Origin: Neolecta irregularis DAH-3 | Lineage: Eukaryota | DNA length: 64,000 nucleotides | NCBI GenBank assembly: GCA_001929475.1 | Contig: LXFE01003012.1 | Coordinates: forward strand, 1-64,000 | Reading direction: 5' to 3' | Shown: piece by piece, positions 1 through 64,000 of the stretch | Numbering within the stretch: the first letter of the stretch is position 1 | Layout of the letters: each line of letters begins with the position of its first letter | Translations under genes and position numbers: made by a program | Notes under the pieces: generated by a model | The model's input: only the letters and a program-made list of their open reading frames with translations | Database searches by the model: none | What the model was told of the DNA's origin: nothing

Positions 1-297
1 AAATTTAAGGATTTCAAGTAATCCTCTTTGTTATCAAGATGTTTGTCGATCCAGCACGAGAACTGCAGCTATTGTGCAACTCGTCTATTCAATAACCAAA
101 GGTCGCACAAGTGTCAAAGCGGTTTCCTGTGGTTTAGAGTTTCCGTGGGATTTTCCCACTTTACGTCCTGGAACCTGATAAACGCCATCTAATCTCGACA
201 TATTTTACTCTTAAACTTTATCTTGCATAATTCCCCTCTCTCAATACATATAATTTGATCCAGTAGCGACCGCATTTCTGACCTTCTTCTCCCCACA

Positions 298-2448
298 ATG
301 ACCGAAGAGACGGAACACCAAACCTACCTGCACTTGCTCAAACAAGATAATCTCTATAATGAAGACCACAAGGATCTAGCTGGTGGTAATGTAACTCGGG
401 TGAAAAAAGAAGATTCTCCAGTCAGCAGTTGGAAGCCAGAAAGTGTCGCCAATCATGATCAAATTTCTCCTACCGACGAGGAATTGGGAACATTGCCAAG
501 AGTCGCAGACTATATACCTCTAAGAGCATGGCTAATTGTGGGTGTCGAACTCTGCGAGAGGCATGCGATCATGCAAATTCTAGTCTAACCTCCAACAGAT
601 TCACATACTATGGCCTAGTCGGTGTACTTCAGGTACGCAATTCTTTTGTTGAATATTTACCAACGTTCCAAGAATTACGTTCAATACAAGCCGGATTCTA
701 AGATTCCCGGTGGTCTAGGGCGCGGTCAACAAAGCGCTACTGCTCTTGGAAATTTTTTCACTTTCTGGTGCCAAGATCTTTGTGTTTTTGTGGCTTTACT
801 AAATATCAAGGTGCTATGTTACTCCCATTATTGGTGCCGTCATTGCGGACCAGTATCTTGGAAAGTACAAGACGATTTGTCTTTTTTGTGCAGTCTACTT
901 CGTCGGCGAACTCATCTTGCTTGGAACCTCAGTACCCGCATCAATTCGCGACGGGCATGCTTTTGGTGGTTATATTACTGCAATCATCATTATTGGTATT
1001 GGAACCGGCGGTATCAAAAGTAACGTGTCGCCGCTGGTGGCCGAACAAGCTCCGTCTATTGCTCGATTTGTCAGGACTGAAAAATCAGGAAAGAAAGTCA
1101 TCGTTGACCCGGCTCTGACAACTCAACGAATCTTTATGTATTTCTACTTTGGAATTAATGTAAGTCATAACCTTTGGACGGTTTGCTGATCGCCAAGGTC
1201 GGTTCATTATCAGCTCTTGCAACGACCAATCTGCGAAGTAGAGTTGGATATTGGGCAGCATTTATTTTACCCACATGCGTTTTCACATTGGCTATTGCTA
1301 TTCTTCTCTTGGGACGAAAGCTATATATTGTACGACCTCCGGAAGACTCCGTCATCTTAAAAGCATTTCAAGCGCTTTGGGTTGCCGCATGCAATGGATT
1401 CAACATGGATGCTGCGAAACCCTCATACCTCGTTTGATCTGTGCTTCAGTATTCAACTAAAAAGCAGACAGCCAAGAAATCCTACCTAAAGGTCAAGTGG
1501 AACGATCAATTTATCGATGAAATCAAGCGAACATTGGTTGCTTGCCGGATCTTTCTATTTTTCCCAATTTACTGGGTAATACCTTGCAAAATTATTTTCC
1601 ATCTAATCTTTTCAGATTTGCTATAGCCAGATTTCGAATGTTTGGTTTTTCCGGGATTACAGGCTGATGTTTAGAATCTCATCTCGCAAGCTGGCGAAAT
1701 GCGACTAGGAAATACACCCAATGACCTGCTTCAAAACCTGAATCCGATCACTCTTATCGTCTTCATTCCCCTTGTTGAACGATTTCTTTATCCTGGTTTG
1801 CGAAAGATCGGTATTCGATTTCTCCCAATCACGCGAATTAGTTGGGGATTTTTTCTTGCAGCTATTGCAATGGCTTATGCCGCAATTGTCGAGCATAGGA
1901 TCTACAACACGGGCCCCTGCTTTTCGCATATCACAGAGAAGTGTTCATCAAACAACATCGGTGTTTGGGTTCAAGTGACACCGCTCCATTGTGTTCATGA
2001 TTGATGTTTTATAGTCTGGCGCTTATATCTTGATTGGACTCAGTGAGATATTCGCTTCCATAAGTGGTCTTGAATATGCCTTTACCAAAGCGTATAGCTT
2101 GAGATCGTCCATCGACCTCTAATGATCTAGTGGTCCTTCTATGAAGTCTTTCGTCATGAGTCTGTTTTTGCTCACCACAGCTGGTGGAGCAATTTTTTCA
2201 ATTGCTCTTAGTTCGGTTGCCGTGCCTCCGAAAATCATGTGGATGTATTCAACAGTTTCTATCATATGCTTTACCACTGGAATCATCTTTTGGTTCACAT
2301 TCAGACATTTAAATGATAAGGAAGATGAAATGAATGGTAGTTCATCAAATATTTTGAACGAACTGATGCTCTAGCTCTTGAGGCACTAGGTACAAAGCCT
2401 CTCGCAATAGTTGAGAAGGCTCAAAATCAACACGAAAATGCTGTATAG
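298..2448 (+). CDS. PTR2: POT/PTR2-family proton-dependent di/tripeptide transporter, copy 1 (10 introns, the first GC-AG)
   Basis: Spliced translation gives ELCERFTYYG (ExxERF motif), ADQYLGKY, GTGGIKSNVSPLVAEQ and GLEYAFTKA; stop TAG at 2446-2448. Confidence 0.93.
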
Positions 2449-3514
2449 ATGTACTCTTTTTGTAAATGATTAAAGGAATTAATGAATAATTCATATTTTC
2501 AGACGAGAAGTCAAAGATAATTCAACCACACCCTATTCTTATTATGATTAGGACCTGTAACATCCATTTTGAGTCCATTTAATTCAAGGAGGTGGAGCGT
2601 TAGCCCGGTTAGCTTTAGTAGCCCTAGAAAAAAACCGGCGCAAAAAAAGAATTGGTTTAGGCGGCAAAGAACCAGAGATTTCGCGATAATTCAAGCACCT
2701 GAAATAGTTGATCAAAACTGCCATTACGCTTGTAACACATATTTCAGTTGTAGAGCTTTGAGGGATTTTGACAACTTGGAGAAATGAGAAAAACGACTCT
2801 TAGACTGAATGAATGGAGGATTATTCACCAGTCCTAAAGGTAGGATTACTTATAGGTAATAGAAGAACAATCAAACATGAAGGTTCATGTTGATATAATT
2901 TCGATTCCCTTGCCCTCGCAAGCGATGTAACGGCAGGTACTTCCTTCGACTCCGCCCCTGAAAGCGGGAATTCATGAACTTCGAATTAGCGGTGTTAAGC
3001 TTGGTGTTTTGTTCAAAGTCAAGCAATGACTGTTTCATTCAACTTGTGTTTTGTTTCTTATCAGATATGTTGTTTCTTCCTATGTTCACTCTTCGTAGTT
3101 CTATCCTCGCTCAGGTAGTACTAGACAAACCAAATAGATACATGGCTTTTACGATAATTTACACATCTTCGTGCCACATGCTACAACAGGGTTGATAGAT
3201 AGCAGGGGTATCATAGCCATCTTGTCAAAATGGATTAGCATTTGTCGTTATATTCTTCTACGCCGGCAGACAGTGCGAGCCTTGCTCGTTTATCATTTGG
3301 CCTCGTGCTGACTAAATAAAGTCTATTACTACCCTCGCAAAAGCGTGGGTAATTTTGTTCATATAAGAAGCATGTTTCCTTTTCTCCAGGATTAGTGGAT
3401 GTCTAGAAAAGTCTACTTCACTTATCAAATAAATCTTTTTCTGGGCCGATTGTTGCTATTCCTTTTAAAAGGCCTATCGATTTGCTACCATGACCATTGC
3501 TAGAGCCAAGAACA

Positions 3515-5686
3515 ATGTCTGGCAAGATCCAAGATAGTACTCGTCATCACGAAGTGGGACACGAGCGCGAAGTCATTGATCTAACCAAGGATCTGGCTGG
3601 TCATTATCAAGATAATCTCTTCGACCCAACCGACGAAGAATTAAGGACATTGAGGCGTGTATCTGACAAAATCCCCTTCCGAGCATTCTTAGTCATAATT
3701 ATTGAATTATGCGAACGGTGTGAGCTTTCCTGGAATGAAATTTGACTAGCAGCTTTACCTACTACGGGCTGACTGCAGTATTCCAGGTTGACCTGGATTA
3801 TATGGTGTATTCTGAATGAAAAGGATTACGTTCAATACGGCCCTGATTCAGAGATCCCAGGCGGCCTTGATCTGGGGCAGATAGGTGCTACAGCTTTGTC
3901 TAATTACTTTTCTTTCTGGTATATCATTGACCGCTTTCCAAGAACATTTCAAGCCTATGTAGGTGTTATGTATGTTTCCAATTGCAGATCAGACTCAATC
4001 TCAAGGTCACTCCAATCTTCGGTGCTATCATAGCCGACCAATATCTCGGAAAATACAAAACTATCTGCTACTTTGCCATCATCTATTTCATCGGCCAGTT
4101 GATCCTCTTGGGAACCTCAGTACCAGCTTCAATTCGTAAAGGGTATAGTCTTTGGGGCTATATCGTTGCAACTATAACAATTGGTCTTGGGGCAGGGGGT
4201 ATCAAGAGCAATGTCTCGCCATTAGTAGCAGAACAAGCCCCAAGTATCAAGAGATATATCAGGATTGAACCAGATGGCGAAAGAGTCATAGTCGATCCAG
4301 CAATCACAACCCAGCGGATATTTATGTACTTCTACTTAGGAATTAATGTATAGCCCCTTTCAGATCCGTTCCTAACACAAGCATATTAGATCGGTTCTCT
4401 TTCTGCCTTAGCAACGCCAAATCTTCGTGCTCATGTTGGCTACTGGGCTGCATTTCTTCTCCCAACATGTGCTTTCATTCTAGGTAGTATCGCTCTTGTC
4501 ATGGGAAGACGGTTGTATATTGTCAGGCCACCCGAGGGCTCTGTAATCGTGAAGGCATTTCAAGCGCTATGGGTTGCTGCATGGAATGGATTTGACATGG
4601 ACGCTGCAAAGCCATCGAGAGAGGTACACAGGATAAATTTAGGAATATATTAACGACATGGGCTGGTCGAAAAGCTCATTTAAAAGTGAAATGGGATGAC
4701 AAATTTATTGATGAGATCAAGAGAAGTTTAGTAGCTTGCAGAATATTTCTATTCTACCCACTTTATTGGGTAAATTATAGTATATTTCCAGCTCGCTTAC
4801 ATCCTAGACCTGCTATAATCAGGCTTCGAACGTACTTCAACCCCTTTAATATCACAGTGACATTTGAGAATTTGATTTCTCAAGCTGGCGAGATGGAACT
4901 AGGTAATACGCCAAACGATTTACTGATAAATATCGATCCTATCGCACTCGTTATATTCATTCCCATTTTCGATCGATTCTTATATCCATATCTCCGTCGA
5001 ATTGGTATTCGGTTTCTTCCCATAACTCGTATCACATATGGCTTCTTCTCTGCATCTATTGGTATGGCATACACAGCTATACTTGAGCATGTAATATATT
5101 CCACTGGACCGTGCTACATCCATCTCACTGAAAGCTGTCCCCAAAACAACATTGGAGTTTGGACACAGGTACCTATCCCTTATAACGCTTCTCCTAATTC
5201 CTCGTAGTCTGGTATTTATGTGTACCCACAACAATCGAAAAATACTTTCAAACTAACCTTACTAGACTAATTGCAATTTCAGAAATATTCACTTCAATTA
5301 CAGGTCTTGAATATGCTTTTACAAAGGCGTAATTGTGGTCTATTCTCTATTTAGCTGACTTGGAAGTGGACCCTCGATGAAGTCATTTGTTATGAGTCTA
5401 TATCTCTTCACAATGGCTGGTGGATCTTTAATTTCTCTAGCTCTGAGCTATGTTTCAAGTCCTCCTAAGATCTTGTGGATGTATACTGCGATCTCGATCG
5501 TCGCTTTCGCCGGTGGAATTGCCTTTTGGATTTGCTTCCGTCATTTAAATGAGAAAGAAGATGATATGAATGGTATATGACATTTTTTATAGCTCTTCAA
5601 CTAATAAAATATAAGCTCTTGAAGCATCTAGCATCCAACCGATGCACATTACTCATGAGAAATCCACCAGTAATGCAGCTTTATAG
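3515..5686 (+). CDS. PTR2: POT/PTR2-family peptide transporter, tandem copy 2 (12 introns)
   Basis: Same motifs as copy 1 (ELCERFTYYG, GAGGIKSNVSPLVAEQ, GLEYAFTKA) and 10 shared intron positions; one intron needs a GG acceptor. Confidence 0.9.
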
Positions 5687-5772
5687 ATACTAGAATTCAA
5701 CTCCCATTTCCCATATATACAGTTGATATAAACATAAAAGTCCCACGAATGGATATATATAATATTTTTGCG

Positions 5773-8700
5773 TTAGAAATTTTCCGATCTGAACCAAGAT
5801 CCACTCGTGAGCGGTGCAAACCGAATTTTCTTTCTAAATGTCAGAATCTAGTTGTTGCTAAGGCGTTCAACTTTGCTGGCTCTGCAGTTGACTCTTCCAC
5901 AGGTTCGTCCCATTTTTTCCCTTCATTGAAAATGACGCAATCTCCTAGAAAGTCTAGTAATTCCTTTTCGACCGAAACTGGGGCCTTCTTATTGGATGGC
6001 CCTGGAGAGATATATATTACTGGAGCTGCTCGGACTCCTTGTCCAGCAGCTAGCTTCTGCAAAGATTGTGAAGAAACTTGTGTAAGAACTGGTGATGTTG
6101 TTTGTTCAGTGATTGTGGAAACTTCTAAAGAAAGACTTTCCCTTTCGATGTTCGTGCAAGTTTGCTTTGTTTTCCATTGAGGACCAACAGGCGATTGGTT
6201 GATTTCTTTGGTTTTGAGGATTTCATGCTCCAATTTAGTCACAGAATTTCTTGCAGGCCTGATTGGACTTTGGTCGAAAAGATCCTCGAATGATTTTGAA
6301 ATATGATCACCAGAACTATTATCCTGCTCTGTCATCGAAGTCATTGCATAATTCATCATATCAGTGTCAACAGAGGAATCATAGTGATCTCTACAGATCT
6401 CATCCTCCCAGTTCTGACTTTTGAAGTGGGAAACCTCTTGATGTGGTCCAGATTGCTGCGGCGTATCAATGACTTTAAGATCTTGGATGATTTTGTTGTC
6501 ACAAACGCCACGGGCGGTACGATCGCAAGGATTTTTAAAGTCATCAAGATCATTGATTTTGATCTGTTTATGTAAGACACTTGCTCGTTTACCTTTTGAT
6601 ACTCTTGTCACTTGTTGGGAAACCTTTGATATGTGGGCCTTTGATCTCTTAGGAGGTCGTTCAGTCCCATCTCGGCAACAAATATGACGACAGCTTCCAG
6701 TTAGTTTTATTTCACAAAAGAAAACTTACTTGTTACGATTTTTACACTTATGATTGCATCTATAGTTCCCATTTGGCAAACGGTCTAGTTCCTCATCTGG
6801 TGAAACATCTTGATTGTATGTTTCTGCCGTATAGCGGGAACCCTGCTCGATGGAATGTACACCATGGTCGAAGGACAATTCTCCGAGATGGCCAAACTCA
6901 AGATCTCCAGCTAGATCGTTGAGAACTCGAAAGGATAACGGTCGAACCTATGGCATCAAAGGCAGCGTCTTCATAATCACTCTCGTTTGATACATCAACT
7001 ACTTTCGCTGCTATCTGTCGAAATTGGTGAGATTCAACGTCTGGTTGAAACCGATTAGTCACTGTCGTTCCAACGAGATCTTCACAAAATACCGTAGTAA
7101 TAATGACTTGTGACGAAATGAGACGGACATTGAGATCGAATTCTACACCACCATCCAATTTGAAGACGCTATCTTGTTAGTTCCGTGCAACTGATTCGCA
7201 TACGCAAGTCTTCTGAAATCCAGGAGGCATCCATCAGATGTCTCCATAAGTAAATCGGCAAATAGAACCTGTCCGTTGAGACGCTTTTGAATTGTCTTAT
7301 TCGCAAGCCCGATTTTGATCTTCAATCCGATCTGAAGCGGGCCGAAGCCATCTGAAAACTTCATTGTTAATGAGATTCGGAATCTATCATGTACCTGACT
7401 CGTCTCTTGGACCTGTAATTCAAACTTGGGAATCGAGTGCAAGGCATCCACAATAGTCGTCCCAAAAGGTGGATTTCTTTTGAGAATGTATTCAATTTTC
7501 TGTGCATCTATGTTTCGAAGTTGTTCAAAGTTTTGAATGTCATGATTGACAAATGTCTTAACTGCCACCTCTCCCAGGCCTTTCAGTTGCCGTAACATCA
7601 AAGGCGTGTTTTCCCAACATCGAGCTTTGAAGCATCGTGACAATTCCAAAGTGTTACGGATTGAAATACTATCTGGACTTTGTAGTCGACAGTCGATGAT
7701 ACAGCGAACAAGTCGATGAATATGTTGATGAGCCAATGCCTTGTCCATGTTGTGTTGGTGCAAATGAGCTCCATAGTTGTCTTTGTAACGTGAGAGTTGG
7801 ATATTTCCAAGATCAGCCTACCAATAAAATTTGAATTATCGGGATGAGGACAAACCTGCAGGAGAATGAACATCTTGTCTGCAACACTGTCTACCTTTCC
7901 TTTAAGTTGATATCTGATTTGGTTGTCCTTATTGATCTCATTGTAGAACGATTTCTCGCCAGTACGAGGACGCAACTCTTGGAACTCTTCGGCTTTACAA
8001 AGAACCTCCAGCTAACATTGAGCAAATACGAAAATTGGGAAACGCACAATATCTCTAGGTCTTGCTTTGTCCTTGATATTGACAATACACTTCATTGTTT
8101 CATAGCGAACGTAGTATCTGGCAGCGGCGTCTCCGTATACTGTCGACACTAATCGTTCATTCTTCTCGTCCACCAGTTTGATTTCTTTCAAAAGGTCGAG
8201 ATCACGTCTACAAATTGTTTCTAATTGCTGGTCTCGGTCTCTACCTTCGATATTATAGTGGGTAGGATTCGAAGCAATCCGAACATAAAAGAAAGTCAAT
8301 TTGAGCCAGTCGATTGCAGATTGTAGAGTGGCGATTGTTCCCAGACCAATCTCAGCATTGATATGTTCTCGAAGATTTTCGTGTAATGTACTTTCCAGTA
8401 CTTGCGTCCCTCCAGCAAGCTGGGTGTATTTATCTTTTTTATCCGCTCTAGTAAGAATCACAGCTTATATAATGAATGAAGGTCTCAATGCCGATTGTAC
8501 CTGTCCCAGAGTCCTCGAATTGCGGCCTTCCCGCTCTACCCATCATTTGAAGAATCGCCAAGTCAGTGTACTCTTCGAATCTGCTGCCAACATAAGACAG
8601 AGTGTTCTTAACAATGACGAGATGTGCCGGTAAGTTGATTCCAACAGCAAGCGTCGAAGTACAACAGATAACCATAATTTTACCTTCAAGGAAGCTCCGT

Positions 8701-10548
8701 TCTAGAAGTTGTCGATCGCTCTGTTCGAGGCCGGCATGATGAAACCCTACACCTACTTTGCCGACATCCGAAAGTTCTTTGTCCTTGAACGTAATGGCAC
8801 CTTGCTGAACCCAAGGTTTAGGAGACTTTTCTTTGTATTCCTTACAAATCTGCTTAGCAGCGTCGACAGAAGCCTTTCGAGTACTGCAAAAGACAATGGT
8901 TGGCTTATTGTCTGAGTAAGTTTTGATTGTGGACATCAACCTAATGAGTCAATGAACGCTGTAACATGAATTTACTTGAACGACAGTACACGGTCGAATT
9001 GAAAGTCGTTGTCAGATTGCTTCTGACAGAAGCCAAGGACATGTTTATTCAATTTTACAGGACGAAATTCTTCACCGAAACGCAGAGCTATGGCAGGTCC
9101 TATTTTGTGTGAGTCTACAAACAGAGAGGACAAATGATACCCAACTCTCGATTCCCCTTTCTTATCCATAGTGCGACGTCATCAATATTAGGCACAGTGG
9201 CGCTCAGGGCGATGATGCGAATGTCCTTTGCTAGGGTCTGCATCCGCGAGACAACGACTTCAAGAGTTGCTCCTCGTTTTTCGGAAAGCATGTGGACTTC
9301 GTCAATCTGTCAATCAGAGAAACCCCTTTAAGCATCGAACCAAAAACAATTTGACGAGATCCAAAAGTTTCCTGTGATCACGCCATCTGCGGGTCATTGA
9401 ATCCCATTTCTCTGGTGTTGTGATTCTAAAATGGTCGTAAGAAGGAAGGAGTAAGTAGCATACATGATATCACTTTCTTTCACAGATGAGAGCTGAGCAG
9501 CATCTGTGTCGCCAGTCATTTCCCCACCTAAATATAAGAATACTTTCCAGCATAGACCTTACAGTTGATACCCAACCCACCAAATTTCTTGCTCCAATCT
9601 CGAACACGTTCGTTGCATAGTGCTTTCGTTGGTGCCATGTATATGATTTTGCAACCTGTAGGAGACATATTGAATAATTTGCATATAGCAATTTCGAACA
9701 GAACCGTCTTCCCAGAGCCTGTTGGGGAGGAAATTACTACGTTTGAAGAATTGTACCAAACTTCGGGAATACAAGCGGACTGGACAGCATTAAATAATGG
9801 GAAAGAAAAGACTTTTTGGTATTTTTCGGGTAGAAGACGAATTGATTGTAAATGAACTCCATTAATTACAGGAGCTGCCTCGTTCTTTGCATAATAAGAA
9901 CCATGCTTTACTTGTGGATTATCGGGGGTACTTTTAGGATAAGAGCTCTTTAGGTAATCTTTATGCTGTCTGTATGCGAAAGGGGTAGAATGAGACTGTT
10001 CAAACTTTGAAGGCCATTGGCCCTGGTGGCCATGATATTGCCGTTCCTGAAGAGGCAACTGTCTCGTTCGTTGCTGAGTCTTGTTATACGCTCGCTTCAA
10101 AGCGCTCTTTTTGTTATTCGCAGGTTGCGTTCGTCTACCAGAAAGCGGGCTGCTGCACATGTTGTATTTAATGCCAAGTGTCCTCCTTTGATTCGGAGGA
10201 GATGAATTGGAGTTGGAGCGAAATTTTGCTGGAGCGTCAGATACAAGGATCTCAGCAAATGATATTTACATAAACCGTGTTTCTGAATGGTTGCTCTGTT
10301 GGAAGGACTCGGTTGCGGTTCAGTGGCAATGACTGGTTCTGGTTCATGCAGCAACTGATCGTCTAAGATCAGTTGCGAATCTCTGAACAGCTACCGAAGG
10401 CGTCCCATTGATATTCTGGGGATTCCTGAAGGTTAAATGGATAGAGATGGCTCTGACTAGTCTGATAATCTTGATGTGCGTGAGAATGTGGGTAGTATGA
10501 CAAGGGGTTAGGAGAGTAGCTGCTCTCGTGTCCATTATAGTAGCCCAT
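5773..10548 (-). CDS. MER3: Meiotic Ski2-like DExH helicase Mer3/HFM1 (about 15 introns)
   Basis: SPTGSGKT (motif I), IDEVH, ALSAT, TSTLAVGINLPAHLV, QMMGRAGRPQF, a Sec63/Brl-like region and C-terminal CNHKCK..CRHICC; start codon approximate. Confidence 0.9.
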
Positions 10549-10964
10549 TTAAGCACAAGGTAGCAGAACTATAGCGAGTGGACGGTATGGTGGGTGGTGA
10601 GTGGTTCCCTGATACAGAAACGCCAATCATAAGGCTATTTTTTGGGCCCGTGCAGTAGCAAAACACGCTCCAATGTTCCAGGATTAAGATATGCTGCAAG
10701 GGGTTATTTGGTAATGCGGCATTTTGACTATATGAGATAATCCAACGTGTGTTTCCTTGTAACTGATATCGCTTTACACGTAGAAACTGAGTGACAATCT
10801 CCAGGTACAGAAACCATATAAACCCACAAACCTAGCAGTACCAAGCTGTAGCACTAGCCAATCTGTCGAGTCCAGCTGACAGTATATATATTTGTCCTGT
10901 AGAAGAACGGTCCAAGTTCAACACCACGCTCCCTGTAAAAACATGCTTCCCAACGCTTCTTCGC

Positions 10965-12176
10965 ATGGCTCGCAAGCGAGGACTGGTTACACTGTATATC
11001 CCATAGCTATGGGGATCAGGAACTGATGCCGTGCAGAAGCCTCAGGAGACGCAATTTTCTACCTCAGCCCAACACCGGGCAAGTGTGCTTGCGTTAGGTT
11101 CAATATCGCATTTGCAACATCACTTTGCTCGATCGGGCATCAAATTGACAGGAACCTTGGGGCAGTACAAGAAACAGACGTATCAGGACTCGTCCTACGG
11201 AAGTTTATGCAGCTCGCCAGAGCCTGAAGAAGAGATTCCCAGGCCTCCGACTCCCAAACAACCTACATACATCCAAGGCGCTGCGAAATCCATTGATCCC
11301 GAGAGACTCAGAGCCCGGTTAGATACAGATCTGGAGAAATGCCGCCTAGAATGGTCTACAGGTGATCTTGTCGAAGAAAAAGCAATCGACCTGGTTACCT
11401 TTGCAACTTTTGCAATTCGATCTGCCAGAGCGTATAGTACTCAGAGCATACCAAACATCATGCCTGACGAAGAGAAGGCGATGCGTACAAAGACTGTTGA
11501 TTGTCTTGGAGTACTACGCAGGATTGCGGAAAGAGACGGAAAAGGCGGTGTTACGGCAGACGAATGTAACTTGTTGCTCGCATGGGTTCACCAATTACAA
11601 GTCTATCTCAGAAAAACAGATGAAGAGACTGAAGAAAGGCTACAAACTAGCTTGACTTGGATCCAAGGAGATTGGACAGATCGAGAATTAGGTTACTTCT
11701 CATTGTGCTTCAATCTGCTTATATATACAGATCGGTACCATCTTTTCTTGCTGTACTTTGATCCATCTCCAACGCCAATACCCTCGCCATCAGATATACC
11801 CGCTTTCCTCGATGCTTTACGCCCTGGACTCCGCTTATGCCTGATCCACAATGCCTGTACTCGAAGATCGCGACGTCCTTTCGGCTATATATCACGTCAT
11901 CATCTTGACACAAAAATCCGTTATCGAGCAACAGAAAACCTCTCCTACTGGAGAAAAGCCATTGAAGAGCGCTGGGATGTCGAAGCTGATAAATTCTCGG
12001 TGCGAGAAATCATTGAGGAAACCAAAATCGGCGACGCGATGCTTCTTGACACTGTTAAACGATGGTGTCAAATTGTTATAAATGAAATATCCGGCGATCT
12101 TAATGTCAGGAGATTGGCTCCTGTTACCAATGGAGAAAAGGCATTTGCCGCCAAAGACGAAGGAGCTGCAGCCTAA
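10965..12176 (+). CDS. Conserved fungal hypothetical protein with a possible calponin-homology-like C-terminal region
   Basis: Long ORF with RASVLALGSISHLQHHFARSG and LRPGLRLCLIHN...YRATENL; short first exon MARKRGL joined by a GT-AG intron. Confidence 0.65.
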
Positions 12177-12483
12177 ATACTTAGCGTAGATAAATACTTT
12201 TACTATAATCTTTAGCCTTTTGTTTGGGTTCAACTAGTTGTAGCATTTAATAATGTTTGACCGAGTTCTTTGCAATTAATTGATGCGTTTCGCTTTCTCG
12301 ACCAGTAACGATACAGTGTTGTACGAGACATCCTTTCTGGGGGTTTGCAGTATGGTTGTACTATTCTCCTTTATATCAACCAACTCCAGAAGCCGGCGGC
12401 AAATACAGCGCCCTTTTTCTAAGTAAATTACATATAACAATCTCTTTCGAATACAATACCTTCTTTTGCTTCAATATTATCTA

Positions 12484-12626
12484 ACGTGGTTTATGGGGCT
12501 TTGGGTCATATGGGGCTTTGGGTCAGGCTCTATGATTATAGGTCTTATTATAACCCATTGTTGTTGCGAACGCGTGGCCAAGGTGGAGCGACGGCGGGAC
12601 GTGACCCAAAGCCCCATAAACCACGC
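12484..12626. mobile_element. MITE of about 143 bp, probably Tc1/mariner-pogo (Fot1-like) derived
   Basis: Perfect 24-bp inverted repeats CGTGGTTTATGGGGCTTTGGGTCA at 12485-12508 and 12602-12625, with TA one base further out on each side; 17-bp TIR core duplicated at 12509-12525. Confidence 0.8.
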
Positions 12627-14365
12627 TATAACTATCACTTTTCTTTACATGAGCGCTACATTTAATATCGCTCTTTTACTCACTCAGTTACACCAACTCC
12701 CTTATTACCCAAACACTGTCCCAATGAGCTCCTACGTGCTGCCATCAATATGCTTTCTATGTTATTAACTGGAAAATATCAATGAAATAGCCTACAACGT
12801 TTTCAAAAAGAGGAAAAAGCTCAATCTCCAATTGTAAGCTATGCGCTTAAAAGTACTGTATAACAAGCCTAAGTAAATGTACTTGGTTAGGTATTTCCCC
12901 ACTCCCGTCACTATATATTATTTACACCAAGCAAGCCTCATCAAACCTTCCTACCATCTCCGTCTTGGTAATGACATACCCGAGGGTGTATCCTTACACC
13001 AATGGTGACCTTTCAATCTCCACTTCTACATAGTTTCTCTCCTTACTTGTGGGGACACAACTTTACCTCACCGTCGCAACCCCCACCAGCTTGCCATCAC
13101 CACCGCCCAATCAATCATCGGAAGGAGCACAGAACTCAGCAAGGGCCGCAGCTTATCCCTGTCGGGCCGGTCACAAAGCATCGCCACTCTGCAAGGCAAC
13201 AGAAAGGCGGCCAGGCAGATGACGATAGCAGCACATGTGCCGAATCTGTATTAAAGTAGCGCCTAGCTGGATTAGCTGGCTAGGCTTTCACCCGATATTC
13301 AATATATGTAGTTACTCTTACTCATAATATCCAACCTGAGTCCACATCAGCACCCAACTCAAGGTTTTGTGCTGACATTACTTCATTATTTTCATAGACA
13401 AGATCTACGTTTTCTGTTCTCTATAAATCTGATCCTAGAGTCACAGTCTTCAGAGAGCGTTTATATCTTCTAATTCTCACCTGTTAGATAGCTCGCTCAG
13501 GTGATGTCATTTGACAACGTCCACGGTGTTTCCTAGCCGCTACCACAGATTTGAATTCAATCACGTGACACAGTGAACTGGTCCTCATCAACTGCAACAT
13601 CCTTACACACATAGACCAACGAAAAGTAAAACAAAAAAGACCCCGTAAATATCTTCTATAATATTACGTGTATTATTTTGTGTGTATGATGCTAGTCCGT
13701 GTCTGATTGGTATATCAATTCTCATTCAATATGGAAAAAATTCAATCTCCAATTGATCACTATGCCAAATAATTTAATCTAGTCATTGTAGGTATCAACG
13801 AGACCTTCAGTAAAACAGGCGGTTGGTTCATTGAAAATAGATTCACAATTGAAAATGAAGGGGCTTCACGTGTCAAAGATGTTAAACTCGTAGATCTCGG
13901 CGTCTCTCTTGAACGAGGCTAAAGACTCAACACATAAGAACAAATTCAATATCTTCCGAAACAGGCACAAGAACATTATTAGTCGATCTGCTATTGCTAA
14001 CCGCCTGTAGAAAGCCACGCTTCGCTAAGGAATAAACCAAAAGATCAGAAAAAATCTAGTCAAATCTGATCCAGTTGAATCGAACGCCAAGCCTCATATT
14101 TGTCTTGGTCATGTGATGTTGTATGTCAGGGTTAACAGTCTCTTCTGATGAATTCCAATGGACCTTGTCCCTGCTAGTACAAAAACCAATACCCTTGTTA
14201 CACGACACGCCTTCAATTGTCATGTTTAAGAATTATTGGGCGCCTACATGTGCATTAGCATTGTCTCGCACCTAGCTAAAGTCAATTGGACCAGCTTGCT
14301 TTGGCGGATGCTTTGTCTGTATTTCAGTCCTTTAAACTTGTTTCTACCCTTCAACTCGCTGTTTG

Positions 14366-15045
14366 ATGACTGTCACCTCCATTTTTCAGGTTTCTAAAGA
14401 GACTCTTTCCCAAGAAAAAGTACCACGTCTTCTCTATGCTACCACCGTCTTTACTGACTGGGCCAGATCGAGCAGATTGCCAACACTTGTGGTCAGACAC
14501 GAGGACTCAAATATCTCGCTGTTGCAGATATACACGAGAAGCAGGAGACTACAGCATTGATAGGGTCATGGGAGAGTATGGATGTAATTCGACGGTTGGG
14601 ATTGGCGTGACTGATTGTGTAGGACTATTTGGCATGGAAACCACATCCAAGCTGTGTGAATGAAGAAAGCGTTGTTGCATCATTCGATACGGAGAAGCTT
14701 AAGCAATGGCCAGTTACGGACATTGCATTCCTTCCAATGAAAAGCCTTTCCGAATTCGATGCCCAACGAGAAGAGATTGAAGCAGGCTTGGAAATGTCAT
14801 CTGGACATCTCGGACACGAATGCATTATTCAAGATGCCAGCCAAAACACTGTACTTATGTTGGTTGGATGGGAAACCGTCGAGGTACTTCTTAAGCCGTA
14901 TCATTTTGCTGATCTGGAACAGGCGCATGAGACCTTCGTAGTAAGTCCGGACAGTGAAAGATATTTTCAAAGTCTTGAGAAGCTTCTTGCAGTCAGCAAC
15001 CCAAAGATGTATCATTTAAAGAACTTTAAAGTTCTTTCTCCATGA
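14366..15045 (+). CDS. Dimeric alpha+beta barrel (ABM-like) protein, two repeats, 3 introns
   Basis: Two W-E-[ST]-x-[DE] motifs (GSWESMDDYLAW and VGWETVEAH) after in-frame GT-AG splicing. Confidence 0.65.
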
Positions 15046-15302
15046 TATATGGCAGTGTCCTACCGCAGACGAATGTCGAAATTTATCTGGAGCTAGGATC
15101 TGGAAAGAATGGCTCTAATTTATCTATACAAGCTTTCACATTACAAAGGGTTTGAAACTCGTATATGCCTTTCAATTCCATCCTGATGCATCTCATCTAC
15201 AAAAAGAACTGTACTATCAACTAAAACCTTGGTGTTTGATCAGCTTCGAAATATACCAAGGACTGCAGGAAGACTCCAAGAAGTATTGTTCTTATAGGAA
15301 TA

Positions 15303-15870
15303 TTAAGGACTGCACATTTGACAGATTTGATCATTAAACATTTGAATTCTTTCAAGTCCCTATAACAATAGCTTAGAGCCGCTTTGAATAATTACGTATT
15401 TAAATTGCAAATTATACCTGTAAGCTCGGCAGTTTGATCATTACTGGTATTACTCTGCTTGCCATATCCTGGTACTCTTCCAAACATCCTGGACGATGTT
15501 TTCGCAACGCCCTTCAATGCCGACAAAGTAAAGTATCGGGCAATCGGTATCACTTTCTGGCGAAGAATGCAGGATCATCCATTATTTCTTTTTTTTCTTC
15601 GGTGGCATGGAAGATAATCTTATCAGCACTCAACATCAGTGGAAGAATTCTGACGATGAAGCCTCTTCGAATGTCGAAGTAACATATGCAGATATGCTAT
15701 CAAATGGAATTTCTAGAGATTTGATCATCTGTTCATTTGGCGGCGTTAATGAATTTTGTCTCGTATGGTTCCACAGATGGGGAGGTATCACTGAATTTGT
15801 TGAAAGTCCAACTCCTTGTAGTGTGCCGGAGATTGTACCATTTACAGACCTCAGGAACAACGCCTGAACA
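15303..15870 (-). CDS. Possible small spliced orphan gene; 5' end unresolved
   Basis: Two GT-AG introns join open frames in phase (…DDPAFFARK/ALRKHRPGCLEEY…LPSLQ/GLERIQMF…); no recognisable homology. Confidence 0.25.
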
Positions 15871-15937
15871 GGAACCTTGAGACACTAAATATAAATACAA
15901 TTCTGAAACGGGCCCGAAAATATGCTTGGTACATCCT

Positions 15938-18900
15938 CTACCCTTCGAATTCTGTGCGCAAAGGAGGCATCGTTTTCATCATCACTTTTACCGTCATACA
16001 AAAACGTTCTTTATTCAATACATCTGCGGTTGACCTTGCAATATCACGATCTGTATTGAGGAGATCTCGACGCCGTGGGACCTTAGGTGTTGAACAAAAT
16101 GGGGTATGCTTCTGAGGCATGTTTCTTTGCGTGACTGACATTCGTTTTAGTTTTCTTTCTAGTTTATTTGACTCTTCGGCTTTTCGATTAGCATCAGCGG
16201 TAATATTGTCAATGGCTCGTCTAATTTTCTCTGCAGAAGGTTGCAAATTCCTTCCTTGAACTCGACTGGAGACGGCTGCTTTAATAATCGAAAATTGCTC
16301 TTCTGCTTGCTGTAATTGACTATCGATATGCTGGTTGTGAGTTTGAAAAAGGATCAGGATATACCTGAGAGATATTCCGCAGCTGCCGTTGTTGTTCAGA
16401 ATGCTCTGGGCCAAGTTGTCGGGCCTTCACCATCTTTGCGAAATCGGGGTCAGTCTTTGCTCGAATAAATCTTGCTATTTCCACTTGTTTAGCTTCCACT
16501 AAATCATCAGCATCAGCAAGCTACTATCCGTACATCTAATAAGAGAGTTTTTCAATTCATGAATTGCTTGATTATGTTGGTTGCGATCACTATTGAACTC
16601 CACGCTTTGTTTTAGAAAATATTCGGTGGTGCGGCTGAGATCATGCAGACCTCCAAGATGACATGCAGATTGTATGTCGGCCCCGAGATCCGATATGTCA
16701 AGTGTCCTTTTCTCGGAATGAGCATCGACGAAACGGGACAGATTCCTAGTGTTTTCCCCAAGCTATTATTAGGCATCTTCATAAGTGGAGGAAGGCACAA
16801 GTTCAAGTTCTTGAGTAAACCGTAAGTATACGAGTTCAAATTCTTTCGTCAGGCCCTGGAAAAAATTATTCAGTGTCGATTTCTCGAACATACAGCTTGG
16901 GAGCTTTGCGGTGGTATTCCACTGTCAAGAGGCACAATTGGTCTAAGTTCAACAGGTAATACAATCTTTTCTTCTAAGTTTTTAGCCGCCTCTTCGTCAT
17001 TGACTGCCATGACTCTTGTGATCTCGGTGGTGGTTGAAAACGATGTCTCTGGGCTACTGACTGGTTTTTTGGATATCACGCCGCGAAGTGAAGAGTGGCG
17101 CGAGGGTCCTCTGCCCCCACCTGGAAAGGGAGTATGCTTCGTGGAAAAAGAGGACGAGGATATAGCATTTGTCAATGCCGAGGACTTATTTTCGTCTGGA
17201 GTGAGTGATACAGCAGGAACCGGTGCCACATAAGATGGTTTGAACTTCTCTTGAATTGATGGGTCGAATGAAAAGTGGGCTTTTTCAGAAGGCTTGTTGA
17301 ATGAAAACGAAGATACTTTTTCACTCACAAAGGAGGTTCGTCGAGGCTTGGGGAGGTTGTCATTGACGTTGAACCCGACGGCAGCAGAGCTTTGATTGAG
17401 CAGGTCAAACGGGGGCTTTGGCGTCTCGTTCTGTCTAGTAAATGAGAAAGATGAAAAAGGAGGCTTTTCGTCGGTTGCGGACGGTGGAATTTTTTCTTCA
17501 AGATCCACCCACAAAGCTGCAGAAGGTGGATCGGATGAATGTGGTGCCTGCAACGTCTTTGTCTGATGTTCTTGACTAGAAGTTGGATTAGGGGCCAGGA
17601 TGGAATTTTCCACATTCTTGTTCTCTGTTCCTAATGATATGGAATCGAATGAAAATGCTTTTGGATTCAGCGACCGGGGATTTGATTCCGTGTTCTTAGA
17701 GCTCTCCGTAATTGTAGACACGGATGGCTGCAAAGAGAGCTTGTCGGCATATGATTCAGGTGGTAAAGGATATGATTCCCCAATCTCTATTGCAGTTTTT
17801 GGCTTGGGTATAAATGACTGAAGCCTTGCTTCAACATTTGCCGCTTCAACAGCCTTCGATCTTTGATGCTGCAGGGAAGATGATTCAAGATTGAAGGACT
17901 TTGATTCTAGCGGCAAAGGGATCGACTTTACATTCTCCTCGAGTTGTTGTGTTGAATTAAACGTAGTCTCTTTCGGTTTCGCTGGCAAGGCAGTTGCGCT
18001 CGAATTTTTCAGTCGTGGGATTTGGGACAAAGGAGGAGGCGATATTTCGCCTGCAGAAGGGAGTGGTGAAGTTGAGGTTTGCAGAGAAGGAGCAGCCTCG
18101 GTTTTGGTATCGTCTTCATCTTCGCTTTTGTCTTGTGATTGTATCTCGCTTGTCCTTTCGCTAACATTTTCTTCATCGGTTTCGAACTCATCTTTCGATT
18201 CCTCTTCAGGAAGAGATTCTACAGAATCTGCAGGATTTAATAGAAGCTCGGGGGAGGAAGATGTTCCCCTAACAGAGGTTTTCTGAGGAGCTGAACCTGG
18301 CGCTTCCTTCTTATCTTCCAGGTTCAAAGATAAAATACTCGAACCAAAAAAAGGATCTGCACTACTCGTTTTACCGCCGAACCCGCTTTCAAATATATGT
18401 GTGTTGTCGTCGTCATCATTATCTGATGCTCCTGATGATTCTAATCCCGGGACCTTCTTGATTCGCGAGCTTGTGAAAACGGAAATCTTCCCTTCATCAG
18501 ATCGAGGCGTGAAGCCAAAGTTTGGCTTATTCGTGACTTGAGAGCTCTTGAGAGGATTATTTAATGATTCAGCATCTGCGAAGGCTATCTGCCCTGGAGA
18601 ATCAGAAAATGATCCGACACCCGTATTCGAAGATCCACTTAATAGACCCTGGCTTCTGAGGGACGTAGTCGGCCTGAGCAGTGGAACAGAGTTTTGAAAG
18701 GATGACTGACCGAATTCAGGAGTAGATTCTTCGAGCGTACCAAACACACTTTGCTGACCAAGCTTTGAAGGTTCTGACAGGGATTGAGGCTCATCAATTA
18801 TCTTGGTCTCCGTTATTGCTGCATCTTTTGCAGAAGAGGTGATATTCTGATCGCCCAGCCTAGTGAAGGAAGTAGTCTCAAAGCTTAAATTACCGAATGG

Positions 18901-20679
18901 CTGTAGGAAACCTGGATTAGTATTTCGTGCCATGGCAGAGTTAGGAGGGACAACACTGAATGGCTGTGCAAGGCTTTTTTGATCAGACAGTAGACTGCTG
19001 CCGAAGGATGGCGCCGATGTTACGCCATTCCCTCCAAATCCAAAGCCCAACCCTACGGAGGGAGCTTTTGAAACTGACGAACCAAAAGCTACAGTAGAAT
19101 TGAATTGATTCTCGGCGATATTCTTCGTCTCTGGAACGGACTCAACATTCAAAGCTATTGGACTACCAGACGATGAGGACAGCAATATTCCGTCGTATCG
19201 GATACCGGCCTTAACCGCATCGAGATAGAGAATATGATATGCAGAAAGAAAGCCATCGGTATTGAGTATGTAGAAGATAGGAACCGGACCGGTTTGTGAA
19301 GGATCATCATTTGGTGCCAAAGGTATTGGATCTCGTGAAGTGAAGTCGAATGCCAGTCCCAAAGGTGAACTCTCATGATCAGCCAAAATCGAGTATGGCA
19401 AAAGAGCCCTTTTGGTCTCGTCGGAAATACTCCATGTAGCCCATTTGTTTGAAGGTTTAGAACGTGAGATAATACCAATATCAGCACTGGGTGTTGCAGA
19501 TACTACTACAAAATTGGACAAATAAGGCGACCTGTCAAATGGTTAATCAGATGATGTTCCAAAGCCATACCAATTCTTCAATGCCAGGAAGAAATGGTTG
19601 AGACCTCGCTCTGAAAGGCCAAAGGGCGGGGCGGGATCAGGCATTCGAATGTATTTGATCGAGTCCTTTTCCTCGCTTGATATGATGTATATTTCATATT
19701 GATGATTAAGATGCACTGTATCTTCTTCAGGAACATGGTATACAACCAGGAAGAGGTGATTCTCCAGCCAACAAACTTTTGAAACTACTCATAAGTTGAT
19801 TGTGAGATGAAGATGAATCACCATAGTGAGAATCCAACGCAGGTGCTCTCTTTAGTTCCGCTTTCTTCTGTCCATCCGGTGTTATTTGAACAAGAGAACC
19901 ATCTCTCATGCCGCAAATGATTTGTTTGCCCTTCTGTGACCAGCAAACTGTCCCATAAGACTTTGATTCCATCAGGGACTAACTTGCTGTGACTTCTGCC
20001 AAAACTACATCTAAGAGTTGCCTTTTAGACATTGAGAGCATTCGCAAAACTCTGTCTTTTGTAAGAATCGCGACAAGGTCTGCATCTGGCGAAGGGTTTG
20101 CCTGAAGATCCTGAATAGGGGTAGTAGAATTATCAAACTTGGGTTCAGACTAGCATAATCAGAACAAGTATATGACGATACACACTCCAGCCCTAAGAGA
20201 AGCGACATCGTAAGAAGATATCTTTCCGTCCTCAAATCCCAATAATATCTCATTACCACTGGGAGAAAAAATAACATGAGATATGGTCTGGGTTACTGTG
20301 ATCCTAGTGGCAGTACTCGATATTGATGGAAACTTGAAAGTTGCTGATGTGATCGAGTTTCGAATATTCTTCGTCGTCTCAACTACAAACTCTACATCAT
20401 CAACAGAATTATATTTTGAATAACTGTACCGGATGTGCTAGCACCAACCAGAAGCCCAGAATAATTATTCACTGCAAGAAGGGAAGATTCTGGGAGAGCA
20501 CTTATGCCGTTGAATCCATCTGAGAACAGACGTAGGATTGTATCCTGTCGTAGAGGACGAAATGCGACAGTCTACATCAGTAATGACACGACAATTTGAA
20601 CCACTTCAACATCGATTTCCTCACCGTCAATCTCTTCCAGCTGGACAGAACTGGGCTTTAAATCCGAGACCTGGCTCAT
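15938..20679 (-). CDS. NUP159: Nucleoporin Nup159/Nup146 (N-terminal beta-propeller, FG/low-complexity middle, C-terminal coiled coil), about 9 introns
   Basis: CWSQKGKQIICG, DPAPPFGL, RALLP…SPLGLAFD propeller motifs; FG and SFSF motifs; coiled-coil tail. Confidence 0.85.
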
Positions 20680-21050
20680 CTCAGTTGGTGGTTACTGAAG
20701 GCGTGAAGTCAAAATGATTTTCCGAATCCCTCTCAACCTACCCATCAATTATGGAATTCACAACACTTCTTATGTTCACGATCGATTAAATCCAGATGAA
20801 TAAAATTAGTGAGACAGTAAGTAACACTTGACTTGATGCATAATTTATTTCACAAACCATCTTCCACGAGAAATAGCCTGTTTTTGAAACCCTTATCTGT
20901 ATAGGGAGTGGTACAGAACTGAGGAGCCAAAGGAAATCATCATGTAAGGCATATTTATTCGCGTTATAAAAGTACAAACATATTCCATAAAATTCAGCCC
21001 AGCCAACCCATAAGAATGATGCCAATAAGAAGGAAATAACCCGAAAACAA

Positions 21051-24006
21051 TCAATTAAAAGCCGCAGCATAAGCAAGTGACCAAGTCAATGTCATCCCAC
21101 CATCAAGATAGGCGCTGTTATATGCGAGACCTGTAAAAAACGAATATGCTGCAGAAGGGTTGAAGATGCTGTAATCGAGATACTGTGTCTAATGAGTATG
21201 CTTTCTGTGGATCAGAACATACCAAAATACCTCTCCATCCATCAGGAATGGAACCAATCAACGATTGCAATTTTCCAGACCACTCCGCTCCTATGAACGC
21301 TGCATTTCGCATGTATGCAGAGATAGAGGTCGTTGGAAGCATATGAATACCTTCAATGCACTCCTCCCTGCTTGAAAACCATGTGGTATGGTCGATCTTA
21401 TTCTCAAACAAGATACCGCTAACGTAATTGGGAACGAAATTTGAGGGCTCGATGGTGTTGCCCGCAGAATAAAGCATGTAAGAATTCATCGACCTCTTCT
21501 GAATCGCAAGCATGAGATTTCCTCGAGCCTCCATATTTGTATCGCCGATAGCATTACCCCAGAGCTTCATTCCATAATAAAAGTTATAATCTAGGAGTAT
21601 TAGTGTGCGATGTCGCGGGGGTATTGATCCCTTCAGAAGACGATTCTTCGTTTCTTCCATCTGGAACTGCAGTAATACCAGCGGACCAAGAATGTCCCGC
21701 GAACCAGTCGAAAGACCGAAACTGGGGGAAATAACTATCTGCTGTAGACGGATTCGCGACGTCTCGAATTAAGGTGTTAACCCAATTCTTGTTAGCCGTC
21801 GCCCATGAGTTGTCAAGAAAGCCAATGATGGCGGCGGTGTGAACAATGTAGCCGTAATGGAAATGATGGTCACTAGATATAAATAGATGATGAGCAAGAT
21901 TTATACTTGTAAACAGCGTTTCCAAAGTCCTGGAATGATCCGTCTGTCAACCCAGCTGTGCTGACAACTCCTTTCCACACCGTGTCATACGCGAGTGGAT
22001 TGATTTCTTGATTGTTGACGAAACGGCTTATCGCGGATTTGAGACTGTTCAGACAGGAGTTCATCAATGCATGGTTGACAATAATTGAATTGGCAGTGAG
22101 ACAGACATACGCAAATTTCTGTAGGATTTTACCTGCAAAATAGATACTGTTAAGATTCGATTGAGCGGACATATCCAAGGCAGCTTCGATGTTGGCGGCC
22201 GAAGTAATTTTTTGTATCTCTGATGCCGACCAAGAAGGTGATCTACCGGATGCTGAGTATGGTAAAAATCCAACATTCCAGGGAAGATTCTTCTCCGTGA
22301 ACGTGAGCATACTGCCTCCACAGCCAGTCATCATGCCACGTGTCTGACTCGCAAGTTTCAACGAGGTAAGCGACCCGCGAGACAATGATGCCACAAGATG
22401 AGGAAGCAAATATGTCAGGAGCGTTGCACCAGCTCGACCACCGGCTGTACTATACTGAAAGCTGTACGATCCACTGCTTCCCGAAACCGAACCAGCCAGG
22501 GTAACTCTAGTTGCATAGATTCCACTATAGCTATCGAAAGCACCCGGCGAACTGCCTGATGGGACTTTAGCTATCTGAATATAACCGGTAAATCTCGACG
22601 AAGCAACAAGATTTGCGTTATCAACGATCTGAAGGTTGAATGCAGACTGAGAGACTTGTAGATTCGGATAAACGTACATAACCCAAGTTTTACCATCTAA
22701 AAGTAGAATTTGGAATTTCAGTGAATTTCCAGGTCCTGAACTGCGACTCACAGTCGATACCTGGACTTGCGTATAAATCTTGGGAGTTGCAGAATAGTAA
22801 TTGAATGTAATAAAAGCCATGCCTTGAACAATTGAACACGTCATCCGTGAGAGAGAAATTCGGACATTCATATTGATAGACATAGTGGTAGGAGTATCGA
22901 CGTACATAGCCGTGCCAGAACTGAATTCGCTTGCACCGAAACGAAACGAAACGACCCCAAGTGGAGACCCATAATATCCGGCAATGTTGCCTGTAATTCG
23001 ACCATAATACTTGTCAGGTAAGTGGACTTGAAGCAAGATGAAAATCATACGTATTGATTGGTATCATAATGTTCTATATTGATACCAGCAGGAGAACTGT
23101 TTGTTTGCGGGGTCCACCAGAGGGCGTAAGGAAGCGAGAAAACGGGATTGGTACCATCTCCAGTAAGGAGGTTTTCATAGAATTTATTTGTGCCAATTGG
23201 CTTCGATATGTCAGCACCACTCAAACCTAGTGGTTTGTAAAAGTTTTGCTTCGAGGGAAACTGGTGGGAGTTCGGGGCGCCTTGAGAAATTGGGGTGAAT
23301 ATATTCGAACTGCCAATTGCTGCCAATCCAATCGGAGATGGGGCCGAGTTCGCCAAAGTTTGAGTTTCCGTGTTAACTGATGCGGAGATGGCGAGGACAC
23401 TTGTTGCCGTTACAGTGACCACTGGAGCCGCGGTCTCGACACCGGCGGTAGGAAGTTTTGTATTAATTGTTGATCTGACCAGCACTGATGATGGGGAAGC
23501 CAAGCTTTGACGAATTATACTACTAGAAAGTATAGTTTCATGCACCGAAACCTTCGGTGTGACAAGAGAGGTTGCAGTTTTTGGAACTGCTGCCGTTATA
23601 GGTAATTTGCTGCCAGAAACACGCGTAAGTACTTGGTTCTGAGATGCAATAAGCGAAGAGATATCCTGCCCTTCGGATCCGCGCTTCACAAGATTTTGAG
23701 GATCAAGATGTTGATTTAGATCCTCATAGTGATGCCGGGCCGGAGGTGGATATATCCTATCGTTCGGGTAGGGGGTAGGGCAATCTGTAGAAGAACCAAT
23801 GACCACATTGGAGCAGAGTAGTACTACGAGTACAAGCAGGTGCCTTCAGATTCAAATATCAGCGTTGTTGCTATGTCATCATAAGACTCGAATTCATACC
23901 TCTGAAACCAGAGCAACTGAAGATTGATAAATGAGTTAGAAATTGAAATTGAAATTGGGCGACAGAAAGCCAATTTAGAACCAGGGTGGAGTTGACCGTG
24001 CAACAT
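21051..24006 (-). CDS. GH81 endo-1,3-beta-glucanase with hydrophobic N-terminal segment and Ser/Thr-rich linker (probably secreted)
   Basis: [49 protein letters not shown] (after splicing), [11 protein letters not shown]-terminus approximate. Confidence 0.88.
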
Positions 24007-24919
24007 CCTTGGTGAGAATAGAAGAAAGATAAGCAAGGACCAGCCGCAAAGAATGAAAACATTAGATGCATCGGAATTTTATATGAATTCGCCGGGCTTG
24101 GCAGGCGTTGTGAACATATCGCATGGGTTGAAATGCATCATTCCGCAGCCTAAAAAGGCAGTATTGAGTATCCACAATCTATGCCGATATCCGAATTTTG
24201 CCACACCAAGACCCATCTTCCAGCTCGGTTGTTTTCTTAGAGCTTTCACCAGTAATATTGGAGCACCAAGATCAAGAATTTTAAAAAACATTGCCAGAAT
24301 CAGTTCGATCCACTTTTTTGTTGTGCTTGGACAGAAACGGTCACGTATTGCCACCAATAGTCATCGACGGTGTCAGAGCCGAGCCGAGCCGAGCTTGTAA
24401 TTAAAGTTGGTTGAAGTGGATTCAAATTAAGACATCATGGTCGATTCGATTAATTGCCACAAGAATAGAGAGTGGGATCAAGCCTGATATTACTTCTGAT
24501 GACCTAAAAAATTGCAAGGATACAATCGAACCTGCTCATAACGAATGTGGCATTCAAAGGTGTTGAATTCGTTAAAAGGCGGATTCGTTTTATCATCATA
24601 GAAAAATACCTCATACTAATTAATTTTGGAAACCAGTTGGGTTCGTTATAAGGAGGAACTCGCTGTACGGAGGTTCCTTATAGCCAGGTTCGAATGTAGT
24701 CACAGAGCCTGAAAACCAATGAGCACGTGAAAGTGAAAAAAATGGGTTTGTATGTCATAATAAATCCCAAATTTCAGTAAGCATGACATATTCGCGTTCG
24801 AACAAAGTGTATAACACTCCTTACAGGCTAATCAGAGAAAATTCAAAATGCCATGCAGCCACAACGAATTCCAAATGCGTTAAAATCACCAACTCACCGA
24901 TATCAATATGGTAGGTATG

Positions 24920-27527
24920 CTAAGCAAGTGAAGCTGAATAGGCAAGCGACCAAGTAAGAGACATTCCATCATCCAAGAAAGACAAGTTGAATGCTCTGTT
25001 TGCGAAGAAGTCATACGCAGCAGCCGGTTCTGCAATAGCGTAGTCAAGATACTACATTTGTCAAGAAGATCAAAAAAGTTATAACACACGAGAATTCCCT
25101 TCCATCCATCGGCAACTGAAGATATCAGCGATGCCACTTTATCGTTCCATTCATGTCGGACGAATTCCGCGCTCCGTATGTATCCCGAAATACCAGTCGT
25201 AGGTAACATATGAATCCCTAATATGCATTGCTCGAGACCCGAAAAATAGGTAGTATAATTCAATTTATTTTCAAGGAGGATTCCCGAGACATAATTCATC
25301 ACGAAAGACTTGGGTTCAATCTTATTTGTTGATCCCAGCAGCATATAACTATTCATTGAACGTTTCTGAATAGCGAGCATGAGATTGGCCCGAGCTTCCA
25401 TGACCTCATCTCCAGTAACATGCCCCCAAAGTTTCATCCCATAGTAAAAGTTGTAGTCTAGAAATTAACCCATTCGGCCACAATAAAGAACGCACCTTCG
25501 GAAGATGATTCCTCATCTTTTCCATCACCTCGAGGTGTAATACCAGCAGCCCACGAATGACCCGCAAACCAGTCAAATGATCGAAATTGCGGGAAATGAA
25601 TGTCAGATGTTGATGGGTTTGCAACATCTCGAATCAGATTGTTGACGTAATCCTTGTTATCAGATATCCAGGTTGGGTCGAGATGTCCAATAATGGCTGC
25701 TGTATGAACGAAATAACCATAGTGAAAATGATGGTCACTATAATGTCAAGAAAAAACACTCACTTGGAAAGGCACTTGAACTGAGAATTTCCAAAATCTT
25801 GTATGGTGCCATCTTTGATACCAGCTGAACTTGAGATGCCCTTCCAAGTAATATCGTAAACCAGTGGATGCTGCTGCACGTTTTGAGAAAATCTTGCAAA
25901 GGCTGCCTTAAGATTTGCCAAAAGTTTGTCAGTTAGATCTTTGTTGTTCATAATGCTGCTGACTACGAGACAAACTAATGCATATTTTTGCAAAACTTTC
26001 CCGGAAAAGTACATGCTTTGAAGATTGGATTCGTTTACAACGTCTCTTGCGGCTTCTTTTGCCGCCGCAGCCGCGATACTCTGCAGTTGCAGGTCCGAAT
26101 AACAAGCAAAAGGCCTCTTGGGGGAATATGGCATGAAGCCTACATAAACTGGAAGATCCGTTTCGGTAAAGGTAAGTCTGTTGCCAAAAAAGGCTGTCAT
26201 CGTTCCGCGTACTGTACTTACGAGCTGGAGAGGAGTCTTCAATCCCTCCGTGATTGATGCCACATGGTGAGGAAACAGGTATGTCAAAACTGGAGCGCCT
26301 CGAAGACTACAGACGACGTAATTGAAACTATAGGATCCCGAAGAGCCTCCGACGCAACCACTCAGAGTCACCCCTGTTGGATAGGATCCTGCATGAAAAT
26401 CATAGACTGCTTGTTCGACACATTCGGTGTTCAGGAAATGACCGGTATGGGTGATGGGTATTTTCGCAATCTGGATAACACCAGAGAATTCACATGACGC
26501 CTCTATAAACGAGTTATTGATGATATGGAGGTTGAAATCTATCCGGAAAGTTCCTGCATTTGGAAAGATATAAACAGCCCAAACTTTTGAATCATTCAAA
26601 TGGACAAGGTATTTGAAAGATTCCGGAGCGGAGTGTACTCTAGTAAGGGAATGAATGTGAAATGTCGAGTAGAATTGAGGCACGAGGTTTGAGTAAATGC
26701 CCGTAACAAAAGCCATTCCTTGAACGAGCGGTAGCTTAAGACTGCCGCAGTTTGCGTCGATGTTCATATTGATAGATTGTTGGGACGGCGAATCCAGAAT
26801 AAGATGACAATGATTTGCTGCGAATTCTCGGGCACTGAATCGAAGAGATGTCAAACCAACAGGACTGAAAAAGTATTCGGCATTCGCACTGGAGTTTCCT
26901 TTACCAAAGACCTCTATATTAACATGTTGAAAGCGGAAGCTGTGGTACCTTTTGGTTCTCATCGATATGTGCAACGTCAACACCAGGAGCGGTTCCATTC
27001 CCTCCTGGATGCCACCAAAGGCTGTATGGATTCGTCCAAATGGGTGTAGACTGATTAGTCGAGAGTAGATTCCCATAGAATTTGTTGGTCTGAATTGGCA
27101 GGTGACACTGTGATCCGTCAAGTCCGCGTGGTTTTATGAAATTTTCTTGGTGTGGAATTTGCGGGAGGGAGTTATTGATGGCGATAGGTAGGAAAATATC
27201 ATGGACAAATGCTGAGTTGATTCCCGACATCGCAGGTATTGAAAATGCATTCGAGTTGCCAAAACCTACAGCTTGAAATATTGTGTCCAATTGCATAGGG
27301 ATTGTTATATTGGGGGATCTAGTTGAATTATGCAAAGTAGAATGAGGACAATTGAATTTCAAATGCGAGAGATCTCCTAGTGCAGAAAGGTTGGATCGAA
27401 CTGATTCAATTGAATCTCTAGGGTCTATTTTAAGAGTCGCAGCTATAGCCTTTGTTGGATCGTCTAGCGGTTTTGCAGCCAACAAAGGAAGGCTTCGTGC
27501 AGATGAATGAACTAGACTGCGAGACAT
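24920..27527 (-). CDS. GH81 endo-1,3-beta-glucanase, tandem paralogue without evident signal peptide
   Basis: [44 protein letters not shown]; 4 introns at the same positions as its neighbour. Confidence 0.88.
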
Positions 27528-28249
27528 GTTACTTTGACTATGCCTCCTTTTCGAAACTGAAAATCAGAAGAGGAAGGATTTCTTAGTGAATTACTGGCAG
27601 AATGATTGTGGTGCAGATGTGTAGGGGAAGCTAGTATATATAGACAGCTGAAGCCAATTTATGACAGTGAATGAAAAAAGCTGGAGGTTGAATTAGCTCT
27701 CCAAAAGAATGTTGGGATAGAGTAGGAAAAATCATTCGGCTTCAATGTTCAGTATGACCTAAGAACAACTAAGGGGTGGTGCGATCCTGTGACCAATCGA
27801 AAGGGCGAAGATATGTAAACGTGAAAAACGCACCTTGAAAGATTCTATCAAATGAAAAGTCGCGAACACATTTTATCCAAATGGTTGGTTAGTAGATTTG
27901 AGGAGCTCAGGTTTATCATCCGAATTTATGTTATTATGAAAATGCTGTATAATCGAGATCAATAGATTGTATCTAATGGATAATTTTGGGAGATATTTAT
28001 CAAGGGCTTTAATTGTAGTCCGACCCAGGTCAGTCTTTGACATAACGAAGGAGCGATAGTTTTGAATAAAACAATTGCAATAATTATCTCTGTAAGCAAA
28101 TGATTTTCCATGCATATCTATTTGTGATATTATACTGGCGCTAATGTGATAATCTCCCGATTGTTTCTGCTTGATCTGGAGGTTGAGTTTATGCCACCTT
28201 ACCCATGATCCCTGCCTTTTCTGTATTTTCTAGTTAAGATTAGGGTGAG

Positions 28250-30357
28250 ATGGGAAAAGACAAAAAGACGGCAAAAGCCGAGAAAAAGGCACGGACTGCG
28301 GAAAAGGTAACAGTCGAACAAATGGAATGAAGAATATCCATCTGACTACATAAGGTAGACCCAGCGAAAGGAATCGAAAAAGACTGCCAAGACGAAGAAA
28401 AAATCTAAATTTGCAGACCATGATGTCGATATCGATGTTGTACTTCAAGATTATGCTCGTCAGGTGTGTTTGTACGCTAGATGAGACCAAGGACTAATTT
28501 GAAAAGCAAGAAAAATTCAATGAGATTACAGAAATAGTACACGACGGACCACCATCAAGACGAGTCAACGCAACTCTGGTGAATAATCCTTTTAAGAATG
28601 AATTACTTCTTTTCGGGGGAGAATTATACGATGGCAAAACTGCGACTTTTTATAATGGTTCGTGTCTCACCTGATATATTTAAACCTTTGATTTATTCAG
28701 CTATAATATCGACAAATCAGAATGGCGCAAAATCACCTCTGGGAACAGTCCCTTGCCTCGTTCAGCTCACCAACTCGTCTCTCATTCTTCCGGAATTCTT
28801 TTTCTGTTTGGCGGAGAATTCTCGTCGCCTAAACAAAAAACCTTTTATCATTATTCCGATTTTTGGTCGCTAGATCCAACGACTCGTACATGGACTCGGA
28901 TCACTACCTCTAAGAAGAATCCAAGTCCATCCGCTAGATCTGGCCACCGAATGGTATCCTGGAAGAACTTTATCATTTTATTCGGTGGATTTCAAGACAC
29001 AGGTGCTCATACCAATTATCTCGATGATTTATGGGTTCGAAGTTCCTAGTCTCATGACTAACGTCACAAGGTCTTTGATGTTCACGAATATACATGGACA
29101 AAGATCGAGTTTGCACCTCATACCCAAAGACCGGAAGCTCGAAGTGGTTTCAGCCTTCTTCCTGCGGCAGACGGAGCAGTTCTGATCGGTGGGTACTCAC
29201 GGATGAAAGAAGGCAAGAATTCGCGTGGTATTGTACACACAGATATTTGGCTCCTTCGAATGTCATCAACACTGAAGAATATTCGGTGGGAAAAAAGACG
29301 AAAACCAGGATTTGCTCCATCGTAGGTCTGCATATAATTATATATCTGCTAATTTTAGACCTCGTGTCGGATATCAGATGGTTTATCATCGAGGGCGAGG
29401 CTTGGCTTTTGGTGGTGTTTACGATTCTCTTGATGAGGAGGAGAATTTAGAAAGCACTTTCTTCAACGACCTTTACGCATATCAAACAGAGATGCACAGA
29501 TGGTATGGTCTTCAACTACGCCCGCCTCGTCAACGAACAAGAAAGATTGTCGAACACAGACGACAACGTGGAAAAGTCGCTGATGATGAGTTATTGCAAC
29601 TTCAGAAAGCCATTGAGCAATCGACGGGCTTAGATGACGATGACCTGACGGTTGATGTGAGTCAAGGTAATACTCTGCATGAAGAAATCAAATTGTCCAT
29701 GGAACTTCCCCACGAACGCTTCAACACAATGCTTGCCGTATCGAATGATGTGTTGTATATATATGGAGGTTCCTTTGAAAGTTCCCGCGAGTATACACTC
29801 GATTCGTTCCATGCCATTGATCTCGTAAAATTGGATGGTGTAAGAACTATTTGGGAAACTCCCATAGAAGAAGAGCGATGGGAAGGAAGTGCAAGTGAGA
29901 CTGAATCAGAAGACGATGAGGAAGACGATGAGGAAGAAGATGAGGAAGAAGAAGCTCTCGAGTCGGGGCACGTCCTTTCTGAAACAAGAAAAGACTCTAA
30001 ATCAACTCGAGTCGATGATCCTGGATCCAACGAACCTGTATCGACTATCGATCCTTCTCTTCCAATTCCAAAGCCATTCGAGTCACTTAAAGAGTTTTAT
30101 GACCGAACAGGTTTATCACTGCTGATTCATAGTCTAATATTCCAGCCGCAGCTTGGCTCGAGGTCGCCATGGAGAAATCCAGGTCGCGAGGCAAGGAACT
30201 TCGGAAAGACGGATTTATTCGTGCTGAGATGCACTGGTGGGATTGCCGTGAAGAAGTACGAGCATTGGAAGATAAGATGGATGAAGAAGGCGATCTTGGG
30301 ATGGGCGAAGTTGTTGAAAAGGATATCAAAACTTCGCAAATGGGCAAGAGGAGATAA
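28250..30357 (+). CDS. KEL3: Kelch-repeat protein Kel3/KLHDC4 with acidic tract, 6 introns
   Basis: LFGGE, SPLPRSAHQ, SARSGHRM, IILFGGFQD, PEARSG, HERFNTML, DE-rich tract and C-terminal KELRK. Confidence 0.9.
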
Positions 30358-30397
30358 ACAATCCGTAGTGATACATCTCGAAAAGAAGATCCAATTA

Positions 30398-30837
30398 CTA
30401 TTTTGCCGTGATCTGCTCCAGGAGATTCTGGCTCTTTTGGTCTTTGGATATAGTGCTGCCTGAAGTTGCTTTCCATAATTCGTACAACTAAAATATTAGT
30501 TCATCGGTATTATCTATAAACAACTTGGCCGATTTGCTGATCGCTCAATTTTTCGACTGCCAAAAGGTCCAACTTTGCTTCCCGCCATGATTCTCCCTCG
30601 ATCTCCTGGACATACTTCTGCAGATAAGATTCATGTATTTAATAGACTTATCTGCCATGCACTTAAAAATCTCACGACGTGACCTGGTAAAACGGTACTC
30701 TTTCTTGCTAATCTAAACTCATTTTGAATGTAAGAATCTCCCAAATGTCTCATGATCCCCGGTATGTATTTCCGGTGCGCTCTTAAAATCCGCCGATATA
30801 ATGGTATGGGGGGAAGAAGGGAGACTGGGAGGTTCAT
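30398..30837 (-). CDS. SDH7: LYR-motif succinate dehydrogenase assembly factor 3 (Sdh7/Acn9)
   Basis: LLPPIPLYRRILRAHR, LGDSYIQNEFR, FLSAWQKY, LSDQQIGQLYEL; first intron needs an AT donor. Confidence 0.88.
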
Positions 30838-30917
30838 ATTGGTTGAGGACGCGGATTGGGGCTTGTTATCCTCATCAACGAGAGTTTATGTGGTGCGAAA
30901 GAGGTATCTCTTGCTAA

Positions 30918-32141
30918 TTATTTTACTTCGTCCACGCCCCCCCATCTTCCACTTGGATCCACTCTCCCCGCACCACATTCCTCCACCTCTTCTTCAACTA
31001 GCTCCAACTCATCAGCATCCTCGCCTACTGGGTCTCCTTCGCCATCGACACCCACTACCTTCTCCATATCTTTCCCATGCCTGCCTATCGCCGTATCCTC
31101 GTCATCATACATGGCAACACTAGCACCCTCCACAGCCTCAAACTCAACGCCATCCTCCTCTTCAACATCGCCTCCTTCGTTGCCTTTTTCTAGCTCCTCC
31201 TTGCTATCATGGGCATCCAGAGCTTCAAGTCCTCTATTAGGTGCCATTGTGTCTGGATCACCTAGCACGCTGCTAAATTTAGCACTGCGAGGCTCCTTTG
31301 CCTAACACCTGCATGCCCTCGCCCACTCGCTTCCTGTCGCTCCCCTGCCCATTACCGCCCCCGCCCTCCTTGCCTGCTGCGACACCCTCATCATCCCCGG
31401 CGGCGAAAGCACTTGCAAAACCCTCCTTGCCTGTCATGCTCGCCCCCTCCGGCCCTGTAGGCTGCTGTTGCCCGCTACCCCTGTTACGCCCTTAACCCAC
31501 TACTCTGTTAAACTGCCCTGCACGGTCGCTCTGCCCTGAACCTTGCCCTGTTGTGCTTCCCTGCCTCTCTTGCCATTCCATCCATGGTGCTCCCTCCTCA
31601 ACTCCCTCACCCTCCCCTTCAGAGACTGCTGCATACCACACTACCTGTTGCTTCTCCCCAGGCTTCCCCTCTGGGGTACCTGCACTGGCATGATCCTAAG
31701 CACCTCACGATTGTCCAGCACAAGTGGTGGACTGGCCACCTTGTGCTGCTGCTCACCACCCTGCACTACTAAGTCACCATCCTTAAGGATGGGAATATGC
31801 TGAGTACTGCAAACATCACACTATGGATAAGAAAGGGGAATGGAGAAGGACACAATTGCTAGAAAGTATATTATATAAAATTCTTTATGAACATATCAAT
31901 CCTTAGAGTCTGGGAATAATTGCTATTCTACGATCTGCTACTACAAAGTCTAGCTAGTATCTCAATGTGTAATACTTTGGCATCCAGGAGAGCTGTTATT
32001 GAGGTGCATCACACCATGGTATTCACATGTTATACCTGGACTGGCCCATGGACCAGTCCATGGGCCTGGCCTGACCCTCAGAAAAGTCCAAGGGCCAGGC
32101 CTTTAAAAACGTCCATGGACTTTGGTCCATCCGCAACACTG
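30918..32141. mobile_element. Degenerate DNA-transposon relic (GC-rich, CpG-depleted distal half) ending in …CAACACTG
   Basis: Composition differs from the flanks; broken acidic/Gly-rich minus-strand frames; terminal ~120 bp resembles 44770-44863; left boundary uncertain. Confidence 0.55.
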
Positions 32142-32277
32142 GGTGTACCAAACGCGCCTGTTAGTACGTAGTATCATGATATTTCGTCAAATATATCGCT
32201 TACAAAACTGTACTTTAAAATCACGCCATTAAAATTCCACCAAGCCACATTGCGCCAATCGCCAACAATCATCCCAT

Positions 32278-33993
32278 ATGACAACTCTCGAACATTTCCT
32301 TAGTCTACAGAAAACCCTTCCGTCAACAGAAAAAGATACACCGGAATCGATTGAGTTTGAAATCATGCGGGCCCTTTTGAAATTTCTAAAGGGCGCACAT
32401 AGGACCTTTATTCTGTCAATGCCGATGGCGACGAATAAACTGCTAGGAAAGTATTTTATCTGACAAAATATAATCAGCCGACTATCAGGTTGATTAAAGC
32501 AGAGGGTCCATTAATCTATAGCCCCAAAAACATCTCGAGGTTGGAAGATATTTTACAATACCTCGATGAGACCTATGATTTTATCTACAAGCAAGGAAAA
32601 TGCAAAAACACCGGAGAATTAGTTTGGGTCACGCCTGTGGCAATAGAAGTTGCATGGGTTACCGAAGGGCATACTGATTCAACCTTTGCTCTCATTGATG
32701 TACAGATTCGGCACTCAAGAAGACATTACGGCTCTCAAAAAACGTAAAATTACCAGCGATCATACTTCTCACTCTTCAATTGCTCAAGACCTCCAGACTC
32801 TCCTGTCTTACAAGTCTGTCTTCGATATACAGCACTCACGGCACACTGAAATTGTGTCATTATTACAGAGTCCAACTGCACGAGTGAAGTTATTGTGCCA
32901 AGCCAGAAATACCGAGAAGACAATCAGACCTTTCTGTACAGCGAATAGTAAACGAGAATGTCGAATTAGAGACTGTGGAAAGATTCATTTTATACCGATT
33001 ATTAAACCTCATACGGAAACTGGTTTGGGTGATTGTAGCTATTTAAATACATGTCATAAGATGGATATCTGCAAGTATCTGCATTATGTTTTGGATGTTC
33101 CGATTGAGCAGGTATTTCTTTTTCTTATAGGGAACTATGCTGGCAGAGTCTAGCAAGCAAAAAGAGTCAAGACTAAGGATATTCAATCCGCTATTTGGTA
33201 TCAAGAACCGTTTGGAGCCCAGGCTCCGGTATGAAAACACACCCTGTTTGAGGCATTCTCTGATTCTGAAAAAGTTACCGCCTCAATGCATCAAGTGTGA
33301 TGTAGGACACAAGTTGTAACAGATAATCTGACTTGCTAGGTTCGCAAGCTTGATTTTTCAATCTTGGGCAAGTTTTCGATTGTAATGGCTGACCCGGCTT
33401 GGGATATTCATATGTCACTGCCGTATGGAACAGTCACAGACGACGAAATGACTGCTCTTCCTGTCGGCTGCCTCCAAGATGAAGGGGTGCTGATGCTTTG
33501 GGTTACTAATCGATGCATGGAACTTGCTCGAGAATGCATGTCCGCATGGGGCTACAAACGAGTTGATGAACTTGTTTGGGTCAAAATCAATCAGCTTCAA
33601 AGGTTGATTCGAACTGGGAGGACGGGTCATTGGTTGAATCATTCTAAAGAACATCTCCTCATTGGACTCAAGGGAAATCCAAGATGGCTAGAGCCGTATG
33701 TCGATGTTGATGTCGTTGTATCCGAAGTCCGAGAAACAAGTCGCAAGCCAGATGAAGTCTACGATATTGCTGAACGTTTAGCAGGAAAACACACGAGAAA
33801 ACTAGGTACACGACCTTTTTAGCATGTCTATGTACTTACTGGATTAGAGATATTTGGACGGGAACATAACATGCGAGAGGGCTGGACAACTTTGGGAAAC
33901 CAACTCCCAGGAACCATTCTCCATGAATCCGAATTGCGAAGGAAATATCTTGAGCGTTACCCAGAAGCTGCAAATACAATTATCAACAAGTAA
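32278..33993 (+). CDS. IME4: mRNA m6A methyltransferase catalytic subunit (Ime4/METTL3, MT-A70)
   Basis: CCCH fingers ([21 protein letters not shown]), [45 protein letters not shown]. Confidence 0.95.
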
Positions 33994-34169
33994 AGCATAC
34001 ATACATATATGGAAGTATTATGACTGTAATCAAGTTACAACTCTCAGCACCAACCACCAAAACTTGCTATACGGACCCTGTCACAAGTCGATACTCAGCC
34101 TCATTAGCCACCCTACAAAAAACCTCTGTTTCTCACCTACAGTCCCGCATATACTTATCTTGTTTCTAT

Positions 34170-35031
34170 ATGCCTGCAAAGTCCTCACCACCTTCGTCTA
34201 TCCGGACACTCTCTACCCGTCCTCCAAGCCTCGATTTCTCCTGTTTAAAAACCAGCACTCCTCCCACCGAAGTTGAACCGTCGAATACGCTGCTGATAAC
34301 AAATCTTCCACCAGAGCTGTTCGAAGAGGACACGTTAGCGTCGTTTCGTCAAAACTTGTCTCAGGATATTAATATCCTTAACTGGGCCCCTATCAAGAGC
34401 TTTAGCCGCATTGTATGTGTTACCGAGTCGATTGATGAAGCTATCGAGACGAGGAAAGTCCTGGATGGTATAACTATCAGTGAAAGGAGAGTCAGAGTAT
34501 ATTTTGGAGAGGTATCTGACCACCCTGCATGTCAGGTATTAACATTACCAGCATACTAAAGAAGTCGATTTAAAAGACGCTCACCTTCACCCGCCAGATC
34601 TCGATAGAAATTGGCTAGTCAGCCCTCCTGGAAGTCTACCAGTCGAATGGGAACAGATCCGAGAAGGTCCACCGAATAGGTTTACGTTACCAGAAGAATT
34701 AACATCCGCACTGGAGAAGCTTGCTTTACAGACTATTCCTACTAGTCGTCCTGTCACTCTTCAAGAACATGACCATGCCATGCCGTCGCCCCATCTATCC
34801 GAAAAGATGGGTGGTACCACCCCTGATGTAGAGCCATATCTGTCATCGACTCCTGCTTCGGCGATTACCAAACGTTCCCGTTCGTCGACTATTACTTTAC
34901 TCGAAAAGGGACAGAAAGGAAACGGGGGTCCGGGTATTACTGTTGATGATTACGATGGAGACGGAATGGAAAATCATCAAAGGATAGGTGCCATCCGAGG
35001 TACAGCCTTACCACCACTTGCTCCGAACTAA
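34170..35031 (+). CDS. RCN1: Calcipressin / regulator of calcineurin (RCAN)
   Basis: RRM-like NTLLITNL…WAPIKSFSRI…RVYFG, HLHPP…WLVSPPGS, and PxIxIT-like GPGITV near the C-terminus. Confidence 0.85.
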
Positions 35032-35199
35032 TGAAAATTCGTTGTTTTTCAAGCAGGTGGCGTCTTGGTCTGATTGTTAATCATTATGCATCATTAGAAA
35101 TAGGACAATAGTGTTTCTATGAGATCAAGTGACAAAAGGGAAAACCCAAGCCTGATTCTTGCGTACTACAATTGTTGAACCTCTTCTACCGCGTATAAT

Positions 35200-36439
35200 C
35201 TACTTCATACTGACTAGTTTAACATCAAAGATCAAAGTTGAATTTTTGGGAATTCCAGGAACTTCACGTTTTCCGTATCCCATAGCAGCTGGAACGATAA
35301 TCCGCCTTTCTCCACCAGTTGCCATCCCGGCTACTCCAATATCCCACCCTTTGATGACTTCACCTTTTCCAAGCGTGAATACAAACGGCTTGCCTTTGGT
35401 ATTGCTGTCAAAAACCTTTCCGTTCTGGAGTTTTCCAATGTATCGCATTCCAATCTAGGATTCAGAAGAACTCGTGAGCAGACACCCTTACCTTTTGACC
35501 AGCCTTGCATTGAGGCCCCTTTCCGATTTTTTGGTCCTCAGTCACAACTCCGCCTTCGTGCTTTTTAGGTTCAATAGCTGTCTTTGTTTCTTTAGAAAAT
35601 GTTACATTTTTCTTGGCAGCGGCAGTGTCTGGAGTATCTTGAACATCAGTCACGCCATTTTTCGGCTCCCCGGCGGGCACAGCAGTCCCATTATTCATCT
35701 TCAACTTTTTTTTTTCTTTTTTGCTGAGTTTTTTGGGTTCTTCGGATGCCTTCCCAGCTCCAGCTTCTGTAGTCATCAGTTCGTCGAGATCTTCAGCCTC
35801 ATCAGCAGAACGCTTCTTGTTCTTCTTGATGTGTTTAGCTTCGGCTTTCTTCTCAGGAACTTCGACGATTTCTTCAATCTTAGAGGTTCCGTCAAGATCA
35901 TCTGCTTCGTCGTCCAGATCTTCGGCGCACATATCAACTAGCTCATCGTCATCTGGGGCGAGATCATAGTCATCATCATTAGAACCCTCGCTGTCATCAT
36001 CGTCGTCGTTTGATGGGAAAAGATAGTTTCCGGTCAAGTAAATTGGAGTCTCACCGGTGTTCGCAAAAGCGACGGCCTCGTCTTCCGGGAAGGTTATATC
36101 AAGAGTTTGTTGGTAGATCTTTCAAAAATCAGTTTTGGCACTTTGGAGAAAACATACAGATCCAGGAACAAGAGTACATAGAACAAAGTCTTCAACTTCA
36201 ACACCATCATCAGAAGAATCGACTTTCTCCTTGCCATTTTCCTCTTCGTCATCATCAGAGTCTATGTCCTTCATCATTTGTCGAATGACTTTAAGAGTAG
36301 CTGGTTTTTTGCTATCTCCTTCCGACGAGATTGCCGCCATAGTCAATCTAAAAGACATAGGCATGCCACTCTCATCATGGGCAGGCACGACTTCGCCAGG
36401 AGCTACGGTTAAACCGAACATGTAAGCTGGAGTAGTCAT
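35200..36439 (-). CDS. FPR4: Nucleolar FKBP peptidyl-prolyl isomerase with nucleoplasmin-like N-domain (Fpr3/Fpr4/Fkbp39)
   Basis: [14 protein letters not shown], acidic and basic tracts; [16 protein letters not shown]…[15 protein letters not shown] domain. Confidence 0.92.
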
Positions 36440-36648
36440 TGTGATTTGTTGATAAAAGGAAATCGGAACGAAAAAAATTCACCTGGTTTGCAGGTGAACA
36501 CCAGATCAAAAATTTCTGTACATATATATAAATATACATTGAATTAATTTAAATGTAAAGTAAAAATTGTTTTAGTCCAATTTGTAATATCTATTATCGA
36601 TCACTTCACAAGTCGGTAGTAGATCATCGACCTCATGACTTTCATATT

Positions 36649-39600
36649 ATGAATAATAAGCATGTCGCATCTTCTCAAACTCCATGCACGAACGAGACTG
36701 GCGAAGAATATGAAGCGTCTGAGTTTTGCGGGTTCAAGGATTATCTTCGCCGCAAAAAGATCAAACTACAGAATCAAGATGAGCAGGATCGAAGAGATCT
36801 GAATCAAGATCTGCCCAAAGTTTTTGAGGGATGTGTCATATATGCAAATGGATACATGAAACCATCTGCGAGCAATCTACGCCGTGCGGACCAGCTAGCT
36901 CGAGGAGATAAGCTGATTTATAGAGATGGTCCTAAAATATGGAGGCGTGTGGAAGCAATACCTGGAAGGGAAAACATCTATTACTCACATCGTTGCAACA
37001 TTGCTCACCCCTTCTAAACGGGTGGAATTCGCAAAATATAAGGTTGTCAAACCAGAGTGGATTGTCGAAAGTGTGCAAGCTCAAAGGTTACTCCCGTGGA
37101 CGGACTATCGAACTATCGAAGACGTACCGGGTCAAGCACTCCTACAATTTATTGGAGGTGGAAGTCAAATTTCACAACGAAAAAGCAATATTGATTCGTA
37201 TAAGAGTGGAAGTATCCGGAAGCTGAAGCCTCTCACACTTTCAAATTCTCAAATTTCGAAAGGAGATGAAAAGTCAAGATTTAGAAGCACCACTAAATCA
37301 TCAAAGGTTTCCCGGCCTAGATTAACAATTGGGGACGCTTTGCTTGAGAATCAGCGCCCAAAGACACCTATACATTTTATGAAACCATTGAAGTTCTCTC
37401 TTTCTGCGCCTATCAACATCCAAGGGCCTGTAATTCCTACGAAAGGCCTTTCACAAAAGAACAATATCGATGTCAAAGATCCAAAAATGCAATTTTCTAT
37501 GGCACATTCGTGTGCACAGGACGACTCACCTGTCAGGGTAGTCACTTCACAGACTATAGAAGAGAAAATAGATGCCAACCCTCTTTACGACACAATTAAA
37601 CAACCTCTTTCAAAGGAAGAAAAAGAAATTTTAAACGCAATACCAGTTGTTTGTTCTCTTGATCAAGTTCAGGGGATTCTTACGTCTGAGATCGTGCGAC
37701 CTCAACCCGACATAGCTCTCCCAGATACACGCAATCTTTATTTGACTTCAATCATCGACAGCAATTTAAACAGCTTCAATGAATCTGTTTCATCTGCTTT
37801 TAACGAACCAATAGTCCATAACACCTCTTGCCAGCTTCTTGCACAGTCGACAAATCTATTCATCGAAACACGTAATCCTGAGCCCCAAGAGCCTCAAAGA
37901 TTCAGGCCACTCACCGCAGAGCAACATAATTCGGATCTTCTCGCAGATCCCTCAATAAGAAAATCAACCACTGTCGACCCTAATTTCCTAAAATCATATT
38001 TTGGTCATTCTCGGTAATCTCTTTGCAAGCTTCATTATTCTTGACATGGTAGTCTCCATCATTTAAGTACATGGAAAGCCGACCTAAAACTGAAAATGCA
38101 GCAGTTTACTAGTATGAACAAACGTCTCTCAAAGAATCCTGACCCACAATCTCCAAGATTTATTATGCATATTGATTTCGATTGCTTCTTTGCTTCGATA
38201 AGTTTATTAGCCAGGCCAGAATTGGTAGATACACCTGTTTGCGTTGGTCATGGTGGAGTCATGATGGGTGAGATTGCAAGCTGTAATTACAAGGCAAGGG
38301 CATTTGGTGTTAAAAACGGGATGTGGTATTGCACTTTGTCCAGACTATGGGCTCATTTGAAGGATGAAGGAGGCACTTAAGCTGTGTCCTCAGCTTACTT
38401 GTTTGCCATATGATTTTCCAAGGTATGAAGAAGCATCCAGAATATTCTATGGAATATTGATCCCCGTATCCGCCGGTACATTACAAGCTGTATCTGTTGA
38501 TGAAGCTTTGTTGGATGTCACATCGTGCGTCAAAGGCCCTGATTATCAGGACAGTATCGATACACTCGCTCGACGGATTCGAGACGAAATCCGCGAAAAG
38601 ACATCTTGTGAAGTCAGTATTGGAATAGGCTCAAATATTCTTCTTGCAAAGATGGCATTGAAAAAGGCAAAGCCGGCTGGGCAGTACCAGCTGCAACCTC
38701 AAGAGGTCGACGATTTTCTTGCGGGCTTCGAAGTGACGAATTTACCAGGTGTAGGACTTAGCATCGCGAAACGTCTTGAGAATGAGCTGAATGTGAAAAG
38801 TATTGGTCAGCTGAGAGCTATCAAAGAGGAGGAACTGAAGAGAATCTTTGGTATAAAGACTAGCGAGAAACTCTATCGCATGGCACGCGGAATCGATGCG
38901 TCTGAAGTCGGCGAAGTTTCTGTGAGAAAAACAGTCAGCATTGAAGTCAATGTGCGCCTCGTCTCTATCTAATGTAAACTGATTGTAAGTGGGGAGTTCG
39001 CTTTGAAAATAAAGAACAGGTGGGTGACTTCATGTTCAACCTTGCTGGTGAACTACAGAAGCGGATGGTGAACCTTGGTTACTCTGGCAGACAGTTGACA
39101 TTGAAAGTAATGAGACGAGCATTAGGTTTATCATACGCTCGTTACCAAATTAATTATCCTCAGATGCCCCTCTCGATCCACCAAAACATCTGGGCCATGG
39201 GCTCTGTGATAGCTTCAACAAAAGTATTCTACTGGGATTCTCCACGAACGATCACGAAATTCTCGCAAGAGAAGTGCAAGGCTTGCTTAGAGGATTTGGA
39301 ATACCACCTGGCGAACTACGCGGCGTCGCTGTTCAGATGGGGAAATTGGAACCCGTAGGGTCGAAAACTGAAAGCAGGGATCAACGCCGACTTGAGTTTC
39401 CTGAGGCTGAAACGCATCTTAATATCAAGACTGACACTCCTCTCGCAGTTCTACATTCTTTGAAAGAACGTATACATCCGCCTTCAAAGGCATTTCATAC
39501 GCCGATTCAGCGACAAGCGAACCCGTCTTCGACTCCCCGAACTCAGTTTGAAATACCTACTCAGATAGATCCATCTGTTTTCAAAGATCTTCCCGAGGAT

Positions 39601-40467
39601 CTTCAAACAGAAATCTTGAGGATTCAGAGAAATAAAGAGCTTCAGTATTCGATCAATAGGAAAGGAATTGCTGTATTACCTTCACCCTCCCAGATAGATC
39701 CCAACGTTCTCAATGTATTACCGTCGAGTCTGAAGAAAGAACTTGAAACGGCGTATGCAAGCCGAAGTTATAGCAATCTCTTGAAAAGTCCACATAAACC
39801 ATTTGCCCCTTCAATTATTCGAAATTCACCGACTCGGAAAAACTCACCGACTCGAAAACGAACAATTACGATACCAACATCAAAACCAAAGCTGTTCACT
39901 CTGACTCAGGCTAAATATTTTCGAGGTCAAGACAATGACAAATCTTCCTTCCCGTCTTTTTCACCGAGCGATGGTTTTGACCGCGATATCCTCGCCGAAT
40001 TACCTAAAGATATTCGCCAGGAGATAATCGAACAGGCTCAGCGACAAAGAATTGCTGCGAAACGAAAGAAAGAACGAGCTGAAGCGGTTGTCCCAAAGCA
40101 AATACCGATTTATAAGAATCATCCGAAACTCACACTGCCCTCTGGACCTACTATAGCTACTTTCCAGAAACTGTCAGATCTAAGTGATCTGCGACAGCTC
40201 ATTGACGAATGGTTCCTTGATTGTAAAGAGGATGGTCCTCATATGGAAGATATTCATGCTTTTGCATCATATATCAACGAAGTAATTAAGACGGAGAAAA
40301 ATCTTTCAAAAGCGGAGAGTGTGATTCGCTGGTTTTTGGATGTTGTGGGCACTGGGGAAGGGAGTCTTGAGTGGAGGAATGCTATTGACGTGATAATAGC
40401 AGAAATTCGAAATGTTTGCAAGGAAAGAGGAATTGGTATGCTTCAGTTCAATTATGAAACGGTTTAA
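36649..40467 (+). CDS. REV1: Y-family translesion polymerase Rev1 (BRCT, IMS, UBM and C-terminal domains)
   Basis: YLRRKKIKLQNQD, VVKPEWIVES, SRLHHLSTWK, HIDFDCFF, IASCNYKARAFG, SVDEA; 5 GT-AG introns. Confidence 0.95.
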
Positions 40468-40754
40468 GGTCTGGGTATATTTTTAAGTTTGTAGATTGGG
40501 ACTTTTATAACGCACAGGCTGTAGTTGTCGAGTTCTCATGGGACTGAAATAACTTTCACAAAATGAAAAACCATTATGTTATGGATGGATAGTCACGGAG
40601 CTATTTTCGCAAGTAGGAAGTCTTGAACAGGATTTCCAAAAGAAAGCAATCTTGATACCAATTGTACAGTACAATAAAATACACCAAATTACTACCATAT
40701 AAATGACTCCTGCAACATTCCAGTTCGTCGATCTCAGATGATGCCTATTGCTGA

Positions 40755-41300
40755 TTATTTGAGCTCTTCAATTCCCCATCTTCGAACTCTTTTGTAATTT
40801 CCACGCCTCCATCTTCTACAATTTGCATCCCCCTCCTAACCAATTCTCCCTTCTGTTTCATGATGTCTTCGATCGTGATGTTGTGATCATGAAAGATCTA
40901 ACAGATTAACACCATTCACTACGAATATAGTGCCTTGAGATTATCAGCGATCAAGTGTCTGTTGTGGCAGGTTGGACATTGTATGAGTACTGTTCCGTTG
41001 TAGTAGGCTTGTTTTGACATTCGGTGAGTCGAGCGTTTCATGCACCTGGGAAGCTCAGCAGGGATTGTATACAAGGCGTACAAACTTTTTACAAGTAAAT
41101 GAAATATCGTAAGATGGCTGTATTCTTGCTACATGTTCACTCTTGTTCGTTTCGTTTTTGGTGAAAGTTTGGGAACTACTCTGTTTTGATCGAATGGACA
41201 GGTACAGGGGAAACAAAAAATTCTGTCTCGATAGGGATGCACAAGCCGGGGAAAGGGGGGCAAATCGTCTTAAAGTACATGTCTGCAGTTTTCGAGACAT
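40755..41300 (-). CDS. ZIM17: Mitochondrial DNL zinc-finger Hsp70 escort protein Zim17/Hep1
   Basis: FTCKKC…[30 protein letters not shown]; basic presequence; second intron GC-AG. Confidence 0.92.
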
Positions 41301-41468
41301 GAATATGAATATTGTTGGTGGTTGGAAAATTGCCGGGTTGGTATAGACTTGTGACCCCATCTTGTTGACGAATTATCTTCATCACCATTTTTGATGTTGA
41401 CCTTCTAAATCGCATTTTCTACGGAGAAACTCTGCTCAGGCAGTTGATTGAGATAAAAGAGAAGAATT

Positions 41469-44232
41469 ATGGCAACTCGCGGCGTTAAGCCGAAAATAAA
41501 ACCTCCTAAGAAAGTAATGCTCGTCAGCGAAAACACCACAATAGCTTACAACTTAAGACCGGACTCGCCAACAATTTTGACGAGTCTTGGCATATTTTGT
41601 CGCAGGCGATCCAGCAAATCTTTCGAAAAAATGCAAGTACTTTGTCATTTGAACGTAAAAGGAAAGTTTCCCGGTCTTCGGCTGACCATATACAGACCTG
41701 TACCGTAACAGTTACAATCTTGTGCTCCATAAGCAAGGACAGAAACTTTACGATTCAGTACAAGAAGTCGTGGCAAATCATTTGAATGACGTTGCGGAAA
41801 CTGTTCTTTCACCTGCTGCTGCTGCGATTCCCGAGTCGGCTGGATCAACAACTTTGCAAAGAAGAGATACCGGCACTGATTTCATGAAAACCATCAAAAG
41901 CATCTGGGAAGATCACGCAGTCTGCATGTCAATGGTTGCTAGTGTGTTTATGTATTTGGTATCCGAGTCTTTGCTTGAAATTATTGATGTCGGTATAGGA
42001 TCGCACGTATGTCAAACAAAACAATTTGCCGCAGGTTTATGATGCGTCCTTGAACACATTTCGCGACATAATCATCCGGTCAAAAACTCGCCAAACCGGA
42101 GATCTGCTCTCGCAAATAATTCTAGAACATATTCGAATGGAACGAGACGGAGACGAAATTGATCGATCATTGATCAAAGTATGCACAGATATGTTGAGCT
42201 ATCTCAGCAGCGATATCCCAAACTGTGATACGATATACCAGAGTGATTTTGAACCCTTATTCTTATCAACAAGTGGAGTCTTTTATAGCATCGAAGCCGC
42301 AACCCTGATCGCTGAATATTCCGCCAGCGCATATCTTCAGCATGTCGAAAGAAGGTTAAGGGAGGAAAAGCAAAGGACACAGCATTATATTACTGCAACC
42401 TCCGAACCTAAAATTCGGGCGATCGTTGAACAGCAACTGATTGGAAGGCATATGCAAACGATAATGGAGGTATTTACCTTTGCCATAAATCTAGTTAAAT
42501 TTTACAGATGGAAGGGTCTGGTCTTGCTCCTATGCTTGATAATGACCATATGGGAGATCTCAATCGAATGTATACGCTCTTCTTGCGATCAGACTCTGGT
42601 CTCAATGGTTTCAAAGCTTTTCTTCTCCAAAGGATAGTAGAGCTTGGCAAGAGTGTCAATTTCCAAGCTTTACCGCCCCCGAACAGAGATAGGTCTAGCA
42701 AGCATGCTGTCGAAAAGATAAGAGGGACGCAATTGGCACTGAAATGGGTGAAGGAAGTAATTCAGTTGAAAGACAAGTATGACAAGATTTGGAGAGAAGC
42801 CTTTGAAGGGGACAAGACGGTTCAAAATACTATAACGGATGTATAAGACTTATGCGATATTCGTTCTAGCTAATCTCTAGGCCTTTAGTCATTTCATCAA
42901 TCAAAATGAGAAGAGCGCTGAATTCATATCCCTGTTCATCGATGAAAATTTAAAAAAGGGACTCAAAGGCGTATTGTCAATGACTTGATGTGACTCATGT
43001 CTCAGAAAACAGAGCAAGAGACTGAAGATGTTCTTGACAAAACAATCACACTTTTCCGCTTTCTCTCGGACAAAGACCTGTTTGAAGGATACTACAAGAA
43101 TCACCTTGCAAAACGGTGGGTCTAAATCAATTTTTCATACTGATATTTAGACTCTTAACCGGAAGATCAGTATCTGATGATGCAGAGCGTGGGATGATTG
43201 CGAAACTGAAGATGGAGGTCGGTCATAACTTTACGCAAAAACTAGAAGGAATGCTGCGAGGTAAATTCTTCTCGTCAGAATACTTTGTTCATTGTGCAGA
43301 TATGAAGACATCGAATGATATGGCACAAGATTATAAAAACCACGTCGAACGCAAGAATGCAAAGGTCTGGTTTCTCTCGTTCACAAACTCACCTGTCAGC
43401 GAGCGTTTGAATTTACTGCTAATGTTCTTACCTCAACGCACTGGCCGTTCAGTTTAGCACCAGAAAAGGTGTCAACTTGTGCTTATCCTCGTGAAGCCGA
43501 AACTTCGCGCAAGTTGTTTCAAGATTTTTATCTGAATCGCTTTTCTGGCAGACAACTAGTCTGGCTTCCTACTATGGTAGATTGTTTGACCTTATATTTC
43601 CTGATGTCATAGGGTAACTGTGATTTACGGTTCCGGACAACTAAGAGGATTCATGAACTCAATGTGTCAACCTTTGCCATGACTGTTCTCATGCTCTTTA
43701 ACGACATACCTGAAGATCAAGCAATGACATTTGAAGAACTCAAAACTGCAACATCCATGAATGATCTTGACCTCAGTCGAACTTTGCAGTCCTTAGCATG
43801 CGCAAGATTCAAAATTCTCATGAAATCATCATCTGGCCCTGACGTCAGCCACAATGACAGTTTCTCTTTAAATGTCAACTTTACCCATGATACACTCCGC
43901 GTTCGAATTGCCACTATTGCCGCCAACAAAGTTGAAGATGACTCCGAACGCAAAGAGACGCTAGAAAAGATCGAGGAGATGCGAAAACATCTTACCGATG
44001 CTGCTATAATTCGAGTAATGAAAGATAGAAAAACTCTTTCGCATAATGATTTGGTTGTCGAAGTCACGAAACAGCTTGTCCAGCGCTTCGTACCGAGCCC
44101 GGTGAATATCAAGAAGAGAATTGAGGCGTTAATCGATCGAGAGTATCTTGAACGGACGGAAAAGGAGCGTAATACTTATAATTACTTGGTACGTTGCCTG
44201 TCTCTTTGCTGAATTAACGAATACAGGCATGA
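41469..44232 (+). CDS. CUL3: Cullin-3 (11 introns, 6-nt terminal coding exon)
   Basis: [50 protein letters not shown] (neddylation Lys), [19 protein letters not shown]. Confidence 0.93.
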
Positions 44233-44769
44233 GTTTCATAACTAGGAAGGTTTTGTGTATATATATTGTTTGGGATATCTACGCAATGTACGCAACCATC
44301 TTTGCAACCATTCTGAAACGACAAATCACGTTGTTTGCGTAATATGATTATGTGAACCTTCTGTCATGTGAATACACAGATGATTACAGAGCTATATGAT
44401 CGAGTATGACGTGGTCTGTCCGGCTGAAGCGAAGGTTTACACTTGCCTAAGTTTCGTCAATGCTTCCAATTCCGTTTCTCTTAAGGATTGTTCTGCGATG
44501 AACGAAATCTTGGCGAAAAGCTTTTTTTGCAATCCATGAAATACTTCTTCATATCTATCCTCTAGAAAAAAGTAGAAACAAAACACATTTAATCCAAAAA
44601 ACTCAATAGCAGCCCATCTACCTTCTAATTATTGAAAATTGTTTGTGTATCTGAAACAACTACTTTCCCATATCATTAGCTGGAGATGACATTGAATTGC
44701 CTGCTGAGCAAGTTCATCAGTTGATTTCAGGGTACATGTATATATCATTGAATTTATTCATCTTGAATG

Positions 44770-44863
44770 TCACATGTTAGGCCAGGCCCGGCGGATGAAA
44801 AAGCCCATGGGCCAGGCCAGACCCTCAGAAAAGCCTATGGGCTTAGGCCCATTCACAACACTG
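44770..44863. mobile_element. Solo terminal fragment of the same DNA-transposon family as 32023-32141
   Basis: Shared TCACATGTTA, CCATGGGCC.GGCC.GACCCTCAGAAAAG and terminal CAACACTG. Confidence 0.65.
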
Positions 44864-44945
44864 CCCATATGTGACCTGACAAAAATATTACCGAAACAAA
44901 ATGATGAAAAGAGGTAATAGTCCCGCCAATGGAATTAGTTCGGCG

Positions 44946-46345
44946 CTATTGTATTTCAGCACTGGATGTCTTTGATCCTCCTGTGTTGAGATAGCTAGCC
45001 GCTTCAACATTGATCGCTCCCGTACGATCGTATAAACTTCTCGCCCGAATATACGGATCGAAGCGGAAATAATCCTCACGAAACTGCTTCATCAACTCGT
45101 ACCTCTGCTCTTTCAATTTATCTTGATCATCATTCTCATCTGCTGCAATCCAGGATTGAGTAGTTCTTTCAAGTTTTGTAATTCTTTCGTCGCGCTCGGC
45201 GAGAATTGCGTCCCGCTGTTGGGTTTCTTTCATCAAGTTGTTTTCACCTGCGACCGGATCGACATAGGTATATACAAATTGATTGTTTCCACCGAACTCT
45301 TGAATTAACTGATCAGCGGAAATGAATTTTTCGAGATCAGCTGTGGTCCGAGTAAAATGTAGTTTGGAAGCAAATTCAGGATCCAGCAAGCCTTTGATGA
45401 TGTTCCAGATGCCTTCTCATGAGCTCTGGATCATATGGAAAATAGTACCCTGGAACCACCATGGTGCATTGTGGATCAGACAAATGCCCAAACATTCTGG
45501 ATAATAAGTCTCTAAACATTTTATCATAAACTTAGCAACAGGAAGGTCTAGATTAGCAAGCTACAAATTAGAAGTTGATGGAATTGAAGATATACCGAGA
45601 AACCGGTTATATCAACCACCATGCAACCCTGATCGACGTAGTCGTTCAGAAAAAATATGGCAGTTTCCATGTAGAAAGAAGTAAATTTTTGCATGGTTTC
45701 GAGCGATTGATGTGCAGGGAAATGTAAACGTGGTTTAATGTATGACAACGGTCGACCTTCCTTATCCGATCCGTACATGAATGCTTTCCCTGATTGCAGT
45801 TGTTTAATAAATTCTTCGTCATTGTTGAGAAAGAAATACTCTTCTCCCTCGGCTGCGAGGCGATCGACCTTGGGATAACACATTTCGCTTGTCCTCCAAT
45901 GAATAGTCGATAACAACATGACAAAAGCGCGGTGTACGTCCCACTTACGAGCCCGGAGAAAGCGTAGGAGCCAGGTGTCTGGATTCTCGAGTTTGACAAA
46001 ATTCCAAAATGCAGCACTAGAAGATCAATTTGGATGATTAATATAGATCAGGTACCGCAGGTCTTTGGGATCTTTGTTGGCTAGGTCATCCCGCATGTCC
46101 TTTGTCAAAGAATATTTATCCTGGGCAGGGTCAACGACAACAGCAGACTTTTTATTCAAAAGAGCAGCGAGTTTGAGTTTGTGCTTTCTTAGGTCCTTTT
46201 TGTCTGTAAAAATATTGTTGTGCTCGCCGTTTATGGGTTCGACTGTAGAGAACAGTATAAATACAGCAGCCCACATGTCCTTTAGACATTGCTCCTGACT
46301 GGAAGAAAGAGATCTGGGACGACCAAGCAGTAACGGAGTAGACAT
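44946..46345 (-). CDS. CRAL-TRIO / Sec14-family lipid-binding protein (Csr1-like)
   Basis: PDTWLLRFLRARKWDV, GSDKEGRP, DITGFSLANLD, ETYYPECLG…HNAPWWFQGIW…LDP. Confidence 0.9.
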
Positions 46346-46757
46346 TGTTGAAGGAGGGATGAATCCATGAAAACCCGGAAACAGGTATAGTACCTAATCT
46401 GGCCCCGACAACATTGGTCGGGTATAAATGAGTAAAATCCGTCTGAAACAGAGTCTGTTTTGACATTCCAGGCGCTAACTGTAAGTTTTGATACTCCGAA
46501 GTAAAAAGACCAGGTTTATAGTACTAGCCTAAGTGTTGTATCTTAGGCAAGGTATTCTAATTACATCAAGTTTATATCCGGCCATAAAGGCCGCAATATA
46601 ATTCCACGCCTCTTGCCGTATCAGTAAGATGTACCTGCAGGGTACATTTCTTACACTAACTCTCAATTTCCAGTGGTTAAAAATGTTCTTGTTCGCTCAT
46701 CCGGACGATGAGGGTTTAAGAATGATAGAAATCTAGTCGTTTTTTCGCTTTATTACC

Positions 46758-47856
46758 ATGCCTCTGTCAGCCCCCGATACCTCCCAGAATGTTCTCAGTC
46801 TCTTCAGTCTGAAGGAAAAAGTGGTTATCGTGACTGGTTCTTCTCGCGGAATCGGTCTACATGCTGCCAAGGGAATTGCCGAGGCTGGTGGTGATGTCCG
46901 TTTTATAATCGCATTGTGTTTTATGGTTTCAGGTTGCACTCATCTATTCTTCTGCCCAAGATACGGATCATGAGGCGGCCAATATATCAAACATATTTGG
47001 TGTAAAGTGTCACGCATACAAATGCGACGTGACAAATCTCGAAATTTTAAGCTCACAGCTCTCGAATCGTGGCTGATATTGTAGGTCAGCACCGTATTCA
47101 CCCAGATCAGAAAGGACTTTGGCAAAGTTGATGTTGTAATTGCCAACTCTGGTATGTTTCTCTGAAAATAATTGTTGCTCAACAAGTCAGGCGTATGCAT
47201 GCATGTCTCTGCATTGGTATATTGGAACACTGTCGGTCATTGATTTGTAAAAGGACACAACTGTAGCACAGTGGATGCGAATACAGAATGTAAACTACAA
47301 CGGCGCATTTTACACAGCGCAGGCAGCAGGCAAGTATGCAATACTGTTCCAGTTATCTCCTCACTATCCAGAATTTTCAAGGAACAGGGTTTTGGGAATC
47401 TCATTTTTACAGCAAGTATTTCCGGATCCATCGTCAATATTCCACAGCCCCAAGCTGCCGTACACTATCATGCTTTTCCAAGCTTATACAAAGTACAATG
47501 CCTCCAAGGCTGGTGTAATTCAACTCGCAAAGAGCTTGGCAATGGAATGGATCGATTTTGCCAGGGTTAATATTATTTCACCTGGATATATCGCAACCGT
47601 AGGCACATTCGTAATGGCAAATTGTTCAATTATTAGGATATGGTCAGCTCAGTCAAGAAGGAATGGCGCGATAAGTGGCACGAAGTCATTCCAGCTGAAC
47701 GTATGGCCGACCCAGCAGAGTTGAAAGGAGTATGTCTTGAAAACGCAAAAGAAATTATATTAATAACTCCAGTCTTTTGTTTTCTTGGCCAGCGATGCCA
47801 GCTCATACATAACTGGTCATAACCTGGTAGTTGATGGTGGCTACGTTTGCATTTAA
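46758..47856 (+). CDS. Short-chain dehydrogenase/reductase, sorbose/L-xylulose reductase (Sou1-like), 8 introns
   Basis: VTGSSRGIG, IFTASISGSIVNIPQPQAAYNASKA, SPGYIATD, DASSYITG. Confidence 0.9.
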
Positions 47857-49427
47857 AGAGAAAAGCTGTTTAGTGAGATTCAACTCCTTCAAAAAGAGAT
47901 GGCTTCTTCGAATCTGCAAGTCCCTTGATGAATTACGAAGAGTTGCGACTTGCAACCTCTGGCAACGATTATCTACTTGCAGCCTCTATTTTATTATCAT
48001 TATTGGCCACAAGAGTTATCTTTCCCTTAAGAATGACGATCAGTCATCTGAAGAATCAACTGGCAAGTCTGGTGTTCATTGACACTACTCACGTGGAATC
48101 ACTATCCACCAAATATACTTTGTGTTTGGAGTATCAACCGCCCTTCACTCCTCCTTCTTATCGCCATTTCCATTATTTGCTTTCAATCGATAAACCATGG
48201 CTCTGTGAGCTGTATCTGCAATCCGCATGTTTTTGTTGGAAAGCCTCTTACTTTTATTCGATTTCTCAAAGACAAGATAGAATTATCCGTCATTCAAGCG
48301 AATGGATAAAAGACGTACATTTGTTCATCTGATCCAAATCAATGAGATATATGGGCTAAATAGGTCGCTTCTCGCGATATTCTTGACGAGGTTCTCCTCC
48401 CCCTGGAATTGTCAACTACAAGGACTTTATGAAGAAACAGTCGCCTAATTCTTTGAAATAGCCAGCACAATTTATTGATTTCCTTCAAAGGTATATTGTT
48501 TGATATCTCAGTCTTTGTCATCATGGCGATTCGATTCTATTTCGCACGACTTTATCCAAAAGTGATTTAGCTGTTCGTGTGAGAGTCGAGAGAACAGGGT
48601 TTCTACAATCTAACCCAATTTCTGCCTGGGAAATGAATCTAGGTTAACGGAAGAGCGTGTCGCGGCATTGTAGTTTGCCGCCTTGAAAGGCTAATAGGAC
48701 GCCATCTATTGTAGGCAGTTTTCTTGATAACTCTTGCTCAGCCCTGAGATCAAAATCAAAAACTGTGTTTGAAGCAGCTGCAAGGAAAACATGGTATCGT
48801 GAATACATTGCATCCAAACGCAAACATGTATAATCAAAAGTATGGTCTTTTGACTGTGCAGTGAAAAGCAATTTGGAGCCGCTTTTCCGAGAGATTTGCA
48901 ACCACCCGACTAGAAAACTGTTCTTTTATCATCGGATTGGCTTACAAGTTTCATTCTTGCAACCATTAAGTGTCCTGACAAAGGAAAGAACACACTAAAT
49001 CTGGAAAGCAAGGTATTTTGCTCTCTGTGAAGCAGCGCTCTACTACTGGCTAGGACACTTTGTTGTTTCAAAATTCGGTATCAGTGGTTTCTAGTGTTGC
49101 TTGTAGATGGAAGCCTGTAAAAGTGACAAGGCTGGTTCCTTTGAACCAACGAGCTCAATGAACAGACTAAGAACTAGGACAACAGTGTGCTGCTTGTAGC
49201 CTGATTTTTCAGTACCAGTAGGAGCAAGGCCATGTCAATCATCAATCCCAAACAAAAACAGCAGCATCCAATAAGATTCTTTTGACCAAAACAGGCTAAA
49301 TTTTGCAAAGCAGCCTGAAGATAACCTAACCTACACCTCTTTAAATGTGATCAGGCTGATAGTTTTAAATAGGCTCCAAAGCAAATGCATTCCATGTTCT
49401 CTTGAAGATCCACCACCATTTTGCACC

Positions 49428-51376
49428 ATGCATAGTCTGCTGCCAGCTGTCTCTTACAATGCCGGTGCAGACCGGGACTACTACCATCAAACATACTCCG
49501 ATCAATATGCAGGTCAAGTACCAAATGCACCACCAGGCATTTATGGAACAGAACACCGACCAGCAGTAGACAAACCCTCGCAGAACACAATATCGCGGAT
49601 CCAGCAGCCAGTACGCGCATTCCAATCGCATTCTCGAGCTGATAATGTCATTTTAGGCTCCCATGATGCATTCGCAGCAGCTTCCGTCGTGTACTATACA
49701 ACGACCCTGCAGATTGCGAATTCTACCGCAACATCCAAACTCTGTAACATTACCCGACCGTCCTCCAATAGAACCAAGGTCAGGATGCTTGGCTGACAAA
49801 AACCCATTCTCATCAGAACCTGCTACGGCCTCTGAACTTGCGATTCCACCATCAAACCGTCTCGTTGAAGTCGCCCGACCATCGTATCCTTCGCCCATCT
49901 CGGATACGGCATCGTCGAGTTCGGTGGGAAAATCATCGCTTGTTGTTTCGCCGCCTTTCTCGACGGATTGGCAATATCTCACGCGCATGATCCGTGTCCC
50001 GGTATGGTCAACAATGGAACTATTTGCACTTTACGAGGGTCTACTGAGTCAGATCCTGGTATACCCGCCAGTCTTTAACCATCTTTTATTGGATTTCATC
50101 AGTCGTGTAGTGCGACAATTGGCTCAAAACGATTGGCACCAACAGGCCTGTCCATTGCTCGTCAAAGCTGTTGACCGGACATGGAACAGCCCGGCCCAAT
50201 CAGCGGTCGTTCATCGTCTATACCGGCAGTTTCATCCCTTTGCGGTCGATCCGTCATCTCAAATTCCAGAAAGGGGTCAAAGGGCGACACGATTCCGACG
50301 ATCGTCTGAAAGTCGATCTCCAAATCTCCAAATGAGATGGCAGCCATACGCTCGTCCAGCACCACAACAAGCTTCTACTCACTCTCCACAGGCTCAACTC
50401 CATCAACACTTTGCCAAATCGACCGTGCAACCTCCTGCTTCGCCTGCCACTTTACCACAGTGTATCTTTATGCAAAATTCCATATCAGCTCCCAATTTCC
50501 CTACCTGTGTGGTGGATCCTCCAGTCGAGCTGGGTAAGCGGAAATGTGTAGACTGCCCCACCAAATATCGGAAAGTAGAGCCTTTGTATATTCGCTCCCT
50601 CGGCTTTGCATTGAACCCGACTGCTCTTTCTCTCGCCCAGCCCAGTGTGTACCACTTTGACTTTCAAAATCGTCATGTTCGAGGGAAAAAGTACCATTGA
50701 CTTGCTGTTTGCACCTAATTATGTAGAGTCCAATATGGCCTCTTACTAGCGGCTAAAACCCCTGAGGGAACCACTCTACCCGGAAGATCCGAACTAACCT
50801 TTGCGCGAATAAATGGTCGTCCAGTGCCAGACTGTTTATCTTGTGGTATTATGCCATATGTTAAAGAAGGGACGAATAAGCTCGATCTCGCTATACTTGA
50901 TAAAATAAACAGTTACGAGATCGCAGTTAAAGTGTACGTTGTTGAATCATCTTTAGAAATCCAAAAATACGCCAGTGATAACAGGGTTTCAACTCACAAT
51001 TCTCTCGCGTATATATTCAAATCGTCGACTTGCAAAGGGACTGCACCAGCCGAGATTGATGTTTCCTTACTTGACCCCTCTACCCAATCACGGATACAAC
51101 TTCCAGTTCGGTCATTACAATGTTCACATCCAGAGGTATACTTAGAATGCCATATCTCAATCTATACTAACTATAATTTAGTGCTTTGACTTCACGTCAT
51201 TCATGTCACAGAAAAATCAGGACTGCCCCTTATGTAAACGGCGCATTTCATTCTCGGAATTGGCCGTTGATGAGCTACTTCAAAAGTTACTCCAAAGTAT
51301 ACCTCTTCAAACCAGCAAAATCACTTTACAATCCAATGGAAATGTTCATTTCATTAATTCTGAACCACCGATCTGA
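49428..51376 (+). CDS. SP-RING (MIZ) zinc-finger protein, possible SUMO E3 ligase or coregulator
   Basis: C-terminal VSLLDPSTQSRIQLPVRSLQCSHPECFD…CPLC; low-complexity P/Q/S-rich N-terminus; 3 GT-AG introns. Confidence 0.75.
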
Positions 51377-51660
51377 CTGATGATTTCTATTTATCCTTTT
51401 TTTATTTCCTGTTATTTTAAGTGGGAATGTATCATTCAAACTGCCACTGATTTCTGGGCACATATTTTCTTGGAGAGATTTTTCTTCATTGTTAAACATT
51501 GGCTCTTACATGTGGATGGATGGATTGCATCAACTCTGAGTTTATTGCATGGTGGGAATGTGTATTCTAAACCAGGTTTCCTGGGTCGCTGTAAATAACA
51601 AAAGAAATAGCCTGAAGGATAGACACTCTAAAGTCGTCCCAAACAGAGGATTTTGATGAA

Positions 51661-54266
51661 TCAAGACGATACAACTGCATCCATGCTCTTCAAAGCCCGT
51701 ACTGCAGCTTTCTGCGCACGTTCCATCATCTCTTCTAAATCTTCAAATAAAGAATCTTCTCGCCCGCTGAAATCATGTAACAAAGAACCGGCAAATGAAT
51801 CACCTGCACCCGTTACCGAGACAATCGAGTCTTGCGAAATCTGTTCAACTGCAGGGAAGTAATCGATGACAAGGTCCGATGTCTTGCCGTGCGCAAGAAT
51901 CTTTGACGTCGTCATTGAGACTATGTTTCTTTCTGATGGTATTATGCGAAATGCCAGGACTCCTAGGGAGCCCAGCTTGAGAAAGATCGCTGGCATGAAC
52001 AAAAGAAGATGTGTAGCTTGTTGAATGAGGCCCTGCGGTCCCAAATGAGCTATCTCCTTATGCCTCGAGAGAAATAGTTCGACATCTAGCGGATTTATAA
52101 AATTCTTTCAAAGAACAGGTACCATTCCGAAAGTCTTGAAGCAAGTGTAAGCTATTTAGTGCTTCCCACCAATCATTTCGCTCAAAAAGTCCGGTGTCAG
52201 ACGCAGATAGAAACATTGCTGATAGTTCAAATGCATTTGGCGAAACTGCGTGTATTGAGTGGTTTGGATATACTCCCAAATTTCGGATTTGTAAGGGACG
52301 AATCGATTTTGGAACAGAAGTCGGTTCAAAGAAAACTATATCGGTATGAAGTTTAGCCAGATTAGCACACACATACCTTTTGAGTTGATCTCTTTAGCTA
52401 CTGAAACAATTTCAGTCATAGTTTTGCTTCCCAAATTTCCATCCATTGCAATCCATCGAGGTTGTTTGGGCACGATGAAATCTCGGACTTGCTCTGCCAT
52501 GTCCTCCACAATAGCCATATCTGCAACAGCAACGACCAAATCGCCCTTTCCGTCGTGTACAGCGACGTACTTCGCAGTCTCATGTTTCTCGCTGATTAAA
52601 TAACTAGTCTTTCCAAACCCTTTTCGGAGGATTTCGGATTCGAGCCATTGGCCGTCTCTATCCTTGCCACGTGCGGTGAGTAGTTCAACCGACATTGAAC
52701 CTGAATTAAATGCTGATCGAGCAAGATTGAGACCTACTCCTCCAACTGTACGAGTTATGCTTCCTGTATGGGAGGTGTGTAGTGAAAGTGGTGAGGATGA
52801 AGCAGTGCAAGTATAATCAATTGCTACGCTGCCGATTATGGCTAAAGGAATCGGAGTAGAGGAAATGTGTTTTTTAGAAGATGAAGGACAAATCGGAGAT
52901 AAGATACTCCTAATAGGTCAATTCAACCAAGTCAACAGGATGTATCTACGACTGGACAGGCGATTGGTGATTGATCAGTCCTCTAGAGTGAACCGTTCCG
53001 AGGTTCGCTTTACTCAACATAGCAAGTTCCATTGCGATCTGACTTCCAACTTTTGCATTGTGATAAACCAATTCGATGTTAGCTTTTAAACTCAATCCTT
53101 TAGTAGCCTCCGCGATTTCTTTTAATAGGAACGGAGTACAGTCCTTTCCCTTGATATCAAGTTTCTTGGCCTTGGCAAGTGCATTATCAATTATATTATT
53201 AATAAACGACGAAGGGATTGCATGTTCATGGGGTATAGGAACGCAAATTAACGTGCCAGATTTTAATCCGAGAATGTTATTGGTATCTAGGCTGTTATCA
53301 AGCTGAATTTAGAGGAAATATACAAACTAAATTGGCGACATCAGTGATTGTAGGGCTATTGAACGGTGACTACTCTGGTTAAATGAAGACTTGGAGGAAT
53401 TTCATTACAAGTACACCGGATTCTCTGGCGTAGAATGCCGGAATTTGAACACCAGTCTCGCCCATCGTTGTGACAGTGACGCCATTCGTCTCTAGAACCT
53501 TGGAGGTGAGATTTACCAATAGAATGTGTGAAATACTTCCATCGTCCTCTGAATATCCAGAATACTCTTGGAACCAGCACAAACAACAGCTAAAGGGGTT
53601 CTTCCCAGCCTGAATAATCAGCTCATGAAGCTTCTCCGCCAACAAACTCGATCAAGTCGGCAGATATATCCATCGTATGTTCCCCTTCGCGATGAACACC
53701 GCCAATCCCCCCAGTCACAAAGACTTTGATCCCAGCAGCATGGGCAAGGACCATTGTTCCAGAGACGGTCGTTCCACCTGTTAATTTCTATTCTGTGAGC
53801 GTCGAGGGACTATGTAATAACGGTACGCGAGCAATTACAACCGCAAGATCTCTCCTCGAGGTTTTATGTGATTTAGTTCCAGTCTGTGCAAGGATTTCCA
53901 ACTGTGAATCATTCAAACCTACGTCGATTATTATTCATGCTTGCGGTAATTGACCGTACCGACATGGCAATTCCCATTAACTATCGCTACGGTTGCTGGG
54001 ACCGCTCCATTCTCTCTAATGATTTGCTCGACAGTCTTAGCCATCTCTAGGTTTGCAGGGTAAGGCATTCCATGTGTAATTATTGTGGATTCAAGCTGTT
54101 TTGTTTAAATAAACCGATATAAAATTGGTACAGCAACGACTGGATTTGCATTCTCTTTTGCTTGCAGCACCTCTTTTGAGTATAATATCTGGTCTGGTCG
54201 CATAGAATAAAACCTCCTGGCAAGCCATTTCATGGATCTCAGTGTATTAAACCCTGTGATAGTCAT
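51661..54266 (-). CDS. Bifunctional pseudouridine-5'-phosphate glycosidase (PsuG/IndA) fused to a PfkB pseudouridine kinase
   Basis: [56 protein letters not shown]; Pfk[10 protein letters not shown] and SVTGAGDS; about 10 introns. Confidence 0.92.
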
Positions 54267-54337
54267 AGACGTCAAAAGTTGTGGAGCAAAAAGTAGTTAA
54301 TCGGGTGAATTTCTTCCTAATCACACCCACAAATATA

Positions 54338-55669
54338 ATGCAGCACCATCACGCTTATATATATAAACTCAAGACTCGACAGATCTCTGGATCCTATGAT
54401 GTTTCATTGCAGACTGCGCATATTCTGCGACAAATAGTATCAAGTGTAAAGTCAAACAACATCGACGTGCTAGTTAGTCATATACGTGAAATCGGTCGTC
54501 TATTAATTCAGACTCAGCCCAGAGGTATTCGCATCTGTGGGATATGCATTAATAGAAAGAACTTGCGAGTGGCAATATTGTTCGTCGTGTGTTGCATTTG
54601 ATACGCGAAGAAAACGAAGACAAGGACGGGAATACAACACCAGAGGGATCAATTTCGTATAGTCTGCCTGGTACTCCAAACAAAAGTAAGCTTTTCTGTG
54701 AAACATTGTATTTGACTTATTGAATCCGTGCATGATTCGTTCAACACATCTTCACTTTCATCCACGCTTTTTGCTCCAGCTCCTCCAAAAGAACGCAGGG
54801 AATCCTTAGATGAGCCTGGAAATACTTCCACTAGTCTTAAATCCACCATTATTGAAGGGATCAATGAGATTATCGATGAACTGCGCGATACACACTTGAA
54901 TATATCAAAAGAAGCTATGGAACATATTCATTCGAGGTATCTTGTTTTACTCTGGTGATAAACATGACTCGTTAGCGAGATTGTCATGACATACGGCGCC
55001 TCGAAAACTGTTCAGTCATTTCTCTGTGCGGCAGCTAGAAAACGGAAATTTACAGTTTTGACTGCCGAGTGCTATCCGAATAGTAGCCGGTCGAGTTATG
55101 ACATGGCCAAGGAACTGGCTTCTTGTGGCATTGAAGCAGTAGTGATACCGGATTCCAGTGTATTTGCACTTATGTCTCGCGTAAACAAGGTTATTCTGGG
55201 GACTCACGCTGGTATATCATATGATCTAGCCTGATAGAAACTTACTTCGAGTTCTTGCTAATGGTGGGTTATTAGCTGCTTCAGGAGCGAGATTGTTGGC
55301 TGCTGCTGCTAAACACCATTCAACACCGGTGGTAGTATGTGCAGGAATCTACAAACTGTCACCTTTGTACCCGCATGATTTAGAAGGATTAATAGAACTC
55401 GGACGGCCAGACAAAGTCATAAGCTTTAATGAAGGTATAATCACTTCATGCTCGATTGTTAGCAATCAGGTCCTTTGATCAATAACGTGGATGTTTTGAA
55501 CCCGCTTTTCGAATACATTGCACCGGAATTGGTTGATCTGTATATCACAAATGTGTATGTGCGCTGTAAAATAATGAACTAACGCCATAGGGGATGTCAT
55601 TCACCAAGCTATCTTTACCGGCTTATAAATGATCACTACGACTCTAGAGACATCTCGCTGGATGAATAA
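54338..55669 (+). CDS. GCD7: Translation initiation factor eIF2B beta subunit
   Basis: [66 protein letters not shown]. Confidence 0.93.
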
Positions 55670-55721
55670 ATCAAGACTAGATAACATGCATATATGTACA
55701 AAAACATAGTCATTTCTACTT

Positions 55722-56093
55722 TTACTTCAAGATTACGTTTGCTCCTCTTAATTCCAAAAACATCTGTGCGTTACTGACACCCATCTTGCGCACAACCCCA
55801 AAAATCTCCTTATTGTGATACCGTAGTTTTGTATATGGATCCACATAGCTGGCTGGCAAACCAGTGATATCGCACCATTTCTTTGGTGGGAATAACGAGG
55901 GTGGAGCCTCAATATTGGTGTAAGTGGGAAAATCAGGAGGGAAGTCAGTTCGAGATGTCGAAGAAAGGATCTGCTTGAGTGTCTTGATTCGTTTTTGAGT
56001 TGGCCGCTTGTAGTTTGGGTTCTTGAACGGACGATGACGGATTGTAAGATCTATGCTGTCGTATGGAGGAACAGAACCGTTTGGCGGAGACAT
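55722..56093 (-). CDS. IES6: INO80 complex subunit Ies6 (YL1 C-terminal domain), intronless
   Basis: PFKNPNY, TYTNIEAPPSL, KKWCDITGLPASYVDP…LRY, LELRGA. Confidence 0.93.
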   Translation of the reverse strand: MSPPNGSVPPYDSIDLTIRHRPFKNPNYKRPTQKRIKTLKQILSSTSRTDFPPDFPTYTNIEAPPSLFPPKKWCDITGLPASYVDPYTKLRYHNKEIFGVVRKMGVSNAQMFLELRGANVILK

Positions 56094-56284
56094 TTACAGA
56101 GTTTTGGTGTTTCTAAAAACATCTCAAGACTCGACATTTATACTTGAGGATGCAGAATATTACAGCATACATCTAAGTCTGGAGGTTAGTACTCATGACT
56201 ACAGTGCATATATCTAGCCAATAGACAAGATTTAAAGATGTCTGTGTTGGCTACTAATAAACTCCTCAACATCTCCACCATCAA

Positions 56285-57816
56285 ATGATTCTCCAACAGA
56301 TTTTGGCATCTGCCCTGTTGCTTCTCGCATCCGTGGATTCAAAAAAGACCTCACCTTTCAAACATACAAATGCACTGAGAACAATTGATCTAACAAAGTC
56401 ATATATTCGCGAAACCCATGCACTTGTAGTAGAGAATATCGCCACTAGTCCTCAATCAGAGTACCTCTGGCCTGTAGACACACGACTGGAAGAAAATATG
56501 AGCTCAATCGAAGTAAAAGAAAAGGGCGCAGACAACCGAAATTATAAAATTGAAAAAATTGAGGGGTATATCTCCGTTGTCAATTCAGACTAATGTACGA
56601 GGTCTGACGGGCGATTTTTCAGGATATCATTATTGAAACCTCTTGGCGTTGGAGAAAAGATTACATTGCATATTTCCACCGTTTATATCGACGCTTTGGT
56701 ACCTGTCCCGGCACAAATTCCACAAACTGCGAAACAGTATCTCCGGTGGACTGGATCGAAATACATACCGTCTGCCTATTCAACTGAGAAGCAAAAGACC
56801 AAATTCAAGTATTCAAATCGAGGCTATATAATTGACATATCTAGACTTCCCTCCAATGATGTACCATTCTATACCAAACCATCCTCCGATTCTCAAGGCC
56901 CAGCACTTTCTGACACTACTCTCACATACGGACCATACGACTCGATTTCACCGGACTTGCAACAAGAAATTTCAGTTCGCTATGAATTCACACTGCCAGT
57001 TACCAAAATCTTCTCTCTGGATCGCCAAATCTATGTCTCGCACTGGCGAAATACAGCTAAAGTCACAGAACAGTACTCGTTAATAAATGCTGGAGCCAAA
57101 TTGAAGGGATTTTTCAGCCGTTACGAACAAATGCAAATGCAGCAGGCCCAGTCGCCGGTAGCTGCTCTGCAAGTTTTGCCCATTGGTTTAACAGGCGGTG
57201 CTCGAGACGCATGGTTTACTGATGAAATTGGAAATGTATCGACGAGTCAGTTCAAAAGTATGGGCAAGAAAGCACTTTTGGCTGTTCGTCCTAGATATCC
57301 TTTATTTGGAGGATGGAAGTATGCTTTTGGAATCGGATGGACTGTAGATTTGAACAATGTGGTTAGCCTTGTGGATGGAAACAGAATGACTTTAAAAATT
57401 CCGTTTATCGAAGGGCCGATTAATGTGGCATATGATTTAGTCAAGGTCAACATCAGACTTCCTGAGGGATGCACGTATGTCGATTAATTCTAAAGCAGGC
57501 TTGATAATTGTGTAGGAATGTTCAAGTTGAGTCTGATGTTCCTCTGGTCGCACAAGTTATTGAGCCTTACATGTCATTTTTGGATACCGTTGGATCGACT
57601 TTGGTCACACTGAAAGCAGAGAAGATAACAGACGAGATGCAGGATCGAGATATCACCGTAAGTCTATTCTGATTTATATCATCTAAGAAGATTCAGCTCT
57701 CGTATGAATTTCCACCCTGGGCAGGGTTTCGTAAGATTATAGTTGGTGGAAGCGTTTTCTTGAGTGCCATCATTGGACTATTTCTCCTCCGGATGATTCC
57801 CACAAAGATCGGATAG
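56285..57816 (+). CDS. OST1: Oligosaccharyltransferase alpha subunit (ribophorin I)
   Basis: Signal peptide, RTIDL, YGPY, VSHW, DEIGNVSTS, PRYPLFGGWKY and C-terminal TM helix. Confidence 0.92.
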
Positions 57817-57897
57817 TAGCTATAAGAACTAAGAGTATTGCTAGAATTATTTACATGTTCAAGTCTACCTTACAGGGCCCTTTCATCTTTTTCTTTC

Positions 57898-58350
57898 TCA
57901 GCTTATACCGTGTCTTGATTTTAATTTATCCAGTTCTGCTTGCCTAGCAGCCAGATCCTGGGGCTTTCCAGATTTTTCCGGCTGGTGAAATAATACAACG
58001 AGATATCTGTCCATAAAGTTGAACCTGACAGTCAGGATATATTTGTAGAAGCATACCCGTTGAGCTTCTCACAGGCCATTTTTGCGTCCATTACATCCTC
58101 AAAGACTACAAACGCCGTTCCTTTTGTAGTACTTGCATTTCCTCTATCAAATTAGACGATTGCATCAAGGTGTAGACGAACAATCGTATCTGGCGGATAG
58201 GTCCATATTTGCCAAATAAATCAAACATTTCCTCGGTTGTGACATTATACGAAAGATTCTTGATGAATAGTATTCGATTCACTTCCTTTGATGTTGCTTG
58301 CTATTATATTAGATTTCTGGGCAAGTAAAAGGACGTTCTCTGCCTGCCAT
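57898..58350 (-). CDS. SF3B14: U2 snRNP branch-site protein p14 (SF3B14/SF3B6), 3 introns; not reported in the ORF track
   Basis: [36 protein letters not shown]…[12 protein letters not shown]…[16 protein letters not shown]. Confidence 0.93.
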
Positions 58351-58548
58351 TCTTCCAGATGTGAAATGGATTGGAGAAGGGACGAATGGCAAATTCAATG
58401 GAGAGAATCAAATGATCCACCAACAAATGCAGACTATACATGGATAAATGTATTTCATAATATCTATATTCGTAAAGTAGAGCTTATATGTCTATAGAGT
58501 CTGATTAATTTTCAGAGACGTCATCAGGCTGTTTCTTGTTTATAATCA

Positions 58549-58574
58549 TTTCAGTTTTCAGTTTTCAGTTTTCA
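58549..58574 (+). repeat. 7-bp tandem repeat (TTTTCAG)n immediately before the hexokinase ATG
   Basis: tttcag ttttcag ttttcag ttttca directly visible. Confidence 0.8.
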
Positions 58575-58576
58575 TT

Positions 58577-60316
58577 ATGCATCGAAAACCGCCCTCTAGG
58601 TATCATCTTATTATAACTGTACTAAAGGACCCAGAAAAGGATCCATGAACAATGTCCCTCGCGATTTGATGGACCAAATATCTGCCTTGGAGGCCCTTTT
58701 TACAATTGATAAGGACAAATTGAATTTCATATGCGATATGTTTGTAAAGGCTCTTGATAAAGGTAACTGTACAAAACGAAGATGCTGACCAAAGGACTAT
58801 CTGTGGAAGGCGGCGATATAGTATGAGTCTACCTTTTAATAGCTTTTAACCAATGTCAAGCCGATGATTCCAACTTGGGTTTTTGGGTTTCCAAAAGGCG
58901 ACGAGAATGGTTCTTATATCACCCTTGATATGGGCAAGTTCCTTGTTGGAGCTCTATCTTACAATTAGGAGGAACCAATCTTCGTGTCTGTGAAGTTGAA
59001 CTTTTGGGTAATAGACGCTATGATATCGTGCAATCTCAATACCGCATTGAAGAGGAATGTAAATCCGGAACTAGTGAGCAACTTTTTGACTTCGTCTCGG
59101 ATTGTCTCAAGAAATTCCTGGATGATAATTACGAGCAAGGCCTGCGTGGGAAGAAGTTACCATTGGGATTTACGTTCAGTTATCCTTGTCAGTATGAGTG
59201 GTTTCATAAGTTGGTTGATCCCTAGTCAAAAAAGGATTGATCATGGTGTTTTGCAGAGATGGACCAAGGGTTTTGATGTAAAAGGAGTTGAAGGAGTTGA
59301 TGTTGTTCCAATGTTGGAGGCTGCATTGGAAAGGAAAGTATGCTTTTATTTCTCGTATATCACTTATCAGCAGGGTGTCCCGATAAAGGTCACCGCTCTG
59401 ATCAACGACACAACTGGGACTCTTATCGCGACTAATTATATCGATCCAATGACCAAGATTGCTGTCATCTTTGGAACCGGGTGTAATGGTATTTTCCTCA
59501 ATCTCCAATTTCGCAAATGCTTCAGCTGCGTATATGGAGAAAGCAGGATGTATCCCAAAACTTTTGTGCCTGAACCTTCCTCAAGATACCCCAATGGCCA
59601 TTAACTGTGAATGGGGTGCTTTTGATAACGAACATCGAGCACTGCCAAGGACTAATTATGATGCCATAATTGATAAAGAATCCCCTCGACCTGGCCAACA
59701 ATCCTTTGAGAAAATGATTGCAGGTCATTATCTCGGTGAAATTCTTCGCCTCGTTATCATTGATCTCGCTGAACAAAAGCTGATTTTTGAAGATCAGAAT
59801 ATCTCCAAGATTGGAAAACCCTACAGCATAGGAACTGCTGTGCTAAGTGAAATCGAACTGCACGTCGTTGGTCGTTTTTGCACAGCTGATATAATAGGGA
59901 TCCTTTTGAAAACCTGATGCAAGTTCATACCATATTCGAAACAAGGTACGGGATAGTGTGTACCGAACCAGAACGAAAACTTATTCGACGAGTCACAGAG
60001 TTGATTGGAATTAGAAGTGCTCGTTTGAGCGCTACCGGTATCGCTGCAATCTGTCGTAAGAAGGGAATCAAGGAATGCCATGTTGCCAGTGACGGCAGTG
60101 TTTTCAATAAATATCCATATTTTAAAGAACGTGGAGTTGAAGCATTACGAGATTTATTTGGCAAGGAAGGCGATAAGATTACTTTGATGGGAGCTGAAGA
60201 CGGACCAGTATCTTGAATCCGTGACATGTTACTGACTTTACTAGGGTGTTGGAGCAGCGCTGATTGCTGCTTTGACTATTAACCGCAAAAAAGCAGGTAT
60301 TCTTGAGGAATTTTAG
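58577..60316 (+). CDS. HXK2: Hexokinase (9 introns, two GC-AG)
   Basis: RKPPSRKGSM, PMIPTWV, LDMGGTNLRV, LGFTFSYP, WTKGF, INDTTGT, IFGTGCNAAY, NCEWGAFD. Confidence 0.93.
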
Positions 60317-60417
60317 ATCAAGTTGGTGGGGTAAATAGGCGATGCTTGAAAGAATCTTTTTGAGTATCAATAAAATATCAGTACATCATTTCCAAGTGTT
60401 GGCTGCTAACGACGTTG

Positions 60418-61100
60418 ATGGCATCTCGATTGCAAAACATCAAGTTGATCACTTTGGATGCATTTGGAACTTTTTTCCGTCCAGAAATTCCAATCGAGGT
60501 ACACTACAGTCTTATTGAAAACAATTCGATATCCATGTTCCTCCATAAAGCGTTAATTTTTCTTTTGCATAAGGTTTATTTCACCCTCAAGTCAATTCAT
60601 TATTTTGCAGCCTTCAAGCAAGAATATTCGATTCATCCGAATTACGGCAAGGCCAATGAGCTAGATCCAGAGAGATGGTGGTCTAATGTAGTATGAGCTA
60701 CCTTTAGATTCCATGATAAAAGAGGCGCCGGATATGATGATCCTCAATCTGCAAAAACGTGCTTGAGTGAAGGGTATCATCAATTCAAAGATGTCAACCC
60801 TTTTTGAAAATGTTGAAGAGTAAAACATCCCAGATCAGCGTCATTTCGAACTGATTTTAGTGTAGGTAAGATTTTTTGATTTCGTTGGATGATGGAGTTA
60901 GATCAAGTTTTGCAATCATTTGGTAACAGAAAGTATTTTGACAGTATTACACTATCGTACGATGTGGGATTTGAAAAACGAAATCGCGAGATATTTGAAG
61001 CAACGTTGAATAATAGCAATGTAGAACCAAAAGACGTATTATATATAGGTGACGATCTACAAAGCGAATACTAGGTAACTGGGATATTATGGTGCAATTT
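60418..61100 (+). pseudogene. HAD-superfamily hydrolase (HDHD3-like) pseudogene
   Basis: ITLDAFGT, PNYG…WW, VISN, SYDVGFEK, YIGDD remain, but homologous frames carry frameshifts and stops (TAA near 60546 and 60570). Confidence 0.7.
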
Positions 61101-61637
61101 GTCCTTTTAGTTCGCCTTTGCTTGCAAGATATGCTGTCAGAGGATCTAAGCGTGTTAAAAAGTTTCACCAAGAGATATTGGTACCGCCCCACTAGACCAT
61201 TAGAATTGCAGTTAGAGACCTGAGAAAAGAAATACCACTTCATATTTTCCAATCTTTCCATCTTCGTCAAATTCAGTGAAAGAATATGTGAATGTTTCGT
61301 TCCACGATTGTTGGGTTTTCTTCCAGGTGAATTTTGCTGTTGCTTTGACACAAACGCGTTCAGATTCCACATCCAGAGTCCAATCATAAAATTTCATGTC
61401 CTCAAACTCGAACAATTCAGCCAATAATTCAAAATATTCAGCGATTTGTGGTCCACGAAAAGTCGATAGAAAGGGGAGTTGCGGAATTTTGATTGAACAA
61501 TGCTCGATGATCACTGGCTCTTGTGTTTCAGTGAAATGCGATAGTATCGCCGTAAAAGGTTTCTTTGCTGCAAATGACGAGCATAATGATTGTGTTAGTG
61601 CAAAAATATGATCTGCTCTGGATATCACGGAGGTCAT
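61087..61637 (-). CDS. SnoaL/NTF2-like fold protein with a 7-nt micro-exon
   Basis: LPFL..FRG, YFELL, VCVKATAKFTW, SWNETF, then YEV/WG/DPLTAYLASKG after two GT-AG introns. Confidence 0.75.
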
Positions 61638-61835
61638 TGAGATGTGGTTGATTCATCGCTGACCCACCCGCTATATTTAATATCCTCCGCTAATCTAGAC
61701 AGAGTAAAAAGAAATATATCCCATGATCGTCATGTAATTTTCACTACTGCGCTCAGCAGCGCTTGTCCGAGTAAAACCCAGATATGCCAAGTAAGTGCAC
61801 TAATCGAATTAGAAAAGCAATCAGGATTGGAAAAA

Positions 61836-63941
61836 TTACAAAAAGATTACCCAAGCTACCAAAACAGACATTCCAAATCGCAAGGCGCTTAACCCATGCA
61901 TCGAACGTTTCCCAATCCATACAAAATTCCAGATCCAAAAGTTTGTGATTAATGATAAACTCGTAGACTTTCTCGGCGGTCTGTGAGTTGTTACGACTAC
62001 TTTATTGTCTGCTTCCGAGATGCTGACGCTTCGTTGAGAATCAACTTGAGCTCTTGAAAGCCAGGTGGCGTGAAGGCCATATGGTACACGCTGGGGTATT
62101 TGAATGATAGCAAGCGGAGGAAGACTGAATTTCTTTGCGCAAATTATCCATACTTGAGAGGACTCTTGATCACGATCCACGACAAAAGGTGATGCGCCCT
62201 TTGCTCGACGTTCATCATAGACGTGCATCAGTACGACGCCGTCATCTTCGGTCTTGGCGTCAGAATGTGGGACAAATGTTGCTTCGGAACTATAGTGGCC
62301 TTGTGGTAGATGTATAGTCTTTATATGTGGACTGCAAGGGGGCGTATTTGATGTGGAATTATCCACATTCAACGGAGGATCGCGAATCATTTGTTGAATA
62401 TCAGCCTTAACGATCACATCAATTTTTGCACCGGATAGAGCAGCATCGAAGGAACCTTGACGCATTGATGAGCCGTAAACAAAGCGATTGGGCAATGTGA
62501 GCCGATTTGTATTGATTGTAGGAAACTCCATGGGAAAATCTGAGAGCGGATAACTATGAGAGATCAAATTTTTGACCAGATCAAAACTAGTTTTAATGAG
62601 ATATTTTAAACTGAAGACATACCGGTAATAATAAAGATGTACAACATCGGATTCTGTTGCCTCCTCATTCAGATCCATGCCTCCAGCAGCATGGACCAGT
62701 TTCGCACCTTTGAAGCGACAAGCGATCAAGCAAACTGCCATGACTTTACCGTCGTCATCCAGTTCATCCCATGCGTTTGCACTGTGAAATATCATACAGC
62801 TTTCTACACAACTGAACCATTTTGGGGGCGGCGTCGACGTTATTCCAAAAGTTCTAGGAATGATGCCAAATTTCATAGGCATGTCTTTGTCGAAATGGAG
62901 CATTGGACGAGAGGAAAGAATACTAAAGGGCGACATTGTGAGAGGACAATCGATGATAATGCTGTGGGTTTGGGTACATGCAAAGTCATGCATCTAAAAG
63001 GGTAACTTCGAAAGACATCAACATACCATCTTTGGAGATTTACTCTCCAGATAGATAGGAACCTGCCAGCTCTTGTGTTTTCCATCATGTCCAACGACAG
63101 AATATCGAATGAATGGGTTCTTGAATTGAAAGATGTCATACCCAAACATTATAAGATCGCCATTTACTGGATCAATCTTTGGATGAGCAGTAACCCATTC
63201 ACTTGCCGACCCGGGAATCCCCAAACTTTCCCCGCGGTTTTTAAATTTAACCCAGTCGAGTGTTTCAAGTTCTGGTGCTGTAATTTCTATGGGTGGTCCT
63301 GATTCGCACATTGCCATAACTCTTCTGTCATGATAAATAACAGAGGTATTTGCCACAGATAACCGTATTGATCCCGAAAGAAAGGCTGCAAAATATTAGA
63401 ATTTGAATGCAAAAAGAATACCCAGAAACCCTGCTTCCATGACGGATTTGATGATGGCAAAGTTTGAAGTCAACGGATCAATGAGAGAAGTAATCGATGG
63501 GAGAAGGGTCTGTCCCCAATGCGAAGAAGCGGTATAAACATCTGTTTTAACGAATTTATTAACATAGCGCGGTTCGATGATGTTTGAGTTTTGGGGTTTG
63601 AAGAAGAATACGCCGTGCAGCATGCCTAAATTAAAGGTGAGACATTTTAAAACATGGTTTCAGGGCACCATCGCCGTCGAACCAGTGATATCTCTCGTGA
63701 TCTCGTGGTGGAAACATTGGATTTGGGCCATTTCGAACCTGCAGATATCAAAACCAAATGAATAAAACTGTTTTCTTCATACGTACTGTCCGCCTATCAG
63801 ACAGTCTGGGATTGTTCCTTGGAATGAACATGGAGCGAGATGGAGTTCGTTTGATTGTGGGTAGAAATTTCCCTGCAGATAAGGATGAGCAGAACGATCT
63901 GAGCGTGTCGCTGGCTGTCTGGATACGGCAAATTCTTCCAT
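61836..63941 (-). CDS. Carotenoid cleavage oxygenase (RPE65 family, CarX-like)
   Basis: HPYLQGNF, GGQYVRNGPNP, WFDGDGMLHG, SVANT, CESGPP, TAHPK, MMHDF, IFHSANAW, EATFVP, VPYGLH; 5 introns. Confidence 0.9.
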
Positions 63942-64000
63942 TCTGGTGGTTTATGGATGAGCACAAGGCACTTCAACTCGTCTATCGATGTTTGCTTTCT

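What the first reader, a model, noticed from the sequence alone, without database searches (positions are those of the whole stretch)
561..60244. Window-wide permissive splicing: ultra-short introns with non-GT/GC donors and non-AG acceptors in intact conserved genes
Seen: of roughly 145-150 manually reconstructed introns (mostly 33-50 nt), donors are highly degenerate after GT (GTGCCA, GTTTGA, GTTGAC, GTTCGA, GTCCGT, GTCCTT, GTTGTT, GTGCCT), AAG/GAG acceptors are frequent and five introns are GC-AG. Four to six more restore the conserved protein only with AT-, GG- or TT- donors or -TG/-GG acceptors. Established: such ends are very rare in studied U2 spliceosomes. Inference: this organism may define introns mainly by length and branch-point spacing and tolerate substitutions at donor +1/+2 and acceptor -2. 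The affected genes are otherwise intact and the changes fall at different positions, which argues against one pseudogenisation event or one editing mechanism.
Basis: partly seen in the sequence, partly recalled or inferred. Interest (0 to 1): 0.88.

Follow-up and report, generated by a model that had tools for sequence, protein, structure and literature searches.

The report
Tiny introns, a few odd ends
This stretch of a fungal chromosome is packed with about 140 very short introns, and four of them, all in intact conserved genes, lack the usual GT/GC start or AG end, which suggests that the splicing machinery here may tolerate such ends.

Summary
The window is nuclear DNA of the ascomycete Neolecta irregularis DAH-3. 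That name comes from the source labels of the window's own proteins.

I curated 139 introns:
- Lengths run from 32 to 52 nt, median 38, and 135 of 139 fall within 33-50 nt.
- 131 are GT-AG and 4 are GC-AG.
- 4 have other ends: 4624-4661 GT..GG, 21630-21591 GG..AG, 47047-47084 TT..AG, and 54686-54722 GT..TG.

Run X2 turned out to hold spliced RNA contigs. It showed 56 joints on 44001-64000, of which only 15 were displayed: 13 GT-AG and 2 GC-AG.

The depth of the RNA contig over the eIF2B-beta gene fits a 37-nt skip exactly. The canonical 94-nt intron does not fit (92.2 observed; 92.2 against 82.7 predicted). No frame-keeping 37-nt skip at that place ends in AG.

The other three odd introns rest on homology alone. 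Two of them have a weak frame-keeping GC-AG alternative.

DNA run X1 shows no difference from the window over 44001-64000, so the TT donor is not an assembly slip.

Relaxed splice-site fidelity is supported for one 3' end and is plausible but unproven for the donors.

The parts
54686..54722 (+). 37-nt intron of the eIF2B-beta-like gene, GTAAGC...TTG (GT..TG). A TTGAC motif has its A 7 nt before the 3' end.
   Evidence: RNA contig depth in bin 54673-55339 is 92.2. Predictions are 92.2 for a 37-nt skip, 82.7 for the canonical 94-nt intron 54686-54779, and 98.4 if the intron is retained. None of the frame-keeping 37-nt skips here ends in AG. A skip at 54708-54744 (GT..AA) cannot be told apart from this one.
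47047..47084 (+). 38-nt intron of a mannitol-dehydrogenase-like SDR gene, TTAAGC...TAG (TT..AG). A CTGAT motif lies 8 nt before the 3' end. An AT..AG reading, 47044-47084, would remove one residue.
   Evidence: The upstream exon 46933-47046 aligns end to end with chain 1h5q_A residues 41-78 (E 8.9e-5). The upstream and downstream exons abut without a gap in 4 of 4 chains that appear in both lists (7dll, 7dld, 7dlm, 3ctm), but those E-values are weak. DNA run X1 shows no difference here. There is no visible RNA joint.
47058..47089 (+). Rival 32-nt GC-AG intron for the SDR junction. It would add 2 residues.
   Evidence: It keeps the frame. Its donor is GCTCTC, whereas the four GC donors I accept all begin GCA. 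Its branch-like motif lies further from the 3' end.
47002..47084 (+). Rival 83-nt GT-AG intron for the SDR junction. It would delete 15 residues.
   Evidence: It was chosen by my canonical-only model. It removes the segment that aligns to 1h5q residues 64-78.
21591..21630 (-). 40-nt intron of GH81a (endo-1,3-beta-glucanase paralog), GGATCA...TAG (GG..AG). A CTAAT motif lies 9 nt before the 3' end.
   Evidence: It sits at the same position as the GT-AG intron 25495-25458 of paralog GH81b. Removing it restores a motif that is present in GH81b and in 12 of 12 outside homologs. The 88-nt GT-AG alternative 21678-21591 deletes 16 residues of that motif. No RNA was laid here.
4624..4661 (+). 38-nt intron of PTR2b (peptide transporter paralog), GTACAC...TGG (GT..GG). 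A TTAAC motif lies 8 nt before the 3' end.
   Evidence: It has the same position and phase as intron 1432-1467 of paralog PTR2a. The exon behind it, 4662-4769, matches Pfam PTR2 positions 188-215, as does the PTR2a exon. With this model PTR2b is 380/566 identical to PTR2a with 21 gap columns. The NCBI model, which uses a 111-nt GT-AG intron, gives 355/554 with 44 gap columns. No RNA was laid here.
4611..4642 (+). Rival 32-nt GC-AG intron for the PTR2b junction. It would add 2 residues and shift the intron 4 codons upstream.
   Evidence: It keeps the frame. Its donor is GCCATC, it has no NTRAY motif near the 3' end, and its position is not shared with PTR2a.
58934..58968 (+). GC-AG intron of hexokinase (GCAAGT donor), 35 nt.
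   Evidence: RNA joint 58932 to 58968, which skips 35 and can slide by up to 2 places. It is the only placement with canonical ends.
59860..59897 (+). GC-AG intron of hexokinase (GCACGT donor), 38 nt.
   Evidence: RNA joint 59859 to 59898, GC..AG.
561..598 (+). GC-AG intron of PTR2a (GCATGC donor), 38 nt.
   Evidence: It restores the ELCER|FTYYG junction. PTR2b has the GT-AG intron 3718-3752 at the same place.
32669..32705 (+). Possible GC-AG intron in the MT-A70 gene, 37 nt.
   Evidence: My gene-finder model only. It lies in an unconserved region and is not verified.
56566..56601 (+). OST1 (ribophorin I) intron with a GAG acceptor.
   Evidence: RNA joint.
56809..56844 (+). In-frame 36-nt OST1 intron that is absent from the NCBI protein model.
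   Evidence: RNA joint 56808 to 56845. P0002 maps with only 3 introns.
58763..58794 (+). 32-nt hexokinase intron with an AAG acceptor.
   Evidence: RNA joint that skips 32, cut +4.
58821..58860 (+). 40-nt hexokinase intron with an AAG acceptor.
   Evidence: RNA joint.
55212..55251 (+). 40-nt eIF2B-beta intron with a GAG acceptor.
   Evidence: It restores the ...VILGTHA|VLANGG... junction (that motif is recalled from memory). Its length fits the depth bin.
49611..49656 (+). 46-nt GT-AG intron of the MIZ-finger gene. It resolves a junction that looked as if it needed an odd or 88-nt intron.
   Evidence: An RNA contig piece starts at 49657, with 62 letters of the record lying upstream. Sequence read.
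3963..3969 (+). 7-nt micro-exon of PTR2b between introns 3919-3962 and 3970-4005.
   Evidence: It is needed to keep FW-CY-VTP as in PTR2a. No RNA was laid here.
61185..61191 (-). 7-nt micro-exon between introns 61235-61192 and 61184-61146.
   Evidence: RNA joint 61146 to 61236 with 6 letters between (table 5c). The depth bin fits.

Best explanation
These are ordinary U2-type spliceosomal introns of Neolecta irregularis that have shrunk to about 38 nt.

Because the length is so confined, and the branch point sits about 8 nt from the 3' end, the positions of the two cleavage sites are largely set by spacing. The terminal dinucleotides then carry less of the recognition load.

Three consequences follow. 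Donors vary after GTA. AAG and GAG acceptors are common. A few percent of introns keep working after a substitution at acceptor -2 (TGG, TTG) and perhaps at donor +1/+2 (TT, GG).

What is shown:
- The ultra-short introns, two GC-AG introns and the AAG/GAG acceptors are seen in RNA.
- One non-AG 3' end is supported by RNA contig depth.

What is inferred:
- That the other three odd introns are spliced as drawn.
- That spacing is the cause.
For: - RNA joints skip 32-48 nt in RNA run X2 and are absent from DNA run X1.
- In 12 of 12 bins with known contig depth, the prediction from my intron table matches the observed value to within 0.1.
- The eIF2B-beta bin fits a 37-nt skip only: 92.2 observed, 92.2 predicted for 37 nt, 82.7 for 94 nt. 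No such skip ends in AG.
- All 4 odd introns are 37-40 nt and have an NTRAY motif with its A 7-9 nt from the 3' end. That motif is seen in 57 of 131 GT-AG introns and in 931 of 25,460 exon windows.
- GH81a and PTR2b carry their odd introns at positions shared with canonical introns of their paralogs.
- Removing the odd introns gives complete frames without stops in PTR2b, SDR, eIF2B-beta and the C-terminal 616 residues of GH81a.
- GH81a is about as similar to 12 outside homologs (40-47%) as GH81b is (41-47%).
- DNA contigs of X1 are identical to the window over 44001-64000.
- The two odd acceptors, UGG and UUG, belong to the BG class that yeast spliceosomes use near the branch point when Prp18 is missing (PMC10711555, passages read).
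Against: - No RNA joint was seen for the TT, GG or GG-acceptor introns.
- The support for the GT..TG intron is indirect. It gives the length of the gap, not its ends, and 54708-54744 (GT..AA) fits equally well.
- Frame-keeping GC-AG alternatives of 32 nt exist for SDR and PTR2b.
- A U at intron position +1 is expected to block catalysis in studied spliceosomes (established knowledge, recalled from memory).
- In the RNA-supported subset, donor +3 is A in 42 of 46, so the donors are less degenerate than the full table suggests.
- 37 of the 139 introns are my model only, and that model made several errors that I found only through homology or RNA.
Confidence: 0.55

Rival explanations
1. Three of the four odd introns (SDR, GH81a, PTR2b) are recent splice-site mutations that inactivate or cripple the gene. 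Their transcripts are retained, mis-spliced or degraded. Only eIF2B-beta reflects a real, isolated odd 3' site.
For: - GH81a and PTR2b are tandem duplicates with an intact partner, so losing them would be tolerated.
- SDR genes are usually numerous (recalled from memory).
- GH81a did not appear among the organism's annotated proteins, although its exon was part of the query.
- G at +1 and A at -2 are near-essential in studied spliceosomes (recalled from memory).
Against: - No gene checked by homology in the window has a frameshift or an in-frame stop, yet four have a splice-dinucleotide change. Random decay should give more frameshifts and stops than splice-dinucleotide hits (inference).
- The SDR region is covered by RNA contigs at a depth of about 83-85.
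- GH81a is as conserved as GH81b against outside homologs.
- eIF2B-beta, an essential gene, shows the same kind of defect and is spliced.
Confidence: 0.25
2. The odd ends are artefacts of drawing. The cell uses canonical pairs nearby and makes proteins that differ a little from their relatives, for example through the 32-nt GC-AG introns at 47058-47089 and 4611-4642.
For: - Such alternatives keep the frame.
Several of my apparent problems dissolved into canonical introns once checked: the MIZ gene, cullin and hexokinase.
Against: - eIF2B-beta has no canonical alternative of the observed length.
- The GH81a alternatives delete or replace a motif kept in 13 of 13 relatives.
- The GC alternatives have poor donors, shift an intron position that the paralog shares, and add 2 residues where 5 solved relatives show no gap.
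Confidence: 0.15
3. The odd dinucleotides are sequencing or assembly errors.
For: None was found. X1 may be the run from which the assembly was made, so its agreement with the window is not independent.
Against: - X1 contigs, at depth about 410-480, show no other letter and no indel over 44001-64000, which includes the SDR and eIF2B-beta sites.
- The X2 RNA contigs also show no differences.
- Four errors that all fall on splice dinucleotides, with none causing a frameshift, would be very unlikely (inference).
- The two sites in 1-44000 were not checked against reads.
Confidence: 0.03

Closest known systems
Non-YAG 'BG' and GAG 3' splice sites used by S. cerevisiae spliceosomes lacking Prp18 (Roy et al. 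2023, PMC10711555; abstract and passages read)
   Same: - The last G is kept and position -2 is not A. UGG and UUG are both named there as validated sites.
- GAG sites are used.
- The sites lie close to the branch point.
   Different: - In yeast these are minor alternative sites that appear in a mutant. Here they would be the main site of a wild organism, in essential and conserved genes.
- The Prp18 status of Neolecta could not be examined.
Lineages with many minor non-canonical U2-type introns, such as Oikopleura dioica and Eurytemora affinis (about 10% in annotations; PMC7072748, passages read)
   Same: - A compact genome with short introns.
- An elevated share of non-GT/GC-AG pairs.
   Different: - Those lineages are dominated by one class, GA-AG, with conserved flanks.
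- Here there are four different single substitutions and no GA-AG, at about 3% (4 of 139).
Ordinary fungal introns (98.7% GT-AG, 1.0% GC-AG, 0.26% other; PMC7072748 Table 1), with Neolecta known to be intron-rich (PMC7940399, passage read)
   Same: - GT-AG dominates (131 of 139).
- There is a GC-AG minority.
- A CTRAY-like branch motif is present.
   Different: - Lengths are confined to 32-52 nt.
- The branch A lies about 8 nt from the 3' end.
- The shares of GC-AG (4 of 139) and of other pairs (4 of 139) are higher.
- 21% of acceptors are AAG or GAG.
U12-type (minor spliceosome) AT-AC/GT-AG introns
   Same: Ends other than GT-AG occur.
   Different: None of the four odd introns begins with the [AG]TATCC donor, and their lengths and branch spacing are those of the U2-type majority.

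Membership tests
U2-type spliceosomal intron | Removed from mRNA | tested here: met
   15 joints are displayed in RNA run X2 and none of them is in DNA run X1. Depth predictions fit in 12 of 12 bins. For the odd introns this holds for the eIF2B-beta intron only, and only through the length of the gap.
U2-type spliceosomal intron | GT (or GC) at the 5' end and AG at the 3' end | tested here: inconclusive
   135 of 139 introns meet it. 4 do not, and 3 of those 4 lack RNA evidence.
U2-type spliceosomal intron | Branch-point motif upstream of the 3' end | tested here: met
   An NTRAY motif with its A 7-9 nt from the end is found in 57 of 131 GT-AG introns and in 4 of 4 odd introns, against 3.7% of exon windows. 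The branch nucleotide itself was not mapped.
U12-type intron | [AG]TATCCTT donor and TCCTTAAC branch close to the 3' end | tested here: not met
   The odd donors are TTAAGC, GGATCA, GTACAC and GTAAGC. One GT-AG intron of the 139 begins GTATCC but continues GAG.
Relaxed 3'SS fidelity of the Prp18-deficient kind (BG/GAG sites) | 3' end keeps G at -1, has a non-A at -2, and lies near the branch point | tested here: met
   The ends are TGG (4661) and TTG (54722), 8 and 7 nt after the branch-like A. Only the second has RNA support.
Relaxed 3'SS fidelity of the Prp18-deficient kind (BG/GAG sites) | Prp18 (or Slu7, or the Prp8 alpha-finger) absent or altered | not testable with these tools
   No genome of this organism is held. 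The window encodes no splicing factor that I recognised.
Pseudogene | Frameshifts, in-frame stops, or relaxed conservation | tested here: not met
   The frames are complete once the odd introns are removed. GH81a is as similar to outside homologs as GH81b is. A very recent single lesion cannot be excluded.

The most novel reading that the evidence does not exclude
Neolecta irregularis splices about 3% of its introns at ends that studied spliceosomes reject, including U at intron +1, G at +2 and non-A at -2. This is possible because a fixed intron length and a fixed branch-to-3' distance of about 8 nt place the reactive nucleotides. That would make it a natural, wild-type system of ruler-based splice-site choice in a fungus.
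Probability: 0.3. Interest if true: 0.85.

Novelty: new variant of a known kind. Interest (0 to 1): 0.68.

Why it matters
If confirmed, this would be a free-living fungus whose normal spliceosome accepts 3' ends, and perhaps 5' ends, that in yeast appear only when proofreading factors are removed. It would give a natural test case for how intron length and branch spacing can stand in for splice-site sequence.

It also has a practical side. Canonical-only gene prediction mis-builds genes in this genome:
- The NCBI model of PTR2b replaces about 50 conserved residues with out-of-frame sequence.
- The OST1 model misses an RNA-supported intron.
- GH81a was not found among the annotated proteins.

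My two searches of the paper library for Neolecta with 'introns' or 'splice' listed no paper whose title or abstract start concerns splice sites of this organism. A term search of the main text of the genome paper found none of the word stems 'intron' or 'splice'. Its supplements could not be read and may treat introns.

Tried and rejected
- **Whole genome.** None is held, so snRNAs and splicing factors could not be examined. There are no tRNA or Rfam hits in the window.
- **Sequencing runs.** No RNA holder was listed. Both runs are labelled 'DNA?'. X2 proved to carry spliced contigs only when it was laid.
- **Limits of read laying.** 41 of the 56 joints were not displayed, and these include any joint at the SDR and eIF2B-beta sites.
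- **SDR depth arithmetic.** I tried to settle the SDR junction from depth bins, but the contig's depth and ends are unknown. The 38-, 32- and 83-nt skips all fit. Only retention is disfavoured, and only if the contig covers the whole bin. No call covers this working, so I do not count it as evidence.
- **My gene finder.**
  - It over-predicted introns: 171-173 against the 139 I kept.
  - It mis-drew several junctions: hexokinase 59174-59210 and 58763-58809, cullin 41674-41711, eIF2B-beta 55190-55229, and PTR2a 583-618.
  - It called false in-frame introns at 62817-62782 and 22693-22655, and false introns at 50645-50683, 34468-34509 and 60297-60610.
  - I corrected these through homology, the NCBI proteins or RNA.
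  - With a low penalty for odd ends it produced dozens of false odd introns, so it cannot be used to count them.
- **MIZ-gene junction.** The odd or 88-nt candidate at 49691-49778 is rejected. RNA shows a canonical intron at 49611-49656.
- **Rows dropped from the table of 139.**
  - All model introns in the two unknown genes at 10943-12176 and 14366-15045.
  - The models downstream of 15942 (minus strand).
  - GH81a N-terminal 23843-23785 and 23520-23485.
  - Sec14-like 46334-46299.
  - MIZ upstream of 49611.
  - REV1 40436-40494.
  - A 40-nt intron somewhere in 61343-61840, which contig depth implies but which I did not place.


Full report
**What the window is**

The window has 41-45% G+C, no tRNA gene and no Rfam hit. 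Pfam scans of stop-free ORF pieces show fungal-type genes on both strands:
- two tandem PTR2 peptide transporters;
- a Mer3-like helicase;
- NUP159;
- two tandem GH81 glucanases;
- a Kelch/DUF4110 protein;
- MT-A70;
- calcipressin;
- an NPL-FKBP;
- REV1;
- a cullin;
- a Sec14-like protein;
- an SDR;
- a MIZ-finger protein;
- a PsuG-PfkB fusion;
- an eIF2B-beta-like gene (my naming, from the translated sequence);
- ribophorin I (OST1);
- hexokinase;
- an RPE65-type oxygenase.

Proteins that the window itself encodes are named by NCBI and UniRef as Neolecta irregularis DAH-3: cullin-3, OST1, pseudouridine-metabolizing bifunctional protein, Kelch repeat protein 3, endo-1,3(4)-beta-glucanase 2 and peptide transporter ptr2.

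The genome paper says that DNA and RNA of fruiting bodies were sequenced (PMC5309816, passages seen). A term search of its main text found none of the word stems 'intron' or 'splice'. Its supplements were not readable. Another paper counts 4202 introns in 1211 Neolecta orthologs (PMC7940399, passage read), so a high intron density is already known.

**How the introns were established**

I wrote a small gene finder. It proved unreliable on its own. It called 171-173 introns, and homology or RNA later showed a number of them to be misplaced or false. I therefore combined four kinds of evidence.

1. *RNA joints.* Runs X1 and X2 hold the stretch. Laid on 44001-64000, X2 shows 56 joints that are absent from X1, so X2 carries spliced RNA. 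Only 15 were displayed.
   - Four lie in OST1: 56566-56601, 56809-56844, 57475-57515 and 57658-57696.
   - Two lie in a minus-strand gene: 58181-58144 and 58056-58025, shown as CT..AC.
   - Nine lie in hexokinase: 58450-58497, 58600-58634, 58763-58794, 58821-58860, 58934-58968, 59192-59225, 59338-59373, 59489-59525 and 59860-59897.
   - Of these 15, thirteen are GT-AG and two are GC-AG.

2. *RNA contig depth.*
   - The mean depth of a bin equals the contig's depth times the fraction of the bin that is laid. So it measures the intron bases in each bin.
   - With my intron table, 12 of 12 bins with known contig depth are predicted to within 0.1. A thirteenth and a fourteenth bin fit after the depth of the PsuG-PfkB contig was fitted from one bin.
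   - The same arithmetic rejects introns that I had first drawn. For example, 62817-62782 would give 111.5 against 118.2 observed.

3. *NCBI-annotated proteins.* These were mapped back exactly onto the DNA: cullin 11 introns, PsuG-PfkB 10, Kelch 6, GH81b 4 and OST1 3.

4. *Homology and paralog comparison,* for PTR2a/b, GH81a, SDR, calcipressin and eIF2B-beta.

**The table of 139 introns**

The table is listed gene by gene.

| Measure | Result |
|---|---|
| GT-AG | 131 |
| GC-AG | 4 |
| Other ends | 4 |
| Length range | 32-52 nt |
| Median length | 38 nt |
| Within 33-50 nt | 135 of 139 |
| Within 35-40 nt | 103 of 139 |

Evidence classes: 16 RNA joints, 30 RNA depth or piece ends, 21 annotation, 35 homology, and 37 model only. 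The rows I left out are listed under Tried and rejected.

**Donors and acceptors**

- There are 73 distinct donor hexamers among the 139 introns. Position +3 is A in 106, and +5 is G in 60.
- Information content beyond +3 is 0.1-0.3 bit per position.
- In the 46 RNA-supported introns, +3 is A in 42. A few, such as 768-810 and 1432-1467, are fixed by paralog comparison.
- Acceptors are TAG 71, CAG 37, AAG 25 and GAG 4.
- Among the 16 joint-supported introns, two end in AAG and one in GAG.
- A branch-like NTRAY motif has its A 7-9 nt before the 3' end in 57 of 131 GT-AG introns. Only 3.7% of 38-nt windows inside exons have it.

**The four odd introns**

*(a) eIF2B-beta, 54686-54722, GT..TG.*
- The only canonical choice is a 94-nt GT-AG intron, 54686-54779.
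- The RNA contig of this gene has depth 111.6, and bin 54673-55339 reads 92.2.
- With the two other introns of the bin (39 and 40 nt), the predictions are:

| Reading at 54686 | Predicted bin depth |
|---|---|
| 37-nt skip | 92.2 |
| 34-nt skip | 92.7 |
| 40-nt skip | 91.7 |
| 94-nt intron | 82.7 |
| retention | 98.4 |

.
- In one search I listed all 37-nt skips that keep the frame open. None ends in AG. Three begin with GT: 54686, 54698 and 54708.
- The one at 54686 has the GTAAGC donor and a TTGAC motif. The one at 54708-54744 (GT..AA) cannot be excluded.
- Either way the 3' end is not AG.

*(b) SDR, 47047-47084, TT..AG.*
- The exon 46933-47046 reads on without a stop from the point where the canonical 83-nt intron would begin.
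- It aligns end to end with mannitol dehydrogenase 1h5q residues 41-78.
- The next exon continues at the next residue in 4 of 4 chains that both searches list. Their E-values are 0.19-0.95 each, so this is weak.
- The frame requires a length of 2 mod 3 ending at AG 47083-84. That gives TT..AG (38 nt) or AT..AG (41 nt, one residue fewer).
- Rivals: GC-AG 47058-47089 (32 nt, two residues more, poor donor) and GT-AG 47002-47084 (15 residues fewer).
- X1 DNA contigs are identical to the window here.
- RNA covers the gene, but its joints were not displayed.

*(c) GH81a, 21630-21591, GG..AG.*
- It sits at the position of the GT-AG intron 25495-25458 of GH81b.
- With it, the protein keeps a motif found in GH81b and in 12 of 12 outside homologs.
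- The 88-nt GT-AG alternative deletes 16 residues of that motif. The 52-nt GC-AG alternative replaces the residues that follow it.

*(d) PTR2b, 4624-4661, GT..GG.*
- It sits at the position and phase of PTR2a intron 1432-1467.
- The exon behind it matches Pfam PTR2 positions 188-215, as in PTR2a.
- The NCBI model uses a 111-nt GT-AG intron instead, and then reads out of frame.
- My model raises identity to PTR2a from 355/554 to 380/566 and halves the gap columns.
- Rival: GC-AG 4611-4642 (32 nt, two residues more, position not shared with PTR2a).

*What the four share.*
- All four are 37-40 nt long and carry the branch-like motif at 7-9 nt.
- All four genes give complete frames once the odd intron is removed.

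**How likely by chance, error or decay**

- *Chance.* At the fungal average of 0.257% for pairs other than GT-AG, GC-AG and AT-AC (PMC7072748 Table 1), four or more in 139 has P = 5e-4.
- *Assembly error.* It is excluded for the two sites in 44001-64000, as far as X1 goes. X1 may be the assembly's own source.
- *Decay.* It is not excluded for the two duplicated genes and the SDR. But I saw four splice-dinucleotide changes and no frameshift or stop in the genes I checked. GH81a is as conserved as its partner. An essential gene shows the same kind of change and is spliced.

**Mechanism I commit to**

- Intron recognition is dominated by spacing: a total length of about 38 nt, with the branch A about 8 nt from the 3' end.
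- The second-step site is therefore taken largely by distance, which is why AAG, GAG and occasionally BG ends work.
- This mirrors what yeast spliceosomes do near the branch point when Prp18 is absent. Sites validated there include UGG and UUG (PMC10711555).
- In yeast, Slu7 and Prp18 become dispensable at short branch-to-3' distances. This is recalled from memory and was not checked here.
- Whether donor +1/+2 substitutions are tolerated as well is open. I give the general reading 0.55.

**Literature**

- Searches for Neolecta with 'introns' (25 papers, 20 listed) and with 'splice' (16 papers, 12 listed) listed no paper whose title or abstract start concerns splice sites of this organism.
- I read passages of four of the listed papers and of the genome paper.
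- Supplements were closed and may hold intron statistics.

Noticed in passing
window 56285-57796; 3515-5686; 21051-24006: The NCBI protein models disagree with RNA or homology in three places. The OST1 model (P0002) lacks the RNA-supported in-frame intron 56809-56844 and ends an intron at 57690 instead of 57696. The PTR2b model (P0017) reads about 50 residues out of frame around 4624-4870. GH81a was not among the organism's proteins returned, although its exon was in the query.
   Followed up: partly
window 3963-3969, 61185-61191, 54512-54524, 5208-5221, 1616-1639, 4808-4831: There are very small internal exons of 7, 7, 13, 14, 24 and 24 nt. The 7-nt exon at 61185-61191 is supported by an RNA contig that carries 6 extra letters between two introns. 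The 7-nt exon in PTR2b rests on homology to PTR2a.
   Followed up: partly
window 3970-4005 and 5222-5265: PTR2b has two introns that its tandem paralog PTR2a lacks, and the other ten positions are shared. So an intron was gained or lost after a recent duplication.
   Followed up: no
window 46524-46583: This short element has a far higher DNA depth in X1 (up to about 6187, against 410-480 in the flanks), with many small variant contigs. Loose ends occur in both runs at 46506-46628. It is probably a high-copy repeat sitting between the Sec14-like and SDR genes.
   Followed up: no
window 58450-58497: An RNA joint shows a 48-nt GT-AG intron upstream of the hexokinase start codon, that is, a 5'-UTR intron.
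   Followed up: no
window 57700-58200 and 60245-62586: Single RNA contigs run across neighbouring genes on opposite strands: OST1 with a minus-strand gene, and hexokinase through to the RPE65 gene. Transcripts of neighbours therefore overlap or abut in this compact genome. Contigs cannot show that they are one molecule.
   Followed up: no
window 51326-54266 (minus strand): Pseudouridine-5'-phosphate glycosidase (PsuG) and a PfkB kinase are fused in one gene with 10 introns. All of them are consistent with RNA contig depth.
   Followed up: yes
window 61343-61840 (minus strand): Contig depth implies one further intron of about 40 nt in the gene downstream of RPE65. I did not place it.
   Followed up: no

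What the first reader, a model, noticed from the sequence alone, without database searches (positions are those of the whole stretch)
30618..30651. AT-AG intron (ATAAGT donor) in SDHAF3
On the minus strand: GCA TGG CAG|ataagt…atctgcag|AAG TAT restores FLSAWQKY. The donor is a perfect GTAAGT except for A at +1 and lacks the U12 ATATCCTT consensus. Unspliced reading stops 7 codons later, and the in-phase GC donor upstream would delete the conserved Trp. Either +1A is tolerated, or A-to-I editing creates the donor, which would make splicing editing-dependent.
Basis: partly seen in the sequence, partly recalled or inferred. Interest (0 to 1): 0.75.

Follow-up and report, generated by a model that had tools for sequence, protein, structure and literature searches.

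The report
Spliced AT-AG micro-intron in fungal SDHAF3
A 34-base intron in a fungal mitochondrial assembly-factor gene starts with AT instead of the near-universal GT yet is cut out exactly in a transcript assembly, making it a real but rare type of intron, not an error.

Summary
On the minus strand, 30651..30618 is a 34-nt segment, ATAAGT...CTGCAG, inside an SDHAF3/ACN9 (LYR-family) gene. A public run whose contigs lack six introns in three genes removes exactly these 34 nt and joins ...FLSAWQ to KYVQ.... A 5-nt repeat (GCAGA) allows six placements of the cut. Only AT..AG ends in AG.

The spliced product matches the ungapped W-(Q/K)-x-Y motif in 26 of 30 aligned homologues. In soil metagenome contigs, 21 loci (17 distinct introns of 32-36 nt) have an intron at the same phase-0 site, and all start with GTA. 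The window's intron is therefore an old, position-conserved micro-intron with G-to-A at +1.

It has the length, 3' CAG and branch distance of five RNA-verified GT-AG neighbours, and it does not match the U12 consensus. The best reading is a U2-type AT-AG intron, tolerated with help from full U1 complementarity at -3..-1 and +2..+6.

A-to-I editing is untested and its sequence context is unfavourable. A perfect 9-bp helix pairs the donor with the branch region, and only in this intron. AT-AG introns are already catalogued, so this is a new member of a known rare kind.

The parts
30652..30837 (-). SDHAF3/ACN9 exon 1 coding part (ATG at 30837; 62 aa ending FLSAWQ)
   Evidence: Translation. Pfam PF13233 Complex1_LYR_2 at 6.4e-12. 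Covered without a break by spliced contig X2 record 8 up to 30941.
30618..30651 (-). 34-nt AT-AG intron (ATAAGT...CTGCAG), phase 0
   Evidence: Skipped in X2 record 8. Present with A at 30651 in DNA contig X1 record 2. Sequence.
30646..30651 (-). 5' splice site ATAAGT, preceded by exon CAG (30654-30652)
   Evidence: It matches the GTAAGT consensus at +2..+6. The five RNA-verified GT-AG neighbours match 0-1 of the 4 positions +3..+6.
30624..30628 (-). Branch-site-like CTTAT, with the candidate branch A at 30625 (-8 from the 3' end)
   Evidence: Inferred from position. The five neighbouring introns have CTAA(C/T/A) with the A at -7 to -10. The branch point has not been mapped.
30647..30655 (-). 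5' arm GCAGATAAG of a perfect 9-bp helix; it spans the 5' splice junction
   Evidence: 17 of 5000 dinucleotide shuffles reach a 9-bp perfect helix.
30620..30628 (-). 3' arm CTTATCTGC of the helix; it covers the branch-like motif and the pyrimidine stretch before CAG
   Evidence: +1 A pairs with the T at 30624.
30525..30617 (-). Exon 2 (KYVQEIEGESWREAKLDLLAVEKLSDQQIGQ)
   Evidence: It forms a 92-nt side of both joints in X2 record 8. Aligned with homologues.
30488..30524 (-). Intron 2: 37 nt, GTTGTT...ACTAATATTTTAG, GT-AG
   Evidence: Skipped in X2 record 8, shown as CT..AC on the + strand. Sequence.
30397..30487 (-). Exon 3 coding part with stop TAG (LYELWKA...ITAK*)
   Evidence: Alignment.
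30670..30675 (-). Unused in-frame canonical donor GTGAGA (would give a 58-nt GT-AG intron deleting VRFLSAWQ)
   Evidence: Sequence. X2 record 8 runs unbroken across it.

Best explanation
This is a genuine spliceosomal, major-type (U2-type) intron with AT-AG ends in the SDHAF3/ACN9 gene of an unidentified fungus that has very short introns. It descends from an old GT-AG micro-intron at a conserved phase-0 site (after the Gln of F-L-x-x-W-Q) by a G-to-A change at +1.

Shown: the 34 nt are removed exactly in a transcript-derived contig. The product is the conserved protein. Orthologous introns elsewhere start with GT.

Inferred: the unedited +1A donor is recognised because every other donor position (CAG|xTAAGT) is complementary to the 5' end of U1 (recalled) and fits the U6 contacts, and because these short introns appear to rely mainly on length, a branch site close to the 3' end, and CAG. 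Both catalytic steps then go through despite the A(+1)/G(-1) combination.

The perfect 9-bp helix between the donor and the branch region may hold the two ends together. It may also be the trace of a quasi-palindrome-templated mutation that created the +1A. This last point is speculation.
For: 1. Splicing. X2 record 8 skips 30617-30650 with a 5-nt ambiguity. It has 0 other letters, and it also lacks intron 2 of this gene and three GT..AG introns (36, 33, 35 nt) of the convergent gene. Record 9 lacks a 42-nt GT..AG intron. Of the six possible cut placements (GC..CT, CA..TG, AG..GC, GA..CA, AT..AG, TA..GA; read), only AT..AG ends in AG.
2. No intron-retaining form. X2 holds 0.74 of the sampled words.
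3. Product. 26 of 30 aligned homologues have W-(Q/K)-x-Y ungapped across the junction, and the window gives WQKY. Homologues are named succinate dehydrogenase assembly factor 3 / ACN9.
4. Ancestry. 49 of the 80 kept metagenome loci have a match that reaches residue 62. Of these, 21 have an intron at the identical site after TGGCAG (17 distinct sequences, 32-36 nt), and all begin GTA and end AG. 23 have no intron there, 1 ends at the contig end, and 4 have non-homologous ends.
5. Architecture. Length 34 nt versus 33-42 nt for the five RNA-verified GT-AG neighbours. CAG at the 3' end. Candidate branch A at -8 versus -7 to -10 in the neighbours.
6. Compensation. The donor matches AAGT at +3..+6 (4 of 4). 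The five neighbours match 0-1 of 4, and 0 of 17 distinct orthologous introns have AAGT there.
7. Literature. In human reporter assays, CAG|ATAAGTAT-type sites are used, with the ranking GC > TT > AT > GA > GG > CT, and AT-AG 'hybrid' introns are judged more likely U2-type (PMC6280755, passages). 21 AT-AG introns (0.0228% by the paper's table) are listed in Ganoderma lingzhi (PMC11590231, table passage).
8. DNA. X1 record 2 shows A at 30651 at word depth 551.
Against: X2 is not on record as RNA (listed 'DNA?'). That it is cDNA-derived is my inference from six skipped introns. X2 also carries a different coded organism label from X1, so a strain with G at +1 could have given the RNA. Against that, there are 0 other letters over 2367 + 866 nt of laid contig.

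X1 may be the source of the window, so it does not independently confirm the A. Contigs drop rare variants and cannot give the spliced/unspliced ratio, so efficiency is unknown.

In other fungi the same donor AUAAGU blocks completion of splicing. In Aspergillus telomerase RNA it triggers spliceosomal cleavage only. In S. pombe, +1A inhibited splicing of the tif212 intron (PMC4299874, passages and section 7). In budding yeast, G1A blocks the second step (recalled, not read here). Full splicing of AUAAGU...CAG is therefore not what the fungal literature predicts.

The branch-like motif CTTAT is weaker than the CTAAY of all five neighbours. The helix would have to be opened for U1 and U2 to bind.
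Confidence: 0.7

Rival explanations
1. Genotype difference or hidden allele. The RNA came from nuclei or a strain with a normal GT donor. The A in the assembly is a recent, possibly disabling, mutation or a minor or major allele of the sequenced DNA sample.
For: X1 and X2 carry different coded organism labels. X1 may be the window's own source. Contigs drop rare variants (tool note). All 21 orthologous introns have G at +1. SDHAF3 is probably dispensable in culture (recalled from yeast ACN9/SDH7 work).
Against: There are 0 other letters between X2 contigs and the window over 2367 + 866 nt, UTRs included, so the samples are the same or nearly the same genotype. X1 record 2 runs through the site unbranched. 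Single-copy depth (421) flanks the gene, with no sign of a second copy. The otherwise perfect donor, in a genome whose five verified donors are degenerate, looks like long-term compensation.
Confidence: 0.1
2. Editing-dependent splicing. The +1 A is deaminated to inosine in the pre-mRNA, which makes a functional GU-like donor.
For: A-to-I editing of AT-AG to GT-AG is reported for three human introns (PMC4176328, passages). The +1 A lies in a perfect 9-bp duplex, and duplex RNA is what ADAR-type enzymes need (recalled).
Against: The -1 base is G, the least favoured neighbour for ADARs and for the fungal editing described in Sordariomycetes, which prefers U at -1 and hairpin loops (recalled). 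9 bp is far shorter than usual ADAR substrates (recalled). Best matches are fungal, and fungi lack ADARs (recalled). This was not tested directly: the spliced product has lost the base, and no raw reads were available.
Confidence: 0.05
3. Structure-dependent or non-standard excision. The 9-bp helix that joins the two ends, not normal 5' splice site recognition, defines the cut sites. This would resemble the non-conventional introns of euglenids, whose ends pair and whose borders are ambiguous (recalled).
For: There is a perfect 9-bp helix across the donor and branch region. 17 of 5000 shuffles reach 9 bp. The MFE z-score is -2.2, against a mean of +0.23 for 17 orthologous GT introns. A 5-nt direct repeat makes the border ambiguous.
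Against: The intron has an exact xTAAGT donor, a pyrimidine run plus CAG, and a branch-like A at the usual distance. Its ancestors at the same site are ordinary GT-AG introns without such a helix. The helix finding is post hoc, and nine comparable hairpins occur in the 64 kb. The repeat follows from the palindrome TCTGCAGA.
Confidence: 0.06
4. A minor-spliceosome (U12-type) intron with non-canonical AT-AG ends.
For: AT-AG is the commonest non-canonical end pair among U12-type introns: 20 of 66 in five species (PMC1557818, Table 2 passage). Some early-diverging fungi keep the minor spliceosome (PMC2846911, search listing only).
Against: The donor ATAAGTCT matches the recalled U12 consensus ATATCCTT at only 4 of 8 positions, while U12-type donors are highly conserved (PMC3584512, passage). 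The orthologous introns are GTA-type with varied donors. The architecture equals that of neighbouring U2-type introns. Whether minor snRNAs exist could not be checked, because no genome is held.
Confidence: 0.03
5. Reverse-transcriptase template switching between the two GCAGA repeats made a false junction in the cDNA.
For: A 5-nt direct repeat flanks the skipped segment. A hairpin brings the repeats together. Both features favour such artefacts (recalled).
Against: The spliced form is the only assembled form. It restores the conserved reading frame exactly. The segment sits at a site where 21 related loci have a real intron of the same size.
Confidence: 0.02

Closest known systems
U2-type 'hybrid' AT-AG introns (rare non-canonical class; human examples, and 21 listed in the fungus Ganoderma lingzhi)
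   Same: AT at the 5' end and AG at the 3' end. The donor is otherwise fully complementary to U1 (CAG|ATAAGT), like the reporter sites CAG|NNAAGTAT that are used in human cells (PMC6280755). The class has been catalogued in a fungus (PMC11590231).
   Different: This one sits in a 34-nt micro-intron. [quoted passage not shown] It also carries a 9-bp helix between the donor and branch region. Which spliceosome acts has not been shown experimentally.
AUAAGU 5' splice site of Aspergillus telomerase RNA (spliceosomal cleavage, first step only)
   Same: The same hexamer, AUAAGU, with A at +1, in a fungus, recognised by the spliceosome (PMC4299874).
   Different: There the +1A prevents exon ligation, and the released 5' exon is the product. 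Here the exons are ligated into an mRNA that encodes the conserved protein.
U12-type introns with AT-AG ends
   Same: The same terminal dinucleotides (PMC1557818).
   Different: No U12-type donor or branch consensus. The length and layout match the neighbouring U2-type introns.
Editing-created splice sites (AT-AG read as GT-AG after A-to-I editing, human)
   Same: An AT donor that would become canonical if the A were deaminated (PMC4176328).
   Different: No evidence of editing is available here. The neighbour base and duplex length are unfavourable. The host is fungal by best matches.
Non-conventional introns of euglenids (recalled, not read here)
   Same: The ends can pair, and the borders are ambiguous because of a short direct repeat.
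   Different: This intron has clear spliceosomal signals (xTAAGT, CAG). Its orthologues are plain GT-AG introns.

Membership tests
SDHAF3 / ACN9 (LYR-motif protein, Pfam Complex1_LYR_2) | Match to the family profile above the curated cut-off | tested here: met
   Exon 1 alone scores PF13233 at 46.4 bits against a cut-off of 22.3, E 6.4e-12.
SDHAF3 / ACN9 (LYR-motif protein, Pfam Complex1_LYR_2) | Collinear with proteins named SDHAF3/ACN9, including the L-Y-R and F-L-x-x-W-x-x-Y stretches | tested here: met
   396 library proteins with E <= 0.001, best 65% identity. Alignment. Names.
Spliceosomal intron (removed from mRNA) | Exact removal seen in transcript-derived sequence | tested here: met
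   X2 record 8 skips 34 nt. That X2 is cDNA-derived is inferred from six skipped introns.
Spliceosomal intron (removed from mRNA) | Lariat with a 2'-5' bond between the branch A and the +1 nucleotide | not testable with these tools
   Needs raw reads or lariat sequencing.
U2-type AT-AG (hybrid) intron | AT at the 5' end and AG at the 3' end | tested here: met
   It is the only one of the six possible cut placements that ends in AG.
U2-type AT-AG (hybrid) intron | Donor complementary to U1 apart from +1; layout like the host's U2-type introns | tested here: met
   CAG|xTAAGT. Length 34 nt versus 33-42 nt, and branch-like A at -8 versus -7 to -10 in five verified neighbours.
U2-type AT-AG (hybrid) intron | Dependence on U1/U2/U4/U6 snRNPs | not testable with these tools
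   Experimental.
U12-type intron | Conserved donor (A/G)TATCCTT (consensus recalled) and branch TCCTTAAC 10-15 nt from the 3' end | tested here: not met
   The donor matches 4 of 8 positions and the best branch alignment 5 of 8 (by eye). High conservation of the U12 donor is stated in PMC3584512.
U12-type intron | Host has U11/U12/U4atac/U6atac | not testable with these tools
   No genome is held. There are 0 Rfam matches in the 64-kb window.
Editing-dependent splice site | A>G mismatch at +1 in unspliced RNA against matched DNA | not testable with these tools
   Only contigs were available, and none retains the intron in X2.
First-step-only AUAAGU site (fungal telomerase RNA type) | 5' exon released and no exon ligation | tested here: not met
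   Ligated exons are present in X2 record 8. A partial cleavage-only fraction cannot be excluded.

The most novel reading that the evidence does not exclude
The intron carries its own helper. Its 3' part (CUUAUCUGC) is a perfect complement of the mutant donor (GCAG|AUAAG), in effect a built-in U1-like strand with the compensating U opposite +1A. This helix would juxtapose the donor, the branch A and the 3' CAG in a 34-nt intron, and would let a +1A intron pass both catalytic steps where the same AUAAGU stops after step one in other fungi. The same quasi-palindrome may have templated the G-to-A change in the first place.
Probability: 0.12. Interest if true: 0.65.

Novelty: new member of a known kind. 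Interest (0 to 1): 0.4.

Why it matters
It is a natural case in which A at intron position +1 is compatible with complete splicing of a conserved gene. A at +1 normally arrests splicing, and some fungi use it to stop after the first step.

It also comes with a ready comparison set: 17 distinct orthologous GT-AG micro-introns at the same site. That makes a compact test system for asking what lets the spliceosome pass a +1A/AG combination: donor strength, intron shortness, or the end-to-end helix.

There is a practical point as well. Annotation pipelines that allow only GT/GC-AG would pick the in-frame GTGAGA donor and delete eight conserved residues, including the Trp.

Tried and rejected
- No RNA holder listed. 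The only two runs listed are marked 'DNA?', and I read X2 as cDNA-derived from its joints.
- No whole genome is held. A census of AT-AG introns and searches for minor snRNAs or deaminases were therefore impossible.
- Rfam on the window gave 0 matches.
- The search for homologous proteins with exon 1 at 'longer' lengths found nothing, so no annotated model of this gene was seen.
- The search for homologous proteins with a ribophorin exon at 'longer' lengths gave only 41% identity to Pezizomycotina proteins. The organism stays unidentified beyond 'fungus by best matches'.
- Three heuristic scans of the window were no better than background and are not used as evidence:
  - Branch motif plus any donor dinucleotide: GT 364 found versus 438 expected.
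  - ORF-restoring candidates by dinucleotide: GT 18, AT 18, TT 26.
  - ORF-restoring hexamers: ATAAGT 11 of 22, GTAAGT 7 of 20.
- There is no other copy of the 34-nt intron (up to 3 mismatches) or of its inverted repeat in the window, so no sign of a repeated element.
- Folding 141 nt around the site gave z = -0.02. Only the local helix stands out.
- The literature search for 'AUAAGU' alone gave 39 papers; the 15 listed were unrelated.
- Searches found no report of an AT-AG intron in SDHAF3/ACN9. No search was aimed at that gene name.

Full report
**What is there.** On the minus strand the window carries a small three-exon gene:
- Exon 1: 30837..30652, 62 aa, MNLPVSLLPPIPLYRR...VVRFLSAWQ.
- Intron 1: 34 nt at 30651..30618, ATAAGTCTATTAAATACATGAATCTTATCTGCAG.
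- Exon 2: 30617..30525, KYVQEIEGESWREAKLDLLAVEKLSDQQIGQ.
- Intron 2: 37 nt, GT-AG, 30524..30488.
- Exon 3: 30487..30397, ending in TAG.

Read without splicing, the frame stops in the seventh codon after WQ. Exon 1 alone matches Pfam Complex1_LYR_2 (46.4 bits against a cut-off of 22.3). A search of 1.84 billion representative proteins gave 396 relatives with E <= 0.001. Those that carry names are called succinate dehydrogenase assembly factor 3 or acetate non-utilizing protein 9, in ascomycetes and basidiomycetes.

**Is the segment removed from RNA?** No run on record as RNA was listed. One of the two listed runs, X2, consists of contigs that lack introns. Laid on 29000-32500, record 8 (2367 nt, 0 other letters) skips three GT..AG segments of 36, 33 and 35 nt in the convergent Kelch-repeat gene, intron 2 of this gene, and 34 nt at 30616^30651. 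Record 9 skips a 42-nt GT..AG segment further on. Six short intron-like segments missing from three genes on both strands, with identical flanks, is what cDNA looks like. That X2 is transcript-derived is my inference, not its label.

The joint has a 5-nt ambiguity, because GCAGA stands at both ends. The six possible placements give GC..CT, CA..TG, AG..GC, GA..CA, AT..AG and TA..GA. The record positions are contiguous across the joint, so nothing is inserted.

X2 runs unbroken from 30651 to 30941. The GTGAGA donor would give a 58-nt GT-AG intron that removes VRFLSAWQ.

X2 holds 0.74 of the sampled words of the gene region.

The genomic run X1 has a contig (30566-31839, depth 551) with the intron and A at 30651 and no differences. 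X1 may be the window's own source.

**Is the product the right one?** I aligned the three joined exons with the 30 library proteins whose match reaches residue 62. In 26 of the 30, W-(Q/K)-x-Y is ungapped exactly where the junction lies, and the window gives W-Q-K-Y. The match runs on through E-G-(D/E)-x-W and Q-I-G-Q-L-Y-E-L. The other four read W-Q-V and then lose similarity.

**Comparative evidence.** A scan of metagenome contigs with an alignment of exon 1 and the W-Q-V group returned 80 loci. In 49 of them the match reaches residue 62. The other 31 end earlier, mostly at residues 55-58, and I did not examine them at this site. The 49 break down as follows:

| Loci | State at the site after W-Q |
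|---|---|
| 23 | Coding frame continues (x-Y-...), no intron |
| 21 | Interrupted directly after TGG CAG by a segment that starts GTA, ends AG and is followed by E-Y-C-Q-(Q/L/E)-V-E-G |
| 1 | Contig ends there |
| 4 | Non-homologous ends |

The 21 interrupted loci hold 17 distinct intron sequences of 32-36 nt. The window's intron therefore sits at a phase-0 site shared with a group of soil and peat fungi, and has the same size and the same exon end. It is the only one with A at +1. The simplest history is a G-to-A transition in an old micro-intron.

**What kind of intron is it?** The five neighbouring introns verified by the same contigs are 33-42 nt long. Their donors are degenerate: GTTCGA, GTCTGC, GTTTAT, GTTGTT, GTGCCA. 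Each has a strong CTAA(C/T/A) box with the branch A at -7 to -10.

The AT-AG intron shares the length (34 nt), the CAG end and a candidate branch A at -8, within CTTAT. It differs in three linked ways:
- A at +1.
- A donor that is otherwise the full consensus (CAG|xTAAGT). It matches 4 of 4 positions at +3..+6, against 0-1 of 4 in the five neighbours, and none of the 17 distinct orthologues has AAGT there.
- A weaker branch box.

It does not resemble a U12-type donor: 4 of 8 positions against the recalled consensus. The high conservation of that donor is stated in PMC3584512 (passage).

I therefore read it as a major-spliceosome intron in which strong pairing of the remaining donor positions makes up for the +1A. 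This fits human reporter work, where CAG|ATAAGTAT-type sites are used and rank GC > TT > AT > GA > GG > CT, and where AT-AG hybrids are judged more likely U2-type (PMC6280755, abstract and passages).

**The helix.** The donor and the branch region are perfectly complementary. GCAGATAAG (30655-30647) pairs with CTTATCTGC (30628-30620), with the +1 A opposite the T at 30624, giving -11.3 kcal/mol.

- Only 17 of 5000 dinucleotide shuffles of the 50-nt segment contain a perfect helix of 9 bp or more.
- The energy z-score is about -2.2.
- The 17 orthologous GT introns average z = +0.23, and none is below -1.1.
- Of the five neighbouring introns, one also folds end to end (z = -2.2) and four do not.

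The finding is post hoc, and nine comparable hairpins occur in the 64 kb, so I treat it as a lead. It could bring the reactive groups together in a very short intron. It could instead be the footprint of a quasi-palindrome-templated G-to-A change. One orthologue (L064) has a similar stem with G.U at +1. The helix also explains the 5-nt border repeat, through the palindrome TCTGCAGA.

**Editing.** I could not test it here: the spliced product has lost the base, no unspliced contig exists in X2, and raw reads were not available. The context argues against it. The -1 base is G, the duplex is only 9 bp, and the host is fungal by best matches. The enzyme preferences are recalled, not read here.

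**What speaks against easy tolerance.** In Aspergillus telomerase RNA the same AUAAGU donor is what stops the spliceosome after the first step. In S. pombe, +1A inhibited splicing of a test intron. The same paper calls A at position 1 'exceedingly rare among annotated introns' (PMC4299874, passages and section 7). A fully spliced AUAAGU...CAG intron in a fungus is therefore not trivial.

**The main rival.** The RNA could have come from a genotype with G at +1. X1 and X2 carry different coded organism labels. Against this, the contigs are identical to the window over 3.2 kb, and the compensated donor suggests a long-standing state.

**Novelty.** AT-AG introns are already catalogued. A table lists 21 in Ganoderma lingzhi, 0.0228% of its introns (PMC11590231, table passage). 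Twenty U12-type cases are listed in five species (PMC1557818). U2-like cases are reported in man (PMC4176328).

This is therefore a new, well-supported member of a known rare kind. It has two uncommon assets: a set of orthologous GT-AG introns at the same site, and a donor-branch helix found only in the AT form.

**Limits.**
- The organism is not identified.
- There is no genome-wide census of non-GT donors.
- Splicing efficiency is unknown.
- The branch point is not mapped.
- Supplements of the cited papers were not opened.

Noticed in passing
window 30397-30463: The SDHAF3 coding region (minus strand, stop at 30399-30397) and the convergent Kelch-repeat gene (plus strand, frame open to the stop at 30461-30463) overlap antisense by about 67 nt. 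One X2 contig (record 8) runs across both genes, which fits overlapping 3' ends.
   Followed up: partly
window 29035-29070, 29326-29358, 30111-30145, 30488-30524, 31241-31282: Five RNA-verified GT-AG introns of 33-42 nt have almost no donor consensus beyond GT, but each has a strong CTAA(C/T/A) box 5-8 nt before the 3' AG. This is an unusual balance of signals for a fungus.
   Followed up: partly
window about 31150-32150: Summed contig word depth in run X1 rises from about 421 to as much as 8328, with many variant letters and loose ends in both runs. This points to a high-copy repeat, probably a transposon remnant, just upstream of the gene.
   Followed up: no
window 21118-23845 and 24886-27563 (minus strand): Two tandem copies of a glycoside hydrolase family 81 (endo-1,3-beta-glucanase) gene, each split over three open frames by short introns.
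   Followed up: no
library proteins P0013-P0153; loci L008, L020, L023-L028 and others: Most gene calls for SDHAF3 in the protein library, and many tblastn matches in the metagenome loci, lose similarity right after N-P-x-H-(I/L)-V (query residues 55-58). This suggests a different, widespread intron a few codons upstream of the one studied here, read through by prokaryote-style gene callers.
   Followed up: no
window 30566-30595: The two X1 DNA contigs that cover the gene end and begin here with a 30-nt overlap. That marks a branch point in the assembly graph inside exon 2, and its cause is unknown.
   Followed up: no
window 33340-33822: An MT-A70 (m6A methyltransferase-like) domain gene lies 2.5 kb from the finding. 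Other neighbours include Nup159-like, Rev1, cullin, calcipressin, ribophorin I, hexokinase and an RPE65-type carotenoid oxygenase.
   Followed up: no
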